From a virus, in the IMG/VR virus record IMGVR_UViG_3300033144_005525, positions 95,402 through 159,401 of that record: a stretch of 64,000 nucleotides of DNA, one strand, 5' to 3'. This document shows, piece by piece, positions 1-64,000 of the stretch. A model generated the notes under the pieces. The model saw only the letters and a program-made list of their open reading frames with translations, searched no databases and was not told the origin of the DNA. A program made the position numbers and the translations under genes. Every line of letters begins with the position of its first letter. Position 1 is the stretch's first letter.

Positions 1-2
1 AG

Positions 3-839
3 GTCGGCAAGATCACCACACTGCCGACAGGCGGGAAGCCCTTGTCCTTCGTGGATGCTCCATCCCCCATAAAGAAGGAGGTGAAGGTTCAGTATGATCC
101 AGAGGAGCTGGTCGATGTTCTGAAGTTCCTCCTGGCTGTGGACATCTCAAGTTGCGGGCTACTCAAGTACAAAGGGGTTGTCTTCAACTGCGGTGAGATG
201 CTGACCACATGTGGCCACGTCATACACGTCCAGGAGAACATGCCCCACCTGACAGAGGAACCAATGCTGCTGGGCATGTATGGGGCAAAGAGCTTCTACA
301 AGGCCATGAAGGCTTTGGAGTCTTTCTGTGTTCGTGGGGTCTTCAAACAGAGAAAGAGTTCCCTGGGGACTCTGTACTTCGAGGCAGAGGACGAGAGTGG
401 AATAGACGTGCGTCTGTACAGCGCTCCACGCACCCAAACGGACAGGATGGGGGAGGTACGGGACACATTACCCATCACGGGGGACTCCATAACCTTCGTT
501 GTTCACGAGCCCTTCATCAAAGAAGTGGCCAAGCACATCTGCAAGAAGGACGAAGAAGATGCGTACCTACACCTAAAGACAGGAACGTCTCTGCACTACT
601 ACTCGGAGGGGCGGTCGTACAAAGGTGAGTTGCCGATGATCCGCTCTATGTCTAACCCGACTGACGTGGATCTTTGCATCTCTGCAAAGTACCTACTGGA
701 GGCATTAAATAGGTCCGACGCCACCGTGCAGTTCATCGTGCCACGTCCCAATAGCCTGTCCCCTATCTACGTGAACTGCAGAGAAGGGCGGTTTGCCATC
801 ATAGCTATTGTGGCTCCGAAGGAAGTGGATCCAGAATGA
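3..839 (+). CDS. Divergent DNA sliding clamp (DnaN/beta-clamp-like), 5' end probably outside the window
   Basis: The frame is open from nt 3. The C-terminus (LCISAKYLLEALNRS...SPIYV...AIIAIVAP) resembles the last domain of beta clamps (FN..YLLDAL...P...VIMP). Confidence 0.5.
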   Translation, partial: VGKITTLPTGGKPLSFVDAPSPIKKEVKVQYDPEELVDVLKFLLAVDISSCGLLKYKGVVFNCGEMLTTCGHVIHVQENMPHLTEEPMLLGMYGAKSFYKAMKALESFCVRGVFKQRKSSLGTLYFEAEDESGIDVRLYSAPRTQTDRMGEVRDTLPITGDSITFVVHEPFIKEVAKHICKKDEEDAYLHLKTGTSLHYYSEGRSYKGELPMIRSMSNPTDVDLCISAKYLLEALNRSDATVQFIVPRPNSLSPIYVNCREGRFAIIAIVAPKEVDPE

Positions 840-843
840 TGGC

Positions 844-921
844 ATGGACATCCTAGACAAGCTGGCGGACTGGTTCCTGGCTTTCCTCAGGCTCCTGGCC
901 CACCTAGTGGGTGGGGAGTAA
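844..921 (+). CDS. Possible 25-aa amphipathic peptide (MDILDKLADWFLAFLRLLAHLVGGE)
   Basis: ATG lies just after the clamp stop codon and the peptide has an amphipathic helix pattern; it is too short for the ORF track. Confidence 0.3.
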   Translation: MDILDKLADWFLAFLRLLAHLVGGE

Positions 922-950
922 CTCTTCAAGCGGCTTCGGCCGCTTCTTAG

Positions 951-1310
951 CTAGCTGGGGAGATTGAAATCTCCCGTGTCCTCTTCTTCGAAGTCCTTGC
1001 GTCTCCCGTTGTTGTTGGTGGGAGCTCGACGAGCATTTGGGAAGGCTTTGCTCTGCCACTTGAAGCAAAGATAGAAATTCCCAAGGATTAGAGCATTTGC
1101 TCCTGCAAGGATCCCGGCGATCCACTGCGGATCGTTACGTAGGAAAAGAAAAGTGCTCGCATTGGTGTAAATCGGAAACCCAACCAACCCACAGATAGCG
1201 AGACTCAAAGGAGCTCCTCGCCTACGCCAAGAGAGCCAGAAGTAAATTCCTACTGGCACCCATCCGACTACCAACACGGCGGTGATGGCTACAGCTATCC
1301 AGTTGAACAC
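951..1310 (-). CDS. Small membrane protein with about 3 TM helices
   Basis: Three hydrophobic stretches and a charged C-terminal tail; last gene of a tight three-gene cassette. Confidence 0.65.
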   Translation of the reverse strand: MFNWIAVAITAVLVVGWVPVGIYFWLSWRRRGAPLSLAICGLVGFPIYTNASTFLFLRNDPQWIAGILAGANALILGNFYLCFKWQSKAFPNARRAPTNNNGRRKDFEEEDTGDFNLPS

Positions 1311-1319
1311 TAGAACAGT

Positions 1320-1547
1320 TTACTTGATGGCCTTCAGAGCGGGAAATTCTCTCTCCAACTCTGTGGATGGCCTACCGTATTTGACCTTGTGCATTTCGTT
1401 TGCACACTCTGCCCCAACGGCTACATGACGTTCTGATTCGTCATGCCACTCTTTGCTGCGATGGCGGCTGCGGTACTCGTGGTAGATCAGGAGAGACAGG
1501 AGCACTACAACGGGAATCAGGGAGCCAAGAAGTTGCCACGGCATCAA
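1320..1547 (-). CDS. Small single-TM membrane protein
   Basis: N-terminal hydrophobic helix (LLGSLIPVVVLLSLLIY); start overlaps the upstream stop codon. Confidence 0.6.
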   Translation of the reverse strand: MMPWQLLGSLIPVVVLLSLLIYHEYRSRHRSKEWHDESERHVAVGAECANEMHKVKYGRPSTELEREFPALKAIK

Positions 1548-1774
1548 TCATCCTCCTGTGGATCTACTACACCGGATACTTCATCTACTATATGTGATGG
1601 AACGGCCACCCCGTTGTCGGAAGTTAGCACCTTTACCAGAACAGCAAGCACCACGTTAGTTCGCTTGTGTGCTTCGTAGATGAGGTCACTCTTCTTATCT
1701 TGCCTGTACATCAGCCACAGACAAACAAAGATCGGAAACCCTAGAGCCTGGATTATCTGAACAGCCGATTCCAT
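1544..1774 (-). CDS. Holin-like small membrane protein (YvrJ/BhlA-like N-terminus)
   Basis: IIQALGFPIFVCLWLMYRQDKK matches the 'GFPI...L...K' pattern of small phage holin-like proteins. Confidence 0.5.
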   Translation of the reverse strand: MESAVQIIQALGFPIFVCLWLMYRQDKKSDLIYEAHKRTNVVLAVLVKVLTSDNGVAVPSHIVDEVSGVVDPQEDD

Positions 1775-1784
1775 AACTCGTCCC

Positions 1785-1828
1785 CCAAAAAGAGTGGCCC
1801 GACCCGGGGGCTGGTCCGAGCCGGGCCG
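1785..1828 (-). terminator. Probable intrinsic terminator after the 444-aa gene
   Basis: GC-rich stem (ggcccgg...tcgggcc) followed by actcttttt on the minus strand. Confidence 0.5.
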
Positions 1829-1880
1829 GTTACCTTCGTGCCATCCGGGAGGTCCGAAGCGGCGGGAAGGTGACTGCCTA

Positions 1881-3215
1881 TCAAGGCATGAAGGCGCGAG
1901 CTAGAGCGACCTTCTCCTGAGCTGGAGCTGGCTGCCCCTGCTGCTGTTGTCCTTGCTGATCCTTCTGTTGATCTGCAGGACTCTTGGCGTTGGGTGAGTT
2001 CGGATTCGTGGGCTTGTTGAACGGCTGCGGGGTGTTCATGGCCTTGATGGCCTCGTCCAGAGTGGCCGAATCCGCCTTCTGCATCTCTGCGACGAACTTC
2101 TGCACCTGAGCAGGGTCGTTCATCTGAATACCTGTCTGCTGCTCGATCTCCTCGAGCTTCGGGGCCCAGCGAGCCATGGTCTCCGGATCCACGCTCGGGT
2201 CGACTTGCTGGATCTTCTGGTCGGGAGGCACTGGGGGCTGAGCTTCGCCCATTGGGCCAGACTCGGGGCCCATTCCACCAGCTTCGGGGCCCATGCCGCC
2301 CATGCCCATCTCTGAGCCTGCGTCCGGATGCCTGGCAGCCTCCACGAGCTCCATCATGTTGCCCTGGGCCGACGGAGGTGTCTGGGAAGGCGCCATGGGA
2401 GACGGCTTGTAGCGGTTGGCAGGAGACTGCTGGACGGCGGCTCCGGGCATGGGAGCCATCCCACCCTGAGCTGGGTCCGGGGGAGGCATGGCAGGCATAG
2501 CGGCGTCCTGAGCCCCTCCCATACCACCAGCCGCTGGGTTGCCTCCACCAGCACCCATCAAAGCAACCTTGACCAGCTCCAGGTCGGGCACCCAGTTGCG
2601 CTCAGCCAGCTTGCGGAGCACCAGATCCTGGATGTCAATGTGAAAAGAGCTAGCCGTCTTGACAAGCTCAGCTGGCCCATGACCCGCGGCACAAGAATAG
2701 AGAGACAGGGTGTCCTCGTCCAACCGGTGACCTGCAGCTACCTTCTGCAGGTCGTGGTCCAGGAGAGTGTAGAACCGGGCCTCTAGCAGAGCGTCATCTG
2801 CATTGAGGCCTAGTACTCCCGCCGCCTTGTGAAACACGGTCTCATCGACAGGAAGGCTGCCGCCCCAGCGAGAGAATACGGCAGTTGCTAGTTCTTGATC
2901 CATGATTCCAGCCCTCTTTTCCTTCTGGCTGATTCGTCCGGCTGCGAGTCCTGCTCCACCAGCTCCTACAGAACCTACAGCGATACCTTTACGGTAACCC
3001 TTGCCTATTCTGTACTTCTCATTACTCCAAGCATCCATCTGCTCCATCTTCTTCTTGATGGATGCTATCGCGGACGGATCGTTAGTAGCTGCCTCAACAC
3101 TCTCCCTCACACCGATGGGATGAGGCTTCTTGGCAGCTGGAGGAGGTGGACCAACTACTCGCTTTGCCTTGCCAACAACTGTTCGGAGACCTTGCGCGAA
3201 AGGTTTAATGTCCAT
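1881..3215 (-). CDS. Probable internal head protein with K-x-A motifs and a Pro/Gln/Met-rich region
   Basis: 444-aa ORF with EKRA, QKVA, VKTA, RKLA, VKVA and EKVA motifs and a low-complexity C-terminal half; lies next to the tail tube gene. Confidence 0.65.
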   Translation of the reverse strand: MDIKPFAQGLRTVVGKAKRVVGPPPPAAKKPHPIGVRESVEAATNDPSAIASIKKKMEQMDAWSNEKYRIGKGYRKGIAVGSVGAGGAGLAAGRISQKEKRAGIMDQELATAVFSRWGGSLPVDETVFHKAAGVLGLNADDALLEARFYTLLDHDLQKVAAGHRLDEDTLSLYSCAAGHGPAELVKTASSFHIDIQDLVLRKLAERNWVPDLELVKVALMGAGGGNPAAGGMGGAQDAAMPAMPPPDPAQGGMAPMPGAAVQQSPANRYKPSPMAPSQTPPSAQGNMMELVEAARHPDAGSEMGMGGMGPEAGGMGPESGPMGEAQPPVPPDQKIQQVDPSVDPETMARWAPKLEEIEQQTGIQMNDPAQVQKFVAEMQKADSATLDEAIKAMNTPQPFNKPTNPNSPNAKSPADQQKDQQGQQQQGQPAPAQEKVALARAFMP

Positions 3216-3284
3216 CGATTCCAGCCCCTTGCAGGTAGTGAGTTACTAAATTAGTACCAACTAGTAACTAATTAGTAATCGGAC

Positions 3285-4004
3285 CTAGAAGCCCGAGACG
3301 GGGTTGAAGTCACCGCTGACGAGAGCCAGCGAGCTCACTGCGACCGGAACACCACGCTCGAACTGCATGGCAGCGTTCTCCTGGATCACAGTCCCGCCGG
3401 CGTCGGTGGCGATGGTGTGGGAGGGGATGTAGGCCTCTTCCAGGTAGATGGCCCCAACCGTGTCCTCGTTGGTGTCCCGGAAGTACATCAGGAGGCCGAT
3501 CGGCTGAGAGAACAGGTCCGAAGCGAGGTTCAGGAAGATGTTCTCGTAGCCTGCCGGGATCTTGACGTTGTGTGGGTTGGCGACAGTCGCCGGCGCCACG
3601 TTCTGGAAGACGAACGGGACGATGGTGGGCGGAAGGAGGTCCTGGTAGTAGGCGTAGAGCATCCGGAGGAGACTCGGCCCGTGATACATGACCCTGGACA
3701 GGGACACCTGGCCGACTGTACGACCAGAGATGAAGTAGGACCGCTCCGACCCAACTTCCCAGAACCGAGCAAACGACCGGTTGTGGGAGAGGTTGATGTT
3801 CTGGACCACGCCGATGGGCATGGCGAAGTCTTTGCCTGAGCCCTCCACCGACAGTGCTGCCGCAACCCCTGTAGCACCGCCTACATTGGCCAACCGAGGA
3901 GGCCCGGCTGCCAACATGGTGAATGCGGCGGACATGAACTGACCGTCCACCAGACCGCCTTGAACGTAGCGGTTGTATGGCTGCCATTCGCTGAGCTTTG
4001 CCAT
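3285..4004 (-). CDS. Tail tube protein
   Basis: Directly downstream of the sheath; PIGVVQNINLS...FWEVGSERSYFISGRTVGQVSLSR is typical of myovirus tube proteins. Confidence 0.8.
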   Translation of the reverse strand: MAKLSEWQPYNRYVQGGLVDGQFMSAAFTMLAAGPPRLANVGGATGVAAALSVEGSGKDFAMPIGVVQNINLSHNRSFARFWEVGSERSYFISGRTVGQVSLSRVMYHGPSLLRMLYAYYQDLLPPTIVPFVFQNVAPATVANPHNVKIPAGYENIFLNLASDLFSQPIGLLMYFRDTNEDTVGAIYLEEAYIPSHTIATDAGGTVIQENAAMQFERGVPVAVSSLALVSGDFNPVSGF

Positions 4005-4023
4005 TGCTTGTCTCCTTCGGGCC

Positions 4024-7000
4024 TCAGATGACCAGAGTCAGTCGGATGTAGTTTGCCGGGAATGGGACATCCAAGGTCACGTCGACCAGCACGGTGTCCG
4101 GATTGTCTCGGTCCTGGATGAGGTTGTTCAGATCACCTCCCAGGATAACACCACCCTCAGTGAGGAACTGCAGCATTCCCTGAATGACCGTCGAGAGGGT
4201 GTCCAGGAAGGGCTGGGTGATGTTGAACGTACCGATGAAGTTCCGCAGACCTGTCCGCATGAACTTCGCCACGAAATCGACCACCTTGGTGATCGACAGC
4301 TCTCGGGACTCGATGGACGTGATGTCCGTGGAGAGCTGGTGCCGGCTGATGAGAGGGGTGCCGTCGGCATCCTGCATCAGGACGTAGGTGCCACCGGCCG
4401 CCATGATGTTGAGCTGGCGGACGGAGAACGTGTCGTTGGAGCCCTGGACCCCGGTGAACCCGGTCATGGGCAGGTTGGTGAAGCCCTGCTGTGGGGGATT
4501 GAATGCGATCATCCCCGACATGGCTGCACAGGCGTAGTAGGCGTCGATGACCTCATCGAGCCCACTGAGGGAGGCGATGACAGTATCCGGGAAGACCGAG
4601 AAGACCCTCCGGTTCTGGATTCCACCATTCCTGGCAGCAACGCTCGAGGCGACAGCATCCTTGTCCTGGAGCGTAGAGCCGGCGATGAGCAGCTGAGCAC
4701 CACGGACCTTCAGGGACCAGTCCGCATTCAGCACCGTCTCCGTGAGCGGAGTGAGGGTGTAGAAGGCGTCATCGTTGAAGCCCGAGGAGAACGAGACCCT
4801 GAGTGTGGCCAGAGACCCACTGAACGCGGCGACGCTGTACCGACGCAAGGAGCCCGACACAGTGACTTCGATGAACAGGTTTTCGTCTTCGTCGATGGCT
4901 TCGGCCGGGTTGATGCCATTCTCGACCAGAGACGATGACGGATTGACATCCAGCAGAAGCTGGTTGTCCGTGGCTGTGGAGTCCGAGGACAGGCCTGAGG
5001 AGACCACAGTATCGACGGCACGATCTGGGACCGTCGGGTTCTGGAGGAGGATCCTCTCACCCTTCTGATCTGCCCCCGACATGAAGTCGATGTGAGTGCG
5101 GAAGATCTGGAAGACCGTCTCATCGTGCGTGAGAGGCGCAATGGCGTAGACCTCTTGGCTCTCGATGAAGTTGGTGACCTCTGCGTACCCGATTGCTGTT
5201 CCTTCCGGAGCAGCCGCAGTGGCCTCACCCACACCCAGGCCCTTGCAGGCAATTCCTGGAGCGTTGATGAGCTGGAAGAACATCGCCAGACCCAGCGGGT
5301 TGCCCGAATTGATCGGATTGAGAACCGACTGGAGGGTAGTGACGTCACTCAGGGTGATGACTCCCGGAGCGGCTGCACGAGGGGACACATCCAGACGAAG
5401 GGCCGTGTACTGGATGTAGACGTCTGCATCACCGGGACCAAATGGGTCACCTGTGACTGCACTGCGCAGGATCTCCGCACCCACCAGGGCATTGCCCGAC
5501 TGGTCGATCTGGAAGTCTGCGTTGGGACGACCGGAACCGCTGTCGTCCATGTTGCCTGTCGAGAGACCCAAGGCAGAGTATGCCTGGATGTTCACAGTGT
5601 CGTCGATGACCTCGACCCTCGAAGCAGCCCCCTCGAGCGGACTGGTGAGGACCATCCTGTCAAGTAGACCGCCGCCAATGGCGGCCACAGTGAAGCCAAC
5701 AGTGGCGTTGATCTCATCAACAGCGTCATCGAGAGAGTCACTGGTGAACACGACCGTGTAGATCTGGGGACGGTCGTTGAAGCGGAGCTTGAGGATCTGA
5801 GCGGCCAGATTCTCCTCACCGAGGTCCTCGTCCAAAGAGACGAACAGAATATCGGCGTCGTCTACAACCCCAATCGCCGTGGAGGCAGCTCCGATTCGGA
5901 TACCGACCAATGAACCAGAGGCAACAGTGGTGAAGACGAGCTTGTCTACGTTGTTGCTGACGAGGAACGTGGTGGGTAGCGTAGCTCCGTCCCAGTCGGC
6001 GGCGGTGTTGATAGCTGCCAACAGAGTTGCGATGTCTGCGTAGGCTGAGCCGGTGGTGGAGAACGTGAAGGTACGTGTACCAGCCGTCCATGTGACTCCA
6101 CCATCATTGGTCTGCTCAATGACGATGGTTTCGCCAGTGGTCTCGTTGAACGGGAACATCTGCGTGCCACCAGTAATGGCAGCGACGATATCGACGAACT
6201 CGACATCTGAGCCTGTGTCGGAGGCAGCAGCGATCCCCAGAGCAGTGAGTGCAGTGGACGAGGCCTTCAGCTGCAGAACGTGGGAGGCACCAGTGGTATC
6301 CACCGTGAGGCGAAGCTCTCCACCGTCATCCGTGGGAACCACACCAGCGATGTTGGTTCCGATGGCCGATACCACATCGGACATGGCGGCAAAGGGACCA
6401 CCGGTGAAGGTGAATGTGTCCTCACCCTGAGACACACCGTCGATCGTGACCTCGGTGATGAGAGTGAGTCCGGCCAGGGCGAACGGACCACCAGGAGACG
6501 TGGTGCCAACAAGAGTAGCTGCAGTCGCTACTTCTCCACCGATGGAACCTGTGAGTGTGGCTGCAGTCGCTGCGACGTTGTCTTCAGCGATGTTCCGGGC
6601 CTTGAACCAGCCGTAGCGGGGGGCGAACGGAACTCCTGCGAAGAGGGTGTTGAGGTCGCTGTCGTCGTAGACCGCCGTGAGGACGTTGCCATCATCATCG
6701 AAGGTGGACAGGGACGTGTTGATGATGCCGAGCTTGAAGCGACTGGCCTCGACACGCTGAACCTCTGCTGTCGAGTTGGGTCGGGTACCGTCTGCAACGT
6801 AGTAGTCCCCTACCTGAAGATCGATGGACCCAGCACCCGTGAAGATGATGTCCGCAGCGACTGCCTCTGCGTAGAGGTCTGCACTGTTGGAGTCCAGGCC
6901 AATCTGACCGAAGGACATCTCGGTGGTTCCGGACGTCAGGAACGACGCAGATACCGAGTCCTCGAGGTAGACGCCCTGGCTGAAGACGATGAAGGGGGAC

Positions 7001-7737
7001 AGCGTGGTGTTGTTGGACTGGTCTTCCGGGTGGAAGCCTGCGGCCGTGACCCGGTACTCGACGCTATCGCTGATTGCACCGAGGTCCGTGTTGGCAGAAC
7101 CACCAGGACGGACAGTCACCGAAGATGAAGCCCCCCAGATCAGGGAAGCGATCTGTACTCGATCGACGGCTCCGTTGTTGATGAGAGTCGCAACGGTTGA
7201 ACCAACTGCGGCGTTGATTTGGTCGGCGATCTGCTGTGCAGTGAGGAAACCACCACCCACTGTAGCGAACGTGACGATGACATCGTCCGACGTGTTCAGT
7301 GGTGCACGCTCATCGATAGCGAAGACGAGGATCTTGCCATCCAGGTCCAGACCAGCACCGCTGATCTCCAACGTGCGGAAAGCAGCCCGACGTGCTTCGT
7401 TGTGGGCTGTGAGGAAAGCAGAACCAGGATCTCTGTCGAGCTCCGACAGCGAACCGCCAAACAGAAGGGCCAGACGAATCGTGGCCTCTTCGACATCGAC
7501 TTCCTGGATGTTCCCTCGAGGGGACGGGAAGGCACTCTGCCCGATGGTCTGTGGGAGCTGGTTGTAAGCCCCCTGTCGAGCATCTGTGTTGATGAGACCA
7601 TCGGAGTCTACGAACTCCACGATCTCTTTTGCCGGGCCAGTGACGAAAGGAACCAGGGTGGGCTGAACGATTGTCGGGGCGGCTGCCTCGAATTCCTGGA
7701 TGACTTGTACGCCTGGACGTGGAAGCTCGGCTGCCAT
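4024..7737 (-). CDS. Contractile tail sheath protein with several inserted domains
   Basis: N-terminal RPGVQVIQE and C-terminal RHQLSTD...RELSITKVVDF...VDVTLDVPFPANYIRLTL are sheath hallmarks; 1237 aa, acidic and beta-rich. Confidence 0.9.
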   Translation of the reverse strand: MAAELPRPGVQVIQEFEAAAPTIVQPTLVPFVTGPAKEIVEFVDSDGLINTDARQGAYNQLPQTIGQSAFPSPRGNIQEVDVEEATIRLALLFGGSLSELDRDPGSAFLTAHNEARRAAFRTLEISGAGLDLDGKILVFAIDERAPLNTSDDVIVTFATVGGGFLTAQQIADQINAAVGSTVATLINNGAVDRVQIASLIWGASSSVTVRPGGSANTDLGAISDSVEYRVTAAGFHPEDQSNNTTLSPFIVFSQGVYLEDSVSASFLTSGTTEMSFGQIGLDSNSADLYAEAVAADIIFTGAGSIDLQVGDYYVADGTRPNSTAEVQRVEASRFKLGIINTSLSTFDDDGNVLTAVYDDSDLNTLFAGVPFAPRYGWFKARNIAEDNVAATAATLTGSIGGEVATAATLVGTTSPGGPFALAGLTLITEVTIDGVSQGEDTFTFTGGPFAAMSDVVSAIGTNIAGVVPTDDGGELRLTVDTTGASHVLQLKASSTALTALGIAAASDTGSDVEFVDIVAAITGGTQMFPFNETTGETIVIEQTNDGGVTWTAGTRTFTFSTTGSAYADIATLLAAINTAADWDGATLPTTFLVSNNVDKLVFTTVASGSLVGIRIGAASTAIGVVDDADILFVSLDEDLGEENLAAQILKLRFNDRPQIYTVVFTSDSLDDAVDEINATVGFTVAAIGGGLLDRMVLTSPLEGAASRVEVIDDTVNIQAYSALGLSTGNMDDSGSGRPNADFQIDQSGNALVGAEILRSAVTGDPFGPGDADVYIQYTALRLDVSPRAAAPGVITLSDVTTLQSVLNPINSGNPLGLAMFFQLINAPGIACKGLGVGEATAAAPEGTAIGYAEVTNFIESQEVYAIAPLTHDETVFQIFRTHIDFMSGADQKGERILLQNPTVPDRAVDTVVSSGLSSDSTATDNQLLLDVNPSSSLVENGINPAEAIDEDENLFIEVTVSGSLRRYSVAAFSGSLATLRVSFSSGFNDDAFYTLTPLTETVLNADWSLKVRGAQLLIAGSTLQDKDAVASSVAARNGGIQNRRVFSVFPDTVIASLSGLDEVIDAYYACAAMSGMIAFNPPQQGFTNLPMTGFTGVQGSNDTFSVRQLNIMAAGGTYVLMQDADGTPLISRHQLSTDITSIESRELSITKVVDFVAKFMRTGLRNFIGTFNITQPFLDTLSTVIQGMLQFLTEGGVILGGDLNNLIQDRDNPDTVLVDVTLDVPFPANYIRLTLVI

Positions 7738-7747
7738 GGTTCTTCTC

Positions 7748-8533
7748 CTAGGTCTTCACCGTGATATCGATTGTACCGACGGGCTCCGGTGTAGTTCCAT
7801 CTATAGGCACAGAGGTACCAGCTATGGGAACACCTCTGATGGTGGGTATTTTCGAATAGACCTCTCTCACTCGAGCTGAGGTGATGTGTGCCTCTTGAGC
7901 AGAGATCTCCAAAGACATATGTGCTTCGATTCCCTGCACTAACGGGGCATTCGTAGCAACAATTCTCTCAGTCCATTGAAAGAAAAATGGGCTGGCCACT
8001 ACCACATTAACCAGCTCAGAGTCGGCTTCTGGATTCACCAAAGCTCCGGGAGGGGACTCTGAACTGATGGAGATTTCGTCTCCGATCTTGTGAATACGGT
8101 TTCTCTGCAACAGACGTTTGAACGTCCGGATGTGCCGCATCACGATCCAGGCGACTTTCTGAGCCTCCAGACCTTCCCTAGCCATGCAGTTGATGGTCAT
8201 CGTGCATGGGATGAGATCGGTATGTTCTCTCTGCCCAGTGCTCCCATTGACCGAACGTACGTTGTCCAGAGATAGATTGGCGAATTGTGCAGGACCTCTA
8301 GTGACTACGATGGCAGGACGCTGATCGATAGTGTCTCGAGGGATCGGCGCCTGCGCCGTAATCATAATCTCAGAGTCCACCTCGTTGGTGTCCCATCGAT
8401 AACACCCAGAGGGGAACTGCTGGAAGAGTCCCTGTAGGAACAGTAAGTACACCTTCGTGAAGTGCAGGAAGGGGTCTTCTCCTATTCCTTGTGGGAGAGG
8501 AACTCCTGGTGGTGCACTTCGTTCAGCGGTCAT
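7748..8533 (-). CDS. Neck or tail-terminator-like protein
   Basis: Immediately upstream of the sheath; RPAIVVTRG and TINCMAREGLEAQKVA patterns fit tail-completion proteins. Confidence 0.55.
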   Translation of the reverse strand: MTAERSAPPGVPLPQGIGEDPFLHFTKVYLLFLQGLFQQFPSGCYRWDTNEVDSEIMITAQAPIPRDTIDQRPAIVVTRGPAQFANLSLDNVRSVNGSTGQREHTDLIPCTMTINCMAREGLEAQKVAWIVMRHIRTFKRLLQRNRIHKIGDEISISSESPPGALVNPEADSELVNVVVASPFFFQWTERIVATNAPLVQGIEAHMSLEISAQEAHITSARVREVYSKIPTIRGVPIAGTSVPIDGTTPEPVGTIDITVKT

Positions 8534-8874
8534 TGGGGAGATTTGGCAGAAAGGCCTTCATCGACCTTCTTCCTGTACTTGCTCCCAAGTATCGCAGCAA
8601 GACCCCCAGCTATGGGAAGACCCCATCGAACAAGCCGTAACTTTGAGGTTGTGATAGGTGGTTTGGCTCGCATAAAGCGGTTCAAACCTTTGTGCCGCAT
8701 CAGCAGTTCAGAAGCCCCGACGCCGACGCCTGTACCTAAAGCAGCAGGCCCTACGGTCTTCAAAGCACGGAGCACTCGCTGTTTGTTGGACTCCCCCTCG
8801 GCCGCGGCGCCGATCTTGGAGAGCTCATCCAACAGTGCCGCGGGGGCGGTATCCGTAGACAGCCAAGAGGGCAT
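8530..8874 (-). CDS. Small basic protein with two hydrophobic Gly-rich segments and a DELSKIG leader motif
   Basis: GGAG 8 nt upstream supports the ATG at 8874 (the ORF track starts at 8934); LLDELSKIG resembles the motif shared by other head-region proteins. Confidence 0.55.
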   Translation of the reverse strand: MPSWLSTDTAPAALLDELSKIGAAAEGESNKQRVLRALKTVGPAALGTGVGVGASELLMRHKGLNRFMRAKPPITTSKLRLVRWGLPIAGGLAAILGSKYRKKVDEGLSAKSPQ

Positions 8875-9727
8875 TTTCGTCTTCTCCATGATCATCGGTG
8901 TGTTGAGGATTGGTGAAGTTGCGCTCTTCTGCAAACTGTTGATTCGCCAGATCCGTCAAGTTGATGGGGAGCTTGTACTCTACATCGCCTTTCGGGATGT
9001 GGTGAATAGAGAGCTCTTGTCGTACCACCGAACGTAGTCTCTCCGTACCCGACCTTGTCACCACCCTCCATCTCTTGTTCTCCGGCTCTACGATGATGTC
9101 TTTGGGCTTGATCGGAGGATAGGAGATGAGACGAGCAGAGGTGTTCTTCGGCTGCTGCTCTCCCTTGATGGCAGTATTCGATGGAGAATCCGGCTCTGGA
9201 TCGATCTGGATGTAAGTCTCAATGGGAGAGAGGAACCCACCGAGATAGCCAGTGTCGAAGCATGTGATGCACATCGACCTAGTTCTTCGATTCATCGTGA
9301 CGTCGAAGCAACCACACTTAGGACCAAAGGTACGAACAGGAAACAGCCAACACCTACGTCCGATGAGTTGCCGGAAGAGGACATCCTCTTGTCGTTGAAT
9401 CTCCAGAGAGATTAGGTCAGGCTCCGCCATCAGAGAGGCGGCTCCGATGACCTCCTCACTACTGGTTGGGATGTGGACGATCTTCAGCTTGTAGAAGATC
9501 TTGCGCCACTTGTGGAGCAAGTTGACACTGAAGTCACGGAACGAGTACTGGTCCTGAAAAGGCCCGGCGATCTGATCAAAGGGACCTTCAGGAGACTCGG
9601 ATCGTAGAACGAAGAAGTTGTAGGCCGTGATGACGTCCTGAGCATCACCGAAGTCGGAGATTTCCCAGAACAGATCGATGTGGTCCAGGTCGAAGCTTCG
9701 AGCTACGAACTTTGTGACCGTGAGCAT
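8825..9727 (-). CDS. Head-tail joining (neck) protein with a Zn-finger insertion
   Basis: FN3-like N-terminus, CGC...CITCFDTG motif, and position between head and tail genes. Confidence 0.6.
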   Translation of the reverse strand: MLTVTKFVARSFDLDHIDLFWEISDFGDAQDVITAYNFFVLRSESPEGPFDQIAGPFQDQYSFRDFSVNLLHKWRKIFYKLKIVHIPTSSEEVIGAASLMAEPDLISLEIQRQEDVLFRQLIGRRCWLFPVRTFGPKCGCFDVTMNRRTRSMCITCFDTGYLGGFLSPIETYIQIDPEPDSPSNTAIKGEQQPKNTSARLISYPPIKPKDIIVEPENKRWRVVTRSGTERLRSVVRQELSIHHIPKGDVEYKLPINLTDLANQQFAEERNFTNPQHTDDHGEDENALLAVYGYRPRGTVG

Positions 9728-9730
9728 GTT

Positions 9731-10699
9731 CTAAGCATACCCTCGGTCGCCCACAGATCTGGAATAACCCTCGACACCAGCCTTCTTGGTTTTCCTGGAC
9801 CGTTTATCGGTCTTCTTCTTGCGGCGAGCTCTCCACAATATAGATCCTCCCATAACACCCAGATAAGCGCCGGGAAAGATTAACTTCCTACTAGGGAAAT
9901 GCTTGGCGAAATGCTTGGCTTTGGATACTGCTCCCACAGCAGCTTGTTCAACTTGAAGAGCTGCTTGATGCTTGTTTTTGAGGGCAGATCCTATTGATCT
10001 ATCGAAGGAAGAGGGAAGAGCTGGTCCTGATGAATGTCCCAAACTATTGGACCACGCCTTGAATCGTGCATCTTTCGCATCTCGTAGAGCCTTCTTGGCT
10101 CTTCGTTGCATGACTGCTCCAGCCAGTTCACCAGAGCTCCCACCTACCAGAGCTCCCGCTGCGGCTCCTCCAAGTATATGTCTGCCGGCAGAGTTTTTCT
10201 TCGGCTTCTTCCTGGCCGCTACTTTGGTTTGAATCGGTTGGGTCATCTGCGCCGTGCTGGCGATGATGGGACTGGGAGTTTGCGTGACGTGAGGCTTTGG
10301 TGGACGCCCACGAAAGGACTGCTGGATCTCAGGAGGCTTCGGTTGCTTTGGAATAGGGATAGGCACCATGGCTGCCTTGCCCATCATCCCAGCTACACCA
10401 CGACGAGCCTTCTGCGCTCCCCAACCCGCTGCTCCACCGACTAGAGCTCCCTTGGCTGCTCCACCCATGGCACCTTGAAGTCTCTCACCAGGACGAGCCT
10501 TTGCTGCTCCGAGACCTGCTCCAGCCACAGCTCCGTACCCTGCCATGCGCATGGGCTTGAGCTTGTTCATCAACGAAGGAGCTGACTTCGCTTTTGGAGT
10601 GAACTTGAGTCCAGCCTTGATAGCAGAACCAATATTCCCGATAACTCCGGCCGTCTTATCCGCGTGAGGTTCGGCGTTGTCCCCAGCGGTTAGAAAGGG
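9731..10699 (-). CDS. Basic glycine-zipper protein, probably made as a -1 frameshift extension of 10690..11907
   Basis: The frame is open through 10699 with no ATG/GTG/TTG until 10573; the unannotated 5' part encodes DKTAG; repeated GAAxGALVGG segments. Confidence 0.7.
   Translation of the reverse strand, partial: PFLTAGDNAEPHADKTAGVIGNIGSAIKAGLKFTPKAKSAPSLMNKLKPMRMAGYGAVAGAGLGAAKARPGERLQGAMGGAAKGALVGGAAGWGAQKARRGVAGMMGKAAMVPIPIPKQPKPPEIQQSFRGRPPKPHVTQTPSPIIASTAQMTQPIQTKVAARKKPKKNSAGRHILGGAAAGALVGGSSGELAGAVMQRRAKKALRDAKDARFKAWSNSLGHSSGPALPSSFDRSIGSALKNKHQAALQVEQAAVGAVSKAKHFAKHFPSRKLIFPGAYLGVMGGSILWRARRKKKTDKRSRKTKKAGVEGYSRSVGDRGYA
10650..10699 (-). promoter_or_regulatory. Programmed -1 ribosomal frameshift signal (slippery heptamer plus hairpin or pseudoknot)
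   Basis: C CCU UUC is in the correct X XXY YYZ phase at 10699-10693; stem ccgc-ugggg / ccuca-c-gcgg follows; loop gccg is complementary to downstream cggc. Confidence 0.7.
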
Positions 10700-11907
10700 A
10701 GTACTACCGACGATGCCTTCTTACTCATCACGGTGGGCTTCTTGACTACAGTCTTCTTCCCAGCTTGCGAGGCTCTAGTAGCTGCCCTGCGTACTTGTGC
10801 AGAGATGAAGGCGCGAGAGTAAGCTTCCTTGATCTCCTCAGCAGTCTTACCAAGCACAAACTTGGATCCAGGAGCTCTTCCCTGAATCGAGGCGGAAGAC
10901 AGCCTCCTGGCAGCCGCATCAGCTGGGATGGGTGGAGGTGTTTTGAGTAGACCGGCCGACCTCATCGCTTTGGAGGTACCTGAGCGAGTGACCTTGGTCC
11001 CTCCCTTACCGACTGAGCTCCCTATGGTTCGTAGGATGCTCTGCGTCGCGGGGGACATGGCATTTTTGGACATGGCCTGCCTTGCCGAAAGGATCCCAGG
11101 ATGCTTGGACCTGTTCATGGCCTTGGCTATTCCGGCTCCTCCAGCGGCTCCAACCGCTCCACCTATGAGAGCCCCTTTTGCAGCTCCTCCTGCAGCTCCT
11201 CGAAGTCTGTTGCCTTCTCCCCCACGTATGGCTCCTCCGACGGCACCTATTCCTCCACCCACTAGCGCTGTGTTTCCTGCACCTCTCAAGGCCATCTTCC
11301 CGACATTGATTAGAGGAACTCCAGCGAACTTGGTCATGGTCTTCTTCAGACCACTCTGCAACATCTTGCCCCCACCAAATCGTCCAGCACCGTAACCAGC
11401 CATGGCGCCTGTAGCGAAGTCTCCACCCGTGGCCTTATTGGCAACACCACCACCAATTGCCAAAGCAGCATTGGGGTTCTTCATCGCCTTGGACATGACT
11501 TTGGATCCTGCGCCGCTCGTCATGACCTTTTTGGCTACACCGCTAAGCAGCTTGCCCACGAAGGCTTCCTTCTCCAGGTAGTCACCCAAGGACCCACCGT
11601 TCTCCAGAATGAAGGCCATCTTGATGGCATCATCATCTGACATGTCGGCTACGGCCTGGGTGAGTTCGTTCTGCTCCAACACAGCTTGCTCAGCTGCTTC
11701 AGCTGGAACAGATCCTTGCTCCTGAGCAAGCTCGCGACCCATCTGAGTGGCATCGGCGATCTTTTCTTGTAGAGCGTCGAGTGCCGCTGTGGGATGGGGC
11801 TGCTCTGCTTCACGGATCTCATTGATCGTGAGCTGCTCGAGCTGCTGAGCAACGTTTTCTTCTTGCCTCGGCTGATCGGCGCAGAGTTTCACTAGCCAGT
11901 TGTGCAT
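10690..11907 (-). CDS. Head-region protein with an acidic N-terminus and basic glycine-zipper modules
   Basis: 405 aa; GAGG upstream; EKIA, IKMA, EKEA, TKFA, GKTA, IKEA and KKAS motifs; ends on the heptamer C CCT TTC then TAA. Confidence 0.8.
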   Translation of the reverse strand: MHNWLVKLCADQPRQEENVAQQLEQLTINEIREAEQPHPTAALDALQEKIADATQMGRELAQEQGSVPAEAAEQAVLEQNELTQAVADMSDDDAIKMAFILENGGSLGDYLEKEAFVGKLLSGVAKKVMTSGAGSKVMSKAMKNPNAALAIGGGVANKATGGDFATGAMAGYGAGRFGGGKMLQSGLKKTMTKFAGVPLINVGKMALRGAGNTALVGGGIGAVGGAIRGGEGNRLRGAAGGAAKGALIGGAVGAAGGAGIAKAMNRSKHPGILSARQAMSKNAMSPATQSILRTIGSSVGKGGTKVTRSGTSKAMRSAGLLKTPPPIPADAAARRLSSASIQGRAPGSKFVLGKTAEEIKEAYSRAFISAQVRRAATRASQAGKKTVVKKPTVMSKKASSVVLPF

Positions 11908-11916
11908 GATTTCCTC

Positions 11917-13503
11917 TTAGTTCTTCAGTGCGCCTAGAACTTTGGCGAACATAAGCCCCATACCACCACCAACTGCCGCTCCTGTTGCTGCAGCCGCTCC
12001 TGGGTGCTTACGTTTTTCCACAGCAAGACCGTGCTGGAATTGGGTCATCAGCTTACCGATACCAGAAGAGTATCCTGTGTCTCCCCTGGTCTTGTTGGCT
12101 TTGACGTCGGCCTCGAAAGCCACTTCGGATTTGCTCTTCCCACCCAAGCTCTTCTGAGGACGACTACCCAGATACGTCGACAGTCCGAGCATGGCAGCTC
12201 CGGCACCTGCAAGAGCTAGAGTTCCTGGATCTGTGATTCCCTTGGGAATAGCCTGCCTGATCGACGATGCAATCGAAGCCTGTTTAGTGAGGGGTCCAGG
12301 CAAGGTCACAGCCTTCTTAGGACCTTCTGTACGATCTATTAGATCGAGTCGAGCTTTCTTGTAGTTGGTGTACTTCTTCTTGAGGGAGCCCCACACGTCT
12401 TCAGCATTTTCGATGATGGCTGAATCCTCTTGCTGTGGGTATCTCTCTGCTGCTCTCTGTTTGACCTCAGCCAAAGAGAGAGCGGGCATGGGAGCCGCCA
12501 CTGCGGACTTCATGAACTTGCTGACACCAACTTGAGAACGTCCTGCTAGAGCTCCACCAATAGCTCCGGCACCAAGTCCTTTGAGTCCTGCAGCGACACG
12601 ACTCTCTCCAGGCTTGGCGAGGATGGCATTGATGGCACCCGTGCCTGCTCCCCAACCAGCAGCATTACCAATCGTGGATTTCCAAGCAGGGCTCAGCTTC
12701 TGAGCTGCTTGTCCAACGGCACCGAGAACACTAGCGTTCTTGCCCATGGGCTTTTTGACGATGGAGGGCATAACCCCAGCCTGTGGGATCTTCTTTGCCA
12801 CTTCACGAGTTGCTTGTCCCTTAGCTAATGCCTTAGCCAGGTCGTCGGTGGCATTAGATTTCGCTATGACTCCACCAGGACCGTGAATACTTTTGAAAGT
12901 ATCCATGCTTCGGGCGAGTTGTCGCTGGCCAATAACCCTGCTGGTGCTGTGCATACCTCCAAAACCACCACCGAAAGCACCGCCTATCAAGGCACCCTTC
13001 AAGGCACCTTTGGCACGCTTGCCCTTCTTGCTGCCTGCTGCACCTACTAGGGCTCCAGGAACTGCACCAAGTACGGACCCTCTGCCTGCAAAGCTCAGTG
13101 CGCGTAGAGCAGCGTTGGCCTTCTTCTCTTTTGGCTTTCTCTTCTTCCTTCTCTTGAAAAGAGATACGGCAGCCATAGACCCTAAGACTCCGCCTGCAGT
13201 AAGAACAGCCAAATTGGGCTTATAGGTATAGGGAGCGGGGAATGGGCTGTAGGCTTGTTTTTTCAGATCTGAATTGTCGGCAGTTACGACGGCATTCTTG
13301 GACTTCTTCGGGATGTCCGTGAGCTTGCTGAACCCTCGGTCAGACAGAAGAGGTCCACCTGTTCCATGCTCGTCTTCAAAGTCCGCCTTCTTGATCAGAG
13401 CCGGTTGGCCCTTCAACAAGAGATAGTGAGCTGCGCAATCATTGAACTCATCAGAACGCTGGGAAGCGCTCTTCATCAGTTCATAGAAATCAGCCCGCTT
13501 CAT
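11917..13503 (-). CDS. Multi-module glycine-zipper protein with K-x-A linkers
   Basis: Likely start is MKRADF at 13503, which avoids overlap with the upstream gene; several Gly/Ala hydrophobic hairpins separated by KKQA, EKKA, GKNA, MKSA and TKQA. Confidence 0.75.
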   Translation of the reverse strand: MKRADFYELMKSASQRSDEFNDCAAHYLLLKGQPALIKKADFEDEHGTGGPLLSDRGFSKLTDIPKKSKNAVVTADNSDLKKQAYSPFPAPYTYKPNLAVLTAGGVLGSMAAVSLFKRRKKRKPKEKKANAALRALSFAGRGSVLGAVPGALVGAAGSKKGKRAKGALKGALIGGAFGGGFGGMHSTSRVIGQRQLARSMDTFKSIHGPGGVIAKSNATDDLAKALAKGQATREVAKKIPQAGVMPSIVKKPMGKNASVLGAVGQAAQKLSPAWKSTIGNAAGWGAGTGAINAILAKPGESRVAAGLKGLGAGAIGGALAGRSQVGVSKFMKSAVAAPMPALSLAEVKQRAAERYPQQEDSAIIENAEDVWGSLKKKYTNYKKARLDLIDRTEGPKKAVTLPGPLTKQASIASSIRQAIPKGITDPGTLALAGAGAAMLGLSTYLGSRPQKSLGGKSKSEVAFEADVKANKTRGDTGYSSGIGKLMTQFQHGLAVEKRKHPGAAAATGAAVGGGMGLMFAKVLGALKN

Positions 13504-13507
13504 GGCT

Positions 13508-14038
13508 CTACACCGTGTAGACGAGAATGAAGGCACCGTTGTCATCCAACAGCAAATGCTCCACCGTCAGCAAACCAACAGATCCTTTATTGCCGACAGC
13601 AGATGCACCTTCTGAGAATAGAAGGTCTTCATCTGTTGTGGCGCCAATGGCAGATGACCCTGGAGCAATACGCAAGGCATACCCTGGGTCGATCAGAGCG
13701 TGAGTGATGGTGAGCCTGTCTCCTGTGTTGGAGATGACGAACTCGGTAGGCAAGACGGCCCCATCCCAGCGAGCTCCTGTGTTGAGCTCGGCCAGGAGTG
13801 CAGCGATATTGGCATGAGGTCCCGCAGCACCCACCGTGAACGTTCTGCGAAACGCAGTCCAGGTATTCCCTCCGTCGGCGCTGCCCTCGACAACCAATAT
13901 CTCATTGACACTACCGAAAGTGAATCCGAAGGTCTGAACGCCACCTAGCAGTACGGCAGCGGCTGCAGCCGTCGTGATGAACTGCTCTAGATCAGCAGCA
14001 TTCTGGAAGACTCGGATTCTATGATCTGCGAGAGCCAT
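13508..14038 (-). CDS. Virion protein: paralog of the 48-aa upstream protein carrying a tail-sheath-like inserted domain
   Basis: Both termini align with 14048..14194 and the middle aligns with sheath region 5840..6183; AGGAG RBS. Confidence 0.8.
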   Translation of the reverse strand: MALADHRIRVFQNAADLEQFITTAAAAAVLLGGVQTFGFTFGSVNEILVVEGSADGGNTWTAFRRTFTVGAAGPHANIAALLAELNTGARWDGAVLPTEFVISNTGDRLTITHALIDPGYALRIAPGSSAIGATTDEDLLFSEGASAVGNKGSVGLLTVEHLLLDDNGAFILVYTV

Positions 14039-14047
14039 CGTTGTCTC

Positions 14048-14194
14048 CTAGGTGACATCGTAGAGCAGGATGAAGTATCCATTGTCGTCAGTGATGATCG
14101 TGATGATGGACGTAATCGCACCGTCCGTCCTGATGAACTGCTCCAACGAATTGACGTCCGGAAAGATCCTAATCCTGTGGTTCGGTTTCGCCAT
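14048..14194 (-). CDS. 48-aa small virion protein (MAKPNHRIRIF...DDNGYFILLYDVT)
   Basis: ATG in a TAATG junction; clear paralogy to both ends of the next gene. Confidence 0.75.
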   Translation of the reverse strand: MAKPNHRIRIFPDVNSLEQFIRTDGAITSIITIITDDNGYFILLYDVT

Positions 14195-14217
14195 TACCAA
14201 CCCCCATAGAAGCCATT

Positions 14218-15030
14218 TTACCACCCCCCATAAAACCCGTTGGTCCAGCCATAGAGTGCCTCGGCAGCACGCACTTTGGGAAGGACATGTGAGAATTCCT
14301 CTTCGGTCATCTGTCCCGAATCGTAGACCCTGTGGTGGGTGGGACAAAGAACGAGGCAGTTCTCTTTTTCGATCGAACCGCCTTCTTTGACTGATTTGAT
14401 GTGAGCAAAGTCGAGAGTACGGTCTTCTCCACAGATCTCACAGCCATCAATGTTGAGTTCTTGGAAGACCTTGCGCTTCTTAGTGGAATGAGTCGAGAAA
14501 CGAAGATCTTTGGTGCGCCTCCAAGGAGCCTCGTGACCAACATCCTTCATGCGTCGGCAGATGACTCCATAGGAGACGTCATAGAGACGAGACAACTCTT
14601 CATAGGTCTTGCCTGCGTTGGAGAGTTGGACGGCCTCTTCAATGGGAATCTCTTGACGACGCCCATGATTGCGAGGACCGTTCGTCCACCTGTCTCTAGG
14701 GATGCTGAACCTCTCCATCCAGTCAATCCAGGTAGCGTAAGGGACCTTGTAGTGGCGGGCAGCAGAAGCAGCAGAGTCGAAGGCTGGGAGTGCTTCGAGC
14801 ATCCATTCACGAGTGGGCATGAACCCGGCGACTTTCTTCGTCCGCACCCCACCACTTCCTCGGCGCGGTACCTCATGTCGCTTGAGTAGTTGACGAACAC
14901 CTGGAATGGAGCAGCTCTCTTCCTTGGCAATCTCCAACGTCGACATCTCCCGATTCACATAGAAATCGATGATGCGTTCCGCATTGAGGCGTTGTTTTGG
15001 CATGACCCCTATGTTAGCACCAATTGCCAT
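14218..15030 (-). mobile_element. Free-standing HNH homing endonuclease with N-terminal HTH-like repeats
   Basis: CEICG...AHIKS...GG...NCLVLCPTHHRVYD HNH motif; flanked by duplicated ends of the neighbouring gene. Confidence 0.85.
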
Positions 15031-15039
15031 AGTAACAGG

Positions 15040-15555
15040 TCACCAACCTCCATAAAATCCATTGGTCCACAAATATTCTGAGTGTACTCCACCTCCCCAG
15101 GCCTGCTCGATGTTGATGGCTACCTTGAGACGTAGCTTCTTCGATTCGTAGTCATTCCGGAACAGCTGGATCCAGGCATGGTACAGCGGTGTCTTGTCGC
15201 TGATCCCTACCTGAATACCACCATCGGAGAAGGTGAGATGGTTACGAGTCATCAGCAAGCCCGCGGACTCGAGCAAGTTGATGACCGTGCCTCGAAGCAA
15301 GAGACGCCTCGAGGGGAAGTTGGTGATGCCTACCGGACCGATGAGGGGAGGAGTCGTGTTCCAGTCATCGATACAATCAGCAATCGCCCAGAGTACGAGT
15401 CTGGGCGAATGCTCGACGCCTTGGATCAGACGGTTTAGCTCGGCGTGGTCCCTCATGAACTCACGGACGAGACCTGCCATCTGCTCGAACGCTAACTGCT
15501 CAGCCGGTCGGAACCCTCCAAAGATATCGGAGCTGGTGCCTACAGTTGTTGACAC
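15040..15555 (-). CDS. Head completion or head-tail adaptor protein
   Basis: Helical 171-aa protein downstream of the capsid gene, in the usual adaptor position. Confidence 0.55.
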   Translation of the reverse strand: MSTTVGTSSDIFGGFRPAEQLAFEQMAGLVREFMRDHAELNRLIQGVEHSPRLVLWAIADCIDDWNTTPPLIGPVGITNFPSRRLLLRGTVINLLESAGLLMTRNHLTFSDGGIQVGISDKTPLYHAWIQLFRNDYESKKLRLKVAINIEQAWGGGVHSEYLWTNGFYGGW

Positions 15556-15558
15556 TGG

Positions 15559-16020
15559 CTACCTCCGCTTCTTTTTTCGTCCTTTGGAATCTTCCTTGGT
15601 GTCGATCTCGACCACGTCCTTCGGCACAGACACCGTATCGGAGAAGCCCAAAGACACGACCTGCTTCGGCTGCTTGGAGACGACAGGGGCAGGAGTGGTT
15701 CCGATACCCAGTTCCCTCATGGCAGCCTCTTTGGCAGCGGTCTTCGCTCGAGCTGTCTTGAGGTTGGCCTGGATGTCTTCTGCAGAGAGAGTGACTCTGC
15801 CGCGCCGACGCTCCTTGTAGTCCTGGTACCAGGTGGGAACTTTGCCGATGGAGATGTATCCAGCCTCCTCGAGCTTGCGCATCTTGGCGTCGACGTACCT
15901 GGCGTCCACACGAAGACTCAGCCCTGGCCGGAGCTCCTTGTTGAAGATACGGACTCCAGAAGGTCGGAACTTCTCCTCATCCTTCGGGACATCCGTAATG
16001 TTGGTGATCAGAACGATCAT
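15559..16020 (-). CDS. Hypothetical protein (capsid-adjacent)
   Basis: Likely start MIVLITN at 16020 after a GGGGG RBS; basic C-terminal tail. Confidence 0.65.
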   Translation of the reverse strand: MIVLITNITDVPKDEEKFRPSGVRIFNKELRPGLSLRVDARYVDAKMRKLEEAGYISIGKVPTWYQDYKERRRGRVTLSAEDIQANLKTARAKTAAKEAAMRELGIGTTPAPVVSKQPKQVVSLGFSDTVSVPKDVVEIDTKEDSKGRKKKRR

Positions 16021-16030
16021 GAGGGGCCCC

Positions 16031-16435
16031 CTATCTTTTCCCTCTTTTGGACTTCTTCCCCTTCGGTCGCTCGACCTGGGTAACATCCTCAGAGGGCTGG
16101 AACTCCGGAACTGGTTCCGGTAGCGGAGGTGGCTCTGGTGTGGTCTCTGGCTCCTCGGGAGCCTCCACAGGTGCCTCCGGCGTCGGGGCGACCGGAGCCG
16201 TAGATTCTTGTTTGGGTGCTTGAGAGCCGGACCGCTTAGCTGTCAGGACTCCCTGCTTCACACAGAGATCGATGCGGACCTTGTTGGTCGCATAGGATTC
16301 ATCACTGATGGTGAGCTTCTGTCGCAGCCGGATCCGGACACCCGCAATTGTGGGCTCCATCTCCATACGAGGCGCCACACGACGCTTCATGGCGTGCGTT
16401 GGGTTTAACGCTACGTTTTCCAGTTCCCAAGGCAT
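16031..16435 (-). CDS. Hypothetical protein with a Pro/Glu-rich linker (capsid-adjacent)
   Basis: GGAGG RBS; 134-aa ORF directly after the capsid terminator. Confidence 0.7.
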   Translation of the reverse strand: MPWELENVALNPTHAMKRRVAPRMEMEPTIAGVRIRLRQKLTISDESYATNKVRIDLCVKQGVLTAKRSGSQAPKQESTAPVAPTPEAPVEAPEEPETTPEPPPLPEPVPEFQPSEDVTQVERPKGKKSKRGKR

Positions 16436-16465
16436 CCGAACCTCCAGTACGACGAAGAAAGCATG

Positions 16466-16497
16466 GAAGAAAACCCGGGGCCCGTGAGGGCCCCAGG
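16466..16497 (-). terminator. Intrinsic terminator after the major capsid gene
   Basis: cctggggccc-tcac-gggccccggg followed by ttttcttcc. Confidence 0.8.
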
Positions 16498-16513
16498 CAT
16501 TCAGTTTCGACGA

Positions 16514-17635
16514 CTAGAACTGCGAGACGTCCGGGAACTTCAGCCCGTCGTCCACACGGTTGTTCACCGCTCCGAGCTCATCCTCTGCCACCGGCAGCTT
16601 GGCTGCGAAGCCCGTGTCCGTTGCGGTCGGGGTGACCGAACCGGCGTAGAGCTCCAGCTTCCGCACCGAGGCCACGTTGATGATCGAAATGGCGATGTCC
16701 ATCCAGGACTGCCACGTGATCATGTTGGCGACTTTGTCGATGTAGAACTTGGTGTTGTTGAGGATGTAGTTCTTGCCCAGGAACTCCGGGGCCGTGAAGA
16801 CGTAGACATTTCCCGTGCGGAGGATGTCGGTCTTGATGGTCCGGATGAGCTTGCGGCCGAGGAGGACGTTGTACTTGTAGCCGTCGACCATCGTCTCCGA
16901 CTGCATCTTGTCACCCATGTCCTGGAGGGTCCAAGACAGGATGTCGTCGTAGTCTGGCTCGGTCATGAGGAACCGCTCCGAGCGCAGACGGTTGCCGTCT
17001 AGCAGCTTGAAGAGGTTGACCAGGTCCGGCCGCAGGATCGGCTGCACCGTGAAGGTGATGCCACCCAGAGTGAGGGCACCGGTGCCCTTGATGACTGCCG
17101 ACTGCACGACTCCGCCACTGTTGACGTCGTCGGCCCGGAGAGCCGTCGCTGAGCCACCGTTGGCTTCGGTCTGGAGACCCTGACACGCCGACTCGATGTG
17201 GCGTGTGAACTCACGGTCCTTGATCTCCTGCAGATCCTTCACCGAGTTGTCCTCGATGATCTTGGTGATCGGCATCTCGTAGGCGAGGAGCTCCTGCTCC
17301 GTCTTCTCGAACTTCTCCGAGCTGACGGTGTAGAAAGGCACCTCTGCCCTCGGGGCACGGATGAACCGAGCCGTCGGCTGACCACGGAAGGTCAGGGTCA
17401 TCGCACGAGACTGGGGCTCGATGTCGACGATCTTGACCAGGGTGTCGTGGTTCACCGACCGCTGGCAGTCGGCCCGGGTGACCGGGTCGGGCGGGATGAT
17501 CTTGTCCACGTAGCAGACCTCACGGAGGCGGTCACGGATGTAGACGCTGCCCAGGGCAGCGACCTTCTCCTTGCCTTCGGAGGTGTCGAGGTTTTGCGCG
17601 AACATGTCGTTGAGAACTCGTGCCGGAACGCTCAT
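16514..17635 (-). CDS. Major capsid protein (HK97 fold inferred)
   Basis: 373 aa with strong GC3 bias, placed after protease, scaffold-like and decoration genes and followed by a terminator. Confidence 0.8.
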   Translation of the reverse strand: MSVPARVLNDMFAQNLDTSEGKEKVAALGSVYIRDRLREVCYVDKIIPPDPVTRADCQRSVNHDTLVKIVDIEPQSRAMTLTFRGQPTARFIRAPRAEVPFYTVSSEKFEKTEQELLAYEMPITKIIEDNSVKDLQEIKDREFTRHIESACQGLQTEANGGSATALRADDVNSGGVVQSAVIKGTGALTLGGITFTVQPILRPDLVNLFKLLDGNRLRSERFLMTEPDYDDILSWTLQDMGDKMQSETMVDGYKYNVLLGRKLIRTIKTDILRTGNVYVFTAPEFLGKNYILNNTKFYIDKVANMITWQSWMDIAISIINVASVRKLELYAGSVTPTATDTGFAAKLPVAEDELGAVNNRVDDGLKFPDVSQF

Positions 17636-17687
17636 GGTTGCTTCCTTTCTCTATCTCTTCTGTCAGGTTGCTAAATCAGCGCCCGAA

Positions 17688-18158
17688 CTAGATGGTGATC
17701 TGGAATCCACCGGTGTGGATGAAACGGACCTTGCCACCGCCCGGAAGGCGTGTGACCTGCCCAACCACGAAGTGCTGACCGGCGCCAGCAGCCTCGAGGA
17801 GACCCTGCTTGGTCAACGTGTCGATGGTGACATCGTCGACGACCAGGAAGTCACCGACGACGAGGCCAGTGAGATCTGCGATCGTGGTCTCTGCCTCATA
17901 GGTCCCACCGAACAGGACGATCGACTTCTCGATGGCCTGGGTGTCGTAGCGGCCTCGCTCGGCGAAGACCGGCCACGTGAGGGAAGCGGCTGCTCCGGAG
18001 CCACGGGCCAGCTGGTAGCTGGCGTTGAGACCCAACCACTCACCGTCGAGCAGCGGGTTGGCGTTGTTTGGGTTGAGCAGAGCAGGTACTGCGAGGGAGA
18101 AGTCCCGCCGGGCGACCGGCAGAAGCTCTGAAACCAAGTTGAAGTTCGGTGCGGACAT
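17688..18158 (-). CDS. Capsid decoration or cement protein
   Basis: 156-aa beta-rich protein directly upstream of the capsid gene; AGGAG RBS. Confidence 0.6.
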   Translation of the reverse strand: MSAPNFNLVSELLPVARRDFSLAVPALLNPNNANPLLDGEWLGLNASYQLARGSGAAASLTWPVFAERGRYDTQAIEKSIVLFGGTYEAETTIADLTGLVVGDFLVVDDVTIDTLTKQGLLEAAGAGQHFVVGQVTRLPGGGKVRFIHTGGFQITI

Positions 18159-18198
18159 TGCGTTATTCTCCTATCGAAGTCGTGTGGTCCGGGGTGAA

Positions 18199-18549
18199 TT
18201 ACCCGTCGAGGAGGCCCGAGGCGAATGCAGAAGCTGCATCCGATGGGTTCCCCACGTGGTCCGAGACCGCCGCCAGTTTGATCTGAGGCGCGGACATGTC
18301 TATGGCCTTCTCGACCACATCGAGATCGTCGTGTTCCAGGAGGGAAGCGACTTTCTCTGCATGAGTGGTGGTGGTGTCGAGTTGCTTCGCCTCCATGTTG
18401 GATGCGATCTTCTCGACTCGGGCTGTCCGCTCGTAAGCGGCAACCTTCTCCTTCAGGCCCTGATTCTCTTCGGACAGAGCTCGAAGAGCCGGCCCCACCT
18501 GAGCGATGGTGGCCGCCACTTGGTCACTGGCCAGTTTGGTCTTCGACAT
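18199..18549 (-). CDS. Scaffold-like coiled-coil protein
   Basis: TKLA, EKVA (twice), EKIA and IKLA motifs; coiled-coil pattern; AAGGAG RBS. Confidence 0.6.
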   Translation of the reverse strand: MSKTKLASDQVAATIAQVGPALRALSEENQGLKEKVAAYERTARVEKIASNMEAKQLDTTTTHAEKVASLLEHDDLDVVEKAIDMSAPQIKLAAVSDHVGNPSDAASAFASGLLDG

Positions 18550-18596
18550 TTGTGCTCCTTCTTCCCGTCTGTCCTTGTGAGGTCCTGAAGAGGGCC

Positions 18597-20054
18597 TTAG
18601 TAGGCCCCACCGCCGCCCATGCCGCCCGGCATATCACCCATGGAGTTCTTCTCGGCCGCAGCCTTCAGCTTGCACACCTTGCAGGTGCCCTCGCCTCCGC
18701 ACTCACAGCCTTCCATGGCTACTTTGCCCGTCTGAGCGAACTGGTTGACAGTCTCTTGGGTGATGCGACCTTCAGCAGCTGCCTGCTTGATAATCGCGCT
18801 TGCACTTGCCTCTGCGATCTTCACCCCGGCCTGGCCGGCATTACGCAGTTGCTCTCGCAGTTTGGAATCCGTCGAAGGATTGAATGCCGGCTCGGTCAGG
18901 ACTTCCTTCATCTGCTTGCCCTGAGGCTTCTTGGCATCTGCCTTCGTGTAGTCGATGGCTGCCTGGTTGCCCTGCACGTGAGTGCGTTGTGGGTTCCCGT
19001 AGCCGGAGCCATCGGTAGCATTGCTGGGCACCTGCTCGGCCTGGTGGGCGTCCATCACACCATCACCGACCAGAGGGCCGCCGCCCTTGTCACCGCTGAT
19101 CTTCGCCTTCATGACGTCTTCACCGGCGAGCTTGCGTAGGATCTTGTCCCTGGCGATTTCGGCGGCTGTCTTTTCTTTGGAGCCTTCGCCTCCGGCAGTC
19201 TTGTTCTTCTTACCGCCACCCATGATGGCACTTGCACCTGCTGCACCACCTGCGACGCCGGCAGCGGGAACTCCGTAGCCGATGGCACGTGCAGTGTTGG
19301 GATTCATCCTGGTTGCAGCACCCTTTCCAGCTCGGGTGACTCCCTCGGTGACCTTGCGGCCCAATCCCTGGGCAGCGTCATCGACGAACCGAGCGGCGTT
19401 ACCGAGCATTCCTGCAGTCTTGGCACAGGCACACTTCTCGCCGGCCATCTTGCAGTTCCCGCACATGGCTTCCTTCTGAAGAACCTGGCTACCAGCCCTC
19501 TTCAGGAGATCGACCATGGCGGTCTTGCCGCCGGCATGGAACGGCCCGGCCGGTGGGTAGGTGGCTGTGGGAACTGATCCGGAGCCCTGCCCAGGAGCCG
19601 AATCCATGTCGTTCTTCATCTGGGTAGCTCCACCGGGGAGACCGGCGGTGCCTTCGGGAGTGGACGCCTGCGAAGCGGAGGCATCCTCACCCTTCGGGGA
19701 GTCCTTCTTGTACTTCTGGGTGCCCGGCATCGACGCCTGGACAGAGAGCTGCTCCGGAGTCGTGACTGCCGGGGGCATGTCCACACCAGCCATCTTGGCC
19801 ATGGCGTCACCGAGTACTCCACGGTTCGGGGTCTCGATACCGTCGATGTTGCCGGCGATGAAATCGCAAGCAGAAGCCAGCTTCTCGACGAAGGCAGGAT
19901 CGGTCCAGGACTGCTCCTCTTCCTGATCACCTTCATCGGTCTCTGGAGTCTCCGGCTTCTCGGGGAGATCTTGTTGACTGGCCAGCTTCTCGGTTGCCCG
20001 ATTCACTACGCCGGCGATCATCTCCTGAAGGGGAAGGTTGCTGATGGACGACAT
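18597..20054 (-). CDS. Scaffold or internal head protein with more than 12 K-x-A motifs
   Basis: 485 aa, low complexity, with two small Cys clusters. Confidence 0.7.
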   Translation of the reverse strand: MSSISNLPLQEMIAGVVNRATEKLASQQDLPEKPETPETDEGDQEEEQSWTDPAFVEKLASACDFIAGNIDGIETPNRGVLGDAMAKMAGVDMPPAVTTPEQLSVQASMPGTQKYKKDSPKGEDASASQASTPEGTAGLPGGATQMKNDMDSAPGQGSGSVPTATYPPAGPFHAGGKTAMVDLLKRAGSQVLQKEAMCGNCKMAGEKCACAKTAGMLGNAARFVDDAAQGLGRKVTEGVTRAGKGAATRMNPNTARAIGYGVPAAGVAGGAAGASAIMGGGKKNKTAGGEGSKEKTAAEIARDKILRKLAGEDVMKAKISGDKGGGPLVGDGVMDAHQAEQVPSNATDGSGYGNPQRTHVQGNQAAIDYTKADAKKPQGKQMKEVLTEPAFNPSTDSKLREQLRNAGQAGVKIAEASASAIIKQAAAEGRITQETVNQFAQTGKVAMEGCECGGEGTCKVCKLKAAAEKNSMGDMPGGMGGGGAY

Positions 20055-20063
20055 TGATTCTCC

Positions 20064-20330
20064 TTAGCTCTTCACAACGGGTGGAGCCGACACTGGCTGC
20101 TGGCCGGCCATCGGGCTCGGCGTCGGGACAGAGTGGACCTTTGCGTAGGCAGACGGAGTCTTCGAGAGGACTCCACCCTTCTTCGGCTGTTTCGGACGAA
20201 TCATTCCCAGGCCTGTCGGAGGTGGAGGCGCCATGGTCTGCACCTGCCCGGCCATCGGAGTAGGCATGTTGGCTGTCTTGATCATAGACAGCTCATTTGA
20301 GAATGCTCGTATCTGGTTCACGTTGAACAT
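20064..20330 (-). CDS. Small Pro-rich protein with an FSNELSMIKTA leader
   Basis: Shares the leader motif and fits the operon spacing. Confidence 0.65.
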   Translation of the reverse strand: MFNVNQIRAFSNELSMIKTANMPTPMAGQVQTMAPPPPTGLGMIRPKQPKKGGVLSKTPSAYAKVHSVPTPSPMAGQQPVSAPPVVKS

Positions 20331-20339
20331 TTCCGCTAG

Positions 20340-21101
20340 TTAACGTCGTCTACTACTGACCCTCGAGTACATGTCTCGAGCACCGTGGACATAGGCCCGT
20401 CCAAGCTGCTTACGCTCTTTTTTGCGGTGGCCTTTTACAGCACCCTTACCGGCTGTGAGGGCACCAGCACCGGCTGCTGCACGAACTCCAAGGGACCTCA
20501 GAGCTTCAGATCTGGTGGCCTTGTCCTTGATACCGGCAACTCCAAGGTTACCTGGTCGAGGTCCCGCACCTTCGAAGGTCACAGTCTTCTTACCGGGAAC
20601 GTGCTCAGTCACCTTGGATGTTGTGGGCTTCTTGCCAAAGAACTTAGCCAAGGTGCCTGGTTGTTTGGTGACAGTCGTTGTCTTGGGGACCAGCGTCGAG
20701 GTGGTCTGTTTGAGGTTTCCCTTGGCCCCACCCATGAATAGCTGGCCGACACGACGAGCTGCATCACCAGCAGTGCTGGCAATCTTCTGGAATTCATCGC
20801 TGAAGCCGCCTAGCTTGGCCATTTCATAGGAAGTGGGCATGTCAGATAGCTCCATTGCTTTTTTCTCTTTGGCGATCATCTTCGCCCCGATTTTCTTCGG
20901 GTCGGCACCACGTACCCAGGACTTCGTTCCGGTACTGTGCTTGGCTTTGGCGACTCTTTTTCCAAGAGTGGTCCCATACTTCTTGGGACTCTTGCCCATC
21001 GCATGTGACTGCTGAGTGGCGATCGCCCACGACGTGCTCTCTCCCATGTCCGGATTCTTTGCCCGGATGTGAGCTGCTCGGTCGTGTATCCACTTGGGCA
21101 T
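20340..21101 (-). CDS. Highly basic two-module internal head protein
   Basis: Lys/Arg/Thr-rich; an internal FSDEFQKIA motif separates the two modules. Confidence 0.7.
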   Translation of the reverse strand: MPKWIHDRAAHIRAKNPDMGESTSWAIATQQSHAMGKSPKKYGTTLGKRVAKAKHSTGTKSWVRGADPKKIGAKMIAKEKKAMELSDMPTSYEMAKLGGFSDEFQKIASTAGDAARRVGQLFMGGAKGNLKQTTSTLVPKTTTVTKQPGTLAKFFGKKPTTSKVTEHVPGKKTVTFEGAGPRPGNLGVAGIKDKATRSEALRSLGVRAAAGAGALTAGKGAVKGHRKKERKQLGRAYVHGARDMYSRVSSRRR

Positions 21102-21136
21102 TCATCTTGCTTGTTTACAGTCGTTTACAACTCGGT

Positions 21137-21165
21137 AGGTGGGGGCCCCGAAGAGCCCCCACCAT
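21137..21165 (-). other. Stable intergenic cUUCGg hairpin
   Basis: ggtgggggctc-ttcg-gggccccccacc with no clear U-tract. Confidence 0.45.
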
Positions 21166-21176
21166 TCCGGGGCGCT

Positions 21177-21794
21177 CTACTTGATGTAGCCGTTCTCGTG
21201 TAGGAACTGGATCGCCATTTCCTGTGCACGGGATTCCGCCAACTTCTCGACGTACTGGGCTGCGTTCTGGGGGATCTCACCACCGGCAGCGGGATCGGCC
21301 TGAGCAGCCTGCTGCTCTTCCGGCGGAACGACGGTACCGCCGAGGGCGGCGATCGCCTGGGTGAGGGGACCCTGTGCCGTCTTCTCGGCTGGCGGGCACT
21401 CACATTTCGCCTTGTCGCACTTGTCGCACTTCTTCTCTTCGGCTGCTGCCGGAGGGAACGGTGGCGGTCCACCCTCAGAAGCGATCTTCGACAGCTCCTG
21501 GGTGTAGGAGTGAGCCATGACCCTACCGAGGAAGTCGGCCTCGGCGAATTTCGCCTGAGCTTCTTCTTCGCCTGCGGGAACCTGTGCTTCAGGAGCGGCC
21601 GTGCCAGGCTGAGCTTCGTTGTCAGAGACAACCTGCTGAGCGAGTGAGTCGAGCTGCTCTTCGTTGAGACCAGAGAGGTCGATCCCCTCCGACTCGGCGA
21701 GCTTCTCGAGCATCATGGCCTGGGCGGTCTTCTCGAGGTCATTTTCGGAACCAGCAGCGTTGGTGCCATAGACGTTTGCGAGCCATTCATCCAT
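21177..21794 (-). CDS. Acidic scaffold-like head protein with K-x-A motifs
   Basis: EKTA (twice), EKLA (twice), AKFA and YTQELSKIA motifs; AAGGAG RBS. Confidence 0.75.
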   Translation of the reverse strand: MDEWLANVYGTNAAGSENDLEKTAQAMMLEKLAESEGIDLSGLNEEQLDSLAQQVVSDNEAQPGTAAPEAQVPAGEEEAQAKFAEADFLGRVMAHSYTQELSKIASEGGPPPFPPAAAEEKKCDKCDKAKCECPPAEKTAQGPLTQAIAALGGTVVPPEEQQAAQADPAAGGEIPQNAAQYVEKLAESRAQEMAIQFLHENGYIK

Positions 21795-21852
21795 CGTTTT
21801 TCTCCTTGGAGTAGAGCGCTACCGGAACCATCTTCGAGATGGGATTCCACCT

Positions 21853-23976
21853 CTAAGCAGCCGCTAGTACGCCCGATTGGGCCAGAGCCTCCGAATGGAA
21901 GTCCCTGTCTTCGTAGTGAGCCCCAACCAGGTATGCCAACGACTCGGGGCCCAAGACGTTGACACTAGCAGACTTCGTGATCCCGCCGGCGAAGGCCTGC
22001 ACCATGCTCTCACCCGCCGTAGCGAGCATGAGCTGGGGATCAGAAGCCATGGAACGTTCTACAACGCTGGCCTTCTTTACGAGAGAGCGTCGATAGCCAT
22101 TGTACAGCTCCGCCACCTTCTCCAAGAACTTGTCCCCACGAATCGGAGTGGGGGAACTCATACGAACATTCAACTGAGACACCAACGAAGCCCTCTTCTC
22201 CAGAGCGGGGGCTGCGATGGAACGACCGGGAGCAAACTGCATCAACGACGATTTCAATTCTGGATCCACCGAGGCTTCGTTGATTTCGATGGAGTCGTCA
22301 ATCTCTGTGGAGGGAGCAAAGACCTGATTACGGCCCTCGAGATCCTCTGCTAGAGCTTCCTCGCCGATCTTGGTGAGCACCATGTGCTGGAACTCTTGGG
22401 GCTTGAGAACGATCCCCAACATAGCTGCTGTCGAAGTGGAGACGTCGAACGCATGTTTCGACATCTGCTTGAGGACATTCTTTGGAAGAGTCCCCTCTGC
22501 TCTTTCCAACTTGGGCAACATAGCTTTCCGGAACGGTCCGGCTGGTATACTTTTTATAATCTCGCCAGCCTTCGAGTGGGAAGCGCTTTTTTCTCCGGGG
22601 GTTACCAAGAACGCCTCGGCCAGTTCGTCAAAGCTGCCACAGGAGTTGTCTGAGGCCTTCTTCGAGTGACCCTGCAGATACGAGGAGAAGGCCTGTGGAG
22701 TCATCTCCGTGGCTCCGCCAAACAGCTTGGCAGGGATATGTTTCAGGTACATAAGGGTCGCCGCCTTCTTCGACGAGAAACCCAGCATGACCTTGTCTTC
22801 GTCGTGCGTTCCGTCCTTCTTCAGCTGTCGGACGACGTAAACATCGGATCCTGCCTGCGGCTCTACGGCCAGGTAGATATCTACGGTCTCCCCGTCTTTG
22901 CCCAGGGTCTTGGGGATGTAACCGTAAGCGGCCTTCATCTCCCTCGACCACTTCTTGCCTTTGTCGTCCGTACCGGAACGTGTGTCGCCGGCGTCGACCT
23001 CGATCTTCAGAGTATGCCCATCGAAGGTGGTTTGGCGTTTAACTGCCTTACCAGCGGTCTTTTCGTAGATGGGGAAGCTCTCTGTGGCCACCTTCTGCAT
23101 GGCCCACTGATCCGCTAGATCCTGAGCTCTGAGCTCGGTGGGAGCAGAGAAGGCCTCCCCCACTTCTGCACTGGAGCGGGAAATTGAACAGAACTCCCCA
23201 AGACACTGCTGATTCTCCACACTGGCCAGCTTGGCAAGCATTTTGGCCGACTTGTCGGCGCCGATGAAGACGAAGCTGATGTCGAAGAACCTGGGGGTAT
23301 CGTTGCGGACAGCTACCTTGCGACCGTCCGGCAAGATCTTGTTCATCAGGAGCTTGGCGTCGTCGCAGTAGTCCTTGCGGGTCTTCGACTTGTGCCCACA
23401 TATCGTACATATGTCGTGGGGGACTTTGCAGCCCATCGACACATCCGGGAACTCCCCGTTGTCGATCCGGTTGATGACGTCTTCTGCCAGCCACTTCTTG
23501 CACAGAGCTCGGTCCAGATAGACCACAAGCTCGACGCGGTGCATCATGGGGTTCCACACCGCAATCTTCACCTCGCCGAAGGCCCTGCTCGGGTCCTTGT
23601 TGACGTGGTGCTTGTACGGGTAGGCGTTCATGAAGGAGGGAAAACCGTACTTCCAGGTTTTTCCCACCTTCTTCATCTCCTCCGGGGACATCTCATTCCA
23701 GTTGGGAGGAGAGTGAATCAGAGCGGCCTCAGGGAACAGGTCTCCGTTGACGTTGGATCCCCAGTACTCCCCGGCCCCCAAAGCGCTCACCAGGATGTAG
23801 ACGCCCTTGTCGGTAGGCTTCAGATCCTTGATGTAGCGTCGTACAGCTGGGTGCAGCTTTGAAGGCTTGGATGCAGCTGTCTTCTCAAGACCGTCCAAGA
23901 AGTCATGGCCCCAAAGGGGTTGGCAGAAGACATTCCCTTCGTCGTCCTGCCCTCTGAATTGGATCTGCTTGATCAC
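21853..23976 (-). CDS. Prohead maturation protease with an inserted inorganic-pyrophosphatase-like domain
   Basis: YKHHVNKD, DVSMGC...CTICGH and FFDISFVFIGAD resemble HK97/assemblin-type protease motifs; YGYIPKTLGKDGETVDIY...DEDKVMLG is PPase-like. Confidence 0.75.
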   Translation of the reverse strand: MIKQIQFRGQDDEGNVFCQPLWGHDFLDGLEKTAASKPSKLHPAVRRYIKDLKPTDKGVYILVSALGAGEYWGSNVNGDLFPEAALIHSPPNWNEMSPEEMKKVGKTWKYGFPSFMNAYPYKHHVNKDPSRAFGEVKIAVWNPMMHRVELVVYLDRALCKKWLAEDVINRIDNGEFPDVSMGCKVPHDICTICGHKSKTRKDYCDDAKLLMNKILPDGRKVAVRNDTPRFFDISFVFIGADKSAKMLAKLASVENQQCLGEFCSISRSSAEVGEAFSAPTELRAQDLADQWAMQKVATESFPIYEKTAGKAVKRQTTFDGHTLKIEVDAGDTRSGTDDKGKKWSREMKAAYGYIPKTLGKDGETVDIYLAVEPQAGSDVYVVRQLKKDGTHDEDKVMLGFSSKKAATLMYLKHIPAKLFGGATEMTPQAFSSYLQGHSKKASDNSCGSFDELAEAFLVTPGEKSASHSKAGEIIKSIPAGPFRKAMLPKLERAEGTLPKNVLKQMSKHAFDVSTSTAAMLGIVLKPQEFQHMVLTKIGEEALAEDLEGRNQVFAPSTEIDDSIEINEASVDPELKSSLMQFAPGRSIAAPALEKRASLVSQLNVRMSSPTPIRGDKFLEKVAELYNGYRRSLVKKASVVERSMASDPQLMLATAGESMVQAFAGGITKSASVNVLGPESLAYLVGAHYEDRDFHSEALAQSGVLAAA

Positions 23977-23984
23977 AGAGAGTG

Positions 23985-24683
23985 CTACTTCTTCACGCCT
24001 TCATTTTGCCAGTTACGCTCCGCTATGTTGGCCTCGGCCCTGAGCTTCCTATTCTGATGACCTCCGATTTCGAACTGCTGTGTCTGCTGAGCTTGGTCTG
24101 CAGCAGAAGGAGTCTGCTGCCAGGGCATACCACCTAGGGGTCTCGCGCCTCTGGCATCTTTGATGGCCTTCCTAGAAGACACCAAACCCTGCACCGATCC
24201 CAAATCTCCCTCTGGGAACTGGGACTGAGATCGAACGTAGGAACCTGCGACATTTGGATCAGAGGAGAACTCTGGATTGAAGCGATGCAGAGTGTTGAAG
24301 TGGGACTGTATGGCGACTGGATCCTCTTTCTTGAGGTCCGGATTTGCTTCCATCATCGCCTTGTAGTTGCGACTCTTGGTGATTCCTCGATGGGCCGCAT
24401 CGGCCAAATCACCAGCAAGACTGGCAGCTACACCAAGACCTGTGATGGTCGCTCCATACAGAGCTGCATCTCCAGCCTTGCTGCCCATGAATTTACCGAA
24501 ACCACTCTTGATGGCTCCCCCCACGGACGACATAGAGATGGCAGTCTTGATGATGTGGTCGAGCTCTCCAACGATCTGATCCCGGAACGGGCTCGATCTG
24601 ATCTCGGCCGCCGTCTTGAGTAGGAAGTCGTACTTGACCGGTTCGACCTCAGCAACCTTCTGCATCAATTCATGAGTATTCAT
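23985..24683 (-). CDS. Head-region protein with a K-x-A leader and a hydrophobic segment
   Basis: QKVA, LKTA and IKTA near the N-terminus; start overlaps the upstream stop codon. Confidence 0.7.
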   Translation of the reverse strand: MNTHELMQKVAEVEPVKYDFLLKTAAEIRSSPFRDQIVGELDHIIKTAISMSSVGGAIKSGFGKFMGSKAGDAALYGATITGLGVAASLAGDLADAAHRGITKSRNYKAMMEANPDLKKEDPVAIQSHFNTLHRFNPEFSSDPNVAGSYVRSQSQFPEGDLGSVQGLVSSRKAIKDARGARPLGGMPWQQTPSAADQAQQTQQFEIGGHQNRKLRAEANIAERNWQNEGVKK

Positions 24684-24943
24684 CAGAACTTATGCCCTCG
24701 TAGCTTCAGTTCCTGGATCCGTGGATCGAACCCTCGGCTGTATTCTCTGGACTTACCCAGAGCACTACCAGCCACACCCACAGTGCCCAAAGCTCCGGCT
24801 CCAAACATCATGGGGCCCAATACCGGACCACCCAATCTCTTGGACCCGCGGAACATGGCCCCAACAACACTCGAGCTCTTCTCGAGCTCAGCTACTTGAG
24901 CTCTTAGCGTCGACTGATGCTCTGTAAGCTGCCGGAAGTTCAT
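24683..24943 (-). CDS. Small Gly-rich hydrophobic protein
   Basis: Start and stop overlap the neighbouring genes on both sides; one Gly-rich TM-like segment. Confidence 0.65.
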   Translation of the reverse strand: MNFRQLTEHQSTLRAQVAELEKSSSVVGAMFRGSKRLGGPVLGPMMFGAGALGTVGVAGSALGKSREYSRGFDPRIQELKLRGHKF

Positions 24944-25962
24944 CGGAGAGACTGCAAGAATCCTTGTGTCTGCTCTCGACTCTTCTGGACCTCATCGAGA
25001 GCCAGAGCTGATTTATCCCGCTCATTTGCAGCCTTGACGATGCCAGAGAACGTTCGGAAGAGGGGATGGTCGGTGTTGACGACTCTGTTCATGGAGGCCG
25101 TCTTGCTCATCTCGCTCGAGCGTACGGCCCCCTCTTTCACCAGACGCTCAGCGACAGGCTTGAGGATCTGGAAGGCGAATCTGTGACTTGGGGCTGCCAG
25201 CTTCACGACCTGAGTGACTCCTGAAAGCCCAGAGCCTTCGGGGTTCAGACACTCGCTCTTGGCCGCCTGATAGAACTCTTCCTCGGCCTGCTTGAGAATC
25301 AGATCGAAGCACTCATGGGCTTCTTTCAGCTTCTCCTCGGTGGCTCGGAGACGCACATCTGCGTCATGTACATCGTGGATCGGGTCGGCGTGTAGCTCAT
25401 GATCCACCACTACCGGCGCCGCGGCCGCAGTCTTGGAAATTGGCTCACCTGTTCCCTCGACGCCAGATGTGTTGTCCTGGCGGCTGAATTCGGTGAAAGC
25501 AGACGAAAGGTCCTGGAAACCTTGGTCTGAGGACGGACTGGACTCGTACCCAGGGGGCTTCCTGTAGTTGCTGCCATCCCCAACCGCTGGGTGCCCAGAG
25601 GTCTTGCCCTGGGATGGTCCGTTGTTGAGGGTCTTCCCATCGTGATTCGGGGATCCTCCATCCTTGAGGTCTCGGATGATGACCCCAGGATCTGCCACAT
25701 CGAAGTGGACGTTCTTGTCCGCGCTGTCGGAATGCATCTTCTGGAATACGGCATTGTTGGCGAACTCGGAAATCCGCTTCACATGCTCGTTCTGTATTCC
25801 TGGGTACTCCGAAGCCAACTTCACGATCGATTCATTGAGAGACGTTTCGTCCTTCAAGAACCGCTGGGCCGCTTGTTTACCCAGTGTCTCCAGCAGCTCG
25901 GGACTCACTCCCTGGTTGCTAGATCCCCCCGTGAGCAATTGCTGCAGGATGTCTGTCGCCAT
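24940..25962 (-). CDS. Head-region protein with K-x-A motifs (first gene of the head operon)
   Basis: 340 aa; GGAGG RBS; GKQA, VKLA (twice), SKTA (twice), LKEA and LKQA. Confidence 0.75.
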   Translation of the reverse strand: MATDILQQLLTGGSSNQGVSPELLETLGKQAAQRFLKDETSLNESIVKLASEYPGIQNEHVKRISEFANNAVFQKMHSDSADKNVHFDVADPGVIIRDLKDGGSPNHDGKTLNNGPSQGKTSGHPAVGDGSNYRKPPGYESSPSSDQGFQDLSSAFTEFSRQDNTSGVEGTGEPISKTAAAAPVVVDHELHADPIHDVHDADVRLRATEEKLKEAHECFDLILKQAEEEFYQAAKSECLNPEGSGLSGVTQVVKLAAPSHRFAFQILKPVAERLVKEGAVRSSEMSKTASMNRVVNTDHPLFRTFSGIVKAANERDKSALALDEVQKSREQTQGFLQSLR

Positions 25963-25998
25963 TCGCTAAGGCCTCCGTGTATCTTGGATAGTAGGTAA

Positions 25999-26691
25999 GT
26001 GGGACAGGTCATGGGAAGTACTTTCCAATACGTAACCCTGGAAAAGGCAATGGAGGCCCTCCATGTCTCCAAGAGAACTGTCTACAGACACGTCAAGCGT
26101 GGACTTCTACGTACAGCAAAACAAGGACAGGCGCTACTTGTCAGCCGTGAGGACGTCCAAACCCTCGTAGAGCTGAACAAGCAAAATCCGAACGCACGAC
26201 CTATCCACAAGAAGACGGTGTACCAGCTCGAGGCCCGTATTCATCAACTCGAGACAGAGATGAGAGTGGTGAAGAGGATGCTAGATCTCCACCACGAACC
26301 TCTGGATCTGAGCATAGACGAGCTCTTGTCTCTGTACAGGATGGCTCTCCACCACCTGAAAGAAGATTGGGCTCCCCAAAGCGAAGTTATGTGGGCGGAC
26401 ACCTTTATCCGCCTCAGGCTCGAGGACATCGAGAAGCTAGCATCTGCAGTAGAAGACGATGATCCATGGAGACCATTCCACCAGCTAGCTCGCTGCATGG
26501 TTTCTGAGCCCCACGATATCGACAAGAAGCTGCAGTTCGCTGCAGGTAAAAACAACGTAGAGAAGATCGCCTACATCTGGGTAAAGCGATTCAGCAAGAA
26601 CGCTAAAGAGCTACAACGAACCATCAAAGGAGATGAGAAAGAAGTCCGGAAGATGGTCCGTAAAGTTAGATTTCGCCGTTCGAAAAAATAG
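25999..26691 (+). CDS. Excisionase/MerR-type HTH DNA-binding regulator
   Basis: TLEKAMEALHVSKRTVYRHVKRGLL winged-HTH followed by a coiled coil; divergent from the head operon. Confidence 0.75.
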   Translation: MGQVMGSTFQYVTLEKAMEALHVSKRTVYRHVKRGLLRTAKQGQALLVSREDVQTLVELNKQNPNARPIHKKTVYQLEARIHQLETEMRVVKRMLDLHHEPLDLSIDELLSLYRMALHHLKEDWAPQSEVMWADTFIRLRLEDIEKLASAVEDDDPWRPFHQLARCMVSEPHDIDKKLQFAAGKNNVEKIAYIWVKRFSKNAKELQRTIKGDEKEVRKMVRKVRFRRSKK

Positions 26692-26700
26692 TCCGTTCTA

Positions 26701-26721
26701 CAGGGATAAGGACTGTGATGG
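26701..26721 (+). promoter_or_regulatory. Candidate phage promoter motif GGGATAAG
   Basis: cagggataaggactgtgatgg; similar copies at 45389, 54745 and 49596 (minus strand). Confidence 0.45.
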
Positions 26722-26784
26722 AGTAGGTGCTCTTGCCTGTTCCCTAGACCCAGTCCCCTTGAAAGAAGGAACTACTTTAAGACC

Positions 26785-27162
26785 ATGATGCGAAAAATGA
26801 TGAGTCCAGACCAGCAGCAAGGACAAGGAAACGGGACCAACGCCCCTGTCATCCCCGTCCAGGTGGAGCAGGCCTTCAACAAACGATCCATCACGGACGG
26901 GCCCCTCTCCCAGGATCAGATGTCTCGGATCCATGATACGTACGCTGGAGCTGCAGCGGCCGTTGAGGATAACAACGGCAGGCAGGCAACCCTGACTGCC
27001 GAGTACATCCTGGCCGCCTACAAGGAGAACAGCCGCGTTCCTTGGTGGAAGCGTGCTCTGCAGGTCCTCGGTGTCGCCGGTATCTTCGGAGTCGGGTTCG
27101 TGACCCACAAGGCTCTCTCGTCCCCGAAGACGACGGAAACCAACTCGGTCCCCACGGAGTAA
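26785..27162 (+). CDS. Hypothetical protein with a C-terminal TM anchor
   Basis: 125 aa with a hydrophobic ALQVLGVAGIFGVGFV segment; followed by a hairpin. Confidence 0.7.
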   Translation: MMRKMMSPDQQQGQGNGTNAPVIPVQVEQAFNKRSITDGPLSQDQMSRIHDTYAGAAAAVEDNNGRQATLTAEYILAAYKENSRVPWWKRALQVLGVAGIFGVGFVTHKALSSPKTTETNSVPTE

Positions 27163-27185
27163 CACAGCAACAACGGCTACAAGAA

Positions 27186-27219
27186 GTGGGAGGGGCGTAA
27201 AGCACGCTCCCCCTACTTT
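27186..27219 (+). terminator. Probable intrinsic terminator
   Basis: gggaggggcgt-aaagc-acgctccccct then actttt, between convergent genes. Confidence 0.55.
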
Positions 27220-29039
27220 TAGCTCTCTGGATGATGTTGCCTGGTATCTCTCATAGGAGCTATGACGTCTGGCCTCGGGTGTTTAATCATCGAAGCCAGG
27301 AAGCAAAGAAGAACGGAGTGGAAAGAGTCATCCGTCGTCATAGGACTCTTCTTGTAGACGTTCTCTCTGCGTTGCTCAGAATACTCAGAGAAGATGTTGA
27401 GGAAATCGGCTGCGAAGGGGGCCTGGAATTCTTCCCAGCATGGGAATCGGAACACGTTACGACGCTTGATAGCGTTGAAGATGTCCGACATGACCTCTGT
27501 GCGGTTAACCAGGAACCTCTTGAGCCCATCTTCCCATTTCACCTTAGCGTTCGGCGTCGAGTACTGATACTTGGCAATGCGTTGCCATCCGAACTTGCTG
27601 ATGAGCTTGTCGTTGGGCCAGAAGCCTCCGCCGTAATCGCACCCAGCTAGCTGCACCTTCCATCGCTCTATCTCTCTACTTACCAACTCGATCATTATCT
27701 TGGGTTCAGACTCTCGACCCTCGAAACGGTTGATGTAGACGATGGTGAACCGTCCCTGCAGGTAGCACCCAAGAGACAGAATTGTGTACGTGTTCTCTCC
27801 AGTTCCCCAATCGATTCCAGCGTAGATAGGAGTAGAGGCACCGAGATGCCTGATCATCTTCTCCTGGAAAGCTGCAGTGAGGTGAATGTTGGGATCACAG
27901 TTGTCCATGATATCTCGACGTGTAAGCGGTCGAGTACCTGTGTCGTAAGACAACCCCAAAACCTCGTTGTAGAACTTGGGACGTGAGTAAGTTTTCTGCT
28001 TCTGTAGGATCTCATCCCAACCAACCCAAGGGACCATGATCTGAGGGATACGGAAACCCTCATAGGGTTTGGGGATGTACTTGATGACGTCTGGATTCAA
28101 AGAGACCCACTGCGAATCGTCATCCATAGAAGCGATAGGCTTCTCGCAACGATCACATACCAAACCCTCTTTTCCGATGTGGTCCTCAGAGAGAATGTTC
28201 CAGTAAGCCTTGCTGAGGTGGGAACCTGTCTGGATAGCATGCCTATGGCAGGGAACTGCCCACTCGTTCTGGGTCGAATACTCAGTCCAGTAATACTCGA
28301 TTGGATTGTCCAGAGACTTCGGAGTCCCTGAGTACATGAAGATCTTAAAGTGCGAGTGCGATGCACACTCTTCGATAATCGGGATGTTGTCTGTGAGAAT
28401 GTCTTGGAGCTCATCAATACAGATGACGTCGGCAGGGATCCCACGAACACGATCAGCAGACATGTAGCAGTAGCGCAGAGTGATCTGACTACGGTTGATG
28501 AACTTCTTGAGGAAGACGTTGTCGGAGAGCTTGGTAGTGGTCCAGGACTTGAGGTACTCCGAGGTCTCGATGGGCTCCTTGAGCCTGTCCTGAGAGAAAA
28601 CCTTGGTCTGCTGATTGGTGGGAGAGACGTACAGAGCGTTGAGCGCCTGAATGATGCAGGCGTAGGACAACAACTTGTTTCCCAGGAGAGTGGACTTCTC
28701 TACCTGACGTCCGCATTTCAGCAAGGTTCTCTTACTGGACGTATCATATATCTGCCGAAGATACCGGCGACCCTCGAAGCTGAACTGCTCGTAGGTTTGC
28801 TTCAGCTTGTTCGGTAAACGAACAGCGAATTCCACGAAGCTAGAGGGGGATACATCTAGAAGCTCTCCCTGCCTCCGAACTACGTAGTCAACGTCGAACG
28901 ACTCTTCTGGCTCATGTTCGAAGTCCCACTCCTCTGGAAAGTCTGATCCAGAGAAGATGCCGTCGATACCATGTTGGACGATGGGTATCTGCTGCTCTCG
29001 CTCGAAGGCAGCTACGTCCTCAATGATTTCAAAGGCCAT
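27219..29039 (-). CDS. terL: Terminase large subunit (GpA-like)
   Basis: Walker A-like KCGRQVEKST, Walker B ICIDELQD, SGTP coupling motif, and nuclease motifs GIDWG and DDSFHS. Confidence 0.9.
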   Translation of the reverse strand: MAFEIIEDVAAFEREQQIPIVQHGIDGIFSGSDFPEEWDFEHEPEESFDVDYVVRRQGELLDVSPSSFVEFAVRLPNKLKQTYEQFSFEGRRYLRQIYDTSSKRTLLKCGRQVEKSTLLGNKLLSYACIIQALNALYVSPTNQQTKVFSQDRLKEPIETSEYLKSWTTTKLSDNVFLKKFINRSQITLRYCYMSADRVRGIPADVICIDELQDILTDNIPIIEECASHSHFKIFMYSGTPKSLDNPIEYYWTEYSTQNEWAVPCHRHAIQTGSHLSKAYWNILSEDHIGKEGLVCDRCEKPIASMDDDSQWVSLNPDVIKYIPKPYEGFRIPQIMVPWVGWDEILQKQKTYSRPKFYNEVLGLSYDTGTRPLTRRDIMDNCDPNIHLTAAFQEKMIRHLGASTPIYAGIDWGTGENTYTILSLGCYLQGRFTIVYINRFEGRESEPKIMIELVSREIERWKVQLAGCDYGGGFWPNDKLISKFGWQRIAKYQYSTPNAKVKWEDGLKRFLVNRTEVMSDIFNAIKRRNVFRFPCWEEFQAPFAADFLNIFSEYSEQRRENVYKKSPMTTDDSFHSVLLCFLASMIKHPRPDVIAPMRDTRQHHPES

Positions 29040-29075
29040 TGACCACACCTTAACAGAGACCTAGCCTTACAGGGG

Positions 29076-29468
29076 ATGAGTGCTCGTATGTCGTGGGTCC
29101 CTCTACTTGGATCAAGTATCGGAGTAGCAGTTGATGGTGGGTTGGAAGGCTTCACTGTCTCCAACACTATCGATCCTCTACAGAAGACCCTCACCATGGT
29201 CTTTAGCTACCCACTACCAGGAGGTAGTTGGAACCCACTACAGGTCTTAGTACATGGGTTCGCTATGGCTAACGACTGCTCAGTTAACAAGATAAAAAGA
29301 GACGGGAAGAGAACCTACGTAGCTCACATCTCTACGAAGAGGAGACTCGGAGCAGAGATAAACAACAACCCCTTCACTATGGAGAAATGGAAGTCTACCT
29401 CTCAGAGAAAGAAGGAGAAATTCATTCAGATGATGAGAGATAAGGCCAAAGAACTCAGAAGAGGTTAG
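29076..29468 (+). CDS. Hypothetical protein
   Basis: 130-aa ORF tightly upstream of RNase HII. Confidence 0.55.
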   Translation: MSARMSWVPLLGSSIGVAVDGGLEGFTVSNTIDPLQKTLTMVFSYPLPGGSWNPLQVLVHGFAMANDCSVNKIKRDGKRTYVAHISTKRRLGAEINNNPFTMEKWKSTSQRKKEKFIQMMRDKAKELRRG

Positions 29469-29472
29469 ATCA

Positions 29473-30099
29473 ATGAATCAATCAGAAAAATATCGAATGT
29501 ATTCTGACTGTCTAGTGTGTGGAATAGATGAAGTAGGGAGAGGTAGTTTAGCTGGACCTCTTCTTGCTGTAGCTGCTCTGTTCAAAACGAAGGAAGTAGG
29601 AGTACCTGGAGTAGATGATTCCAAGAAACTAAGTCCAGGAAGAAGATTGAAATTATTTCGATTGATTCTCTGGAGTCCTCAACTAGTTGACTTCGGAATA
29701 GGGGAGGTAAGTTCTGGAGAGATAGAGAAGGTAGGGATTAACCACGCAAATATCCTGGCCTTCCAACGAGCTGTAGAAGCTCTGCCTCAGAGACCAAACC
29801 TCCTGATCGTAGATGGAGACGTAGGAGTTCCTGGCTGGGGACCAGATAACCAAATAGTCGAACCCAAGGCTGATGGAAACTACCCTGTCGTAAGTGCTGC
29901 CAGTATCCTGGCGAAGGTGATCAGAGACTCCTACATGGAGGAACTAGATTCTCTGGTACCTGGATATCGCTGGAAGAAGAACAAGGGGTACGGAACGAAG
30001 GACCACGTACAGGCTCTACAATCTCTAGGGCCTTCCCGTTTCCACAGACCTCAGTTCATCGGTAAGATAGTTTCACCACAGACAGGATGGAGCCTCTGA
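29473..30099 (+). CDS. rnhB: Ribonuclease HII
   Basis: GIDEVGRGSLAGP, DDSKKL, IVDG, KADG, SAASILAKVIRD, KGYGT and HR motifs. Confidence 0.95.
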   Translation: MNQSEKYRMYSDCLVCGIDEVGRGSLAGPLLAVAALFKTKEVGVPGVDDSKKLSPGRRLKLFRLILWSPQLVDFGIGEVSSGEIEKVGINHANILAFQRAVEALPQRPNLLIVDGDVGVPGWGPDNQIVEPKADGNYPVVSAASILAKVIRDSYMEELDSLVPGYRWKKNKGYGTKDHVQALQSLGPSRFHRPQFIGKIVSPQTGWSL

Positions 30100-30527
30100 T
30101 GACTATGCAATACGAGCTGGACGTAGCCCGAACCAAACGACTCGAAGCTGAAAGGGAAGTCCAGAAACTGAGAGAGCGAGTAGGGTTGGGTCGCTCCGAC
30201 GAAGACTTCAAGAAACTGGAGAAGAAGATACAGCGTCAGGAGGCAGAGCTCGATCGTCGAGATCCCAAGAAGATGTTGGCTCTGGTTAGAAGAGTTGGAG
30301 AACTTGAGACAGAGCTCAAGAATACCATCGGAGAGTTCGATACTCAGACCAAGAAGCTCTGGGAAACTGCGGTAGATCTGAAGGCGAAAGAGCTCGAGCT
30401 TCAGGAAGCTCTACTACAAGTGACTCTCTGGAAGGACAAAGCTGAGAACCCACCAGTCCCTCTAACGGCTAGGGAGAGTCACCAGCAGGACATCAGTAGG
30501 ACGAAGATCCGTAAATCTCAGCGTTAG
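30087..30527 (+). CDS. Coiled-coil hypothetical protein
   Basis: Heptad-rich charged sequence overlapping the rnhB stop codon. Confidence 0.65.
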   Translation: MEPLMTMQYELDVARTKRLEAEREVQKLRERVGLGRSDEDFKKLEKKIQRQEAELDRRDPKKMLALVRRVGELETELKNTIGEFDTQTKKLWETAVDLKAKELELQEALLQVTLWKDKAENPPVPLTARESHQQDISRTKIRKSQR

Positions 30528-30718
30528 TTTCCAGGGCTCCACGAGTGCTCTAAGTTCAGAGCTGGGTGTGGACCACGCTTCGGAGTTTTGCTGGCGTTAT
30601 CCAGCTCCTCGACGAAGTGGGTACGGTCCAAGGTCACTTCTCCAGATAGCTTGGGTTTCTTCTCGGCGATTTTGGTGAGCTCGTCCGAGAAGGAGAGCAT
30701 GGCGATCAGATGGATCAC
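30524..30718 (-). CDS. Small protein with an FSDELTKIA leader
   Basis: GTGA overlap with the upstream gene; best match to the shared leader motif. Confidence 0.65.
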   Translation of the reverse strand: MIHLIAMLSFSDELTKIAEKKPKLSGEVTLDRTHFVEELDNASKTPKRGPHPALNLEHSWSPGN

Positions 30719-31215
30719 TGCTCCAATCTTCCCTGAAGGTTAGCGAACACCCTGTCCGACATTTCTTCGGCAAGTGGGTTGTCTCCGAACCCTGTTGCTC
30801 TCACCACCCAGGAGTTCAGCTCCGGGACGAAGTCCCAACAGAGCTTGTCCTCCTGCTTGATTTCGTCGAGGAATGCTTGAGCAAGCGCACTGGAGAAGGC
30901 ATCCCCAAACACCCAGATGTATTCCCTCTTAGTGCCATTCTGAATGGCTTCCTCATCACCCATAGTCATGAGGACGTTGTACTTGTCGTCTGGTGTGGGC
31001 CAGAAGTGGAAGATGAGATCTCCTTCCACTCTTCCGACCTCTCCCGTGTAGGAGGCGTGCTCTATCTTGGAGAACGTGACTCCTACTAGGGGGTGGTCTC
31101 CGCCTTTGGATAGTTCGACATCTAGCTTCGATACTTCGGGTTGCCCTCTATCCACCAGGTCGTCCCACTCAGCTCTCTGCTTCTTTGCCCAGTCGTAGTT
31201 CTCTTCTATCGACAT
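30715..31215 (-). CDS. Acidic hypothetical protein
   Basis: 166-aa ORF abutting both neighbours. Confidence 0.7.
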   Translation of the reverse strand: MSIEENYDWAKKQRAEWDDLVDRGQPEVSKLDVELSKGGDHPLVGVTFSKIEHASYTGEVGRVEGDLIFHFWPTPDDKYNVLMTMGDEEAIQNGTKREYIWVFGDAFSSALAQAFLDEIKQEDKLCWDFVPELNSWVVRATGFGDNPLAEEMSDRVFANLQGRLEQ

Positions 31216-32091
31216 CTATCCAGCCTCTTTTTTTGGTGCAGGTAGCTCTTTGAGATCCATACCGGAATCAGTGAACTCCCCATGCGGGGCCACCTCTTCT
31301 ATGCTCTTAACCACGCCCTGGGAGTGCTTCATACGGAACTGCTCGAACGCTTTGAGGGACTCTCTCAGAGCACTGTCAGCTTCGGACAACCTAACATCCA
31401 CTGAGGTTGCAGCCTTAGCCAACTTAGTCAAAGCGGTGGTTTTGTCCCTTGATCTAGGCTGCTCTTTCCAATCTCTGAAGTCGAAGTAGAGAGCCTCCTG
31501 CATCTCGCGGAGGATTTCCTTAGTCTCCAGGTTCTGTCCGAACCCATTGACGTGTAGGGCCATAGCAGGTCCGTTCTGTAGGACAGCTATGGATTTGGAT
31601 TGGATGGATTTGTCGTACTCCTCGAAGAAATCTACCCAGTCTTGTGTCTTGAGTAGTGGGCAGTTCCAATAGTAGTGCGCGTACGTTTGGATCATGCCTT
31701 CCGTGAAGTAGGCATTCATCCTTCCGTTGACTTTTTTTGCCACATCCTTCGGATCCAAACGACCCAAAAGAAGTTGCTCCACCAATCTTCTCACCCTGAA
31801 ATTGGGGAGGATGGACGAGGCAGCCTTCACCTTGTCATCTGGATTGTGGAGAGACCACACACCTGCATTGCGTAGGAATCGAACGGAGGGACGGTTGTAC
31901 CGATCAATAGGGTCGTAGTTGACTGGAAGATCTACGTACAGGGCTTCTCGTAGGTTGGAGATGTACACCGCGTCTGGTGCAGGGAACCCCAGGGTCTGTA
32001 CTGCCATTCGAATCCAGTCGTCCTTCTGGGCGTCTGGGCTCTTAAGGGTCAGTAGATACTTGACGAAGTATTCACTGGGGTGGCGCTTCAT
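31216..32091 (-). CDS. Helical hypothetical protein (terminase small subunit candidate)
   Basis: 291-aa ORF with a C-terminal coiled region, upstream of terL on the same strand; the function is a positional guess. Confidence 0.5.
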   Translation of the reverse strand: MKRHPSEYFVKYLLTLKSPDAQKDDWIRMAVQTLGFPAPDAVYISNLREALYVDLPVNYDPIDRYNRPSVRFLRNAGVWSLHNPDDKVKAASSILPNFRVRRLVEQLLLGRLDPKDVAKKVNGRMNAYFTEGMIQTYAHYYWNCPLLKTQDWVDFFEEYDKSIQSKSIAVLQNGPAMALHVNGFGQNLETKEILREMQEALYFDFRDWKEQPRSRDKTTALTKLAKAATSVDVRLSEADSALRESLKAFEQFRMKHSQGVVKSIEEVAPHGEFTDSGMDLKELPAPKKEAG

Positions 32092-32095
32092 GTTT

Positions 32096-34372
32096 CTACT
32101 TTAGCGTCAATCGAGGCAGAGTCGTAAGCCCAGTACCACTGCGCTGCAGACCTACGGCAATGAGGGCTCCAATGAGAGCTCCTCTCGCTACACCAGACAC
32201 GCCCTTCTCGAAGATGCTGGTGTCTCCTCGTTCGTTAGGTTTTGAGCCCTTAGCGGCTCCCAACAAACCACCCAGTACTGCTCCCCACCTGCCTCCGACC
32301 AGAGCAGCCTCCAGAGCTGTGCCTACTGCTCCTGTTTTGACTAGGTCACTGACGAACGAAACAGTGGCGACCTCAGCAGCTGTCTTCTTTTTGGACAGAA
32401 ACTCCTTCTTGAACCGCTCGAGCGTGACTTCTCGGACCTTGCCCATCTCGTCCTTGCCTTGGTGCTGCAGGTAGGACTTCTTGGCCTCCTCTTTTGAGTC
32501 GTAGCCAAGCATGATCTTGTTCTCGTCGAAGCTGTCGTCTGAGCTACGCAGCTTCTCCAGGACGAAGACTTTGATGCTATCTCGGTTGGGGCCGATGTAG
32601 ACGTCCAGCTCCTCTCCGTCGGCATCCATGACTCCACGGACGTATCCATAGTCCGCCTTCATCTTCTTGTCGTAGTCGATGGTACCTGTGGATTTCTTCT
32701 TGAGTGGATCGTGGTTGAAGTACTTGCGAGTCTCGCCCTTACGCCACTCCAGACTGAGGGGAATACCATGAAGGGTAAGCTTCTCTTTGACCGGATCGTT
32801 GGCGGTCTTCTCCTTGAGCCTTTTCTTAGCTGCCTGGCGAGCCTCATACTCCCGGCGCTTCTGTGGGTGCTTCATGAAGTACTCGAGCATGTCTCCGTTG
32901 GCGACCTTATCGAAGTCAATCGATTTAGATCCAGTGATCTTCGCATTTCTGGTAGCTATCGATAAACGCTTCCTGAAACCGGGATCGTTCAACTTGCTCT
33001 TCAGTTCTTGAGCACCTCTATCTTGCCAACGGGACAAAGGAGTACTTTTAGCCGCCATGCTGGGAGCACTGACAGGGTTTGGTGAGTCTCCCATGTTGGA
33101 CTTTGGTGGATCTACAGGAGTAGGTGGAGGCATAGAAACAGGAGCCACACCAGATGTCTTCTCCTTCATCATCCTCTTCACACCCTCTCGAGCGATCAGA
33201 GCACCTAGAGCTGCAGTCCCAACGCCTATGGAGAACCGTCCAGGGTTCTTACGGACGTAGCTGGGGAAGGCAGGGGCTAGTTCCCTCAGGTTTCGGAGAC
33301 GGCTACGCCCTTTACCTCCGTGGATGTACTTTGAGGGAACATCTTTAGATGTTCGAGACGCACGGTCCTTTGAAGACTTGCTTCCCCAGTCAGTGTCTGT
33401 TTTGAATTCGGTGTCGTACATGCCCATGGGGACATCTACTTTGACTATGTTTTTCCTTCTACTCCACGCCTCTCTTACGACTCTCCTTGCTAGTTCAGGA
33501 GTCATGGTGCCGGATGCGGCAGAGGTATTGAGGGATTTCAAAACATCGGGAGGCAGGGTGAATATATGAGCGACGTTGCGCTGACCGGTGAGATGCACTT
33601 TGCCTTTTGAGTGCTTACCGAATTTCTTGTGTATCGAAGCAGCACCCTCACCCCCTCTAGAAGCCTTGAGCCCCTCTCGCTTGATCTTTTCCACTGTCTT
33701 GGGATCAGCCGTACCGTGGTAGAGCTTCTTGTATCCCAACAGACGGGCACGGGTTCCAGAACCTGCGGCCAGGCTGGCTCCCTCGGCGGCTAAAATACCA
33801 CCGGATAGGAGCTCACGATCTTCTGCGGTCTTCTCTTTGGACTTCGGCTTCACCAGCACTCCCCACCTCTTCATGAGCTTGTGGGGAGGAGCCATAGCTC
33901 GGTCCCACCAGATCTTCTCAAGCTTCTCTTCAGAGAGCACACGCCAGTTGGGGATAGCTGTCTTGCCCTTGGTATTAGGATCCATGACGATGAATCCCTT
34001 GCCCGGCTTGAAGCCTGTGATGACGATGTAGTGACCCTTGCCCGGATAGTTGAAGCTTTGGATGTCCGCAATGATCGGGACCCCTTGCTTCAGCGTCTTC
34101 TTTGCTTCCTCAAGCGATGAAAACGAACCCTCGCTGGCGTCGAAACCGAGCTTGCGAGCACCTTCAACGATGTCGGTAGTCTCAGCCCCACGCCCTTCCC
34201 GTGCACCGATAGCTTTAACGATTTCTTCCTCTGAGATTTCGATCCCATAGTGCTGAAGGACCGATTTGAGTGTACCCGCAGAGCAAGACCACTCCGTCTT
34301 CTGCTGGTATGCGTCGACTTGAGCCGTCTTCGTGAACTCAATAGATCTCCTATGTATCTCAGAGAGGTTCAT
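32096..34372 (-). CDS. Multidomain polyprotein: C39-like peptidase, ART-like domain, pyrophosphatase-like domain and glycine zipper
   Basis: QQKTEWSC...GHYIVITG...VMDP; LYHGT...IKREGL...VHLT; YGYVRGVMDADGEELDVYIG...DENKIMLG; the modules are bounded by K-x-A/S/G motifs. Confidence 0.8.
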   Translation of the reverse strand: MNLSEIHRRSIEFTKTAQVDAYQQKTEWSCSAGTLKSVLQHYGIEISEEEIVKAIGAREGRGAETTDIVEGARKLGFDASEGSFSSLEEAKKTLKQGVPIIADIQSFNYPGKGHYIVITGFKPGKGFIVMDPNTKGKTAIPNWRVLSEEKLEKIWWDRAMAPPHKLMKRWGVLVKPKSKEKTAEDRELLSGGILAAEGASLAAGSGTRARLLGYKKLYHGTADPKTVEKIKREGLKASRGGEGAASIHKKFGKHSKGKVHLTGQRNVAHIFTLPPDVLKSLNTSAASGTMTPELARRVVREAWSRRKNIVKVDVPMGMYDTEFKTDTDWGSKSSKDRASRTSKDVPSKYIHGGKGRSRLRNLRELAPAFPSYVRKNPGRFSIGVGTAALGALIAREGVKRMMKEKTSGVAPVSMPPPTPVDPPKSNMGDSPNPVSAPSMAAKSTPLSRWQDRGAQELKSKLNDPGFRKRLSIATRNAKITGSKSIDFDKVANGDMLEYFMKHPQKRREYEARQAAKKRLKEKTANDPVKEKLTLHGIPLSLEWRKGETRKYFNHDPLKKKSTGTIDYDKKMKADYGYVRGVMDADGEELDVYIGPNRDSIKVFVLEKLRSSDDSFDENKIMLGYDSKEEAKKSYLQHQGKDEMGKVREVTLERFKKEFLSKKKTAAEVATVSFVSDLVKTGAVGTALEAALVGGRWGAVLGGLLGAAKGSKPNERGDTSIFEKGVSGVARGALIGALIAVGLQRSGTGLTTLPRLTLK

Positions 34373-35836
34373 CTAATACGTCTCCTCGGAGGGGAGTAGA
34401 TCTTTGAACTGATCTATCAAACCCTGTTTCTGCTTCGACAGCGTGGTCAGATACTCATCGGCCCCTGTACCTGGTTTACGGATCTTTGATTTCTCCAACA
34501 GGCCATGCTCAGGAAGAATGGCTAAGTACCTCTGCACGTGAACAACTCTCTTGTTCTTTGGGAGGTGAGAATGGCTTTTGTAGCGGATACCACGTCCCTC
34601 TACTTGACGAATCTTCTCCTGATTCCAATGAGGCTCCATGACCTGGATCATGCTAGTGCCCTTAAGGTCAAGTCCTTCTCCTCCAGCAGAGGATAAGAGC
34701 AGGACTCTGTTCTTGCCTTCATTGAAGTTCTGGACCATTTGATCTCGGTCCCTCTTCTTCATCTTACCGGTGAACTCACCGTAAGGGATCTTGGCTGAGT
34801 TCAACCGCTTCTTGTACGGATCTAAGCCAGCTTGTATGTAATTCGAATAGACAACGACTCGACCATACGGGTCTTTGAGCTCTTTCTTCAGGTTACCGAA
34901 AGCGGCCTGAATTTTAGCTTCGTGCGACGTCTTATCTTCTTTGATGTACGGGGCAGTACTCAAAGACACCTGACGAAGACCAGTCATGAACGCGTTGAGG
35001 TCCCTAGATTCCTGCTTAGAGGGAGGTAGATTGTTCCTGACTTTGAATCGAACCCAAGCCGGAGCCTTCTTGATGATGGAGTTGTATATCTCCCTCTGCT
35101 CCTTAGTCATGGGGACTTTGACGTCTGATCGTTCTACTAGTGGGAAATTCTCCTCACCTCTGGGGTGATGGTCTATCCACTTTTCGAACGATGCTCGTAT
35201 CTCCTCCTCCATCTTGGGATCGAGCTCTGTCACAGAGCCTGGCCGAATACCTTTCAACGTCCCCCAAAACCCTGGGCCTACTTTCCGTTCCCGTGTGTAC
35301 CGCTTTTTGAATTCAACAGGGTCGTTGGGGAATACGTTCTCCCCCGCGGCTATGTTGACTAGCGGAGCGATGTCGGACGGCCTGTTGTAGAAGGGACTGG
35401 CCGTCATCAACATACGTTTTTTAGACTTATTGTCTCTCAGTACTCGGAACCCCTTGGTGTGGGTCTCCCGAATACGATGGGCCTCATCAACTACCAACAC
35501 CTCCTCAACTGGAGGCTGTCCACTGACTGTCACCTTCTGTAGGGACAGCAAGTCAGGATTAGGAGTGCCTCCGGTTGTGTGCTTCTTCAGCTCCTTCTCA
35601 TAGTTCTTGATCAAAGAGGCAGGAGCTACAACTACTGAAGGCTTACCCAAAGCATCCAAAGCCGCTATGGAAGTTAGGGTTTTTCCAGACCCCAATTCAT
35701 GGGCGATCAACAAACCAGGCTGATCTTCTTTGGTTATTCGATCTACGACTCTCTTTTGATGAGGCTGTAGCTTAGTTTTTACCTTTGCGTACTTCCGCAA
35801 AAGCTGCATCCCATCGCGTATGCCTGCAAAGTCCAC
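34373..35836 (-). CDS. SNF2-like SF2 helicase/ATPase
   Basis: HELGSGKT, VVDEAH, MTASP, AGGEGLDL and WN...QVEGRGIR motifs. Confidence 0.9.
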   Translation of the reverse strand: MDFAGIRDGMQLLRKYAKVKTKLQPHQKRVVDRITKEDQPGLLIAHELGSGKTLTSIAALDALGKPSVVVAPASLIKNYEKELKKHTTGGTPNPDLLSLQKVTVSGQPPVEEVLVVDEAHRIRETHTKGFRVLRDNKSKKRMLMTASPFYNRPSDIAPLVNIAAGENVFPNDPVEFKKRYTRERKVGPGFWGTLKGIRPGSVTELDPKMEEEIRASFEKWIDHHPRGEENFPLVERSDVKVPMTKEQREIYNSIIKKAPAWVRFKVRNNLPPSKQESRDLNAFMTGLRQVSLSTAPYIKEDKTSHEAKIQAAFGNLKKELKDPYGRVVVYSNYIQAGLDPYKKRLNSAKIPYGEFTGKMKKRDRDQMVQNFNEGKNRVLLLSSAGGEGLDLKGTSMIQVMEPHWNQEKIRQVEGRGIRYKSHSHLPKNKRVVHVQRYLAILPEHGLLEKSKIRKPGTGADEYLTTLSKQKQGLIDQFKDLLPSEETY

Positions 35837-35857
35837 GAAGCGGCTTCCTATCCTTCG

Positions 35858-37840
35858 CTACAGTAGCTGCTTCTGCTGAAGACCGCGGAGACCTTGGATG
35901 ACCTCTTCCAGGTTCTTCATCGAACGCTCGATAGCTCCCTCATCGACCTGAGACATACCCATGCGAGCAGCCATGAGCATCTCAGCCAACCTCTGGACAG
36001 TCTCATCCATCTGTGGGAGGTAGCTGGCGAAGATGGCGATGTTCTCCGGGTTGAGGAAGTTCATCGCCAAGATGCGATCTGCTGTCTCTGAGTCCTCGAG
36101 TGCAGCTGCTTCCTTGACGAGATCTCGACGAAGGTCGTAGGGGAACTTCCCAAGCAGGACGGAAGCCTCCTTGATGGCCTCCTGGTGCACATGCTCGAGC
36201 GGTGTGATGGTGAGGAGACCCTCAGCGGTCGTCCTACCCTGTCTCTGAGCCTCTGCCAGCTTCTCACGGGCTTGGAACTGGTTGAGACCTGCAGTCACCA
36301 GCAGGAACTCTGCAGCCTGTTTGTCCAGCCACTGGACTTGAGCCAGCTTGCTGAACGGAAGACCGCTGAGGTGGAACTCATCCTTCCCGGTCGAGCGAAT
36401 CCAACCGGTGGTAGAGAATGCTCGAGCTTCCTTGACCTGCTCGGCGGCAGAGGGCGTCTTGACGACATGAACAGCCTCACCCAGAGGAGTGAACTTCATC
36501 GTGTCGGGGATCGCGTACGTGCCTTCACCAGTAGCTTCGATGGTGTTCAGTCCTTGGGTGACCATCAGAGTGATGTCGTTGCCGAAGGCATCCTGAACAA
36601 TGAACCCAGGATTCCCCTGCTCGTCCTGAGTCTGGTTCTGCACGGTCACAGGAGGCAAAGCACAGACACTGCCGTCCGGCTTGATGTAGAAGAAGGCCCC
36701 ATCCCCTTGAGGAGGGGCCTCAGGGATACTGGCGGCGTCGTCGCCCACCCTAACCCCTACAATCTCATCCTGCAGGCTGTAGCTGCTCTCTCCGTCCGTG
36801 AACAGGAACAGAGGGAGCTTGTCCATGTCGAAGTCCATGACCGGAATGACCCAACCGGTCTTGTCTTCTCCAGTCTCCTCGATCTGCACCTGATACTGAC
36901 CGAAGTCTCCGACGATGGCAGGGGTCGGGTCATCGAGAGAAGGCTTAGCCTCCTCAGTCCCCACCGTCATGGAGTCTCCGGGCTGCATCTGCTGGACAGA
37001 ATCCGTGCCCGCCATCTGCTGGGCTTCTTGTGGATTCGCAGAGGCTTCTTGCGGGGAGAATGCACCCGCATTGGCCCACTTGATCTTGAAGTTGCCGTCT
37101 GCCTGCTTGATGAACTGAACCACCGTGGGCTGGATGGATTGGACCAGAACGCCAGCCGTCTTCTGAACGGAGGTTCGAGGCGTCGACGTCACGATGTGGG
37201 CCATCTTGTGGAAGTTTGGATTGACCTGTACTGCCACAAGAAGTTGCTGGTCCTTGGCGATCTTCTCCACCAGAGCAACTGCATCCTCATCAGAGATGGT
37301 GGGTGCGATTGCCTCCATCAGACTGGCGAACTTGCCAAATCCGGCTCCTCCGGCCGCGGCCCCAGTTGTCACGCCAGATCCGTACCCGTAGTTGGTTCGG
37401 ATTGGTGGGTGTAGCTGGTCGACCATGCCCTGATCGACAGGCTTGCGGGTTGATGGCTCGAAGGTTCGACCGTCGAAGAGAGCCTCACTGACACGCTGCT
37501 CACTCATCGGGAAGGCCTTGTCTTCGAACAGGAAGATGTCGGCCGGCGCCATGAGGCGGTCCTTCACGATGATGGGAATGATGACCTTCGGGCCTTCAGC
37601 AGAGGGCTGATCTGTAGGTGTGGTCACCTCGGCACTACCAAAGGCATACCCACGCTCTGGATTCACTCTCTGGAAGATCACGTTCACCGTGTAGTTGGAG
37701 AGAAACGGCAGGAACTTGTAGATCTCTGAACTGACCTCTTTCTGCCAGTTGTCTACGTTGTCCGACAGTTTGATGGGCATAGCCATCTTCTCGAAGGAGA
37801 TATCGGTAGCTTGCTGATCGAGAAACAGTGGAGTTGTCAT
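35858..37840 (-). CDS. Large acidic virion-module protein with about 12 K-x-A motifs
   Basis: 660 aa; EKMA, GKFA, EKIA, QKTA, VKEA, SKLA, EKLA, IKEA and others. Confidence 0.7.
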   Translation of the reverse strand: MTTPLFLDQQATDISFEKMAMPIKLSDNVDNWQKEVSSEIYKFLPFLSNYTVNVIFQRVNPERGYAFGSAEVTTPTDQPSAEGPKVIIPIIVKDRLMAPADIFLFEDKAFPMSEQRVSEALFDGRTFEPSTRKPVDQGMVDQLHPPIRTNYGYGSGVTTGAAAGGAGFGKFASLMEAIAPTISDEDAVALVEKIAKDQQLLVAVQVNPNFHKMAHIVTSTPRTSVQKTAGVLVQSIQPTVVQFIKQADGNFKIKWANAGAFSPQEASANPQEAQQMAGTDSVQQMQPGDSMTVGTEEAKPSLDDPTPAIVGDFGQYQVQIEETGEDKTGWVIPVMDFDMDKLPLFLFTDGESSYSLQDEIVGVRVGDDAASIPEAPPQGDGAFFYIKPDGSVCALPPVTVQNQTQDEQGNPGFIVQDAFGNDITLMVTQGLNTIEATGEGTYAIPDTMKFTPLGEAVHVVKTPSAAEQVKEARAFSTTGWIRSTGKDEFHLSGLPFSKLAQVQWLDKQAAEFLLVTAGLNQFQAREKLAEAQRQGRTTAEGLLTITPLEHVHQEAIKEASVLLGKFPYDLRRDLVKEAAALEDSETADRILAMNFLNPENIAIFASYLPQMDETVQRLAEMLMAARMGMSQVDEGAIERSMKNLEEVIQGLRGLQQKQLL

Positions 37841-38946
37841 GATCTAACCTTCGGACTTACGTGTTTGAATGGAGGAACGATAGGCCCTCTCAATACTGGA
37901 ACGGGCGGACTCGGTGGCCCTATCAATAACCCTGTGACTGCGCCTATCCAGGCCATGAAATCTGGGGAAGCTCGTATGACTGGGAACTCTGCATCTCCCA
38001 ATCCTACGCTCAGTCCGTTCAAAGCTGCGCCACCGGAACCAAGAGCAAGAGTAGCCCCGCCTCCAGATAAGGCCATGGAGGCTGCCGACGCCGTGAGAGC
38101 TACTGTCGAGGTGATATCGATGGCTCCTGTCACGATGAGCTTGAACAGGCCTTTGACGGTGGCCTGCATATCTCCTTCGACAGTGAGCGTGAACTTCTTG
38201 ACGGTCCATGTGAGTTCTCCGTCTTTGTTGATCTCGAGGGATGTCTGAGTAGTTCCCCCACCAGAATCACGGCTTAGCAGGCTCAGAATAGTGTCATTGC
38301 CCTCTCCGTGGGAACCCATTTTGAGAATAGCGATGGGGTCCTCAATCGGATCATCTGCAAATTCACGGGCTCCCAGAGTGAACAAGCACATTTGGTGCCC
38401 TTCTCCATCCTCTTCCGTTCGGGCAACCTCCCAGGTGAGGTCTCCGGCCGGAGTGTGGAGCTCGTAGTTCTCACAGTGGTCTTGGATGATGTTCCTGATA
38501 GGTAAGTAGATGCGTTGGCAAACAGGAGTGGCTCCCACCTGGATGATCCCACCACGACGCAGGTGGACGAAGTTCCCATCCCTGGTAGAGAAATGAAGAT
38601 CTCCAGGATTCAGCAACTCACGGCCACCCCTAAACGCACCACCTTCATCCACCATGCTCCAACCCAGAACGAAGGCATCCTTGCCTTCTTCTGAGGGAGT
38701 ACATATCCAGCAGGTGGATCCCACTTCGGGCATAAAGTTGATCCCCTCTCCCTGCGTTTGGTTGCAGTAGGGAGACATGAAAGGGATGTCGAACTTGTTT
38801 TTGTACGTGAGGATGGTAGTCACGTCACACGTGTAGTCCCGAATGTTGACGGTCGTGATTCGGCCACTCTCTATCAGGGCACCTTTTACCTGAGCGGCCG
38901 ACTTGGCCATGCTCTCACATCGTTCTGGTTCTACATTCGCAGGCAT
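37837..38946 (-). CDS. Baseplate spike or hub protein (gp5/GpV-like)
   Basis: N-terminal OB-fold pattern (GRITTVN...MPEVGSTCWI) and a repetitive beta-strand C-terminus. Confidence 0.65.
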   Translation of the reverse strand: MPANVEPERCESMAKSAAQVKGALIESGRITTVNIRDYTCDVTTILTYKNKFDIPFMSPYCNQTQGEGINFMPEVGSTCWICTPSEEGKDAFVLGWSMVDEGGAFRGGRELLNPGDLHFSTRDGNFVHLRRGGIIQVGATPVCQRIYLPIRNIIQDHCENYELHTPAGDLTWEVARTEEDGEGHQMCLFTLGAREFADDPIEDPIAILKMGSHGEGNDTILSLLSRDSGGGTTQTSLEINKDGELTWTVKKFTLTVEGDMQATVKGLFKLIVTGAIDITSTVALTASAASMALSGGGATLALGSGGAALNGLSVGLGDAEFPVIRASPDFMAWIGAVTGLLIGPPSPPVPVLRGPIVPPFKHVSPKVRS

Positions 38947-38949
38947 GGG

Positions 38950-41900
38950 CTAGTACAGATGCGTCTTCTTGGGGGTTCCCTCCCCGAACTCCGCTCCGTA
39001 GGCATAAGCCGGGATTGGGTTGTTTCCGTGTAGGTTGGTTTTCCAACCCTTGGATGCACCCTCCATGAGGGTTTCCTTCAGCTTACGGAAATTGAGTCTG
39101 GCCATCCAATCCTCTTGCTGATCAAGAGCTCCCTGAGACAACCCCTTGATGACCGGTCTGTGTGTCACTGGGGCGCTACGGCTTCCTGCTTTTTTGTTCT
39201 CTTCTTCGATGACAGAACGAAGAACTATATCCCCACTGAAATAATCTGAGTCTCCCGGATCCTTCACCTGAGTTAGATTGGTCAAAGAACGAACGACCAT
39301 TTCTATGTTTCGTCGCTTGACCCGCTCATCTTTGTAGATCCCATCGTACAGCTCCTTGGTGAGGTAGTTCTGCACTGTTGGGATATCGGTGAGGGGAAGA
39401 AGCTCTCTTGGGTTGATTGGACCGTCCGTAAGGGGGGAACCCTTCTTCATGCTGGATCCAACCTGAAGAGGTTTTCCATCCCTCAACAGTTTCCTCTGCG
39501 ATGGAGCGTAGTGTTTCTCTCCTCCGATGTAGACGTTCCAGCCCTGCGTGTCCTTGTCTCGTTCGATCTTCTGGACCTTCCCACCCACTCTTGAAAGCGT
39601 TGCGGATCCAGGTAGCTTCTTTGGGGGATTCAAGAGCTGCTTCAGGCGACCGATTCTACTGACCGCACCCGCACCTCTGGAGCCTGCGACTCCTCCTGTG
39701 TGGAAGCTGTCCATTGCTAGCTGCATGGCAGGTTCACCTAGAGCGTGACCTGCGATGACACCGATGTTGGTACCCACACTGTGGTCTTCACCATTCTCAT
39801 TCAGACCAAAGCACTTGGAGCATATACCCCTACCGTGAGAGCACTTGAGTGGGCTACGTACAACAACCTTCCCAACTCCATTCTTCTTCAACTGAGACAG
39901 AAGATGAGGAGTAACCAAAGAGCCCTCTTCGTGCAGCCTTCCTCCCGCTTTAACCTTCTTGGCCAGATACCTACCGTGGACATCCTCTTCGTGGATTCCC
40001 ATGGAGATACCATCACCCACCTTGCAATCCTTGGACACAATCATCTCTGGGATGACTGTGTTGACGATCTCCTTGGTCAACATACCGGGCTCAGACGTTC
40101 CTTCTGCCCTTTGCAGAGTACCCATCCGAGCTCCGTGTAGGGCTGTCCAATAATCTCCGACATCCAATCCCTCGGAGTAAGACTTCCTCACAGGGGTCGG
40201 GAGAGTCCTTCCGGTGGCATCCTGCATGAGCATGGGCGCAATGTTCATCTGTCGGAACTGGGACCAGTTACCTCGAGTACCCGAGTCCACCATAGTGAAA
40301 ATGTTATTCCCACTGGCCTCTATCCGGGGCTTGAGCTTCTTCTTCATATCGTCGGTGGCTTTGGTGTAGTTAGCCACCAGCTTTATGTCCTTGTCCTCTT
40401 GACTGAGCTTCCCTGCCATTATTTTGGCAGCAACTACATCTGCCTTGGCCAAAATCTCTTCTCGGACAGCTTTGTCTTCACCCAGACCGAGATCGGAGAG
40501 ACCTATGGAGAATCCGAACTCGTAGCTATGTTGGTTCCCTAGGTTCTTCAGACGGTCAACTGTATTGGCGTAGTTGCGTGGATCATCTCTGGCAATTTCC
40601 GAGAGGATGTCATGAACACCGACCTTGTTCTTGTCTTTCGAGTCGGAGAACTTGTTGAGGACGAACCTTGGGTTGTGTAGGAGATCTTTGTTGTCTCGGA
40701 ATCTCTTAGGGAGCTGATGAGCCAACATCAGGCGACCTACAGTGGTCTTCTTCCCATTTACTGTAACCACGTCCTGCGCAGTGACGATCCCTCTGTCACA
40801 AGCCTTCTTCGCATCAGCGTAGGTAGAGAACTTCTTCCCTACGTCTTTGCCCCACTTGGACAGGAGGTGGATACCCAACAGAGACTCTTGCTCTGGGGCA
40901 TACATGACTCCCCCATTGGTAGAGCTGAACAGGTTGTTTGAGGGGAACATCTTACGAGACTCTCGAACTGCCTTATCCGTTAATGGGACAAAGGCGCTCA
41001 TCGTGTCTCCGTCGAAGTCTGCGTTGTAACCTGCAGTGACCAGAGGATGGATCCGAATAGCCTTTCCATCCACCAACTGCGGCTTGAACGCCATGAAGTT
41101 GAACTTGTGTAGGGCAGGATCCCTCTTCAGAAGAACAGGGCGGTCCTCTATGATCTTTTCGAGAGCTGCCCAAGCCACAGCTGTCTCTTCCTTGATGTCC
41201 TTATGAGCTTGTAGTGGGCTGCGTCCTGTTCTCTTGAGCTCTCGAATGACGAATGGCTTGTACAGCTCCATAGCTGCACTGCGAGGTATACCGACACGGT
41301 CCAGGTGCATCTCCGGCTCAGGGATGATGGTGGAGCGCATCGACAGCTCTTGCCGTCTCTTCATCAACTTGCGTTGGAAGAACCCCTGCTTCGGAGAAGG
41401 ACCCGCTACCGTATCCAGGATCCCTTTCAGTTGTCTGTTAGATTCGTACTGAGGTACTCCACCAGTACCCATTGTGGCTTTTAGTAGATCGTACAGCTCC
41501 TCTCGTAGAGGCTGATCTGCTTCCGGTAGGTCAAGGATCTTGTCCTTCAACTTGTTGTTGACGATCCCAAGATCCTTGTACAGGTGGTTGATGTCATCGA
41601 AGCGCAACGATCCATCAGGCATAGGAACGATTGGACGAAATACCGGAGGAATCACCGGTACATTGTTCATCACGTAGGCTTCGCTGGGAGACAGCTTCAG
41701 TTCCTTCAAGGCCCGGAGGTACTTGGCCTTCCTGTTGGCGTGGTTGAGCTTGGCCTTCCTGAGGTTGGGGAGCTCGGCCACTGTCTTCTTGAGCTCGGCA
41801 TCTACATCGACTTGATCGAGAAGGTGTCGGATGGCTTCCCCTCCGATCTTCCCATCGATGTCCTTCTTACCCTTCACGATGTCTTCGAACTCTGGGTACT

Positions 41901-44900
41901 TCAACCCACTCAACACCACGGCGGGTCCAGGTTTCTGCGGTGTGCCTACGAACACAGGGTTTGGCATCGGCTCTGCCAGAGCTATGTGAGACCAGTTGAG
42001 TCCTTTGCCAGGTTCGTTAGGACTAGGTAGACCTCCAGTGATCTCTGGATCAAATAATCCCTTCTCGAGCTCCTTGGCATCCTTTCCACGAAGCACACGA
42101 CCAGCATCTTTGATCTCTCCATTCGAGAGATTCAAGACCCCTTTGTCTGTGAGAGGGACAAGCTGCAGCTCATTTCCCTCCTTCTTAGTGTCGATGCCTA
42201 ACCCCTTCAGATAAGCCTCAAACTTCTTGTAGGCAAAAGTAGGGCGTGGCGCAGGAATTGGCTGCCCCATCTGCACACGATGCCAGAAGTCTACGTGCGC
42301 TTGCGGATTCATGTTGTCGTCTACCTGACGATCCGCCTTGTACGTGGCCATCTCCTTTAGGTTCTCACGAGCTCCATGAGCCAACAGACTGTAGAACTCC
42401 AACTGTCCGATTCCCTGCCCCGGATGCTCTGCCCCCGTACCCTTAGGAGCACCGTCGATGGAGTAGTTGGGTCCATGACTTCGGACAGTCAACTTCTTAT
42501 CCACCTGATGCTTGAGTTTCATAATGTACTGGTCCCCCGTCAGTACATTTCCAATCCTCTTCTTGGTCTCTGGATCAAACAGCTCTTCTTGATCCGATAG
42601 CCCATGATTAGCCAAATCCTTCTTCACACCCTCGGTGTAGTCGATGTTGGCCCCACCAAAGTTGTTCACCAAGTAAGGACGACCTGTCTTCTTGGCTATT
42701 TTGCTGGAGGCTGTCTCCAACATTTGACCCAAGTTGATGCGACTGGGCACACCAGACGGATTCATCAGCACTTCTACATGCTCTCCGTCAGGACTCCCCT
42801 TACGTGGCATCTCTGCGTTGGGAATTATCTTGGTGATAATGGCCTTGTTTCCGTGGCGACCAACAATCTTGTCACCCACCTCGGCAGGCTCTTCTGTGCG
42901 GATGTGAACTACAGCACCCTTCCCATTCGGGATCTTATGTACCTTGACCACCTCACCAGGATTCTGAGACTCCCACTTGGAGCTTCTATCGGCGTACTCG
43001 AACAGCTTCCTGTCCAGTCTAGAGGCCATACGAGAGACAACGCCGAGGTTCTCCCTCTTCCCGACGGCAGCCACCAAGATGTCCCCAGTGTCCACTTTCT
43101 GCCCTACACGAATGACCCCATCGTCATCCAGTTTATCCAACTGCTCTCGAGTCATTTGCTTCGAAGTAGTGGAAGCGTATGCCTGGAACTTCTTCTTGTT
43201 CATGAAGTCTTTGGAAGGGTCAATCTCCACACTCTTCCGATAGACATGCTCTGAAGTAAGTTTGTCGGCAGCTGAATCAGAAATGACGATGCCGTCCTCG
43301 AAGTTGTAACCCTTGTAAGGCAGGTAACTAACCCGCAGGTTTGTTCCCAGCGCTAGTCCACCATCCCTGGTGAAGTTCGTGTCGGCCAGGACCTGCCCTT
43401 TCTTTACCTCAGCACCGACCTCTACTACGGGCTCTGAGTTCATGAAGGACTTTGCGTCATTCAGAGGGAAGTGATTGTAGAGCTGTACCTCGTGCTTCTT
43501 TCTATCCTTCCCCTTGATGATAATCGAGTCCGGATACTCGTTGTCGGTCTGATCAGAACGGATCTTCAAGACCTTTCCGTCAACAGGAGAGGAGTGAGAG
43601 AACGGACCACCAATGATCTTTTCCCAGCTATCCTTTCCTCCACGTACCTGGACAAGTGGAAGCTCTCTATCCCTCAGACCCACTGCCTGGTTGGCTTGGC
43701 GAGAGGCCGTCATCGTCCTGTTGCCCTGGTTGTTCTGAAGGAACGGAATCAGGTTGGTGGCTTCATCGAACAACTGATGAGGAGATACAAACAAGTAGCG
43801 AGCCTTCTTGAAAGGCTGCTTGATGATGTCCCCTGTCTTGGGGTCCTTCATCTTCACTGTGGGGGATATAGGCTTGGGGCCTTTTCCATCCTCCCATGTG
43901 ACTTGATCAGGAAGTAGGACGTACTCCGAATGGAGCTCCGCTGGAGTGACTCCGTTCCTACCCTTCCTGAATTTCTTTTCCTTCAGGTCGTAGACCAGTG
44001 CCTTGACGTCTTCCCCATCCTTGACGACACCCATAGGCAAGTTGAGGCTGATGCCTGTTCTCTTGCTCTCCGGTGTGTGGATAGGATCCAAGAAGCCCAT
44101 ATGGCTGGGGTTGATGAGTTTCATAGAGCGGGACAAAGTCCTCTCGCTCTTGATCCCTCCCTCTTCTCCCCCAAGGATGGTAGTAGCTCGATGGTTGGAG
44201 AGCATCTCCAGAGGATTGACCTGCTCCGGATTCTCTGACAGAGAGGATCTGGTGAACACTTGATCGACGTGCCTACCGAACAGGTCTCCCGATACGACTT
44301 CTCGTACCTTGTCCTTCCTGTTGATGTTGTTACTGATCTTCCTCTTGATCTCCCTCTGAGTAACGGCTTTGCCGATCCTCTCCAACAGGAAGTCGTCTAC
44401 ACTGGTGAGCTTTTTGAACACCAGAGAGTCTCGATCATCTGGTGGAGCTTCACCTCGAGCAACTTCAAGAACTCTCCTGGACGCTTGCAGCAGTGCATCA
44501 CCAGTCACCGTCTTGTAGGGCTTACCAAGAGTACGTTGGGTAGTCTCTGGCAGTAGCTCGGTGTTACCGAACTCTTCTACTACAGCACTGGCGATATCGT
44601 CGTACGTGTCACCCTTGGCCTTCACACCTCTTTGGCTGATTTTGCTGTAGAGCTGCTTGATGTTTCCTTCCGTCTTGTCTGTGACATTGGCCTTGTAGAT
44701 GTCTGGTCCCCAGACCTTCTTCATCTCTTCGTCCTGGACACCCAAGGTCTTCAAGATGGAGTAGAGAGGTATGTTCTGGGTCCCCCATCTCATCTTGAAC
44801 GCTTTGGTCTTGGGGCTGAATGGGACCTTCAGCCTGGACTCTCGAGCGAAGGGCTTGGACAGTGCGAACTCTGTCTCTAGATCTCCATTCGCCTTGATCT

Positions 44901-45264
44901 GAGAGTACACACCAGGACGGAGTCTCCAGAGGTTCCCTACTTGCCTTTCATTGCCTCCGACGATGTAGCTGTATCGGTCGGTCGGTCTCGGTAAGGTAAA
45001 CAGTTTTACCTTAGAGCGATCGACAACCTTGCTGGTCTTCTTATCTACGAGGCTGATATCCCCATACACACCAGCTCCCCAAGTTCTATTGGACAGCTTG
45101 GCCTTTTCTTGGCTTCGAATGTCACCGGATTCAGCAGATCGCTGATCTACGATAACCTCGTTTAGAACCAGTTTGCGGGTCTGTCCATCGACCGGAAAGC
45201 TAGCCTTGACAGACTTGACCGCGCTGCGCTGTAAATCTTTCCAAGTATCGGCTGGTGTTGTCAC
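38950..45264 (-). CDS. rpoBC: Single-chain DNA-directed RNA polymerase, fused beta and beta' subunits
   Basis: Beta motifs GYNFEDG, GDKIVGRHGNK, NPSGVPSRINLGQ and KLKHQVDKK are followed in the same frame by beta' motifs LLKRDPALH, catalytic NADFDGD (41005-41025), bridge helix HGARMG and trigger loop GEPAMQL...FHTGG. Confidence 0.95.
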   Translation of the reverse strand: MTTPADTWKDLQRSAVKSVKASFPVDGQTRKLVLNEVIVDQRSAESGDIRSQEKAKLSNRTWGAGVYGDISLVDKKTSKVVDRSKVKLFTLPRPTDRYSYIVGGNERQVGNLWRLRPGVYSQIKANGDLETEFALSKPFARESRLKVPFSPKTKAFKMRWGTQNIPLYSILKTLGVQDEEMKKVWGPDIYKANVTDKTEGNIKQLYSKISQRGVKAKGDTYDDIASAVVEEFGNTELLPETTQRTLGKPYKTVTGDALLQASRRVLEVARGEAPPDDRDSLVFKKLTSVDDFLLERIGKAVTQREIKRKISNNINRKDKVREVVSGDLFGRHVDQVFTRSSLSENPEQVNPLEMLSNHRATTILGGEEGGIKSERTLSRSMKLINPSHMGFLDPIHTPESKRTGISLNLPMGVVKDGEDVKALVYDLKEKKFRKGRNGVTPAELHSEYVLLPDQVTWEDGKGPKPISPTVKMKDPKTGDIIKQPFKKARYLFVSPHQLFDEATNLIPFLQNNQGNRTMTASRQANQAVGLRDRELPLVQVRGGKDSWEKIIGGPFSHSSPVDGKVLKIRSDQTDNEYPDSIIIKGKDRKKHEVQLYNHFPLNDAKSFMNSEPVVEVGAEVKKGQVLADTNFTRDGGLALGTNLRVSYLPYKGYNFEDGIVISDSAADKLTSEHVYRKSVEIDPSKDFMNKKKFQAYASTTSKQMTREQLDKLDDDGVIRVGQKVDTGDILVAAVGKRENLGVVSRMASRLDRKLFEYADRSSKWESQNPGEVVKVHKIPNGKGAVVHIRTEEPAEVGDKIVGRHGNKAIITKIIPNAEMPRKGSPDGEHVEVLMNPSGVPSRINLGQMLETASSKIAKKTGRPYLVNNFGGANIDYTEGVKKDLANHGLSDQEELFDPETKKRIGNVLTGDQYIMKLKHQVDKKLTVRSHGPNYSIDGAPKGTGAEHPGQGIGQLEFYSLLAHGARENLKEMATYKADRQVDDNMNPQAHVDFWHRVQMGQPIPAPRPTFAYKKFEAYLKGLGIDTKKEGNELQLVPLTDKGVLNLSNGEIKDAGRVLRGKDAKELEKGLFDPEITGGLPSPNEPGKGLNWSHIALAEPMPNPVFVGTPQKPGPAVVLSGLKYPEFEDIVKGKKDIDGKIGGEAIRHLLDQVDVDAELKKTVAELPNLRKAKLNHANRKAKYLRALKELKLSPSEAYVMNNVPVIPPVFRPIVPMPDGSLRFDDINHLYKDLGIVNNKLKDKILDLPEADQPLREELYDLLKATMGTGGVPQYESNRQLKGILDTVAGPSPKQGFFQRKLMKRRQELSMRSTIIPEPEMHLDRVGIPRSAAMELYKPFVIRELKRTGRSPLQAHKDIKEETAVAWAALEKIIEDRPVLLKRDPALHKFNFMAFKPQLVDGKAIRIHPLVTAGYNADFDGDTMSAFVPLTDKAVRESRKMFPSNNLFSSTNGGVMYAPEQESLLGIHLLSKWGKDVGKKFSTYADAKKACDRGIVTAQDVVTVNGKKTTVGRLMLAHQLPKRFRDNKDLLHNPRFVLNKFSDSKDKNKVGVHDILSEIARDDPRNYANTVDRLKNLGNQHSYEFGFSIGLSDLGLGEDKAVREEILAKADVVAAKIMAGKLSQEDKDIKLVANYTKATDDMKKKLKPRIEASGNNIFTMVDSGTRGNWSQFRQMNIAPMLMQDATGRTLPTPVRKSYSEGLDVGDYWTALHGARMGTLQRAEGTSEPGMLTKEIVNTVIPEMIVSKDCKVGDGISMGIHEEDVHGRYLAKKVKAGGRLHEEGSLVTPHLLSQLKKNGVGKVVVRSPLKCSHGRGICSKCFGLNENGEDHSVGTNIGVIAGHALGEPAMQLAMDSFHTGGVAGSRGAGAVSRIGRLKQLLNPPKKLPGSATLSRVGGKVQKIERDKDTQGWNVYIGGEKHYAPSQRKLLRDGKPLQVGSSMKKGSPLTDGPINPRELLPLTDIPTVQNYLTKELYDGIYKDERVKRRNIEMVVRSLTNLTQVKDPGDSDYFSGDIVLRSVIEEENKKAGSRSAPVTHRPVIKGLSQGALDQQEDWMARLNFRKLKETLMEGASKGWKTNLHGNNPIPAYAYGAEFGEGTPKKTHLY

Positions 45265-45388
45265 CTGTGCGCTCCCTCGGGAATTCAGGCCTACGTATGT
45301 TCGTTCGGATCCTATGCACCTGCGCTCAGAGCAGTCCTCGGACCTTAGAACTTCAAATTAGGTTACGCCAAACAAAACTCTGCGTCCA

Positions 45389-45410
45389 GAGGGCATAAGA
45401 GTGTTGATGG
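45389..45410 (+). promoter_or_regulatory. Candidate phage promoter motif GGCATAAG
   Basis: gagggcataagagtgttgatgg upstream of the small plus-strand gene cluster. Confidence 0.45.
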
Positions 45411-45435
45411 GGCACCTCTGCCCGCTTCTGGGTAT

Positions 45436-45630
45436 GTGACCCAGGGAAAAACCATGAGCCCCAACAGCAAGAATTTAGGAGAAAACCATGAAACAGACCA
45501 ACACACGGGACCCGACCGCGACTACCAAACCCAGTACGAGGACAACAAGACTGAGGCTCTCCTATTCCGCACAGACCAGCAGGTAGGAGAAGGCCAGTAC
45601 GGAGGCTACAGCTACAACCCAGGGAAGTAG
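45436..45630 (+). CDS. Small hypothetical protein (frame uncertain)
   Basis: 64-aa ORF; an alternative 32-aa ORF from ATG 45488 has the better RBS. Confidence 0.35.
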   Translation: MTQGKTMSPNSKNLGENHETDQHTGPDRDYQTQYEDNKTEALLFRTDQQVGEGQYGGYSYNPGK

Positions 45631-45641
45631 GGTATAGGCCC

Positions 45642-45740
45642 GTGAGCCTATTCCTGATCGCCGTAGCATTCGCTTTCGTGACCAGGTCTATTCTGATAAT
45701 CGAGTATCATTGGCGGCAGTACTTGCATGGCGGGTGGTGA
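45642..45740 (+). CDS. Possible 32-aa hydrophobic peptide (MSLFLIAVAFAFVTRSILIIEYHWRQYLHGGW)
   Basis: Fills the gap between neighbouring ORFs and has a TM-like segment. Confidence 0.4.
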   Translation: MSLFLIAVAFAFVTRSILIIEYHWRQYLHGGW

Positions 45741-46125
45741 AGTAGGGGCGTTCTGTCCGATTCTGTGGGAAGCAAACCATGGCAGGACAAACAAGGACGG
45801 AACGCCTCTGTTCGAGTCGGGGCTGTTGATTCAGGGTGTCTGCGAGAGTCCTCAAGATTGCGATCGATGCGGACTACTGCAGAACGCCAGGACTCAGATG
45901 TACGGACAAAACGTGACTACCTTGTGGGTCTGTCCGGACTGTTCTGGTGAGTCCATGAAGAGAGCCAAAGCCGACGACGTAGCTGCCAGCCTCCCAGGCT
46001 ATTTCACCGAGGGGTACTGCCAACACCCGCAGTGCGCCAGACCAAACGGTGATCAGTCTGACCAAGAGGCCAGATACTCAATACTCCTGCAGCTACTGAC
46101 TGTTGCAGGAGCCACAATCCCATAG
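45727..46125 (+). CDS. Cys-rich putative Zn-binding protein
   Basis: CESPQDCDRC, CPDC and CQHPQC motifs. Confidence 0.65.
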   Translation: MAGGEVGAFCPILWEANHGRTNKDGTPLFESGLLIQGVCESPQDCDRCGLLQNARTQMYGQNVTTLWVCPDCSGESMKRAKADDVAASLPGYFTEGYCQHPQCARPNGDQSDQEARYSILLQLLTVAGATIP

Positions 46126-46136
46126 GAGGCCATCAA

Positions 46137-46441
46137 TGGTCATTTGCTGTGGGTGCGGAGACCCTTTCGCTGCCGCAGACGGTGGCCTGATGATCAAGCC
46201 AGTTGTTGGCGTGGCCAGTCCCAAGTCAGGCAGATCCATACCTAACGAGAGTACGTTTCCGGACGGATCGAGGGAAAAGTTCCTATGCAACACATGCTGC
46301 TTTTCGGCAACTGAGGTAGGTGTCGTAGTTGGAATCTACGATACCGGCTACGACTTCCCCCACGAAAAGGAGGTGCACCCTGGCGCAGTGTCTGGAGTGT
46401 TCCCAACCTATCAACTTGGGTCAGGAGTTCATAAGAATTGA
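46137..46441 (+). CDS. Small Zn-finger protein
   Basis: AGGAGG RBS before ATG 46137; CCGC...SPKSGR...CNTCC. Confidence 0.6.
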
Positions 46442-46778
46442 AACTGGAGTAGTAGTGGTGTCGAAAAAGTCTGGGCGACCACTACCTCTATCTAATTCTG
46501 GGGAACTGATCCACAACGTTTGTTTCCAATCCTACTTGGTGAATACCAGCAACCAACTGTGGGACCACATCATCACTATCCTGCAACCAAAAGTCAGGAA
46601 AGAAGTTCTTCAAGAGCTTGGGGAAGAATTGAAGCAGGAAGCGTTCGACGAAGCAGTGGAGGAGCTAGGCAGGACATGTGTTGTGTGTAGCGAGGAGATA
46701 GAGTTCATGGCTGAGACGGATCCGACCGAAATCCAGCCTCACCATTCAGCTCTTCCTCCACCACTCTCTCACTACTAG
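46380..46778 (+). CDS. Zn-finger protein paralogous to the upstream gene
   Basis: CLEC...SKKSGR...HNVC plus CVVC; AAGGAGG precedes an in-frame CTG at 46380 (the ORF track start is 46329). Confidence 0.6.
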   Translation: MAQCLECSQPINLGQEFIRIETGVVVVSKKSGRPLPLSNSGELIHNVCFQSYLVNTSNQLWDHIITILQPKVRKEVLQELGEELKQEAFDEAVEELGRTCVVCSEEIEFMAETDPTEIQPHHSALPPPLSHY

Positions 46779-46788
46779 TAGATAGCAA

Positions 46789-46830
46789 AGAGAAAGGCGG
46801 GGGTTCCATACCCCCGCCTCCTCTCTTTTA
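46789..46830. terminator. Bidirectional intrinsic terminator
   Basis: agagaaaggcggggg-ttccata-cccccgcctcctctctttt between convergent genes. Confidence 0.75.
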
Positions 46831-46843
46831 GCTAGTTGCTGCC

Positions 46844-49522
46844 CTACGAACAGCCTGTAGTTGCTCCACAGTTGCTGCACAGAAAACAGGAGCCGGACCT
46901 CTTGGTCAAGCTGCCACAATCTGAGCACGGTGGACCGTCGTAGGCGATCGTCAAATCCACCACCTGGATGGGAGGTTTGACGATAGTTGATCCAGAGGCT
47001 TCCGCTTTCTTCGGCTCCTCTTCCGACAGGTAGCGGAGCTCTATCCACCTAAAGAGATAGTCGATGATGGACTTGGCAATGCTGATTTCATCGTCACCTG
47101 TGAAACCGGCTGGCTCGAAGCTCGTACCCTTGAACTTGTCGCAGAGGAGCTTGACCGGAACACCATGTTGGATCCCGAAGGACACCGACTGGGCGAAGCA
47201 CTCGAGTATTCCTCCCAAGAAACTTCCCTGCTTGGAAATCCGAACGAAGATCTCAGCTAGGGTTCCATCCGGATACTCCCCAGCCGTGATGTATCCCTTG
47301 ACGTTAGCCACTCGGAACTTGTGGGTGACTGAGTTTCTTGTGTTCGGCAGATCTTTGCGCTCTCCCCACTTCCTGATGGAGAACCCATCCTTGTGCTCCA
47401 GCTTGGTAGCAACGGGCTGGGATAGCTTGCACCCACTCCTATAGATGGCAACGCACTTCAGGCCACCCCTCCACGCCTTCATGTAGATGTCTGCTACGTC
47501 TTGAGAGGTAGCATCCTCTGGCATGTTGACGGTCTTGGAGATGCCTCCCGACAAGAAAGGTTGAACGGCCGCCATCATGTCGATATGCCCTTGCGGCTTT
47601 AGAGCATGTGACCCAAGGGACCCAGCGAAGATCTCGTTGTGCTCCTCTTTGAATCCGGGAGCACCGTGAATGTCCCCATTGTTCCTGATGTAGTTCTCGA
47701 TCTCACCGATTTGATCGTAGTCGTAACCCAGGTTGAGTAGGGCAGGACCCACCACGCGGCTAGGCAACATCAAGACACCCTCTCCGACGATCTTCTTGTA
47801 GACCACGACTCCCAACATCGGCTCAATGCCTGTGGTATCGCAGTCCATCAAGAACGAGATGGTTCCCGTCGGAGCTAGCAGAGTAGTTTGTGCGTTTCGG
47901 AACCCCCACATCTTTCCGTTGGAGTAAGCACTGATCCATGCATTCATCGAAGACTTGGCCAGATCGGTCCAAGGTTTATCGATAGGGACCGGAATCTCCC
48001 TGGCGCTTTCCAGATGCCTCTCGATCACCGCCAACATGGGCTCTCGGTTCTTCTCGTATTCCTGGAATGGTCCTTTTGCCATAGCCAGGATCGCCGATTG
48101 GTCGTAAGCCCTGCCGCCCATCAAGGAAGTGATGAGAGCTGCCACGTTCCTACCCTCATCACTGTCGTAGGGTAGACCCCAAAACGTGAGGAGGGCACCG
48201 AGGTTGGCATACCCAAGACCCAACGGTCGGAACTTGTGACTCATCTCCGCAATTTGCGGACTTGGGTAAGAAGCAGCATCGACGATGATCTCTTTAGCTA
48301 TGATGGCAATGTCGATGGCCTGTAGGAAATCATTCACCAGGAACCCATCATGCTTGGCGAACTTCATGAGATTAAGGGATCCCAGGTTGCACGCCGAGTT
48401 GTTCAGGAACAGGTACTCTGAACATGGATTCGTGGCAGTGATCTCCCCACTGTTCGGGCAAGTGTGCATCTCGTTGATGATGGACTTGAACTGCAGTCCA
48501 GGGTCACCACAGAGGTGCGCTGCGTCACTCATCTCTTCGAACATCTCCTTGGCCTGGTAGTGCCGATGATCGGAGCCGTCCGCGTACTTCGTGGTCCACA
48601 CACTGTCGTCCACCACCCCTTGCATGAAATCATCTGATACACGCACGGAGTGATTGGCGTTCTGGTAACCGACCCTGTCGTAGACGTTCCCTCGGATGTT
48701 CCACTCCGCAGAGTACTTCCCAGTCTCGTACAGGGCTTGAGCCTCCCTCTCTGCATCCGCCTTGCAGCCGATGAATCCAGGAAGACCATTCCTCTGGGCG
48801 ATGATGTCTGGATGATCGGCATCGAGAACATTCATCTTCGCGGCACGACGAGTGGTGCCTCCGGATTTGGTGACTCCGGCAAAAGCGTCGTACCCCTTCA
48901 TGAACGACACAGGTCCCGATGCGTAGCCTCCTCCCGATAGTTTTTCCCAGGAACTACGTATGGAGGACAGATTGGCTCCGGTACCGGAACCGCCTTTGAA
49001 CAGCATGACCTCTCGCTTGGCGAGATCCATGATGTCACTCATTGTGTCGTCCACTCCCTGGATGAAGCACGCTGAGCATTGTGGGTCTTCCTTCACCCCT
49101 ACGTTGAACCAAACGGGAGAGTTGAAGGCGTACATCCCATTCACTAGGAGATGCAGGAGTTCCAGATGGAAGATGTTGGAATCTTCCGGGAGGATTACAC
49201 TCTGCCCCACACCTTTTTGAGTGATCCATATGGCCACTCTGTTGAACATCTGCTTGGCCGAGAACTCCTTTACCCCACTGACTACGCGAAAGTATTTCTC
49301 GACAACGATGTTGATCGTGTTGTCGGACCACGTCGATGGCACTTCGACGCCGTCCTGACGGAACTTCTCGACTCCATCCGCACCGATCAATACGGCGTCT
49401 GTAGTCACCCATTCAATGGTGTCGAAAGGGTGAGCACCCTCATCGACGAAGTGGCGCTTCACGCTCAGTGGACGATAGTCGTCCTTGACTGCCGTTGACT
49501 CTGGAACGACGGTAGTCTCCAT
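46844..49522 (-). CDS. nrdJ: Class II (adenosylcobalamin-dependent) ribonucleotide reductase
   Basis: FNSP, QCSACFI, GGTTRRAAKM, TNPCSE, APTGTIS and AIYRSG motifs, a C-terminal TSCPD-like domain and a Zn ribbon. Confidence 0.95.
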   Translation of the reverse strand: METTVVPESTAVKDDYRPLSVKRHFVDEGAHPFDTIEWVTTDAVLIGADGVEKFRQDGVEVPSTWSDNTINIVVEKYFRVVSGVKEFSAKQMFNRVAIWITQKGVGQSVILPEDSNIFHLELLHLLVNGMYAFNSPVWFNVGVKEDPQCSACFIQGVDDTMSDIMDLAKREVMLFKGGSGTGANLSSIRSSWEKLSGGGYASGPVSFMKGYDAFAGVTKSGGTTRRAAKMNVLDADHPDIIAQRNGLPGFIGCKADAEREAQALYETGKYSAEWNIRGNVYDRVGYQNANHSVRVSDDFMQGVVDDSVWTTKYADGSDHRHYQAKEMFEEMSDAAHLCGDPGLQFKSIINEMHTCPNSGEITATNPCSEYLFLNNSACNLGSLNLMKFAKHDGFLVNDFLQAIDIAIIAKEIIVDAASYPSPQIAEMSHKFRPLGLGYANLGALLTFWGLPYDSDEGRNVAALITSLMGGRAYDQSAILAMAKGPFQEYEKNREPMLAVIERHLESAREIPVPIDKPWTDLAKSSMNAWISAYSNGKMWGFRNAQTTLLAPTGTISFLMDCDTTGIEPMLGVVVYKKIVGEGVLMLPSRVVGPALLNLGYDYDQIGEIENYIRNNGDIHGAPGFKEEHNEIFAGSLGSHALKPQGHIDMMAAVQPFLSGGISKTVNMPEDATSQDVADIYMKAWRGGLKCVAIYRSGCKLSQPVATKLEHKDGFSIRKWGERKDLPNTRNSVTHKFRVANVKGYITAGEYPDGTLAEIFVRISKQGSFLGGILECFAQSVSFGIQHGVPVKLLCDKFKGTSFEPAGFTGDDEISIAKSIIDYLFRWIELRYLSEEEPKKAEASGSTIVKPPIQVVDLTIAYDGPPCSDCGSLTKRSGSCFLCSNCGATTGCS

Positions 49523-49582
49523 AGCGACCTCCCTTTAGTTGTCAGATCAAAGTGGTTCGGATCTCCTAGCTAAGTCCGAAGC

Positions 49583-49597
49583 TTAAACCTTATGCCA
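49583..49597 (-). promoter_or_regulatory. Candidate phage promoter motif GGCATAAG upstream of nrdJ
   Basis: tggcataaggtttaa immediately after the portal stop codon. Confidence 0.35.
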
Positions 49598-51667
49598 TCA
49601 CACTAGCTGAACTTGACGGCGGGGCGGTTTTACTTCAGGCAGTGGGCTCTGCATAGGACTCAAATTGTCCGACTGCGATCCCTGTCCTGACTGCAAGATC
49701 CGAAGCACCAGCATGTAAAGCTGCGGATTCTGTGCCCTCATCTGCATCAACGCCATCTGCTGTTGCGAATCTTCATACTGGGAGATCGCAGAGGCAGCCC
49801 TTTGGGCAAGGTACAGAATATTCATCTGCCCACCAGCTTGCTGCTGATTGAGCGGAGACTGGACCTCGACCGGTAGTCCCTTAGCAGGTGGAGTCGTTGA
49901 GTTCTCTGGATACGCAGTGGCGTCTGCCGGCATACCCGGAGCCGCCTGCTGCCCTACCATGGGCTGCTGATCTGTCATGCCGGCGGCTGGCGGCCCTCCC
50001 GCCGGGGGACCTCCGCCGGACGGTGGAGTAGGGACAGACTCCGGGTTGTCTGCGGTGGCACCGCCCGCTCCAGCCCCCATCCCTTGAGGATTCGGCATTG
50101 TTGGAGTCATGCCGCTCCGACCCATGATAGCCATCGCCTGGGCCTGGTAGCGGGCCTGGACTATCTGCAGGTCTCCCTGCAGTGCTGCACTAGCAAGCTG
50201 CTGCTTGCGCTGGTTCTCAAGCTGCTGGGTGAGCTCGGCCTTCTTGTGCTTCTCCTCCTGGACGATATCCACTTCGACTTCATCGAGCAGAGTCGTATCA
50301 GAGATCTTCATGGCCTGATTCATCTGGAAGATCAGGGCAGTACGCTGGAGGTCATCTGCCATCCGGAACCGACGGAAGTGGACCTTGGGAGCAGACCAAC
50401 CCATGTAGTTGGCGACACGACCGAGGATGAAGTCTCGACAGAGGATGAGTTGGTTGGTGCGGTAGCCGAGGAACTGATTCTCGAGCATCCGCATGGAGAC
50501 GTTGGAACCGCTGTACTGCAGACCACCGAACACGAATTCGATCGGAACGTGCATGCCGGCCACGATCTGCTCAGACCAAGCCCTCATCTCCTGGTGGAGC
50601 ATCAAGGCTTTGCCCTCTCCACCGATGGTCTCGTTCCCCACAGGGAGTGGGAGGATCGGGATGTAGTTCTGGTCCAGCTTCCACTTCTCGATCTCTGCCT
50701 CAATACGTCGACGCCACATACTGAGATCAGCTGTGGAGTACGGGTCCGAGCTCGAGCTCCCAGCCTGTGGGAACAGGATGCGGAGAGGAACGATGTACTG
50801 CTGAGCGATGGCCTCCTGTGCCTTGCGTAGAACCTGAAGGTAGTAGGTGTCTTTGAGGACCGGGAGGATGAGTGGGATGCCCCAACCTTGGTCCTTCTGG
50901 GCAATGGTTGGACGCTTCAGATGGAACACCTCGTTGTCCCTGAAGCGGAGGGACTTGGAGCCCTTCAAGGCCTCAACGAACTCATTGGGTATCGCCTCAA
51001 TGACGTGGCGCTTACCCATCATGATGTCGTTCTTCAACCCAACAGGTACATCGAAGAAGAACTCCGACTTACCTGTAACCTCATTGTGCTCAACCGTGAT
51101 GTGCTCTGGGTTCCAACGGATGAGTTTGATACCTCGCAGATCCTTGATGTTGTGGTCGTACACCATGGCTTCTGTAGTGGTGATGCACTTGGGACAAGCC
51201 AGGTAGTACTTGAAGTTGCGGAACTTGTAGGCTGCGTTCTTCGCCTTCTGTTGTTCGTGGCAGTTGCGGCAGATCAGGTACTTCTCAAACGGGAAGTGAA
51301 TCGTGATGAACGCATTGCCATAGCAGAAGTAGTCGAGACCGGTCTCAATCTGAAATGTCCGCAGTTTGAGAACGTTCTCGATGACATTCTCCCACTTTCC
51401 TCGTAGCTCTGGGTCTTCTTCATCTACGACCAGAGGTGTAATCGGGTACTCCGCCATCTTGTACGTGACGGCATTGATGAGTGGGTTGACCAGGAAGTAG
51501 TACCGACACCACCTGAACATCTGCTTGACCGAAGTCGGCAGATAGGTGTGTCCGATATCGAAGAAGGGGGAAGGGTACCGCTGAGTACCGCTGTTCCCTT
51601 GGTTGTGGGTGGTATCGAAGCGAGCGGTGCTTCCAATGAACCCTGATCCCGGAGTGCCGGTTGACAT
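49598..51667 (-). CDS. Portal protein with a Zn-finger insertion and a long Pro/Gln/Met-rich tail
   Basis: DYFCYGNAF, VFHLK...GWGIPLI and IVAGMHVPIEFVFGG are portal-type motifs; CRNC...CPKC insertion. Confidence 0.85.
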   Translation of the reverse strand: MSTGTPGSGFIGSTARFDTTHNQGNSGTQRYPSPFFDIGHTYLPTSVKQMFRWCRYYFLVNPLINAVTYKMAEYPITPLVVDEEDPELRGKWENVIENVLKLRTFQIETGLDYFCYGNAFITIHFPFEKYLICRNCHEQQKAKNAAYKFRNFKYYLACPKCITTTEAMVYDHNIKDLRGIKLIRWNPEHITVEHNEVTGKSEFFFDVPVGLKNDIMMGKRHVIEAIPNEFVEALKGSKSLRFRDNEVFHLKRPTIAQKDQGWGIPLILPVLKDTYYLQVLRKAQEAIAQQYIVPLRILFPQAGSSSSDPYSTADLSMWRRRIEAEIEKWKLDQNYIPILPLPVGNETIGGEGKALMLHQEMRAWSEQIVAGMHVPIEFVFGGLQYSGSNVSMRMLENQFLGYRTNQLILCRDFILGRVANYMGWSAPKVHFRRFRMADDLQRTALIFQMNQAMKISDTTLLDEVEVDIVQEEKHKKAELTQQLENQRKQQLASAALQGDLQIVQARYQAQAMAIMGRSGMTPTMPNPQGMGAGAGGATADNPESVPTPPSGGGPPAGGPPAAGMTDQQPMVGQQAAPGMPADATAYPENSTTPPAKGLPVEVQSPLNQQQAGGQMNILYLAQRAASAISQYEDSQQQMALMQMRAQNPQLYMLVLRILQSGQGSQSDNLSPMQSPLPEVKPPRRQVQLV

Positions 51668-51670
51668 TGG

Positions 51671-52258
51671 TTACCTACCCTGCTGAAGCGTTTGCATTGC
51701 AGCAGCTCTTTGTAGCAGAGCATCACGCCGTGCTGGATCTTGGATTGGAGGCTGCGCAGCAGCTTGACGAGATCTCTGCCATGGCAACGTAGACACCTTC
51801 TCTCCCAACAATCCGCCTGCGATAGCCCCACCGATACTGCGAATAGCTCTACTGCCGATGATGGGAAGACCTCTTCCAGGAGCACTCAGTAAAGCTCCTG
51901 CTCCGGCTAGTCCTCCTAGCATCATGCCACCGTACCCAGAGACCCTCTCGGTTCTGGATCGTCCCATACCCATTGGATCTTGTTTAGCCAAGAGACCAGG
52001 AATGGCAGGCACACTAAGTCCCACCATCAAGGACTTCCCACCGATAGGAAGATGCCTACGAATGGCGGTGGGTTTACCCTTTTTGTTTTTCAAGGCTCCG
52101 AACCAACCACCGCGAGCTCCTCCTTCTCCCATGTCATCCCAGCCCTTGGACACCCACTTACCTACCGTCTTACCTACCCTAGATATCACCCCGGGACCGG
52201 CCGCTATCTTTACCAACTCATCACCGAACGCAGAGTAGGTTTTGGAGTCCATGATCAC
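51671..52258 (-). CDS. Basic Gly-rich membrane-like protein with an FGDELVKIA leader
   Basis: Leader motif plus glycine-zipper segments. Confidence 0.7.
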   Translation of the reverse strand: MIMDSKTYSAFGDELVKIAAGPGVISRVGKTVGKWVSKGWDDMGEGGARGGWFGALKNKKGKPTAIRRHLPIGGKSLMVGLSVPAIPGLLAKQDPMGMGRSRTERVSGYGGMMLGGLAGAGALLSAPGRGLPIIGSRAIRSIGGAIAGGLLGEKVSTLPWQRSRQAAAQPPIQDPARRDALLQRAAAMQTLQQGR

Positions 52259-53208
52259 GAGACAGTCATCCAGTCTTTGATCTCCGACAACTGACGATCC
52301 CTCTGCTTTTGTCGGAACCTCATGTAGTCGGTGGCGGATATGAGTTTAGCAGCCTCGATGTCCTCAGCTACTTCTTGAATACGAAGATCTGAGGGATCCA
52401 CCTTGATGAGCTCCTCGAATCTAGTCTTTGTGGGAGCAGGATCAAGGACCATCGAATACTCCACACGCTCGGGATCGTCCTTTGAATCCTCTGCTGGTTT
52501 GAAGTTGAATGGGTGGTCTTCAAACTTCCTGGAACACGAATCACAGTGACTATTGAAAGGAGGCAAAGCGCTACCTTCTTTCCCACACTCAAGGCACTTG
52601 TACCTGGGTTGGGATAGATAGAGCTGACAGAAGTCCAAGGGGTCGGGGGCGTAACTCACGTTGTCATGCAAGAAACAAGCGGCCGTGTACCTGGATACCT
52701 CTTCTCCGAACTCTTCCTTCCTCACTGTGTTGGCGATGTCCACTCCCACCATCAGCATAGAGATATCTGGTGGCTGAATGACCCCAACACTGGGGATGAT
52801 TCCGTTTAGAGCAAGGATAGTCTTCTCGAAGATCTCCCACTTCTCCCAAAACACGTCGATGACATGAAGGGTCATGGTGGCCATGATCTTCACACGATTG
52901 ATATCGGCGATGCTGGTGCTGAAGGTTTCCCGGATCTCCTGAAACAGTGTCTCTGGGGTCCACTCCAACCACTCAAGTTGGAAAGCCTTCAACAGAGCCA
53001 GGTCCAACACAAAGGCATGTGCTTCAGGATGAGAGAACAGATTGTTCTTCGTGACCGATCTCAGAGCTTGCTGAGCGGTCTTCTCTTGCATGAGATCGGA
53101 GGAATCGGATTCGATCACTCCAACCTCTTTGGAGAGACCAACAGAGGAGCCGTCCAGTACTCCCCCTAATCCCTCAAAGAACATCTCATCTGGTCGCTTA
53201 GACGACAT
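52255..53208 (-). CDS. Virion-module protein with a Zn ribbon
   Basis: 317 aa; EKTA after an acidic leader; CLEC...CDSC. Confidence 0.7.
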   Translation of the reverse strand: MSSKRPDEMFFEGLGGVLDGSSVGLSKEVGVIESDSSDLMQEKTAQQALRSVTKNNLFSHPEAHAFVLDLALLKAFQLEWLEWTPETLFQEIRETFSTSIADINRVKIMATMTLHVIDVFWEKWEIFEKTILALNGIIPSVGVIQPPDISMLMVGVDIANTVRKEEFGEEVSRYTAACFLHDNVSYAPDPLDFCQLYLSQPRYKCLECGKEGSALPPFNSHCDSCSRKFEDHPFNFKPAEDSKDDPERVEYSMVLDPAPTKTRFEELIKVDPSDLRIQEVAEDIEAAKLISATDYMRFRQKQRDRQLSEIKDWMTVS

Positions 53209-53220
53209 CGGTCCTGGAGA

Positions 53221-54657
53221 CTACTCTTCGCCGTCCCCAGAGTGGTCTGAGCACATGACCATTCTCGCCAGCACCAACTTGTTGGGTGTCGGAAGAGCCA
53301 TGAAGAAGGTCTTGGGGCTCTTGCTGAACTCATCGGCGAACTTGTCACCGAAGGCATCACTCACTGAAGGCCGACCATTCCTGGCCAAGGCCTCCAGACC
53401 TTTCTCGTCGATGCGAACACCCTGCTCATCCCACACCCACTCTTCAGCAGCCACCTTCTCATAGGAAGCTCCGAACGTAGACGCCCACGGGTCTGGTACT
53501 CGAGCATCCCACTCGTGGTGTAGGTTCGTCATCTGATCAAACTCACACAGAGCCTCGGCGAATGTGTCTGGAGAGACCATCGCCTGTTTCTCCATGAGTA
53601 CATCCAGGGCCGGGTGGAACTCCTCATGAACGAATCCACGACGGTAGCCCACGTAGGCCTGCACATCCCCACCGAAGCCTTCTGAGGCGTACTTCTCGAT
53701 GGCCCCGGTCACAGGGATGGAGAGCTCCGTCATCCTGGAGGCCAGCTTGATGCAGTACTCTCGTCGATCCCGGGGATGGAACCGGCGGATATACTCCCCA
53801 AAGTAGACCTCTGCCATCTTGACCTGGTCGTAGGAGTCGACCGGGAACTTACCCCTCAGGAGGGTGCGGGATGGAACGGACGCTTCCTTGATGATGTCTG
53901 CTCCAGGCTCCCAGTCCTGCACGTCCACGTAGGGAGACGTGCGCCAGTTCTGTTGCCTTGTCTCGACATTTGAGGAGTTCAGTAGTGCCAAGGTGGCTGG
54001 ATCGGCGGCGGCCATCTTCTCTCGATCGATGCCGCTGCCTTCTGCATTGCTGAAGCGCTCCTTCACCGTGAAGGGGGGAGCTTCCAAGAAGTTGGAGCCC
54101 ATCACACCTTTGTGATTGGTCCTCTTCTTGACATCCGGATCTGTACCGTCTCCTTGACCGAGCTGAGGCTCCATCGTGGATTCCTTGGAAGGCTCTGGAA
54201 CAGGGAACTCCCCACTCCGCTCGAGCTGAATGTTCAACACCTTACGAAGGTAGGGTTGCTGAGCCTCCCCTGACACCCCACTCACCCCAGTCTTTGCGGC
54301 CAGCTTGAGCTGATGGGGTACATCCAGGTTGAACCGATTGCAGGCTTCAACCAGATTCGATGCAGCCACCTTCACTGCCTTCTCGGGAAGGAAGTGGGCT
54401 TGCTTCAACAAGTACAGGACAGACAGAGCCGTGTTACCGGCATCCACTGTGGCGTACTTCTTGAACTTCTGACCTTCCTTGAGGAGTACCAGAGCGTAGT
54501 TGTCGTCTGGCAGTGTTGCCGATTCCTCTGGAGTAATCCGTTGGGCTTCTTTTACGAAGTCCGGGATCTCTGAACTGTCGGGAATGATGGTCCGAAGGGT
54601 CTCCCCGGACATGTCATCGTACGAATCAAACACGACTCCTGCTAGCTGGCTCATCAA
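53221..54657 (-). CDS. Virion-module protein with about 11 K-x-A motifs
   Basis: 478 aa; AGGAG RBS; first gene of the portal operon. Confidence 0.75.
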   Translation of the reverse strand: MMSQLAGVVFDSYDDMSGETLRTIIPDSSEIPDFVKEAQRITPEESATLPDDNYALVLLKEGQKFKKYATVDAGNTALSVLYLLKQAHFLPEKAVKVAASNLVEACNRFNLDVPHQLKLAAKTGVSGVSGEAQQPYLRKVLNIQLERSGEFPVPEPSKESTMEPQLGQGDGTDPDVKKRTNHKGVMGSNFLEAPPFTVKERFSNAEGSGIDREKMAAADPATLALLNSSNVETRQQNWRTSPYVDVQDWEPGADIIKEASVPSRTLLRGKFPVDSYDQVKMAEVYFGEYIRRFHPRDRREYCIKLASRMTELSIPVTGAIEKYASEGFGGDVQAYVGYRRGFVHEEFHPALDVLMEKQAMVSPDTFAEALCEFDQMTNLHHEWDARVPDPWASTFGASYEKVAAEEWVWDEQGVRIDEKGLEALARNGRPSVSDAFGDKFADEFSKSPKTFFMALPTPNKLVLARMVMCSDHSGDGEE

Positions 54658-54744
54658 GTACCTCTCCTAAGTAGAAGCTACCGCCCATCCTACGAAGAAG
54701 ACAGGGTCGGTGCCAAGAGAAACGTCCGACAAGCCTTGAGATTC

Positions 54745-54766
54745 CAGGGGATAAGGATTGTGGATA
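54745..54766 (+). promoter_or_regulatory. Candidate phage promoter motif GGGATAAG upstream of the replication operon
   Basis: caggggataaggattgtggata at the strand switch. Confidence 0.45.
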
Positions 54767-55276
54767 GACATTTGCCTGAAAGGAGATGAGGCCTTGTACA
54801 ACGGATCAAAACCTCCAGCAGCTCCGCACTGTTGGAGCAGATCTTTCGAGGAACCAGACCAAGAGTGCGATCGATGCGACTACAGACTGTCTTGCCAGGA
54901 CATGTTTCTTAGGAGTCATGGGATGCAACCACAGATGAATAGCTACCCACAGCCGCCCCCTGTATCCCCGAACTACTGGGCGTCCCAACACCGAACACCT
55001 TCAGCCCCGCAGATACCTCCCCCTCTACCGATGACTCCATATCAACCGCAGCAACAACAAATGACCATGGCTGCTGCACCTGCCCCCACTACTCCGATGA
55101 ATCTACCAGTCGGAGGAAATACGGCCTACTACAATCAGTACTACGCACCATATGCCGAAGAGGGAACCGCCCAAAGACTCGGCAAACACGTGGTTCTTAG
55201 GTTACTGGAAGTAGCCTTCGCAGAGCTGTCCAAATTCTTCCAGCTCTGGAGGTGGCCGCCATCGCATGGTAATTAG
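54758..55276 (+). CDS. Hypothetical protein with an N-terminal Cys4 motif and a Pro/Gln-rich middle
   Basis: C...CDRC...C motif; the true start may be TTG 54794 after AGGAG. Confidence 0.65.
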   Translation: MWIDICLKGDEALYNGSKPPAAPHCWSRSFEEPDQECDRCDYRLSCQDMFLRSHGMQPQMNSYPQPPPVSPNYWASQHRTPSAPQIPPPLPMTPYQPQQQQMTMAAAPAPTTPMNLPVGGNTAYYNQYYAPYAEEGTAQRLGKHVVLRLLEVAFAELSKFFQLWRWPPSHGN

Positions 55277-55317
55277 GTAGTGTCCGGGCTGGACACAGAC
55301 AATTTAGGGAGGTCTTC

Positions 55318-56730
55318 ATGGACACGGTCGACGTTCGCCTAGTCATACACGAGCCGGGTAAGGCTTACGTCTCCGACATGTTGTGGCTACCAAAGGACAG
55401 GGTGCGTGCGGCCGCTGTCCAGGAAGCCCTCCAATTCTGGGACACCAAGAAGGACGACTCTGGAAGGATGATGCCCTTCTTAGTCAAGCTATGGGATGAG
55501 ACACCCAACCACACCATCGTTCCCAGGGAATTCATCACCCCCGACCAGTACCAGAACTACCAATTCCCCTTCATCGATCTAGCTCCTCGCCAGTTCACAC
55601 GAACCCATGTAGGAGAGAACATCAGTTGGAGGAACGAAGACCAAGAGAAGGCGTGGAGAGCTCTCCAGAAATCAGATGGAGGGATCCTCAACCTAGCTTG
55701 CGGTAAAGGAAAGACTGTCCTTGCTCTCAAGAAGATAGCCGAGATGCAAGTACCCGCTCTGATCGTGGTCAACGACGGCGTTCAGTTTGAGCACTGGAAG
55801 GGAGAGATCGAGCAGCACTTGATCCTCCCTCCCGGTGAGTCCGTTGGTGAGTTCCAGGGGAAAACGAATGACTGGAAACACCCGATCACGATAGCCACCA
55901 TCCAAACCTTAGCTACTAAGGTGAAGAAGGGCAGTCTACCTGTAGGATTCAGTTCCTGGTTCGGGGCATCGTGGTTCGACGAAGTACACCACTTAGCTGC
56001 CCCTTTCTTCGTACTGGCTGCCCCTCTTGTTCAGGGAAACAGGTTTGGGCTCACAGCGACAGCCAGTCGTCTAGATGAGTTGCAGTGGATCTACAACTAC
56101 CACATCGGTGGGGTGTTCTACACGGACCTGAGACAAGACCTGATTCCTTCTGTGTACTTCCAAGAGACAGACGTCGTCGTGGATGAAAACACGGACGATG
56201 TCAGGGATAAGCGCGGTGAGCTGAACATTTCGAAGCTCAGATCGTTTCTCGGTAGGAACGAGCGGAGTCTCGAGGTCAGGGAATATTGCATCCGAGAAGC
56301 GCTGGACACAGGAAGGAAGATCCTGTGCATTAGCCACTCGAAGGACATGCTCTACGAACTGAGTGAGAGGTTTCAAGACTCAGCTTTATGTATTGCGGAG
56401 ACCCCGCAGCAAGATCGAATCCCTCTAGTGAGGGCTAGCCGCATCGCTTTTGCTATTGCCAAGTTGGGCATCGAATGTTTGAACGATTCAGCTCTCGACG
56501 CTTTGTTTATCTTGACAGAGCTCAGCTCCCCTAATGATCTGCAGCAAATGCTTGGGCGGATTCAACGAACTCATCCGAACAAGAAGCCTCCGGTGGCTGT
56601 CATCTTCGACGACAAAGGGATACAGAGGCTGCACGGACTGCTCTACAAGGCAAAGAAGTACTTGAAGCGAGAGGGTATACCGTTCAAGACGCTGCCACTG
56701 CCTACAGCTCTCATCAAACAACACACATAG
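55318..56730 (+). CDS. SF2 DNA helicase (UvsW/XPB-like)
   Basis: LACGKGKT, FDEVHH, GLTAT and QMLGRIQR motifs. Confidence 0.9.
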   Translation: MDTVDVRLVIHEPGKAYVSDMLWLPKDRVRAAAVQEALQFWDTKKDDSGRMMPFLVKLWDETPNHTIVPREFITPDQYQNYQFPFIDLAPRQFTRTHVGENISWRNEDQEKAWRALQKSDGGILNLACGKGKTVLALKKIAEMQVPALIVVNDGVQFEHWKGEIEQHLILPPGESVGEFQGKTNDWKHPITIATIQTLATKVKKGSLPVGFSSWFGASWFDEVHHLAAPFFVLAAPLVQGNRFGLTATASRLDELQWIYNYHIGGVFYTDLRQDLIPSVYFQETDVVVDENTDDVRDKRGELNISKLRSFLGRNERSLEVREYCIREALDTGRKILCISHSKDMLYELSERFQDSALCIAETPQQDRIPLVRASRIAFAIAKLGIECLNDSALDALFILTELSSPNDLQQMLGRIQRTHPNKKPPVAVIFDDKGIQRLHGLLYKAKKYLKREGIPFKTLPLPTALIKQHT

Positions 56731-56738
56731 GGGGGAGG

Positions 56739-57461
56739 ATGGAAAAGGCCAGTTACCTGACCTCGATGCAGCAGTCTTGGAATACATGCCAAGGCTGTTT
56801 GCTCTGCAACGAGAGACAGTCAGTAGTTTTTGGTTACGGGAATCCGTATTCTCAAATCCTCATCGTAGGTGAGGCTCCCGGAGAACAGGAAGATCTGCAG
56901 GGCCTCCCATTCGTGGGAGCTGCTGGGCAGCTTCTTGATCAGTATCTTGCTACGGCTTCCATCGATCCTCGCTTGATGGAGCTAACAGCCGACGACAAGT
57001 TCCCACCAAAAGAACTGCGAGAAATACTCAAGGACACGACGTTCTACACCAACGTTGTATCTTGCAGGCCTCCAGAGAACAGAGACCCAACCATTAAAGA
57101 GGTGGTTGCCTGCAGAGCTCGGCTGATCGAGCTCATCTACACAGTCGATCCAGTGTTGGTGATAGGCGTGGGTCGGATAGCTTCAGAAGCGCTCCTTAGG
57201 AGAAAGATCAGCATCACCCAAGTACGAGGGGAATTGTTCGATATAACCATTCCCGGAAGGTTGATCGATGTCTCTTATCCTATGCTTGCCGTCCTCCATA
57301 CCTCCTATCTGCTGAGGGTCAACGACTTCAAGCAGAAGGGTGGGATGAGCGACAAGACGTTCTACGACTTACTACTGGCAGGTCATTTGGTGGACTGGTT
57401 CAACTGGCTCCACTACAAACAACCCCTATCGAAAGATCGAATCGAAAGGAAAATGCGATGA
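56739..57461 (+). CDS. Uracil-DNA glycosylase family 4
   Basis: CQGCLLC..R Fe-S motif, VGEAPG..ED..G.PFVGAAGQLL, TNVVSCRPPENRDP and HTSYLLR. Confidence 0.9.
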   Translation: MEKASYLTSMQQSWNTCQGCLLCNERQSVVFGYGNPYSQILIVGEAPGEQEDLQGLPFVGAAGQLLDQYLATASIDPRLMELTADDKFPPKELREILKDTTFYTNVVSCRPPENRDPTIKEVVACRARLIELIYTVDPVLVIGVGRIASEALLRRKISITQVRGELFDITIPGRLIDVSYPMLAVLHTSYLLRVNDFKQKGGMSDKTFYDLLLAGHLVDWFNWLHYKQPLSKDRIERKMR

Positions 57462-57979
57462 AGAAGGATAGCGTCAATTCCAACGATGAGTTCCTCTCCG
57501 ACGACACCAAGAAGTTGGTGGCTTTGTTCGAGCAGAAGGAAGCCATATTCCAAGCGAAGCTCAACTACTTTTTCGATGCTTACGGAGACGACCTCACAGC
57601 TCTGGACAACTCTCGGGAGGAGATGAACGCAGCACTCGACGATGCCCGCAGAGAACTCCGTGCCGATGCAGAGCGTGCTCCCTACACCAAGGTGAAGACG
57701 ATCAAGTTCGGGGGCTTCTCCATCGCGAAGAAGTGGTCCAGCTGGTTCATCGTGGACATGTTCGTGTCTCTGGTCAGGAACTGTGGGATGTACGACTCCG
57801 CGGTGGCTGAAGGAGTCATCCAGGAGAAGACAGAGGTCAATGGCAAACTGGCAGAGGAGTGGTTGCGGAAGAACAGCCTCACTCAGCAGTTCCGACAGGC
57901 CGAAGACGGTAAAGAGCTCACTCCGGCGATCTCCGGCCCCAAAGCCATCGCTCCGTTCGGTTCTCCCAAGAAGAAATGA
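57458..57979 (+). CDS. Hypothetical protein
   Basis: ATGA overlaps on both sides; coiled-coil N-terminal half. Confidence 0.7.
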   Translation: MKKDSVNSNDEFLSDDTKKLVALFEQKEAIFQAKLNYFFDAYGDDLTALDNSREEMNAALDDARRELRADAERAPYTKVKTIKFGGFSIAKKWSSWFIVDMFVSLVRNCGMYDSAVAEGVIQEKTEVNGKLAEEWLRKNSLTQQFRQAEDGKELTPAISGPKAIAPFGSPKKK

Positions 57980-58341
57980 ACCACATCAACGCAACACCAA
58001 CTCGTCTGGTGATGCGCTACAACATCACCATCAACAAGCAACCCCGACCAGACCTGGGAGAGGTCTATGAAGGAGAGGTTCCCATGTCAGATCAGGAAGC
58101 AGCAGGCCTAAAGGGCCTTCTCGGAGACATGAACAGCAAAGTCACAGTCAGCCGAGAGCTGGGCAAAATGGATTACGGTAATGGGGGCAAGGTCTTCGTT
58201 TCCGTTACTCTCACCTGTGATCAATCAGAAGAGGGTGCTGCGTCTGCGGCCAGTTGGGCAAACCATCTGGCGGACAAGTACGTCACTGAGTACTACCAGG
58301 TGATGGAGACCAAGCTGGCTCAACTCGGCCTCGTTCAATGA
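57976..58341 (+). CDS. Hypothetical protein
   Basis: ATGA overlaps on both sides. Confidence 0.7.
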   Translation: MNHINATPTRLVMRYNITINKQPRPDLGEVYEGEVPMSDQEAAGLKGLLGDMNSKVTVSRELGKMDYGNGGKVFVSVTLTCDQSEEGAASAASWANHLADKYVTEYYQVMETKLAQLGLVQ

Positions 58342-58709
58342 AGCTAGTACGGGAACCCAGCAAGATTGTCGGCGTTCGGGTCGGTGAGTTCTCCGTGAAC
58401 ATGATTACGGGGGGAGGGTTGAAGGCCAAATACGTTTTACTTCGGGACCCTGAAGGAGATCACGAAGGGATTAACGCCGGGTCGTACACCAAGGAGGCTG
58501 ATTTCTCCGAAGACACCATGGAGGCTCTACAGAGACTGATCGTCTGCATGGAGAACGACGTGGTGCCCGAACTCTTCGAAGTGAAACGAAAACTGCCGGA
58601 GGATCTCAAACCCTCGCCAAGTGCTGAAGAAAAAGATGATGAAGATCGCCTTGATTTTCCTCAGATACCGACGCTCGGGGTCGATGGCAAGTCAACTCCG
58701 CAGATCTAA
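58338..58709 (+). CDS. Hypothetical protein
   Basis: ATGA overlap with the upstream gene; acidic tail. Confidence 0.7.
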   Translation: MKLVREPSKIVGVRVGEFSVNMITGGGLKAKYVLLRDPEGDHEGINAGSYTKEADFSEDTMEALQRLIVCMENDVVPELFEVKRKLPEDLKPSPSAEEKDDEDRLDFPQIPTLGVDGKSTPQI

Positions 58710-58808
58710 CCCCTTGAACAAATCGGCCTGACCCTGTAACGAATTAAGTCGGGCTGTATCTCGTGTTCCAGCGAGCGTTTGGGGAAATTTAGGAGGTCGC
58801 ATTAGAGG

Positions 58809-60176
58809 ATGGCTGCCAACCTCGAGTACCAAGTTGTCTCAAAAATCATCGAGACGCAGGACTTTCACTCGATCGAGAGGCTGCGAGTAGATGATGACTT
58901 TTTCTTCTCACCAGAGTGCAAGACCATATTCAAGTACCTGTGGCAGCACTTCCACCAAGCTGAGACTTTCGGCTACATACCTAGCTTCCAGATAGTCCAG
59001 CAGATCTTCCCGGGCTTTCCGTACACACCGTCCTCCGACAACATCGACATTCTAGTAGACCAACTTAGGTTGGCGAAGATGAAGGTCGATCTGCTGGAAT
59101 ACGCCGAGAAGATACAGCAGTTCGCAGACTACAACCCGAGGGAAGGGTTGACCTTCCTACGGGAAGCTTCATCGACGATGTCCACTCGTCACGAGATGAC
59201 GAACGACATGCTGTTGTCCGATGTCTACGACGACCTACTGAATGACTATCACCTAGTCGCTTCAGGGAAGGGAATCACTGGGCTTCCGTGGCCTTGGTAC
59301 CCTTTGAACGAAGCCACTCAGGGAATTCATCCTGGTGAGTTCATTCTGATCTACGGCAGACCGAAGAACATGAAGACGTGGACTGCGCTCTACATAGCGA
59401 CCATTCTTCATCTGCACTGCAACGTACGGGTGCTGATCTACAGCCTGGAGATGCACCCCAAGCAGATACTCCGTCGCGTGGCTGCTATCAGAGCCATGGT
59501 CAACTACAAGTCCCTGCTTTCTGGGAAACTGCAACAGCCTGACTATTACCGATTCTTCGAGCATCTCCAGTCTCTAAAGATGGACAAGGTTCAAGCCATC
59601 CAAGGGGTTGATTCGGTCAAGGCTGGGTTCATGGTCACTTCAGGTAAGGGCTCCAACGGAATCAGCTTTCTGCACTCCAAGATCCGAGAGTTCAAACCTC
59701 ACATCGTGTTCGTAGATGGCCTCTATCTGATGCAAGACGATAGGCAAAAGAAGAGGACCATTGACTGGAAGGCAATCGCCCACATCAGTCAGGACATGAA
59801 GATCACTGCTCGAGAGTTCGAAATCCCCATCATCGCTACAGCACAAGCGAATCGTGGAGCAGCTAAGACCAATCCAAAGGATGCAGATGTGTCGGAGATC
59901 GCCTACTCCGATGCCTTGGGGCAAGACACGGACTTCTCCATCCGAGTCACCAAACGGATGGATGAGCAAAATGGTAACCCAGAGTTGGTCCTATCGTTTC
60001 CTGGAAGTAGAGAAACCGATCTGGATGCTTTCCTCATCAACGCAATACCTGCCCTCAACTTCGATCTGAAGAGTCTCCACGTAACTACTAAGGAAGAAGA
60101 CAGTAAGAAGGATCCTCCGGAGAAGAAGGCGGACAAACCACCTACCATCCAGGCCAGTCGGTTGAGGGGTACCTGA
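58809..60176 (+). CDS. dnaB: Replicative DNA helicase (DnaB/SF4 family)
   Basis: GRPKNMKT, YSLEM, VDGLYLM, AQANR and IAYSDALGQDTD motifs. Confidence 0.9.
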   Translation: MAANLEYQVVSKIIETQDFHSIERLRVDDDFFFSPECKTIFKYLWQHFHQAETFGYIPSFQIVQQIFPGFPYTPSSDNIDILVDQLRLAKMKVDLLEYAEKIQQFADYNPREGLTFLREASSTMSTRHEMTNDMLLSDVYDDLLNDYHLVASGKGITGLPWPWYPLNEATQGIHPGEFILIYGRPKNMKTWTALYIATILHLHCNVRVLIYSLEMHPKQILRRVAAIRAMVNYKSLLSGKLQQPDYYRFFEHLQSLKMDKVQAIQGVDSVKAGFMVTSGKGSNGISFLHSKIREFKPHIVFVDGLYLMQDDRQKKRTIDWKAIAHISQDMKITAREFEIPIIATAQANRGAAKTNPKDADVSEIAYSDALGQDTDFSIRVTKRMDEQNGNPELVLSFPGSRETDLDAFLINAIPALNFDLKSLHVTTKEEDSKKDPPEKKADKPPTIQASRLRGT

Positions 60177-61243
60177 TGCAGGACTACATCATCGACTTAG
60201 TTAGACGGTATGTAGACGACCGAATACGTAGGTCAGGTGATTCCAACATCTCTTGTCGTTGCCCCTTCCATAAAGGCGGGCAAGAGTCGAGACCCTCCTT
60301 CTCTGTGAACGTAGAGCTGGGAGTGTTCAACTGCTACACCTGCCATGAATCAGGAACGATTCCGACCCTTCTCACCATGCTGGGTCTGCCTCCTGAGACT
60401 GTCGATCGTGAGACAGAGGGTATTCGTGACCAGATCAAATCAAACCTCGAAGATCTGAATCGACGGAAGACTCAACAGTTCTTCCATCACAATCCATTCC
60501 GAGCTCCCACAGTGCTCAGCGAGACCTTCCTCTCGGCCTTCGATTGGTGCCCTACTCTGCTAATCAACCTTGGGTTCCAGTGGCAGTGGCTGAAGTACTT
60601 ACAGATCGGCGTCGATCGAATCAACAATCGAATCACGTATCCCGTTCGAGACATCTACGGGAACCTGGCTGGGTTCGTTGGTGGGGCCACCATGGCTGGT
60701 CAGTTACCCAAGTACAAGGTCTACCAACCGGAGAAGAAAGAGATTGGAGGTCATGTCACACCAGGGGACTACGGTCAGTGGTTCCTAGAGGATTATCCAG
60801 GGTACGAATTTAGGAAGAGCCAGTACCTATGGAATTACGACCGGGTGTATCCACGGCTCTTCTTTGGAAAGGAGGTAGACACACTAATCATCGTTGAGGG
60901 ATTCAAAGCGTGCATGTGGCTGCTACAAAATGGCTTCAAGAACACAGTCGCCTTGATGGGTAGCAGCCTCTCCGAGAGGCAGAAGCAACTGATTCTCAGA
61001 GTGGATACAAGAATCCTCCTCTTCCTGGACAACGATGCTGCAGGTCAGGAAGGGACTAGCAAGATAGGTAGAAATCTCCAAAAGGCAGTGCCCACGGTAT
61101 GGGCGGTACGTTATCCAGACGGTGTTTCAGAGGACTGTCAACCCGACGACCTCGACTACGCAAACTTGCGAAGCGCTATAGGAAACGCACCTCTGTTCCG
61201 AGATTGGAAGAAAGAGAAAACATCATGGGTCTCAGTAATCTAA
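60176..61243 (+). CDS. dnaG: DNA primase (CHC2 Zn finger plus TOPRIM)
   Basis: CPFH...PSFSV...FNCYTC, IVEGFKA, VALMGS and LDNDAAG motifs. Confidence 0.9.
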   Translation: MQDYIIDLVRRYVDDRIRRSGDSNISCRCPFHKGGQESRPSFSVNVELGVFNCYTCHESGTIPTLLTMLGLPPETVDRETEGIRDQIKSNLEDLNRRKTQQFFHHNPFRAPTVLSETFLSAFDWCPTLLINLGFQWQWLKYLQIGVDRINNRITYPVRDIYGNLAGFVGGATMAGQLPKYKVYQPEKKEIGGHVTPGDYGQWFLEDYPGYEFRKSQYLWNYDRVYPRLFFGKEVDTLIIVEGFKACMWLLQNGFKNTVALMGSSLSERQKQLILRVDTRILLFLDNDAAGQEGTSKIGRNLQKAVPTVWAVRYPDGVSEDCQPDDLDYANLRSAIGNAPLFRDWKKEKTSWVSVI

Positions 61244-62781
61244 GAAACGCAGCCTCCCGCATGGGCGGTGGAGGCAAAGGCAAGGGAAAAGGCGGTTACT
61301 ACGCAAGGTGGCAGCCTCCCAGCATCACTAGGAACGCTCCGAAGCTGACTCCGGCAGATGTGCAGCAGCACGCAGAGCCAGTCGTCTTCATCGCGGCAGA
61401 ATATCCCGACAAGTTCGACATCAGTCAGATCACGGGACAGCCGACGATTCAACCGGCGTTCAACCACAGGTTCCATCGCTACGTCCACACATACCAAGGT
61501 GGACAGAGCTTCCGAACCGTCACCTGCACAGCAGGTCCGGATCCCCATGCTCCGCAACCCTGTCTGGGTTGTTGGAAGATCGATCAGAAGGAGTGGGACG
61601 AGAAGACCTACGGAACTCGCACGAGTTGGGCCTTCAACGTCGCTCGCCTCTCGGCCTACCACGACATGCCCTACATGAAGGATGGGCAGATCCAATACAA
61701 GCAGGACAAGCCGAGTGAGCCTGTCATGATCAGCAGGTCTTGCCAGGGGCAGTACGGTACGGTCGCAGACCGTCTCTACTGGGGACCTCAGGGACGCAAC
61801 AAGCAGTGCACAGGCTGCCAGCAGAACGCTCCCGTCCGATTGGGAAGCCACTGCTACCTCGAGCTAGGGAAGAACCACCTTCTCAACTTGCTCGACTTCG
61901 CCGACAACGTCCTAGGCAAAGTGTGCCTGAACTGCAACACAGGTCTGGTGAAGATCGGGTTCTCTTGCAAAAGTTGCAAGCAATCCGTCCTCGACATCGC
62001 TCAGAGCGGATGGACCAACGAGCAGATCAAGGAGTTCCAGGACCAGGCAGTACGGTGCCCACACTGTGGAGTGACCGAGCTCCCGGACCCGGACTACGAC
62101 TGTGGCTACGACGACAAGGGATTCTCCAAGATCCAGGGAGGTTGTCCCGAAGAGAATGAGCCGGTTCCGCTGTCGCTGTTCGACGTGGTGGTGTGGCTTC
62201 ATCGTGAGGGAGAGGGGACGCAGTCGGCGCTCTCCGTGGCACAGTGGTGCCGACTCACTGAGGCTCCCTTCGGTAACAGTGGGGAAGCTTCCGACATCAC
62301 GTCGTGGGTGAAGGACCAAATCGTTCCTCAGATCTTCGACTTCGAGGATCTGTTTGGGACGGACACTCAAGGTCAGGCCAAAGCGCTCAAGTGCTTCGAC
62401 CCATTCACCCAGCAGAACCAGCAGAGCTTCCACAGCTACGGTCAGGCGCCTACGGTGGCTCCTGGAGCACCTCCTCCCGCTCCTCCACAGCCTGGTTACG
62501 CTCCCCCCGCTGCCGCTCCGCAGGTAGCTCCACAGGCTGTTCAAGGGATGCAGCCTGCCATGACTCCTCCCTACGTGGCTCCTCCCACCATGACTCCTCA
62601 GGCGGCACCGCAACCCGCTGCCATGCCTCCTCAGCAGCCAGCGATCGCTCAGCCTTATCCCCCTCAAGCAGCTCCTGGGGCTCCGGCTCCCGCTGCAGCA
62701 CCACCTGCAGCACCACCTGCAGCACCGGCCTACCCACAGCCTCCCTCTCCGGGCGGCAGGCCGCCTTGGGGCAACCCGTAA
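61225..62781 (+). CDS. Putative single-stranded DNA-binding protein with Zn ribbons and a Pro/Ala/Gln-rich tail
   Basis: Located between primase and polymerase; H...TC...CLGC core reminiscent of gp32-type SSBs; several CxxC pairs; likely start MGLSNL at 61225. Confidence 0.5.
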   Translation: MGLSNLRNAASRMGGGGKGKGKGGYYARWQPPSITRNAPKLTPADVQQHAEPVVFIAAEYPDKFDISQITGQPTIQPAFNHRFHRYVHTYQGGQSFRTVTCTAGPDPHAPQPCLGCWKIDQKEWDEKTYGTRTSWAFNVARLSAYHDMPYMKDGQIQYKQDKPSEPVMISRSCQGQYGTVADRLYWGPQGRNKQCTGCQQNAPVRLGSHCYLELGKNHLLNLLDFADNVLGKVCLNCNTGLVKIGFSCKSCKQSVLDIAQSGWTNEQIKEFQDQAVRCPHCGVTELPDPDYDCGYDDKGFSKIQGGCPEENEPVPLSLFDVVVWLHREGEGTQSALSVAQWCRLTEAPFGNSGEASDITSWVKDQIVPQIFDFEDLFGTDTQGQAKALKCFDPFTQQNQQSFHSYGQAPTVAPGAPPPAPPQPGYAPPAAAPQVAPQAVQGMQPAMTPPYVAPPTMTPQAAPQPAAMPPQQPAIAQPYPPQAAPGAPAPAAAPPAAPPAAPAYPQPPSPGGRPPWGNP

Positions 62782-62798
62782 ACCCTAACTAGATAGCT

Positions 62799-62843
62799 GA
62801 AGGGAGCCCACACTCTGCACTTGCGGGGTGTGGGTCTTCCTTT
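62799..62843 (+). terminator. Long hairpin or terminator between the SSB-like gene and the DNA polymerase
   Basis: gaagggagcccacactctgca-ct-tgcggggtgtgggtcttccttt. Confidence 0.6.
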
Positions 62844-62863
62844 GGCTCTCTCATGGGATCTTC

Positions 62864-64000
62864 ATGGCGAACTGGAACCTGATACCGCCTTGTGAGTGGT
62901 TGGATACAGAGGAACAGGTCATCGAGGCCAGTACCTATTTGGTCAACAACCCCAACAAGGAGGTAGGCTTCGATACCGAGACCACAGGTCTCCACTACAT
63001 CCGAGATTTCCCACTGATGTTCTCCTTGTCGGACGGAGTTCGTCGCTTTGCTGGGATGTGGGATCCATGGGGCAACCACTACGCAATTCAGAACTGGTTG
63101 CTTGAGAATCCTGAGATCACCATCATCGGGACTGGCATCAAGTTCGACATGCACATGGTCGCCAACCGAGGGATCACCATTAGAGGAGATGTCATCGATA
63201 CCCTCGTCATGGATTGGCTCTACGACGAGAACCGGTGGAACCACGACCTCAAGGCAACTGCCAGGGACCACTGCGGTATCAAGATGCGGGACTTCAAAGA
63301 AGTCTTCCCGTTTTTACCTAAGAAGAAGGACCGACCTAAAGACACTGCTGGAGCCGCTATCATGCGGAAGATTTCTACTCCAGAAGGCTTCGAAGAAGCG
63401 AAGGAGTACGCAGGTCTTGATGCCTTCGCTTCCTTGAAGGTCAGGGACTTCCTACGGGATCGGCTCAAAGAAGACACCCTCCGCAAGAACTACTCGTTTT
63501 GGCAGTACTTCAAAGACTGGGAGGTCGACTTCACTCGTGTGCTCTGGAACATGGAGCGCCGTGGATTCATGCTCGCCACCGGACATCTCCGAGCTCAGAT
63601 CAAGCCGATGGAAGCTGAGATAGAGACCCTCAAAGGGAAACTCGCACAACTGGTTGGGTACCCACTCAACCCAGGCAGCACCAAGCAACTCAAGGCCCTG
63701 TTCTTCGATCATCTACAGCGAGTACCAATCAAGTACACCAAGGGTGGGAAGTCGGGCATCAAGAGCCCATCCACAGATGCAGAAGTACTAGAGACATGGG
63801 CAGAGGATGGGACTCCTGATGCTCCTGATGGTTGCCCCTACGCAAAGCTCATCATGGAGTGTCGTGGGGTGGTCAAGACGAAGGGTACCTACATCGAAGG
63901 TCCTCTAGAGCTCGTGGATGACAACCTACGTATCCACACTCAGCTCAAGCAACACGGAACAGTCACCGGCCGGCTGAGCTCCAAAGAACCCAACCTCCAG
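62864..64000 (+). CDS. polA: Family A DNA polymerase with a 3'-5' exonuclease domain (truncated by the window end)
   Basis: Manual translation from ATG 62864 gives FDTETTGL (ExoI), IKFDMHM (ExoII), YAGLDA (ExoIII), NPGSTKQL and GTVTGRLSSKEPNLQ; absent from the ORF track because there is no stop codon. Confidence 0.92.
   Translation, partial: MANWNLIPPCEWLDTEEQVIEASTYLVNNPNKEVGFDTETTGLHYIRDFPLMFSLSDGVRRFAGMWDPWGNHYAIQNWLLENPEITIIGTGIKFDMHMVANRGITIRGDVIDTLVMDWLYDENRWNHDLKATARDHCGIKMRDFKEVFPFLPKKKDRPKDTAGAAIMRKISTPEGFEEAKEYAGLDAFASLKVRDFLRDRLKEDTLRKNYSFWQYFKDWEVDFTRVLWNMERRGFMLATGHLRAQIKPMEAEIETLKGKLAQLVGYPLNPGSTKQLKALFFDHLQRVPIKYTKGGKSGIKSPSTDAEVLETWAEDGTPDAPDGCPYAKLIMECRGVVKTKGTYIEGPLELVDDNLRIHTQLKQHGTVTGRLSSKEPNLQ

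Follow-up and report, generated by a model that had tools for sequence, protein, structure and literature searches.

In the 191-kb genome of an uncultured phage, with 208 ORFs, seven proteins contain many more copies of the tripeptide Lys-x-Ala (K-x-A) than expected, and this excess is specific to the spacing, the orientation, the lysine, and the alanine. Judging from sequence, we think that K-x-A is probably the core of a prohead-protease code, phi-x-K-x-A|(S/A/G), together with short leaders at the N-termini of 14 head-region proteins. The window that we analyzed is a 64,000-nucleotide stretch of this genome (IMGVR_UViG_3300033144_005525:95402-159401). All features located below are on its minus strand, and some genes are named by their first coordinate. 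A first-pass annotation had treated positions 1881-54657 as a head region, but this interval also encodes a ribonucleotide reductase, a 2104-aa RNA polymerase, a SNF2 helicase, and the terminase.

We compared the number of K-x-A in each protein to 2000 composition-preserving shuffles of that protein. A strong excess was found for a scaffold-like protein of 116 aa that lies immediately upstream of the capsid block (18199..18549; 5 copies versus 1.7 expected, z = 3.0), a 485-aa head-block protein with no PHROG or Pfam match (18597..20054; 17 versus 6.0, z = 5.2), a 205-aa head-block protein (21177..21794; 6 versus 2.2, z = 2.9), a 707-aa protease polyprotein (21853..23976; 17 versus 6.4, z = 4.7), a 340-aa head-block protein that corresponds to gp220 of phage Arash (24940..25962; 9 versus 2.0, z = 5.3), and two proteins of no known family. 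These last two are a 660-aa protein between the RNA polymerase and the helicase (35858..37840; 13 versus 3.3, z = 5.9) and a 478-aa protein upstream of the portal (53221..54657; 13 versus 2.6, z = 6.9). Beyond these seven, no gene with more than one copy was conspicuous in the genome. The excess was marginal (z = 1.7-2.2) for a 444-aa protein (1881..3215; 7 versus 4.0, with six sites clustered in residues 100-216), a 405-aa Ala/Gly/Lys-rich protein (10690..11907; 10 versus 5.5), and 11917. The proteins at 9731, 10690, and 11917 are low-complexity. Counts were not above the shuffles in 9731, 20340, 32096, 52255, or the capsid protein. They were at expectation in the portal protein (49598..51667, 689 aa; 3 versus 2.5), which is similar to the phage G portal gp14 (BLASTP E = 3e-18). 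The terminase large subunit (27219..29048, phrog_675, E = 1.5e-66) has no K-x-A (0 versus 1.5).

The first-pass annotation had reported more than 12 copies in the 485-aa protein and about 12 each in the 660-aa protein and the protease, which agrees with our 17, 13, and 17. Its list of K-x-A-dense genes also stands against the shuffled null for the seven proteins, is marginal for 1881, 10690, and 11917, and fails by count for 9731, 20340, 32096, and 52255. It described K-x-A as sparse elsewhere, but genome-wide, leaving aside the head block, 35858, and 53221, we counted 89 copies versus 85.3 expected, so the motif is merely not enriched there.

In an unbiased scan, we also ranked 1,431 gapped dipeptides across the ten genes between the terminase and the capsid, which were taken a priori as the head block. 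K-x-A ranked first (62 versus 25.7 expected, z = 8.5). As a control, we scanned the T4 scaffold gp22, where the known gp21 motif L-x-E ranked first and I-x-E ranked fourth; K-x-A was not in excess in this helical protein. In the enriched set, K-x-A occurs 90 times, versus 20 for KA, 25 for KxxA, 32 for KxxxA, and 20 for the reversed AxK; all of the alternatives are at about 18-32. Across a set of 12 proteins, K.A was found 88 times versus 31.2 expected (z = 11.4), and the flanking residues were biased as well: EK.A (24 versus 2.1), [LIVMF].K.A (46 versus 7.2), and K.A[SAG] (46 versus 9.0). Alanine at P1 with a small residue at P1' is as in herpesvirus-type sites. In the same set, there was no excess if arginine replaced the lysine (R.A, 11 versus 17.0) or if serine or glycine replaced the alanine (K.S, 14 versus 19.5; K.G, 20 versus 24.2). 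K-x-S/G, listed earlier as an occasional variant of the motif, thus lacks statistical support in this genome, even though G or S is present at a few orthologous positions. Hydrophobic residues at P3 gave no excess (V.A, 27 versus 27.5; L.A, 20 versus 30.2; I.A, 11 versus 16.3), and Glu-ending motifs gave no significant excess (I.E, 12 versus 9.7; A.E, 40 versus 31.4; G.E, 15 versus 22.5; S.E likewise). L.E (33 versus 18.9, z = 3.3) was within multiple-testing noise and was not among the top of the unbiased scan. The enriched proteins are Ala- and Lys-rich and mostly helical. We looked for homology among them and found none; they are not paralogues.

To score individual sites, we used a flank matrix that was trained on other genomes. 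Eleven proteins had at least three good sites, and eight more had one good site, mostly N-terminal. The earlier figure of about 20 marked proteins thus holds loosely, with strong excess in just seven. All five sites of the 116-aa scaffold-like protein (residues 5, 35, 47, 66, and 91) pass the matrix, and their density, one per 12-30 residues, is the pattern expected of a degraded scaffold. Three sites of the 444-aa protein also pass. In a 232-aa head-block protein (23985..24683) that is weakly similar to Arash gp221, the number of K-x-A is not significantly above the shuffles (4 versus 1.9), and three good sites lie towards the N-terminus (residues 9, 23, and 46).

The excess persists in homologs, and many sites hold K and A in register across orthologues at 30-40% identity while the middle residue varies. 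The 77 orthologues of the scaffold-like protein average 4.7 K-x-A versus 1.4 expected, and site 47 is conserved in 95% of them. For the 340-aa protein, 32 orthologues at 30% identity average 8.4 versus 2.4 (z of at least 3 in 91%), and site 177 is 97% conserved. Sites 58, 308, and 444 of the 485-aa protein are conserved in 88-100% of 17 orthologues, and site 22 of the 205-aa protein (LEKTA) is conserved in all 23 orthologues. In complete relatives, the five orthologues of the 660-aa protein have 13-16 copies (z = 2.8-6.2), with sites 254 and 576 kept in all five. The five orthologues of the 478-aa protein have z = 4.2-6.5, and sites 36, 67, 96, and 304 are kept in all five with a variable middle residue. 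Several conserved sites are in predicted helices or in well-conserved stretches of these last two proteins, and a structural role is possible for them. K-x-A is not avoided in the 2104-aa RNA polymerase and its five orthologues (66 versus 74.9 expected). This implies that the bare tripeptide has no visible cost and that context must decide which sites are relevant.

From its N-terminus, the 707-aa product consists of a leader, the prohead protease domain, an InPase domain, and a helical region at the C-terminus. Modeling predicts that it starts with a protease domain of the gp21/assemblin fold (residues 41-252; 23221..23856). Our AlphaFold2 model of residues 1-270 (pLDDT 78) has T4 gp21 as its best match in the PDB (5jbl; Z = 9.1, rmsd 2.9 A over 132 of 164 residues), followed by herpesvirus proteases (Z = 5-7). 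Taken alone, the Foldseek E-values for this domain are weak. His123 and His124 (23605-23610) and Ser180 (23437-23439) are invariant across 30 sequences; the histidine precedes the serine, with 56-57 residues between them. The domain did not match any curated protease profile (Pfam at E <= 0.01 or PHROGs at E <= 0.001). Residues 92-256 matched only phrog_16951 and phrog_2774, which are both of unknown function. The domain is a sequence family of its own. Its gene lies in the head-assembly block, in the order terminase, 340 aa, 86 aa, 232 aa, protease, 205, 253, 88, 485, 116 (scaffold-like), 156, capsid. The fold, the invariant residues, and this location between the terminase and the scaffold and capsid all support the first-pass identification of the 707-aa product as the protease.

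Conserved K-x-A sites mark the borders of this polyprotein's domains, as had been suggested. The protease domain closes with KSAKMLAKLA (23224..23253), which contains two K-x-A and is a candidate self-release site: this stretch (GADK[TS]AKVMAKLAS) hardly varies among 30 orthologues, and homology stops there. The InPase domain (PF18823, E = 2e-35; residues 306-434, 22675..23061) is opened by K-T-A at residues 306-308 and followed by K-K-A at 439-441 (22654-22662). Of the orthologues, 94% keep site 439 and 81% keep site 463; both sites are in linkers with pLDDT < 50. All six conserved K-x-A of the protease are in low-confidence inter-domain linkers. The orthologues vary from 526 to 1172 aa; the N-terminal 250 aa are conserved and the C-terminus is variable.

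The major capsid protein (16514..17635, 373 aa, phrog_2522) shares 29% identity with its counterpart in Arash and is homologous to phage G gp27. It contains EKVA once near its N-terminus, at residues 23-26, as had been noted before. Across 69 sequences, K24 is 99% and A26 is 97% conserved, and the middle residue is I, L, or V. We predict a cut at A26|A27 (K24-V25-A26, 17558..17566), which would remove a 26-residue propeptide. N-terminal sequencing showed that the phage G capsid protein is shortened from 282 to 255 residues (PMC5646251). This places the cut at RVALA27|Q28, for which we compute a mass of 28.17 kDa, in agreement with the reported 28.2. By BLASTP, K24-V25-A26|A27 aligns without gaps to A25-L26-A27|Q28 of phage G; mycobacteriophage I3 has R59-L60-G61|Q62 at the equivalent place. 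Because phage G has alanine at P3, its mapped cut supports the position and an alanine at P1, but not the lysine. The earlier proposal of cutting after K-x-A is backed by the scan, the conserved register, and this alignment, except for lysine as the determinant.

Good-quality K-x-A sites are concentrated near N-termini in the head region: 14 of 39 head-region genes have one within the first 50 residues, versus 5 of 168 other genes (Fisher P = 5e-8). Some of these leaders share the consensus [SA]F-x-DE[LM]-x-K[IV]A, which is found in five genes of the genome, two of them outside the window. Examples are a 64-aa protein (30524..30718; SFSDELTKIA), a 195-aa protein adjoining the portal gene (51671..52258; SAFGDELVKIA), and an 88-aa head-block protein (20064..20330; leader AFSNELSMIKTA). 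In relatives, the small ORF at the position of 20064-20330 begins with this consensus, and 31 of the 37 hits to the consensus are in the first 40 residues.

A second gene with K-x-A at module borders encodes a 758-aa protein (32096..34372) with a C39-like peptidase (residues 18-155) and an InPase domain (524-656) by Pfam. Its K-T-A sites at residues 15, 181, 522, and 663 coincide with these borders (P of about 8e-4), and relatives have separate proteins for the C39 (9-182) and InPase (about 514-667) portions. DarB-like or polyvalent-type domains are encoded together here, namely InPase (21853 and 32096), the C39-like peptidase (32096), and the SNF2 helicase (34373), and the region has PHROG matches to DarB-like and minor head proteins. 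We consider it possible, rather than probable, that the leader and the internal K-x-A linkers make up a transferable address-and-release tag that operates from mycobacteriophages to Vibrio and Salmonella phages. If so, enzymes behind the leader or between the protease's K-x-A linkers would be carried into the prohead and freed by cleavage after the alanine; InPase and the C39 peptidase would be candidate cargo, and the helicase perhaps as well. Such a tag would also explain the varying lengths of the protease orthologues and the movement of modules between genes.

Homologs of the protease domain are found in Arash, Vibrio phage D69, phage G, and cluster C mycobacteriophages; phage G gp19 is 33% identical (E = 2e-17). 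The order of the head-block genes is identical in Arash, D69, and phage G. K-x-A ranks first in the head blocks of Vibrio phage D69 (z = 7.6), Salmonella phage Arash (z = 5.7), and Bacillus phage G (z = 3.7), and it ranks 11th in that of I3 (z = 3.0). The virion proteome of Arash lists gp220-gp225, which are the K-x-A-rich set, with 80-100% coverage; this dataset also lists many enzymes and is without peptide termini. Their presence suggests that the proteins or their fragments stay in the particle and are not expelled.

We propose the following mechanism. The product of 21853-23976 would be a capsid-maturation serine protease with the T4 gp21/herpesvirus assemblin fold, with cargo modules fused at its C-terminus. 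Within the prohead, during assembly, this protease would recognize a hydrophobic residue-x-Lys-x-Ala followed by Ser, Ala, or Gly and cleave after the alanine. The major capsid protein would lose its propeptide, and the scaffold-like protein and several core proteins (485, 205, 340, 232, 660, and 478 aa) would be cut into short pieces. The protease and its InPase module would be released at the K-x-A sites flanking each domain, and the leaders, which may function as the capsid-targeting sequence does in T4, would be clipped off about 14 head-region proteins. Our results are the motif excess with its specificity and conservation, the protease fold, and the match between the capsid site and a measured phage G cut. 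From these we infer that this protease is the cutter, with lysine at P3 as the determinant, and also the number of sites in real use and the head-targeting role of the leaders. The many small packaged proteins and the cargo-loading grammar of the first-pass annotation are conjectural.

K-x-A might instead be a short docking or assembly motif that recruits core proteins, for example by contacting the capsid's inner surface, the portal, or the protease, with only the capsid propeptide being cleaved. The location of many sites in predicted helices and in conserved segments of 35858 and 53221 would fit this, as would the high coverage of the Arash proteins in virions and the lack of avoidance in the RNA polymerase. 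We think it unlikely: in the T4 control, a motif known to be cleaved leaves just such a footprint; K-x-A sites are found on either side of domains and at the ends of N-terminal leaders; phage G is truly cut at the homologous capsid position; and the site density of the scaffold-like protein fits a degraded scaffold.

Cutting by another enzyme, be it a host protease or the cysteine peptidase (C39-like) of 32096, seems very improbable. The region does encode this papain-like C39 domain, which has a K-T-A leader of its own, but C39 peptidases cut after Gly-Gly, and three of five complete relatives lack the C39 module and still show the K-x-A excess. Also, the motif tracks the gp21-fold protease across phages of Proteobacteria, Bacillus, and Mycobacterium, whose hosts are unrelated. 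Finally, the excess might be a by-product of composition, arising from Ala/Lys/Glu-rich helices or repeated homologous segments and carrying no independent signal, since these proteins are mostly helical and rich in Ala and Lys, and 9731, 10690, and 11917 are low-complexity. This is scarcely credible and is largely refuted. The shuffles preserve composition and z is still 5-7; counts stay flat when the spacing is changed or the order reversed (18-32 against 90); R.A, K.S, K.G, and [VLI].A are not enriched; the proteins share no homology; K and A stay in register while their neighbors drift; and the helical T4 scaffold has no K-x-A excess.

The T4 prohead protease gp21 cuts after Glu in (L/I)-x-E (PMC5694885). 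Our system resembles it in its fold, its gene neighborhood by the scaffold and capsid, a tripeptide motif that statistics can pick out in the scaffold sequence, the (predicted) removal of a capsid propeptide, and short N-terminal leaders that end in the protease motif. It differs in its K-x-A footprint, with a predicted cut after Ala instead of a Glu-ending motif; in falling outside the sequence profiles of known proteases; in the fusion of the protease to InPase and other C-terminal modules; and in the short predicted propeptide of only 26 residues. The giant-phage proteases phiKZ gp175 and SPN3US gp245 process many head proteins at one short motif and auto-cleave at the C-terminus, as we predict here, and in both cases genes for ejection proteins that are (here, would be) packaged and for a virion RNA polymerase lie nearby; but those proteases recognize (A/S/G)-x-E and cut after Glu. 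Herpesvirus assemblin cuts after Ala and before Ser, at sites with a hydrophobic P3, (V/L/I)-x-A|S. It has a related fold, and our sites share the P1 alanine and have mostly Ser, Ala, or Gly at P1', but P3 is lysine here and V.A, L.A, and I.A are not enriched. Phage G is similar in having the protease homolog gp19 and a capsid protein, gp27, that is cut after Ala27, aligned with the capsid K-x-A; it differs in that the mapped site is A-L-A|Q and gp19 is 300 aa without a long cargo extension. The phage proteases characterized to date cut after glutamate; the cut that is most likely made after Ala here differs from that rule.

We counted the tripeptide Lys-any-Ala (K-x-A) in each protein and compared the count to 2,000 composition-preserving shuffles of that protein. 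(Genes are named here by their start coordinates.) The excess was strong (z 4.7-6.9) in the 485-aa head-block protein 18597, the 707-aa protease polyprotein 21853, the 340-aa head-block protein 24940, and the 660-aa and 478-aa proteins 35858 and 53221; clear (z ~3) in the 116-aa scaffold-like protein 18199 and the 205-aa protein 21177; and marginal in 10690, 11917, and 1881. This test gave no excess for 9731, 20340, 32096 (a 758-aa protein with C39 peptidase and InPase modules), 52255, the capsid protein, the portal, the terminase, the polymerase, or the product of any plus-strand gene, and among the 208 ORFs of the whole genome, no further gene that has at least two copies is conspicuous. The first-pass annotation had claimed that K-x-A marks about 20 head-region proteins; seven proteins are enriched, while 9731, 20340, 32096, and 52255 lie at expectation. 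We detected neither mutual homology nor internal repeats among the enriched proteins.

We also scanned all 1,431 testable dipeptides, with gaps of 0-3, in ten terminase-to-capsid genes that were chosen by position only, which removes the bias of a hand-picked motif. K-x-A ranked first (62 copies vs. 25.7 expected, z 8.5), followed by L-x-K and K-T, which are portions of the same longer signal. The remainder of the window, leaving out 35858 and 53221, has no excess (89 vs. 85.3). As a control, the identical blind scan of the T4 scaffold gp22 ranked L-x-E first, I-x-E fourth, and K-x-A 26th; L-x-E and I-x-E are the established motif of gp21. In the enriched proteins of this phage, there are 90 copies of K-x-A and only 18-32 of the alternative spacings and the reversed order, and the counts of R.A, H.A, K.S, K.G, V.A, L.A, and I.A are at or below expectation. 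We therefore dropped K-x-S and K-x-G, which had been listed as occasional variants and have no statistical excess. The extended consensus is a hydrophobic residue at -2, often Glu at -1, then Lys, Thr/Ile/Leu/Val, Ala, and Ser/Ala/Gly (EK.A, 24 vs. 2.1; [LIVMF].K.A, 46 vs. 7.2; K.A[SAG], 46 vs. 9.0). In genes outside the head block, the top gapped dipeptide is C-x-x-C (22 vs. 2.3, z 14), which suggests that zinc-ribbon-type proteins are numerous there.

The window covers bases 95402-159401 of an IMG/VR virus record of 191 kb. The range that was initially treated as head region (1881-54657) also encodes a ribonucleotide reductase, an RNA polymerase, a SNF2 helicase, and the terminase. In transcription order, on the minus strand, the 478-aa protein of unknown kind (53221) comes first, followed by 317-aa and 195-aa proteins, the portal (49598, a homologue of phage G gp14), the ribonucleotide reductase (46844), a 2104-aa beta/beta'-like RNA polymerase (38950-45264, matching the PHROG families for beta and beta' in a single ORF), 369-aa and 660-aa proteins of unknown kind, the SNF2 helicase (34373), the C39 peptidase and InPase protein (32096), the terminase (27219), the head-assembly block (24940-17688), the capsid gene (16514), and further downstream genes. 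The C-terminal third of the polymerase ORF matches gp216 of the orphan Salmonella myophage Arash, and polymerase subunits are reported in Arash virions; in relatives, the polymerase is either one ORF of 2087-2142 aa or split. Among the head genes is an HNH endonuclease gene (14218-15030, minus strand), separated from the upstream capsid gene by ~1.5 kb and three small ORFs; phage I3 carries an HNH gene in the corresponding place. A 187-aa plus-strand ORF (18025-18588) overlaps the minus-strand scaffold-like gene (18199-18549) and is probably spurious, since the minus-strand product has 77 orthologues.

The capsid protein shares 29% identity with its Arash counterpart and 26% with the one in Vibrio phage D69. 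For closer comparisons, we used 80 related metagenomic loci with capsid identities of 63-89%. As judged from these alignments, the K-x-A excess is under selection: it is kept in orthologues at 30-40% identity, with many sites in register. The mean count is 4.7 vs. 1.4 in 77 orthologues of 18199, 8.4 vs. 2.4 in 32 orthologues of 24940, and 13.7 vs. 5.9 in orthologues of the protease. Orthologues of the capsid protein, the 156-aa neighbour, and the terminase have no excess. Single-sequence scans of viral contigs with 35858 and 53221 found no relatives, and we took their orthologues from the genomes of related loci; five complete relatives retain the excess (z 2.8-6.5). At many single sites, the Lys and Ala are 80-100% conserved in register, compared to a background of 26-39%, but the residue between them and those around them vary. 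Capsid residues K24 and A26 are 99% and 97% conserved, separated by I/L/V. Turnover, which is typical of short linear motifs, is seen at other sites. We found no orthologues of 1881, 9731, 10690, or 11917 among the fetched loci, so these remain marginal. Three of them, at 9731-13545 (minus strand), are fast-evolving Gly/Ala/Lys-rich proteins of 280, 405, and 542 aa with glycine-zipper-like stretches; the probable start of the 542-aa ORF is 13503 instead of 13545, because the upstream gene ends at 13508.

K-x-A sites of good quality are concentrated in head-region genes and near their N-termini. Using a flank matrix that was trained only on other genomes (null rate 5%), 59/166 sites in head-region genes scored as good, versus 10/151 elsewhere. 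Good sites occur within the first 50 residues in 14/39 head-region genes and 5/168 others (Fisher, 5e-8). Five genes begin with [SA]F-x-DE[LI]-x-K[IT]A or a looser variant. Two of these lie outside the window, on the minus strand of the genome, and encode a 207-aa protein (46380-47003, starting ...AFCDELEKIA) and a 199-aa protein (167596-168195, starting ...SFISEISKIA); both are candidates for packaging, with genes distant from the head block. Searching the relatives with the stricter pattern F-x-x-E-[LIMF]-x-K-[ILVTM]-A gave 37 matches, of which 31 are at the starts of small ORFs. The leaders resemble the capsid-targeting sequence of T4, whose end is likewise the motif of its own protease.

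The capsid protein of phage G provides an experimental anchor and, through alignment, an indirect measurement. It has 282 residues (31.2 kDa) before proteolysis and, by N-terminal sequencing, 255 residues (28.2 kDa) afterwards (Hua et al. 2017, PMC5646251, Table 1). Removing 27 residues puts the cut at ...EEGRVALA27/Q28AMAN (the slash marks the bond), and residues 28-282 have a computed mass of 28.17 kDa. In the BLASTP alignment of the window's capsid protein to phage G gp27 (E = 3e-9), the N-terminus is ungapped with an offset of one, so K24-V25-A26/A27 lies exactly over A25-L26-A27/Q28. The aligned site is K-E-A/G in Arash and D69 and R59-L60-G61/Q62 in mycobacteriophage I3. By this alignment, the capsid sites place the putative scissile bond behind a small residue, as in herpesvirus assemblin. 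Because P3 in phage G is Ala, its cut supports the position of the bond and does not prove the role of Lys. Literature searches for the capsid N-termini of phages I3, Bxz1, and Myrna found nothing, and a PDB sequence search found no solved relative of the window's capsid protein; PDB entry 6wkk is phage G gp27.

The 707-aa protein matched no curated protease profile in Pfam or PHROGs. Residues 41-252 are the part common to every orthologue (lengths 526-1172 aa). The best structural match of an AlphaFold2 model of the protease domain (pLDDT 78) is T4 gp21 (Z 9.1, rmsd 2.9 Å, 132/164 residues), with herpesvirus proteases next (Z 5-7); Foldseek alone gave weak matches. H123, H124, and S180 are invariant in the orthologues. 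Given the lack of a profile match, we consider the protease to be a separate sequence family that shares the gp21/herpesvirus fold. The orthologues share a constant protease domain of 250 aa, which in some of them has an insertion of ~35 residues following its Cys-x-x-Cys, and they differ in the C-terminal extension; in some genomes InPase is within the protease protein (in this genome, also in 32096).

Several K-x-A sites fall at domain borders. A near-invariant GADK[TS]AKVMAKLAS closes the protease domain, K-T-A 306 opens the InPase domain (PF18823, residues 306-434), and conserved sites at 439 and 463 follow it. We used the full-length model, which is poor (pLDDT 52, six sequences), only as a coarse confidence profile: the six well-conserved sites are all in segments with pLDDT <50, and the non-conserved sites 137, 403/404, and 507 are inside folded blocks, but the non-conserved 220 and 348 are also in short low-confidence stretches. 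Protein 32096 has an ordinary K-x-A count, but 5/6 of its sites are K-T-A, and four of these flank the C39 and InPase modules (coincidence P ~8e-4). In relatives, the two modules are on separate proteins.

Four cultured groups encode homologues of the protease domain: >200 cluster C phages of Mycobacterium, Gordonia, and Rhodococcus (30%), Bacillus phage G (gp19, 33%), D69 (39%), and Arash (40%). Among the gapped dipeptides of position-selected head blocks, K-x-A ranks first in Arash (39 vs. 17.2), in D69 (44 vs. 16.3), and in phage G (17 vs. 7.5); in I3, it is 11th (22 vs. 12.4). The clade with a putative K-x-A-type protease includes Salmonella, Vibrio, Bacillus, and Bxz1-type Mycobacterium phages (>200 phage-collection records). 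Cluster C mycobacteriophages carry the protease domain at the N-terminus of a 1408-aa protein (in I3, 11833-16059; K-x-A 18 vs. 7.9), which is an extreme case of protease-plus-cargo fusion.

We think that K-x-A is probably a prohead-protease cleavage code, with the cut after Ala. Literature searches for a Lys-type or K-x-A rule of prohead cleavage found no report. The spacing, orientation, and residue controls exclude composition or helix periodicity as the source of the excess. Cutting by another protease, such as the C39 peptidase, is unlikely: the C39 module is absent from 3/5 complete relatives, yet these keep the excess, and the hosts across the clade are unrelated.

At sites inside conserved helices, K-x-A may instead be a docking motif that is not cleaved, and the listing of K-x-A-rich proteins in Arash particles would fit this. 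The Arash virion proteome gives only coverage and annotation, and the coverage seems to be inflated (for example, 100% from two peptides), so beyond detection of these proteins in particles, it is unusable as evidence for or against cleavage. We also considered whether packaged proteins that need to remain intact avoid K-x-A, as they should if every copy is cut, and rejected this as evidence: the 2104-aa polymerase of this phage seemed depleted (7 vs. 12.4), but five orthologues were not (total 66 vs. 74.9). This implies that the tripeptide alone is insufficient and that context matters.

If the cleavage code is correct, then a large clade of phages cuts after Ala at Lys-x-Ala, and the link between the phage and herpesvirus enzymes would extend from fold to specificity. 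The rule would allow the mature termini of capsid proteins, scaffolds, and packaged proteins to be predicted from the sequences of hundreds of phages, both cultured and uncultured, and a short leader could serve to load foreign proteins into the capsids of this clade. Herpesvirus assemblin cuts after Ala, and P1 and P1' of the K-x-A code resemble its sites; P3 differs, being Lys instead of hydrophobic. As with T4 gp21 and phiKZ gp175, one short code is predicted to serve for the capsid, the scaffold, the core proteins, and the protease itself. But the prohead proteases of T4, phiKZ, 201phi2-1, and SPN3US all cut after Glu (PMC5694885), while the protease of this phage is predicted to cut K-x-A after Ala.

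Follow-up and report, generated by a model that had tools for sequence, protein, structure and literature searches.

The locus described here lies in a window of 64,000 nucleotides, the whole stretch of DNA considered in the current analysis, from the genome of an uncultured phage of 191 kb. Two neighbouring glycine-rich genes of the virion module, referred to as B1 and B2, are encoded on the minus strand. The gene of the major capsid protein (MCP, 16514-17635) lies upstream of the pair, which is followed downstream by a conserved Cys-rich 300-aa gene and by a gene of 1237 aa. The B1 gene (10690-11907) specifies a 405-aa zero-frame product comprising an acidic helical N-terminal region of about 113 aa followed by Gly/Ala/Lys-rich segments. 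Its ATG is preceded at 6-9 nt by a good Shine-Dalgarno (SD) sequence (GAGG) and its stop codon is the TAA at 10692-10690. The B2 reading frame (9731-10693, minus strand) is in the -1 frame with respect to B1 and is made up of 320 codons, from a CUA at 10693 to the stop at 9733-9731. K-x-A motifs, a GRPPKP motif and Gly-rich segments have been identified in B2, which carries RGYA at its C-terminus.

Overlap of the two frames and the slippery site

The -1 frame is closed on its upstream side by a TAA at 10723-10721 and is open from 10720 to 9731, across the B1 stop. The first ATG, GTG or TTG codons in this frame are TTG 10573 and ATG 10570, 42 codons 3' of the heptamer described below, and the start-less stretch that separates the B1 stop from the first TTG/ATG (10574-10692, minus strand; about 40 codons) is translated as PFLTAGDNAEPHADKTAGVIGNIGSAIKAG. 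An earlier note on this DNA had described a downstream 280-aa ORF in the -1 frame, with a TAA a few codons upstream and about 40 codons lacking a start and including a KTA motif; the sequence agrees with this description, and the K-T-A codons are located at 10649-10657 of the minus strand.

The start-less stretch has a codon-usage score of +15.6 in the -1 frame, whereas the other two frames score -8.6 and -16.1, and the coding potential of the window changes frame at about 10692. No SD sequence has been found in the window before the candidate internal starts of B2, the SD duplex energies before TTG 10573 and ATG 10570 being -1.9 and -0.5 kcal/mol in comparison with a window median of -6.8 kcal/mol; 78% of the genes in the window have an SD and about 22% are without a clear one. 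We infer that ribosomes translate the start-less stretch only when continuing from B1 into the -1 frame.

Since the B1 ORF ends CUC CCU UUC UAA, the heptamer C_CCU_UUC (10693-10699, minus strand) is in X_XXY_YYZ phase, as the earlier note had also read it, and it directly abuts the B1 stop. In-phase XXXYYYN heptamers number 42 in the 17,175 codons of the 41 genes of the window. By chance, one would fall within the 9-codon overlap with a probability of about 2%, which drops to about 0.6% if only the class efficient in Escherichia coli is counted. No other in-phase heptamer of the window lies at the end of a gene and is combined with a long open -1 frame, which here extends over 322 codons. The motifs C_CC.U_UU.Y, U_UU.Y and C_CC.Y are shift-prone when measured in E. 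coli, and the most efficient classes in that species include H_HH.U_UU.Y (PMC4066793).

The hairpin downstream of the slippery site

A hairpin (10660-10689, minus strand) follows the B1 stop, with a 5' arm CCGCUGGGG at 10689-10681, an 11-nt loop at 10680-10670 and a 3' arm CCUCA(C)GCGG at 10669-10660 in which one C is bulged. It starts 3 nt 3' of the heptamer (6 nt 3' of the CCU codon), and 2 nt separate its end from the K codon of KTA. The spacing in the window is atypical for a frameshift cassette, in which a stimulatory structure is expected some 5-9 nt downstream, because the hairpin is only 3 nt from the heptamer; in the related genomes described below the hairpin lies 5-6 nt 3' of the slip motif. 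The distance from the end of the hairpin to the K-x-A motif is 1-3 nt across the 12 genomes.

In terms of energy the hairpin of the window is modest and unexceptional against genome-wide segments. Its folding energy is -12 kcal/mol, with a z-score of about -2 against shuffles of the linker, and the 73-nt fold of the window has z = +0.65. When hairpin energy is ranked against all 54-nt segments of each locus, the window has a rank of 0.53 and the overall signal is only modest. The informative test of the hairpin is its position and covariation rather than fold energy. A homologous stem is present in 12/12 genomes with compensatory changes in five of its eight pairs, and 96.9% of the cells in the stem alignment are paired as against 79.6% on shuffling (0/500 shuffles match it) and 29-65% when the alignment is slid. 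The stem that had been proposed just 3' of the heptamer is recovered both as the MFE and centroid structure of the window and as a covarying element of its relatives.

The earlier note had further suggested that the loop sequence gccg pairs with a downstream cggc to form an H-type pseudoknot. The complementarity is present (10675-10672 with 10653-10650), but the pseudoknot has been rejected, the pairing amounting to only 4 bp in the window with 22% of shuffled loops doing equally well. In the relatives the corresponding pairing is mostly of 3-4 bp, no better than chance and without conservation, the exceptions being L137 (7 nt, p 0.004) and L143 (6 nt, p 0.04).

Conservation of the frame relation in related genomes

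Pattern scans of IMG/VR with B1 and B2 yielded no homologues, a word-indexed protein search with the two proteins returned the self match only, and tblastn against cultured phages gave no match. The relatives were reached via the MCP, the downstream 300-aa gene and then the B1 of the genome L082 and a B2 profile; a scan of IMG/VR with the B1 alignment gave no loci beyond those already found. The nearest cultured phage is Salmonella phage Arash, whose MCP is 28.8% identical and whose annotation is uninformative. The B2-bearing genomes comprise 12 distinct members, namely the window, L003, L082, L128/L142, L137, L138, L139, L140, L143, L144, L145 and L148; the genome counts are not independent because the 12 genomes are related. 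Homologues of the B1 N-terminal domain have been identified in L003, L082, L007, L084 and P0004-P0008, and B2 is homologous to the -1-frame ORFs of L128/L142, L140, L003 and L082. L084 was also considered as an in-frame B1-B2 fusion and rejected (BLASTP E 0.26, not significant).

In every one of the 12 genomes the B2 homologue occupies the -1 frame, which stays open across the B1 stop, and each genome has an in-phase shift-prone motif (C_CCU_UUY in seven, C_CCC_CCU in one, U_UUU in three and C_CCU in one). C_CCU_UUY is thus in phase at the homologous place in the window and six relatives; the full heptamer is missing in four relatives, which have only a tetramer (U_UUU or C_CCU). Wherever a Pro codon occurs at the slip site (9/9 genomes) it is CCU with a preceding C, whereas Pro codon usage in these genes is even (27/25/24/24%). 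The protein sequence flanking the slip site has diverged. Six relatives without B2 serve as a negative control: their B1 ends without a heptamer and the next gene follows directly. The slip signal is therefore conserved in homologues beyond protein-coding needs, and the conservation of heptamer and structure, which the earlier note had named as a check, is borne out by a slip motif and a covarying stem in 12/12 genomes.

Conservation of the B2-frame protein starts upstream of any start codon. The K of K-x-A is the single invariant residue in the B2 alignment, with K[TLK]A following the hairpin in every relative, and an LT.G...DKTA motif in the linker of the window is common to L128/L142. L003 and L082 share KTAISKxWxLESKPGRS upstream of any start codon with mostly synonymous differences, and L143 has 80 codons without a start after the B1 stop that are closely similar to the sequence of L144.

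Translation of B1-B2 and its possible significance

Because the slippery site and the covarying hairpin recur in eleven related genomes, B1 and B2 are very probably joined by a programmed -1 frameshift, the two forming one recoding unit in which a -1 slip at C_CCU_UUC would give the 405-aa B1 and a 725-aa B1-B2 protein. The slippage itself is deduced from the sequence. Most ribosomes would stop at the UAA to give B1, and a fraction would slip one base back on C_CCU_UUC, or its C_CCU part, with the hairpin at the mRNA entrance while slippage takes place. The slipped ribosomes would read the -1 frame via the start-less linker into B2, yielding the predicted transframe product (9731-11907, minus strand) with the junction ...SSVVLPF-LTAGDNAEPHADKTA..., the junction peptide being ...VVLPFLTAGDNAEPHADK. 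Two products of 405 aa and about 725 aa had been put forward in the earlier note and are favoured by the conserved frame relation, the slip motif, the hairpin, the missing start and SD, and the coding switch. B2 has no separate N-terminal domain and may depend on its attachment to B1 to reach the particle.

An improbable alternative is termination-reinitiation, according to which ribosomes finishing B1 would restart at the codon overlapping the stop (NUG-A or NUA-A) and B2 would be a separate protein. A start/stop overlap of the classical ATGA type always yields a -1 relation, and the overlapping codon is TTG in L138 and L145 only, where it overlaps a TGA stop and is taken as the start by gene callers, and CTG in L003, L139, L148, L082 and L137. 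However, it is CUA in the window, L128/L142, L143 and L144 and AUA in L140, both of which are unusable as starts, and the window has no canonical start overlapping the upstream stop of the kind used in ATGA-type coupling. Where the last B1 codon is CGN, three of the four choices of N would create a canonical start, but C, which gives CTG, occurs most often. The site is without a preceding SD, and reinitiation leaves unexplained the nucleotide-level conservation of C_CCU(_UUY) and a covarying hairpin at 5-6 nt. Given the TTG at the stop in L138 and L145 and a GTG directly before KTA in L082 and L128, independent initiation could occur in some lineages. Still less probable is an internal start of a 280-aa B2 at TTG 10573 or ATG 10570, with the upstream open frame fortuitous and the heptamer and stem coincidental. 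This is the outcome of a plain ORF call, and a clear SD is also missing in the 22% or so of window genes mentioned above; against it, the -1 frame scores as coding over the 40 codons upstream, which hold the invariant K of K-x-A and the linker motif common to L128, relatives have 25-80 conserved codons before any start, and the heptamer and hairpin are conserved.

It is scarcely credible that the frame break arose through an indel in assembly or sequencing, or that a single gene was recently inactivated by mutation. At the same position a single long ORF (524-807 aa) is present in several relatives that are more distant, but these ORFs are without detectable B2, the GRPPK motif and the phmmer matches being confined to the split genomes, and the B1 of L007 ends at an equivalent ...RF*. 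The same -1 break occurs at the same place in twelve independent assemblies from different samples, with both frames remaining open and subject to selection on the protein; since the relatives share the break, an assembly indel is excluded. Transcriptional slippage on the pyrimidine run, with the shift already present in the RNA, has a negligible probability too. The site is indeed a run of C and U, but known polymerase slippage (reviewed in PMC5009743) needs homopolymers of about 7-9 nt and the runs here are only 3+3 nt in the window and at most U5 (L003), and a conserved 3' hairpin at 5-6 nt suits ribosomal frameshifting.

The proposed programmed -1 frameshift resembles several known systems. 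The -1 frameshift of the lambda tail assembly chaperone genes G/GT gives a short and a C-terminally extended product from one mRNA (PMC5009743). B1/B2 would similarly give two such products from one mRNA, presumably in a fixed ratio, and its downstream ORF is also without its own start. The pair differs in belonging to another, Gly/Ala/Lys-rich gene family (405 + 320 aa), in lying between head genes and the Cys-rich 300-aa gene rather than between tail tube and tape measure, and in its slip motif, C_CCU_UUC instead of G_GGA_AAG. Membership of the chaperone family finds no support, with no PHROG or Pfam family matching either B1 or B2 and a position that is also wrong. Capsid-extension frameshifts are known from gene 10A/10B of T7/T3 and from phages A2, A118 and A500 (PMC5009743). 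Like them, B1/B2 would shift by -1 right at the 3' end of a virion gene, the motif being U-rich and read by tRNA-Phe (G_GUU_UUC in T7), and would add a C-terminal extension to a fraction of molecules; in contrast, B1 is not the major capsid protein, the 320-aa extension almost equals the upstream product in length, and the stimulator is an adjacent hairpin where T7 has distant elements. The heptamer, a spacer of about 5-8 nt and the downstream stem-loop are also features of the IS3/IS911 family and dnaX (PMC4066793), from which B1/B2 differs in having no visible upstream SD-like enhancer, in the stop abutting the heptamer in the window and in its setting in a phage structural module.

The GxxxG-rich Gly/Ala segments (e.g. 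GGAAKGALIGGAVGAAGGAG) resemble the glycine-zipper families Gly-zipper_Omp (PF13488) and Gly-zipper_OmpA (PF13436). The scores are below the curated cut-offs (14.7 bits against 27 for B1 and 18.9 against 25 for gene A), no Pfam glycine-zipper match has been found in B2, and the earlier designation as glycine-zipper genes cannot be retained as family membership. A literature search for frameshifts in ejection or glycine-zipper phage proteins found nothing relevant.

The B1/B2 site adds a new, well-supported case to a known type of recoding and represents no new mechanism. In tailed phages, conserved programmed frameshifting has been described chiefly for the tail assembly chaperones and for extensions of the capsid or tail-tube protein, and the site described here belongs to a different, fast-evolving Gly-rich virion-module family in an uncultured clade of phages of about 190-210 kb. 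Gene callers miscall B2 in this clade by starting it at an internal ATG/TTG, and the site provides an annotation rule for the clade. The twelve natural cassette variants, with a heptamer or tetramer and a covarying stem at fixed spacing, are also material on which motif and spacing rules can be tested.

In every genome the slip site and hairpin have K-x-A motifs on both sides, which bound variable B2 modules of 129-575 codons. They are also enriched in other head-module proteins, conserved near the N-terminus of the MCP and bracket an InPase domain. The motifs on either side of the cassette may be maturation-protease sites that would later free the modules. Tentatively, the frameshift cassette could be a disposable linker in a protease-processed polyprotein, the slippage dosing Gly-rich modules that have neither a start nor an N-terminal domain, gain entry to the capsid solely as passengers of B1 and are later cut free, though we regard this as rather less likely than not to hold. 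If true, it would represent a system that combines recoding with proteolysis to load variable cargo or ejection peptides, and would offer a route to study how phages dose their internal or ejected proteins.

Gene neighbourhood and the 3' end of B1

The parent virus record (191,126 bp, estimated completeness 91%) carries a head and packaging module on the minus strand of the window. It encodes the large terminase (27219-29048), a 707-aa protein (21853-23976) with an InPase domain (PF18823, E 2e-35; residues 306-434) and further matches to PHROGs of large virion and polyvalent proteins, the major capsid protein (MCP; 16514-17635, phrog_2522), as well as small genes and an HNH endonuclease. Also on the minus strand are three genes rich in Gly, Ala and Lys, namely gene A (542 aa, 11917-13545), B1 (405 aa, 10690-11907) and B2 (annotatable as 280 aa, 9731-10573), followed by a Cys-rich 300-aa gene that is conserved (8825-9727) and the gene for a 1237-aa protein (4024-7737). 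Among cultured phages Salmonella phage Arash comes closest, its MCP being 28.8% identical, and the clade is effectively uncultured. The glycine-zipper label that the earlier note attached to B1 and B2 was sub-threshold, and neither belongs to the chaperone or capsid families.

The HNH endonuclease gene (phrog_8446, PF13391; 14218-15030, minus) lies among the head-to-neck genes. The related locus L013 has it too, most relatives lack it at this position, and it thus behaves like a mobile insertion. A 176-aa protein (13508-14038, minus) shares 41-46% identity with an internal segment of the homologues of the 1237-aa protein, as identified by tblastn matches inside these homologues in three related loci (L003, L004 and L007), suggesting that a domain is shared or has been duplicated.

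B1 ends in CTC CCT TTC TAA, with C_CCT_TTC (10699-10693) in X_XXY_YYZ phase and the stop codon adjoining the heptamer. The -1 frame is closed by a TAA at 10723-10721, beyond which 329 codons are open, and its earliest ATG/GTG/TTG are at 10573/10570. On these points all the statements of the earlier note were correct on recheck. The genes of the window comprise 17,175 codons and contain 42 in-phase XXXYYYN heptamers, of which 11 belong to the class efficient in E. coli. A chance occurrence within the 9-codon overlap has a probability of about 2% for any XXXYYYN and about 0.6% for the efficient class. No in-phase heptamer of the window other than that of B1 combines a position at the end of a gene with a -1 frame that is open over a long distance. 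Two others of the efficient class, G_GGA_AAA in the 707-aa gene (23659-23665, minus; -1 frame open for 205 codons) and C_CCA_AAG in a 2104-aa gene (39619-39625, minus; 99 codons), are likewise in phase and have fairly long open -1 frames, yet are remote from the ends of their genes and could have arisen by chance in GC-rich DNA.

Conservation of the frame relation, slip motif and hairpin

Direct searches with B1 and B2, which are fast-evolving, reached no relatives. Relatives were identified through the MCP (80 IMG/VR loci), through the 300-aa gene (53 metagenome loci) and by searching a protein collection with B1 of the related locus L082 and with a B2 profile, followed by fetching of the matching contigs. 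A recognisable B2 is encoded in 12 distinct genomes: the window, L003, L082, L128/L142 (one genome), L137, L138, L139, L140, L143, L144, L145 and L148. Each of the 12 has B2 in the -1 frame relative to B1, and this frame is open across the B1 stop codon. The assemblies are independent and come from different samples, so the assembly indel that the earlier note wished to see excluded is ruled out. B1 of the window shares 25-34% identity with other B1s and its B2 24-26% with the L003 type; the high divergence of the two implies that both frames have long been preserved. In more distant relatives B1 occurs without B2, as in L007, where B1 ends ...KVAYRF* and is directly followed by the 300-aa gene. 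The slip motif is absent from the B1 end in the six B1-only relatives examined, and the GRPPK motif of B2 and its phmmer matches are limited to genomes with split B1/B2.

The last codons of B1 are CTC CCT TTC TAA in the window, CTC CCT TTC ... in L139 and L143, CTC CCT TTC ... TGA in L145, CTC CCT TTT ... TGA in L003 and L148, GGC CCT TTC ... in L144, CTC CCC CCT CGA TAG in L140, TTC CCT ATC TAA in L142, TCT TTT ... in L138, GGT TTT CGC TGA in L082 and AGT TTT CGC TGA in L137. The heptamer conservation raised in the earlier note thus takes the form of an in-phase C_CCU_UUY in seven genomes, C_CCC_CCU in one and an in-phase tetramer, U_UUU or C_CCU, in four. In E. coli, H_HH.U_UU.Y and C_CCC_CCC belong to the most efficient heptamers, and tetramers rank A_AA.G >> U_UU.C > U_UU.U > C_CC.U = C_CC.C (Sharma et al. 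2014, PMC4066793); each of the 12 junctions therefore has a motif from a class shown by experiment to be shift-prone. Nine genomes have proline at the slip site, always as CCU preceded by C, despite even proline codon usage in B1 genes (27/25/24/24%) and differing neighbouring residues (VVLPF*, SPSFPI*, RQLPPR*, AIGPFAARRS*, ARLPFPFRR*), indicating that the conservation is at the nucleotide level.

Folding of the stretch from the slip motif to the first K-x-A (Lys-any-Ala) of B2 gave a single hairpin of 8-14 bp in 12 of 12 genomes. The stem proposed for the window in the earlier note (10689-10681 with 10669-10660) is both the MFE and the centroid fold. The hairpin starts 5-6 nt past the slip motif in the relatives and, in the window, 3 nt past the heptamer, which is 6 nt past the CCU codon; an extended 2-bp helix in L139 likewise starts at 3 nt. 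The 6-nt spacing of the relatives is found in the window only when the slip is counted from CCU, and both registers give an identical protein. The hairpin ends 1-3 nt before the K codon. From slip motif to K codon nine genomes have 41 nt; the distance is shorter in two others (38 nt) and in the window (35 nt).

RNAalifold of the 12 sequences gave one 8-bp consensus stem with changes on both sides in five of the eight pairs. Standard pairs fill 96.9% of the cells against 79.6% on shuffling (0/500), and the covariation score is 0.576 against 0.220 (0/500). The sequences are related and such counts are not independent events; controls with the partner slid by 1-3 columns retain this relatedness, yet their standard pairs fall to 29-65%. 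The linker peptide is poorly conserved (LTAGDNAEPHAD, LNTAPTAATI, LTVRGTQVTPLAV, LIPPSATE), and hence selection acts on the RNA. Compared with shuffles of the same stretch, z is -1.7 to -3.7 in ten genomes, -1.4 in L137 and -0.5 in L140; set against every 54-nt window of the loci, the hairpins stand out only modestly, and that of the window is unremarkable. It is the position and the covariation of the hairpin that carry the argument, and not its stability.

The H-type pseudoknot suggested earlier for the window is unsupported: 22% of shuffled loops do as well as its 4-bp loop-to-downstream pairing, and in most relatives this pairing is of 3-4 bp only. The downstream partner lies within the conserved K-T-A codons, which is why those codons look conserved. 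In L137 (4293-4380) the loop has a 7-nt complement, GAAACGG, to the sequence just downstream (p 0.004), and in L143 (2240-2320) the loop CCUCCA pairs with the downstream UGGAGG (6 nt, p 0.04); these lineages, unlike the window, may form a pseudoknot.

Decoding of the B1-B2 junction

Standard decoding would yield the 405-aa B1, and slippage into the -1 frame at C_CCU_UUC, promoted by the adjoining hairpin, very probably yields in addition a 725-aa B1-B2 with the predicted junction ...VVLPF-LTAGDNAEPHADKTA.... These two products, proposed in the earlier note, are favoured by the -1 relation in 12 of 12 genomes, the slip motif, the covarying hairpin and a switch in coding signal: a codon-usage score trained on the window's other genes moves from the frame of B1 to the -1 frame at about 10692. 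Over the 114 nt from the stop to the first start codon the -1 frame scores +15.6 and the other frames -8.6 and -16.1. This signal contradicts a start of B2 at the annotated internal ATG, as does protein conservation ahead of any start codon: KTAISKxWxLESKPGRS is kept between L003 and L082 with mostly synonymous differences, and the 80 start-less codons of L143 have a closely similar counterpart in L144. Shine-Dalgarno-like duplexes of -4 kcal/mol or better precede 78% of the window's genes (median -6.8), whereas values for the four candidate starts of B2 are only -1.9 to +0.1.

Reinitiation at a codon overlapping the B1 stop, of the ATGA type, is a serious rival that would likewise produce a -1 relation. 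L138 and L145 have TTG as this codon, and gene callers took it as the start there; five genomes have CTG. The window, L142, L143 and L144 have CUA in its place and L140 has AUA. No Shine-Dalgarno sequence comes before it, and reinitiation gives no account of the conserved C_CCU(_UUY) or the hairpin. Transcriptional slippage is unlikely with runs of 3-5 nt. Ribosomal frameshifting remains the preferred reading; the cassette has the architecture of a textbook bacterial-type -1 frameshift, closest in logic to lambda G/GT and the capsid extensions of T7/T3/A2 (PMC5009743). The junction would be a new, comparatively well-supported case of this known type.

B2 modules and the K-x-A motif

B1 has an acidic N-terminal domain (residues 1-113, ending EKEA) without counterpart in B2. 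Among relatives B2 varies from 129 to 575 codons by gain or loss of modules bounded by K-x-A. Whole Gly-rich modules are inserted between K-x-A in L139 (1595-2287), L143 (2261-3988) and L138 (4302-5090) as compared with L003 (9256-9636); the insert of L139, of 80-90 aa, lies between VKTA and EKMAISKAWELESKPGRS.

K-x-A also occurs upstream of the slip site (KKASS, KVASLPF, KASFR). Head-module proteins of the window are strongly enriched in this loose pattern, which mostly takes the form [DE]K[TLV]A, with 17 observed against 6.1 expected in a 485-aa protein (18597-20054, minus), 17 against 6.3 in the 707-aa protein and 6 against 2.2 in a 205-aa protein (21177-21794, minus). The MCP has EGK[EQD]K[VIN]A at residues ~20-27 in all relatives examined, and the InPase domain is flanked by YEKTAG (306) and SKKAS (439). 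The recurrence of the motif at module boundaries of B2, in head proteins and the MCP and around the InPase domain suggests that K-x-A is a candidate cleavage site of a maturation protease, and that B1-B2 may be a processed carrier-passenger polyprotein.

Follow-up and report, generated by a model that had tools for sequence, protein, structure and literature searches.

In a 191-kb uncultured phage, a single protein of 2104 residues combines both large subunits of a bacterial-type RNA polymerase. Its gene lies in the window (the whole 64,000-nucleotide stretch analyzed here), among particle-building genes between the portal and the large terminase (Table 1). The start position of the ORF is the same in relatives, and no N-terminal targeting or propeptide segment is recognizable in the polymerase sequence.

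Gene content of the polymerase locus

The polymerase gene comes first in a tightly packed block of co-directional genes. The second, starting at 38946 after a gap of 3 nt, encodes a putative tail central spike; this agrees with the earlier note, which had placed the gene at the head of a virion operon, 3 nt upstream of a spike-like gene. The spike protein matches Pfam Phage_base_V at E 0.006, and its orthologue in one relative (L007) scores 26.9 bits against a cut-off of 23.8. Its AlphaFold model (pLDDT 76.6) resembles, in Foldseek, central spikes of the VgrG, gpV and phi92 gp138 type from eCIS, T6SS and phages (E 4e-6 to 1e-3), and many of its 176 homologues share contigs with polymerase homologues. 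The next protein has no match in Pfam, PHROG or cultured phages. It is followed by an SNF2-family helicase, 34% identical to gp217 of Salmonella phage Arash (E 1e-76), and by a multidomain protein of the polyvalent or ejected type, with PHROG matches to minor head, virion structural and DarB-like proteins; its InPase domain is present in 473 phage records, where the annotation is often structural.

Upstream, the portal protein is 30% identical not only to its Arash counterpart but also to the gene directly preceding the polymerase of Vibrio phage D69. In L007 and a second relative, L008, the gene lying upstream of the polymerase matches it at 53–65% identity. The order of portal then polymerase is thus common to L007, L008 and, at 30% identity, Arash and D69, and in L007 and L008 the terminase likewise lies downstream of the polymerase block. 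The ribonucleotide reductase between portal and polymerase is present in L008 and absent from this place in L007. Because a terminator follows the reductase gene, the polymerase block starts a unit of its own; positions 45727–46778 are filled by small opposite-strand ORFs.

Table 1. Features of the polymerase locus and of the encoded protein. Positions are those of the window, except for the sigma-70-family protein, which lies outside it.
Feature	Position	Strand	Residues or length	Basis or remark
Capsid candidate	16514–17635	(-)		no Pfam match; weak phrog_2522 match
Large terminase	27219–29048	(-)		PHROG 675, E 1.5e-66; Pfam GpA_ATPase
Multidomain protein, C39-type cysteine peptidase and InPase domain	32096–34372	(-)	758 aa	Pfam Peptidase_C39_2, InPase
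SNF2-family helicase	34373–35836	(-)	487 aa	Pfam SNF2-rel_dom, Helicase_C
Protein with no assigned function	35858–37840	(-)	660 aa	same place after spike gene in L007 and L008
Tail central-spike (gpV/VgrG-like) gene	37837–38946	(-)	369 aa	Pfam; fold match
Single-chain β-β′ RNA polymerase gene	38950–45264	(-)	2104 aa	GTG start, no intein; ORF list, translation, Pfam
β′ module	38953–42171	(-)	~1032–2104	alignments; phmmer against PDB β′ chains
Trigger loop			1843–1858	without SI3
Second zinc site, retained	39811–40038	(-)	Cys1747, Cys1808, Cys1815, Cys1818	alignment
Bridge helix			1710–1735
NADFDGD motif	41005–41025		1414–1420
Clamp helices	41467–41592		1225–1266
Site of lost N-terminal zinc ribbon	41968–42060	(-)		GLFDPEITGG … WSHIALAEP, no Cys; alignments
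β/β′ junction, no linker	42145–42198	(-)	1023–1040	alignments
β module	42172–45264	(-)	~1–1031	alignment with E. coli and four other bacterial β subunits
GRHGNK motif	42841–42861		802–808
Flap-tip-like helix	42994–43044		741–757
Ribosome-binding site GAGGGAG	45272–45278	(-)		7 nt before GTG; sequence read
Bidirectional GC-rich hairpin terminator, after reductase gene	46793–46821	.		terminator scan; 12-pair stem, 8 GC pairs
Class II ribonucleotide reductase	46844–49522	(-)		Pfam Ribonuc_red_lgC, E 6e-115
Portal protein	49598–51667	(-)	689 aa	30% identical to Arash gp204 "portal protein", E 1e-80
Sigma-70-family protein	G000:C1 9199–10056	(-)	286 aa	Sigma70_r3 match; orthologue of Arash gp10

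Architecture and family of the single-chain polymerase

Pfam cut-offs are passed by Rpb2 domains 3, 6 and 7 at residues 347–983 and then by Rpb1 domains 1–5 at 1194–2006. The strongest match, Rpb2_6 (E 5e-60), is the only one to that domain in the whole 191-kb record. Against PDB β′ chains, phmmer gives E 2e-124, with the aligned region starting near chain residue 150–174. The β end (…LGIDTKKEGNE) directly joins the first conserved β′ segment (LQLVPLTDKG…). NADFDGD, the GRHGNK lysines, the bridge helix and the trigger loop are all present and aligned, and two sigma-docking elements, the β′ clamp helices and the flap-tip-like helix, are both retained. The polymerase is 645 aa shorter than E. 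coli β plus β′ (1342 + 1407); missing are the β′ N-terminal zinc ribbon, the E. coli lineage inserts and the β′ C-terminal tail (E. coli 1360–1397, the part that holds omega in bacteria), and in the alignment the β module is without E. coli β 229–348, 935–1044 and 1128–1181.

E. coli β′ 67–91, with Cys70, Cys72, Cys85 and Cys88, aligns to a gap between GLFDPEITGG (1069–1078) and WSHIALAEP (1091–1099), as does Bacillota β′ 48–72, and the gap is common to all fused relatives examined and to Arash and D69. The cysteines of the second zinc site align with E. coli C814, C888, C895 and C898; they are kept in all eight phage sequences aligned and make up four of the five cysteines of the whole polymerase. 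The earlier note had described one 2104-aa ORF running from β to β′, a junction near nt 42180, a length several hundred residues below that of RpoB plus RpoC, deletion of the β′ N-terminal zinc-binding domain and persistence of the second zinc site; each of these is confirmed, and the ORF is intact. At the level of sequence, our analysis supports a streamlined enzyme with the entire catalytic core in one chain.

The fused design is widespread in metagenomes. The best 150 representative clusters (50% identity) for the β′ half are all fused, down to 38% identity. So are more than 120 clusters at 90%, with identities of 45–73% and mostly located on phage contigs of 165–220 kb. Judged by these comparisons of sequence, the fusion is real and under selection. 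In a tree of β′, 25 bacterial sequences from 15 phyla fall on one side of a branch (SH-aLRT 100), and the fused family and the Arash/D69-type sequences form a phage clade with support 96; the tree has no root, was built with a site-homogeneous model, and holds bacteria and four other phage sequences, with none from Archaea or mReC. In the catalytic domain the best bacterial identity is 37–44%, with no phylum favored.

Models for alpha and omega (PF01000, PF01193, PF03118 and PF01192), each of which matches 13–14 of 14 control genomes, have no match at E ≤ 1 in the 191-kb record, estimated to be 91% complete. The earlier note had recognized no alpha, omega or sigma gene in the window; for alpha and omega this extends to the whole record, but for sigma it holds only within the window, since two sigma-like proteins are encoded outside it. 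The larger, of 286 aa, scores 26.0 bits for Sigma70_r3 (cut-off 25.3) and 14.3 bits, below cut-off, for region 2, with weak whole-protein matches to RpoD, RpoS and SigF models (E 1e-5). With Arash gp10 it shares 28% identity (E 1e-19), and all 115 of its homologues come from this phage lineage, at least nine of them on contigs equal in size to polymerase-bearing contigs. The second (155 aa) contains region 4 only.

Complex prediction for the 286-aa protein with polymerase residues 640–1340 gave a score of 0.72, against 0.01 for the best of three controls; contacts agree between runs to at least 79%, and partner pLDDT is at least 74. Among 80 solved complexes 58 reach the 0.72 mark, as do 2 of 110 mismatched pairs; these counts are only rough because our own alignments were used. 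As bacterial holoenzymes have been solved, the pass may reflect likeness to them. In the predicted complex the sigma contacts the clamp helices (residues ~1218–1260) and the flap tip (~740–759), a canonical docking. The polymerase is thus very probably not sigma-less, and its independence of alpha is plausible. A search for a repeated phage-specific promoter motif found none in this genome, which counts against the proposal made below.

Virion evidence from a relative and the proposed role

The closest isolates are Salmonella phage Arash (gp206 and gp216; OQ632216, PMC10585845) and Vibrio phages D69, D148 and D181. Like the window protein, the polymerases of the Arash/D69 lineage (genomes of ~180–190 kb) have a linker-less β-β′ junction, lack the zinc ribbon and keep the second zinc site; their gene likewise lies just after the portal, and orthologues of the SNF2 helicase and sigma are present. 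The Arash homologue is 30–32% identical to the window polymerase. In Arash and D69, however, β′ is cut at a point equivalent to residues ~1494–1532, giving two genes (1525 and 606 aa) with other genes between, whereas the window protein is continuous there; the catalytic motif is AADYDGD rather than NADFDGD. The Arash paper labels the two genes β and β′ and does not describe the β-β′ fusion (PMC10585845). Mass spectrometry of purified Arash particles placed gp206 first in spectral count (3516) and gp216 fifth (1210), with 1333 for the major capsid protein; helicase gp217, whose gene comes after that of the β′ C-terminal part, and sigma gp10 (100% coverage) were found as well (PMC10585845). By analogy, the polymerase described here probably travels in the virion and initiates phage transcription.

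We propose that the covalent β-β′ join does for assembly what the alpha dimer does in bacteria, and that the single-chain core and a phage sigma would form a two-protein holoenzyme. Core, sigma and SNF2 helicase would be made late, alongside virion proteins, packed in the head and ejected with the DNA, so that early phage genes could then be read without the host polymerase. We give this proposal as a whole a probability of about 0.6. Since this is the sole polymerase gene in the record, newly made enzyme probably serves later stages too, perhaps with the 155-aa protein.

The main alternative, which we consider unlikely though worth weighing, is an enzyme made after infection for middle and late genes only, with early genes read by the host polymerase, possibly redirected by the phage sigmas, and with the place among structural genes reflecting timing rather than packaging. 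Many phage sigma factors work with the polymerase of the host, as T4 gp55 and SPO1 gp28 do. No packaging signal or propeptide is seen in the polymerase, and the Arash preparation yielded 116 of ~270 proteins, many metabolic enzymes such as ribonucleotide reductases and ligases among them, so that carry-over is possible; the Arash authors allow for carry-over of abundant proteins (PMC10585845). Against this, gp206 outnumbers the major capsid protein in spectra and the sigma is fully covered, the portal–polymerase linkage is kept among relatives only 30% identical, and an enzyme made only with late virion genes would come too late unless packed for the next cycle. A hybrid, in which the single chain assembles with a host alpha dimer and perhaps omega and the fusion only streamlines the genome, seems less probable still. 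The enzyme body is bacterial in type (569 bits for the rpoC model TIGR02386, 361 bits for the rpoB model PRK00405), and an engineered E. coli β-β′ fusion reportedly functions together with alpha (Severinov and colleagues, 1997). However, an enzyme brought in by the virion would, once ejected, still have to encounter the host's alpha, the omega-holding tail is missing, and phiKZ- and AR9-type polymerases work without alpha (PMC7598289, PMC8287921). Identity to any bacterium is only ~30–40%, and the family's hosts range from Salmonella and Vibrio to bacteria of soil, so that alpha contacts specific to one host are unlikely to be kept throughout it.

Both a recent capture of rpoB and rpoC, joined when the sequence between them was lost, and an artefact of assembly or annotation are very improbable, even though the two genes are adjacent in bacteria, natural fusions exist and the natural-fusion models PRK09603 and PRK14844 are the best-scoring in NCBIfam. 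The β′ tree places the family outside all 25 sampled bacteria, and therefore it is not a recent bacterial capture; at 50% identity, at least 150 clusters keep the fusion, and G+C content is that of the neighboring genes. All model scores are far under the curated cut-offs: 569 bits against 963.5 for TIGR02386, and for the rpoB models (TIGR02013 and PRK00405) 361 (PRK00405) against 896, and 326 against 801. By these equivalog cut-offs and the missing zinc ribbon, the polymerase is not a member of the bacterial RpoB/RpoC orthologues; scoring 572 against 5372 for PRK09603 and 511 against 4632 for PRK14844, it is not a member of the natural bacterial fusions either.

A stronger form of the packaged, host-independent reading is possible but distinctly tentative: a one-polypeptide core, folding and working without alpha, omega or the N-terminal zinc ribbon and owing its promoter specificity to one small phage sigma, would be packed into the capsid with that sigma and the helicase and, after ejection, run the whole phage program, in a lineage that split off before the bacterial phyla diverged. 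If so, it would be the simplest cellular-type transcription machine known.

Comparison with known polymerases

Phage multisubunit-type RNA polymerases are known; our literature search found no published description of this single-chain β-β′ phage design. The earlier note had referred the enzyme to a class known from a deep-branching phage lineage. Tailed phages with such polymerases do exist: mReC phages have bacterial-like β and β′ that branch outside the cellular clades (Weinheimer and Aylward 2020; PMC7481178). This phage, however, does not fit mReC as described in print. mReC β (999–1377 aa, one of 1563) and β′ (902–1038 aa) are separate, with no protein of ~2100 aa among the Supplementary Data 2 entries compared, the capsid is of T4 gp23 type (PF07068/VOG11186) and the terminase PF03237 (PMC7481178); here there is one fused ORF, a capsid candidate without a PF07068 match and a GpA_ATPase terminase.

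The phiKZ/AR9-type polymerases are likewise phage β/β′ relatives without alpha or omega, one set of which travels in the virion to transcribe early genes (PMC7598289, PMC7824862), and an SNF2-type helicase is likewise genomically linked to their genes. They differ in that β and β′ are each split into two or three polypeptides, in two paralogous sets and with no sigma, whereas this phage has a single copy, one unsplit chain and a sigma-70-type partner; the polymerase matches PHROG families of phiKZ/AR9 type at E 1e-21 at best, far more weakly than two unnamed PHROGs (1e-136 and 1e-77). Natural RpoB-RpoC fusions of the Helicobacter and Wolbachia type also join the β C-terminus to the β′ N-terminus, but are ordinary bacterial enzymes of ~2840–2890 aa with zinc ribbon, alpha and omega.

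The role proposed here, that of a large packed polymerase ejected to read early genes, is shared with N4 vRNAP, gp66 of crAss-like phage phi14:2 and gp96 of Thermus phage P23-45 (PMC10770324). Their folds are unrelated or distant, T7-like in N4 vRNAP and a QDE-1-like two-barrel in gp66 and gp96 (PMC10770324); unlike all three, the window polymerase is of the bacterial β-β′ type with sigma-docking elements.

Anatomy and family of the single-chain polymerase

The 191,126-bp IMG/VR phage record (estimated completeness 91%; the window is its bases 95402–159401) carries one copy of the polymerase gene and no second such gene. Pfam analysis places Rpb2 domains 3, 6, and 7 at residues 347–983, followed by Rpb1 domains 1–5 at residues 1194–2006 (top E value 5e-60), so the domain order of the chain is beta followed by beta′; with the reading frame, this bears out the earlier note's description of one 2104-aa ORF. 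The start position is common to relatives, and the short N-terminus directly matches the beginning of beta in the alignment, with no obvious leader in a search for a capsid-targeting peptide.

Each half was aligned with its counterparts from Escherichia coli, four further bacteria, and related phages (see table). E. coli beta and beta′ together exceed the polymerase by 645 residues. When a compact Bacillota enzyme serves as the reference, only four beta′ losses remain: the zinc ribbon, the C-terminal tail, and two segments of 31 and 12 residues. The alignments and the shortening therefore confirm all of the earlier sequence-level statements: a junction near nt 42180, a chain several hundred residues shorter than E. 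coli RpoB plus RpoC, deletion of the N-terminal zinc-binding domain of beta′, and retention of the second zinc site.

Features of the polymerase and its surroundings (window coordinates, or whole-record coordinates where prefixed G000:C1; residues are those of the polymerase unless E. coli is named)
Feature	Position	Strand	Remarks
Polymerase gene	38950–45264	(-)	Single open frame, 2104 codons, GTG start
Ribosome-binding site GAGGGAG	Ahead of polymerase GTG		Read from the sequence
Beta/beta′ junction	Residues 1023–1040, nt 42145–42198	(-)	LGIDTKKEGNE straight into LQLVPLTDKG (alignment)
GRHGNK, beta	Residues 802–808		Retained (alignment)
NADFDGD, beta′	Residues 1414–1420		Retained (alignment)
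Bridge helix and trigger loop			Retained (alignment)
Clamp-helix coiled coil	Residues 1225–1266		Retained (alignment)
Flap-tip-like helix	Residues 741–757		Retained (alignment)
Second zinc site	Cys 1747, 1808, 1815, 1818		All four retained; four of the polymerase's five cysteines
Lineage inserts	E. coli beta 229–348, 935–1044, 1128–1181		Absent
Zinc ribbon (Cys70/72/85/88)	E. coli beta′ 67–91		Absent
Two beta′ segments	E. coli beta′ 147–177 and 554–570		Absent
SI3	E. coli beta′ 948–1133		Absent
C-terminal tail	E. coli beta′ 1360–1397		Absent
Portal	49598–51667	(-)	30% identical to Arash gp204
Class II (B12-type) ribonucleotide reductase	46844–49522	(-)	Between portal and polymerase; also in relative L008
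Strong terminator hairpin	46793–46821		After reductase; then small opposite-strand ORFs, then polymerase
369-aa spike-like gene	3 nt past polymerase	(-)
660-aa gene	Next after 369-aa gene	(-)
SNF2 helicase	After 660-aa gene	(-)	34% identical to Arash gp217
C39-peptidase/InPase multidomain protein, 758 aa	32096–34372	(-)	Followed by two small genes
Large terminase	27219–29048	(-)	Further along, past the two small genes
Sigma-like protein, 286 aa	G000:C1 9199–10056	(-)	Sigma70_r3 over cut-off; weak full-length RpoD/RpoS/SigF likeness; outside window
Sigma-like protein, 155 aa	G000:C1 35503–35970 (L005:1168–1635)	(+)	Region 4 only; outside window

A word-indexed search recovered more than 120 polymerase clusters at 45–73% identity, nearly all about 2100 aa long and many on contigs of 165–220 kb. 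When only the beta′ half was used as query in an exhaustive profile-free search, the lowest identity among the best 150 representatives of 50%-identity clusters was 38% (E value 1e-186); wherever the N-terminal half is present, beta′ begins about 1000 residues into a longer protein, and the shorter entries are fragments. Since these searches place beta′ inside longer proteins, the single chain is, judged from sequence, conserved and under selection and no assembly artefact. The fully fused, sigma-compatible, alpha-less polymerase occurs very commonly among large phages from the environment, and as a marker gene it could help to classify a large, currently unnamed phage group.

Many fused homologs reach 2450–4739 aa through the presence of inteins or homing endonucleases, from one to several in each (PF14528, PF05204, and PF14890; P0008, P0011, P0020, P0054, P0066–P0068, and others); the window copy has none. 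P0163, P0188, and P0189 are uninterrupted but carry about 370–410 extra N-terminal residues ahead of beta, with beta′ starting at 1378–1416.

The catalytic domain has a top bacterial identity of 37–44% with no favoured phylum, and all curated NCBI equivalog cut-offs, including those for the natural fusions of the Helicobacter and Wolbachia types, are missed widely. In a beta′ tree (48 rows, LG+G4, quick search, 1027 columns kept), a branch with SH-aLRT 100 leaves all of the 25 bacterial sequences, which represent 15 phyla, together on one side, and the 19 fused proteins form a single clade with those of the cultured phages Arash and D69 (support 96), this split pair lying at the base of the phage clade in an unsettled position. 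The earlier note had set its reading against a recent bacterial capture, which would nest within a bacterial clade; such nesting was not seen, and a recent capture is rejected, the fused family lying outside all 25 sampled bacteria. Because the tree is unrooted and without archaeal sequences or those of the multisubunit-RNAP-encoding Caudovirales (mReC), it fits either an ancient split or fast evolution after an old capture. Other cultured phages have different bacterial-like polymerase genes. Cobetia phage Carin-5 (L090), with a very divergent operon of sigma, beta (1083 aa), and beta′ (927 aa), was tried as a possible mReC-like reference; its alignment was poor and its branch very long, and nothing was drawn from it. 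Rhizobium phage RHph_TM30 (L009) has a 1127-aa beta′ that falls on the same side of the tree as the bacteria.

Missing subunits and a probable sigma partner

Models for alpha (PF01000, PF01193, and PF03118) and omega (PF01192) gave no match at E ≤ 1 in the whole record, and each matches 13–14 of 14 control genomes. The earlier claim that the window holds no alpha, omega, or sigma gene thus extends to the entire record for alpha and omega; for sigma it does not, as two sigma-like proteins are encoded outside the window. The probable sigma partner is conserved: the 286-aa protein is 28% identical (E value 1e-19) to the Arash virion sigma gp10, its 115 database relatives all come from this phage lineage, and at least nine of them lie on contigs equal in bp to polymerase-bearing ones (e.g., 209,907, 181,247, 185,667, 182,991, and 199,380). 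The 155-aa protein, with a C-terminal sigma-70 region 4 helix-turn-helix and a Cys/His-rich middle stretch, may act as an additional, minimal specificity factor.

Complex prediction of the 286-aa sigma with polymerase residues 640–1340 gave a score of 0.72, compared with 0.01 for the best of three controls. Of 80 solved complexes, 58 attain this mark, as do two of 110 mismatched pairs; both counts are only approximate here because alignments made for the present analysis were used. The runs agreed in at least 79% of contacts (partner pLDDT at least 74), and the predicted contacts on the polymerase fall on the clamp helices and flap tip. Since bacterial holoenzymes are already solved, the prediction shows likeness to them, not proof that the pair binds. 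We infer that the 286-aa sigma serves the phage polymerase and not that of the host, and the polymerase itself may plausibly be independent of host alpha.

Enriched 6–8-mers counted across 98 upstream non-coding regions, and 12-mers shared with up to two mismatches across 104 non-coding intervals taken from the entire record, yielded no phage-specific promoter motif, all of the words recovered being from tRNA T-arms or of low complexity. A scan found sigma-70 consensus sites around the polymerase gene to be rarer than in shuffled sequence; no promoter can therefore be named.

Gene neighbourhood and virion proteins of cultured relatives

The 369-aa protein, folded with 45 homologs (pLDDT 76.6), matches central spikes of contractile injection systems and phages (Algoriphagus eCIS, phi812, VgrG, phi92 gp138, R2 pyocin spike, and P2 gpV; Foldseek E values 4e-6 to 1e-3). 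The earlier label "spike-like", like the 3-nt spacing from the polymerase, is therefore right, and the predicted fold suggests that the source phage probably has a contractile tail, as does Arash. Neither this protein nor the 660-aa protein had a tblastn match among 50,697 phage records. Relatives with 48% and 62% identity repeat the order portal, polymerase, spike, terminase, making "head of a virion operon" a fair description, with the proviso that the block also contains a helicase and, in the 758-aa protein, a probable ejected effector. The reductase looks like an insertion into this morphogenesis block, because it is missing at the same place in L007 (the 48% relative). An inorganic pyrophosphatase-like (InPase) domain, characteristic of polyvalent phage proteins carried in virions, occurs in two large proteins (21853–23976 and 32096–34372, both on the minus strand), the latter fused to the C39 cysteine peptidase.

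The best matches to the polymerase in the 50,697-record collection are Vibrio phages D69, D148, and D181 and Salmonella phage Arash (30–32% identity). None of the cultured phages in the collection carries a fully fused polymerase. A nucleotide search of cultured phages gave no match, and an exact look-up of the window protein in the contig index was negative. In these four, a first gene (1525–1527 aa) encodes the whole of beta and the front of beta′, and a second (606–609 aa) the remainder of beta′. The first gene shares with the window polymerase both the junction and the absence of the zinc ribbon. The catalytic loop of Arash and D69 is AADYDGD (NADFDGD in the window polymerase), with the three aspartates kept, and their trigger loop is divergent.

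Mass spectrometry of purified Arash particles ranked gp206 top of all proteins, with 3516 spectra; gp216 had 1210, and the helicase gp217 and the sigma gp10 (100% coverage) were also present (PMC10585845). The particle set comprises 116 proteins in all, and its authors allow for possible carry-over of abundant proteins (PMC10585845). Packaging of the polymerase in virions of the source phage is thus probable.

The best-supported account is that the single chain would be a self-sufficient core paired with the phage sigma. This core would be produced alongside the virion proteins, packed in the head with sigma and the helicase, and ejected to read the early genes. The packaging and sigma questions are testable now in the cultured cousins, Arash on Salmonella and D69, D148, and D181 on Vibrio. 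If the polymerase works as proposed, it would offer a minimal two-protein model of bacterial-type transcription initiation and a naturally occurring means of testing if the alpha dimer serves solely as an assembly scaffold. It would also be another route by which large phages become free of the host polymerase, and so get past defences or drugs aimed there.

Comparison with published systems

The phage relatives of cellular RNA polymerase known so far are of two sorts: many-piece enzymes without sigma (phiKZ and AR9), and enzymes encoded by two genes, for which metagenomes are the sole source (mReC). Neither a 2026 jumbo-phage review nor the literature searched mentions the fused form, which is apparently undescribed. 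In mReC phages the beta and beta′ genes are separate and the capsid is of the T4 type, and by the published description (PMC7481178) the source phage fits neither; enzymes of the phiKZ/AR9 type (PMC7598289; PMC7824862) are multiply split, occur as two sets, and lack sigma, whereas the window polymerase is one chain with a probable sigma partner in the genome.
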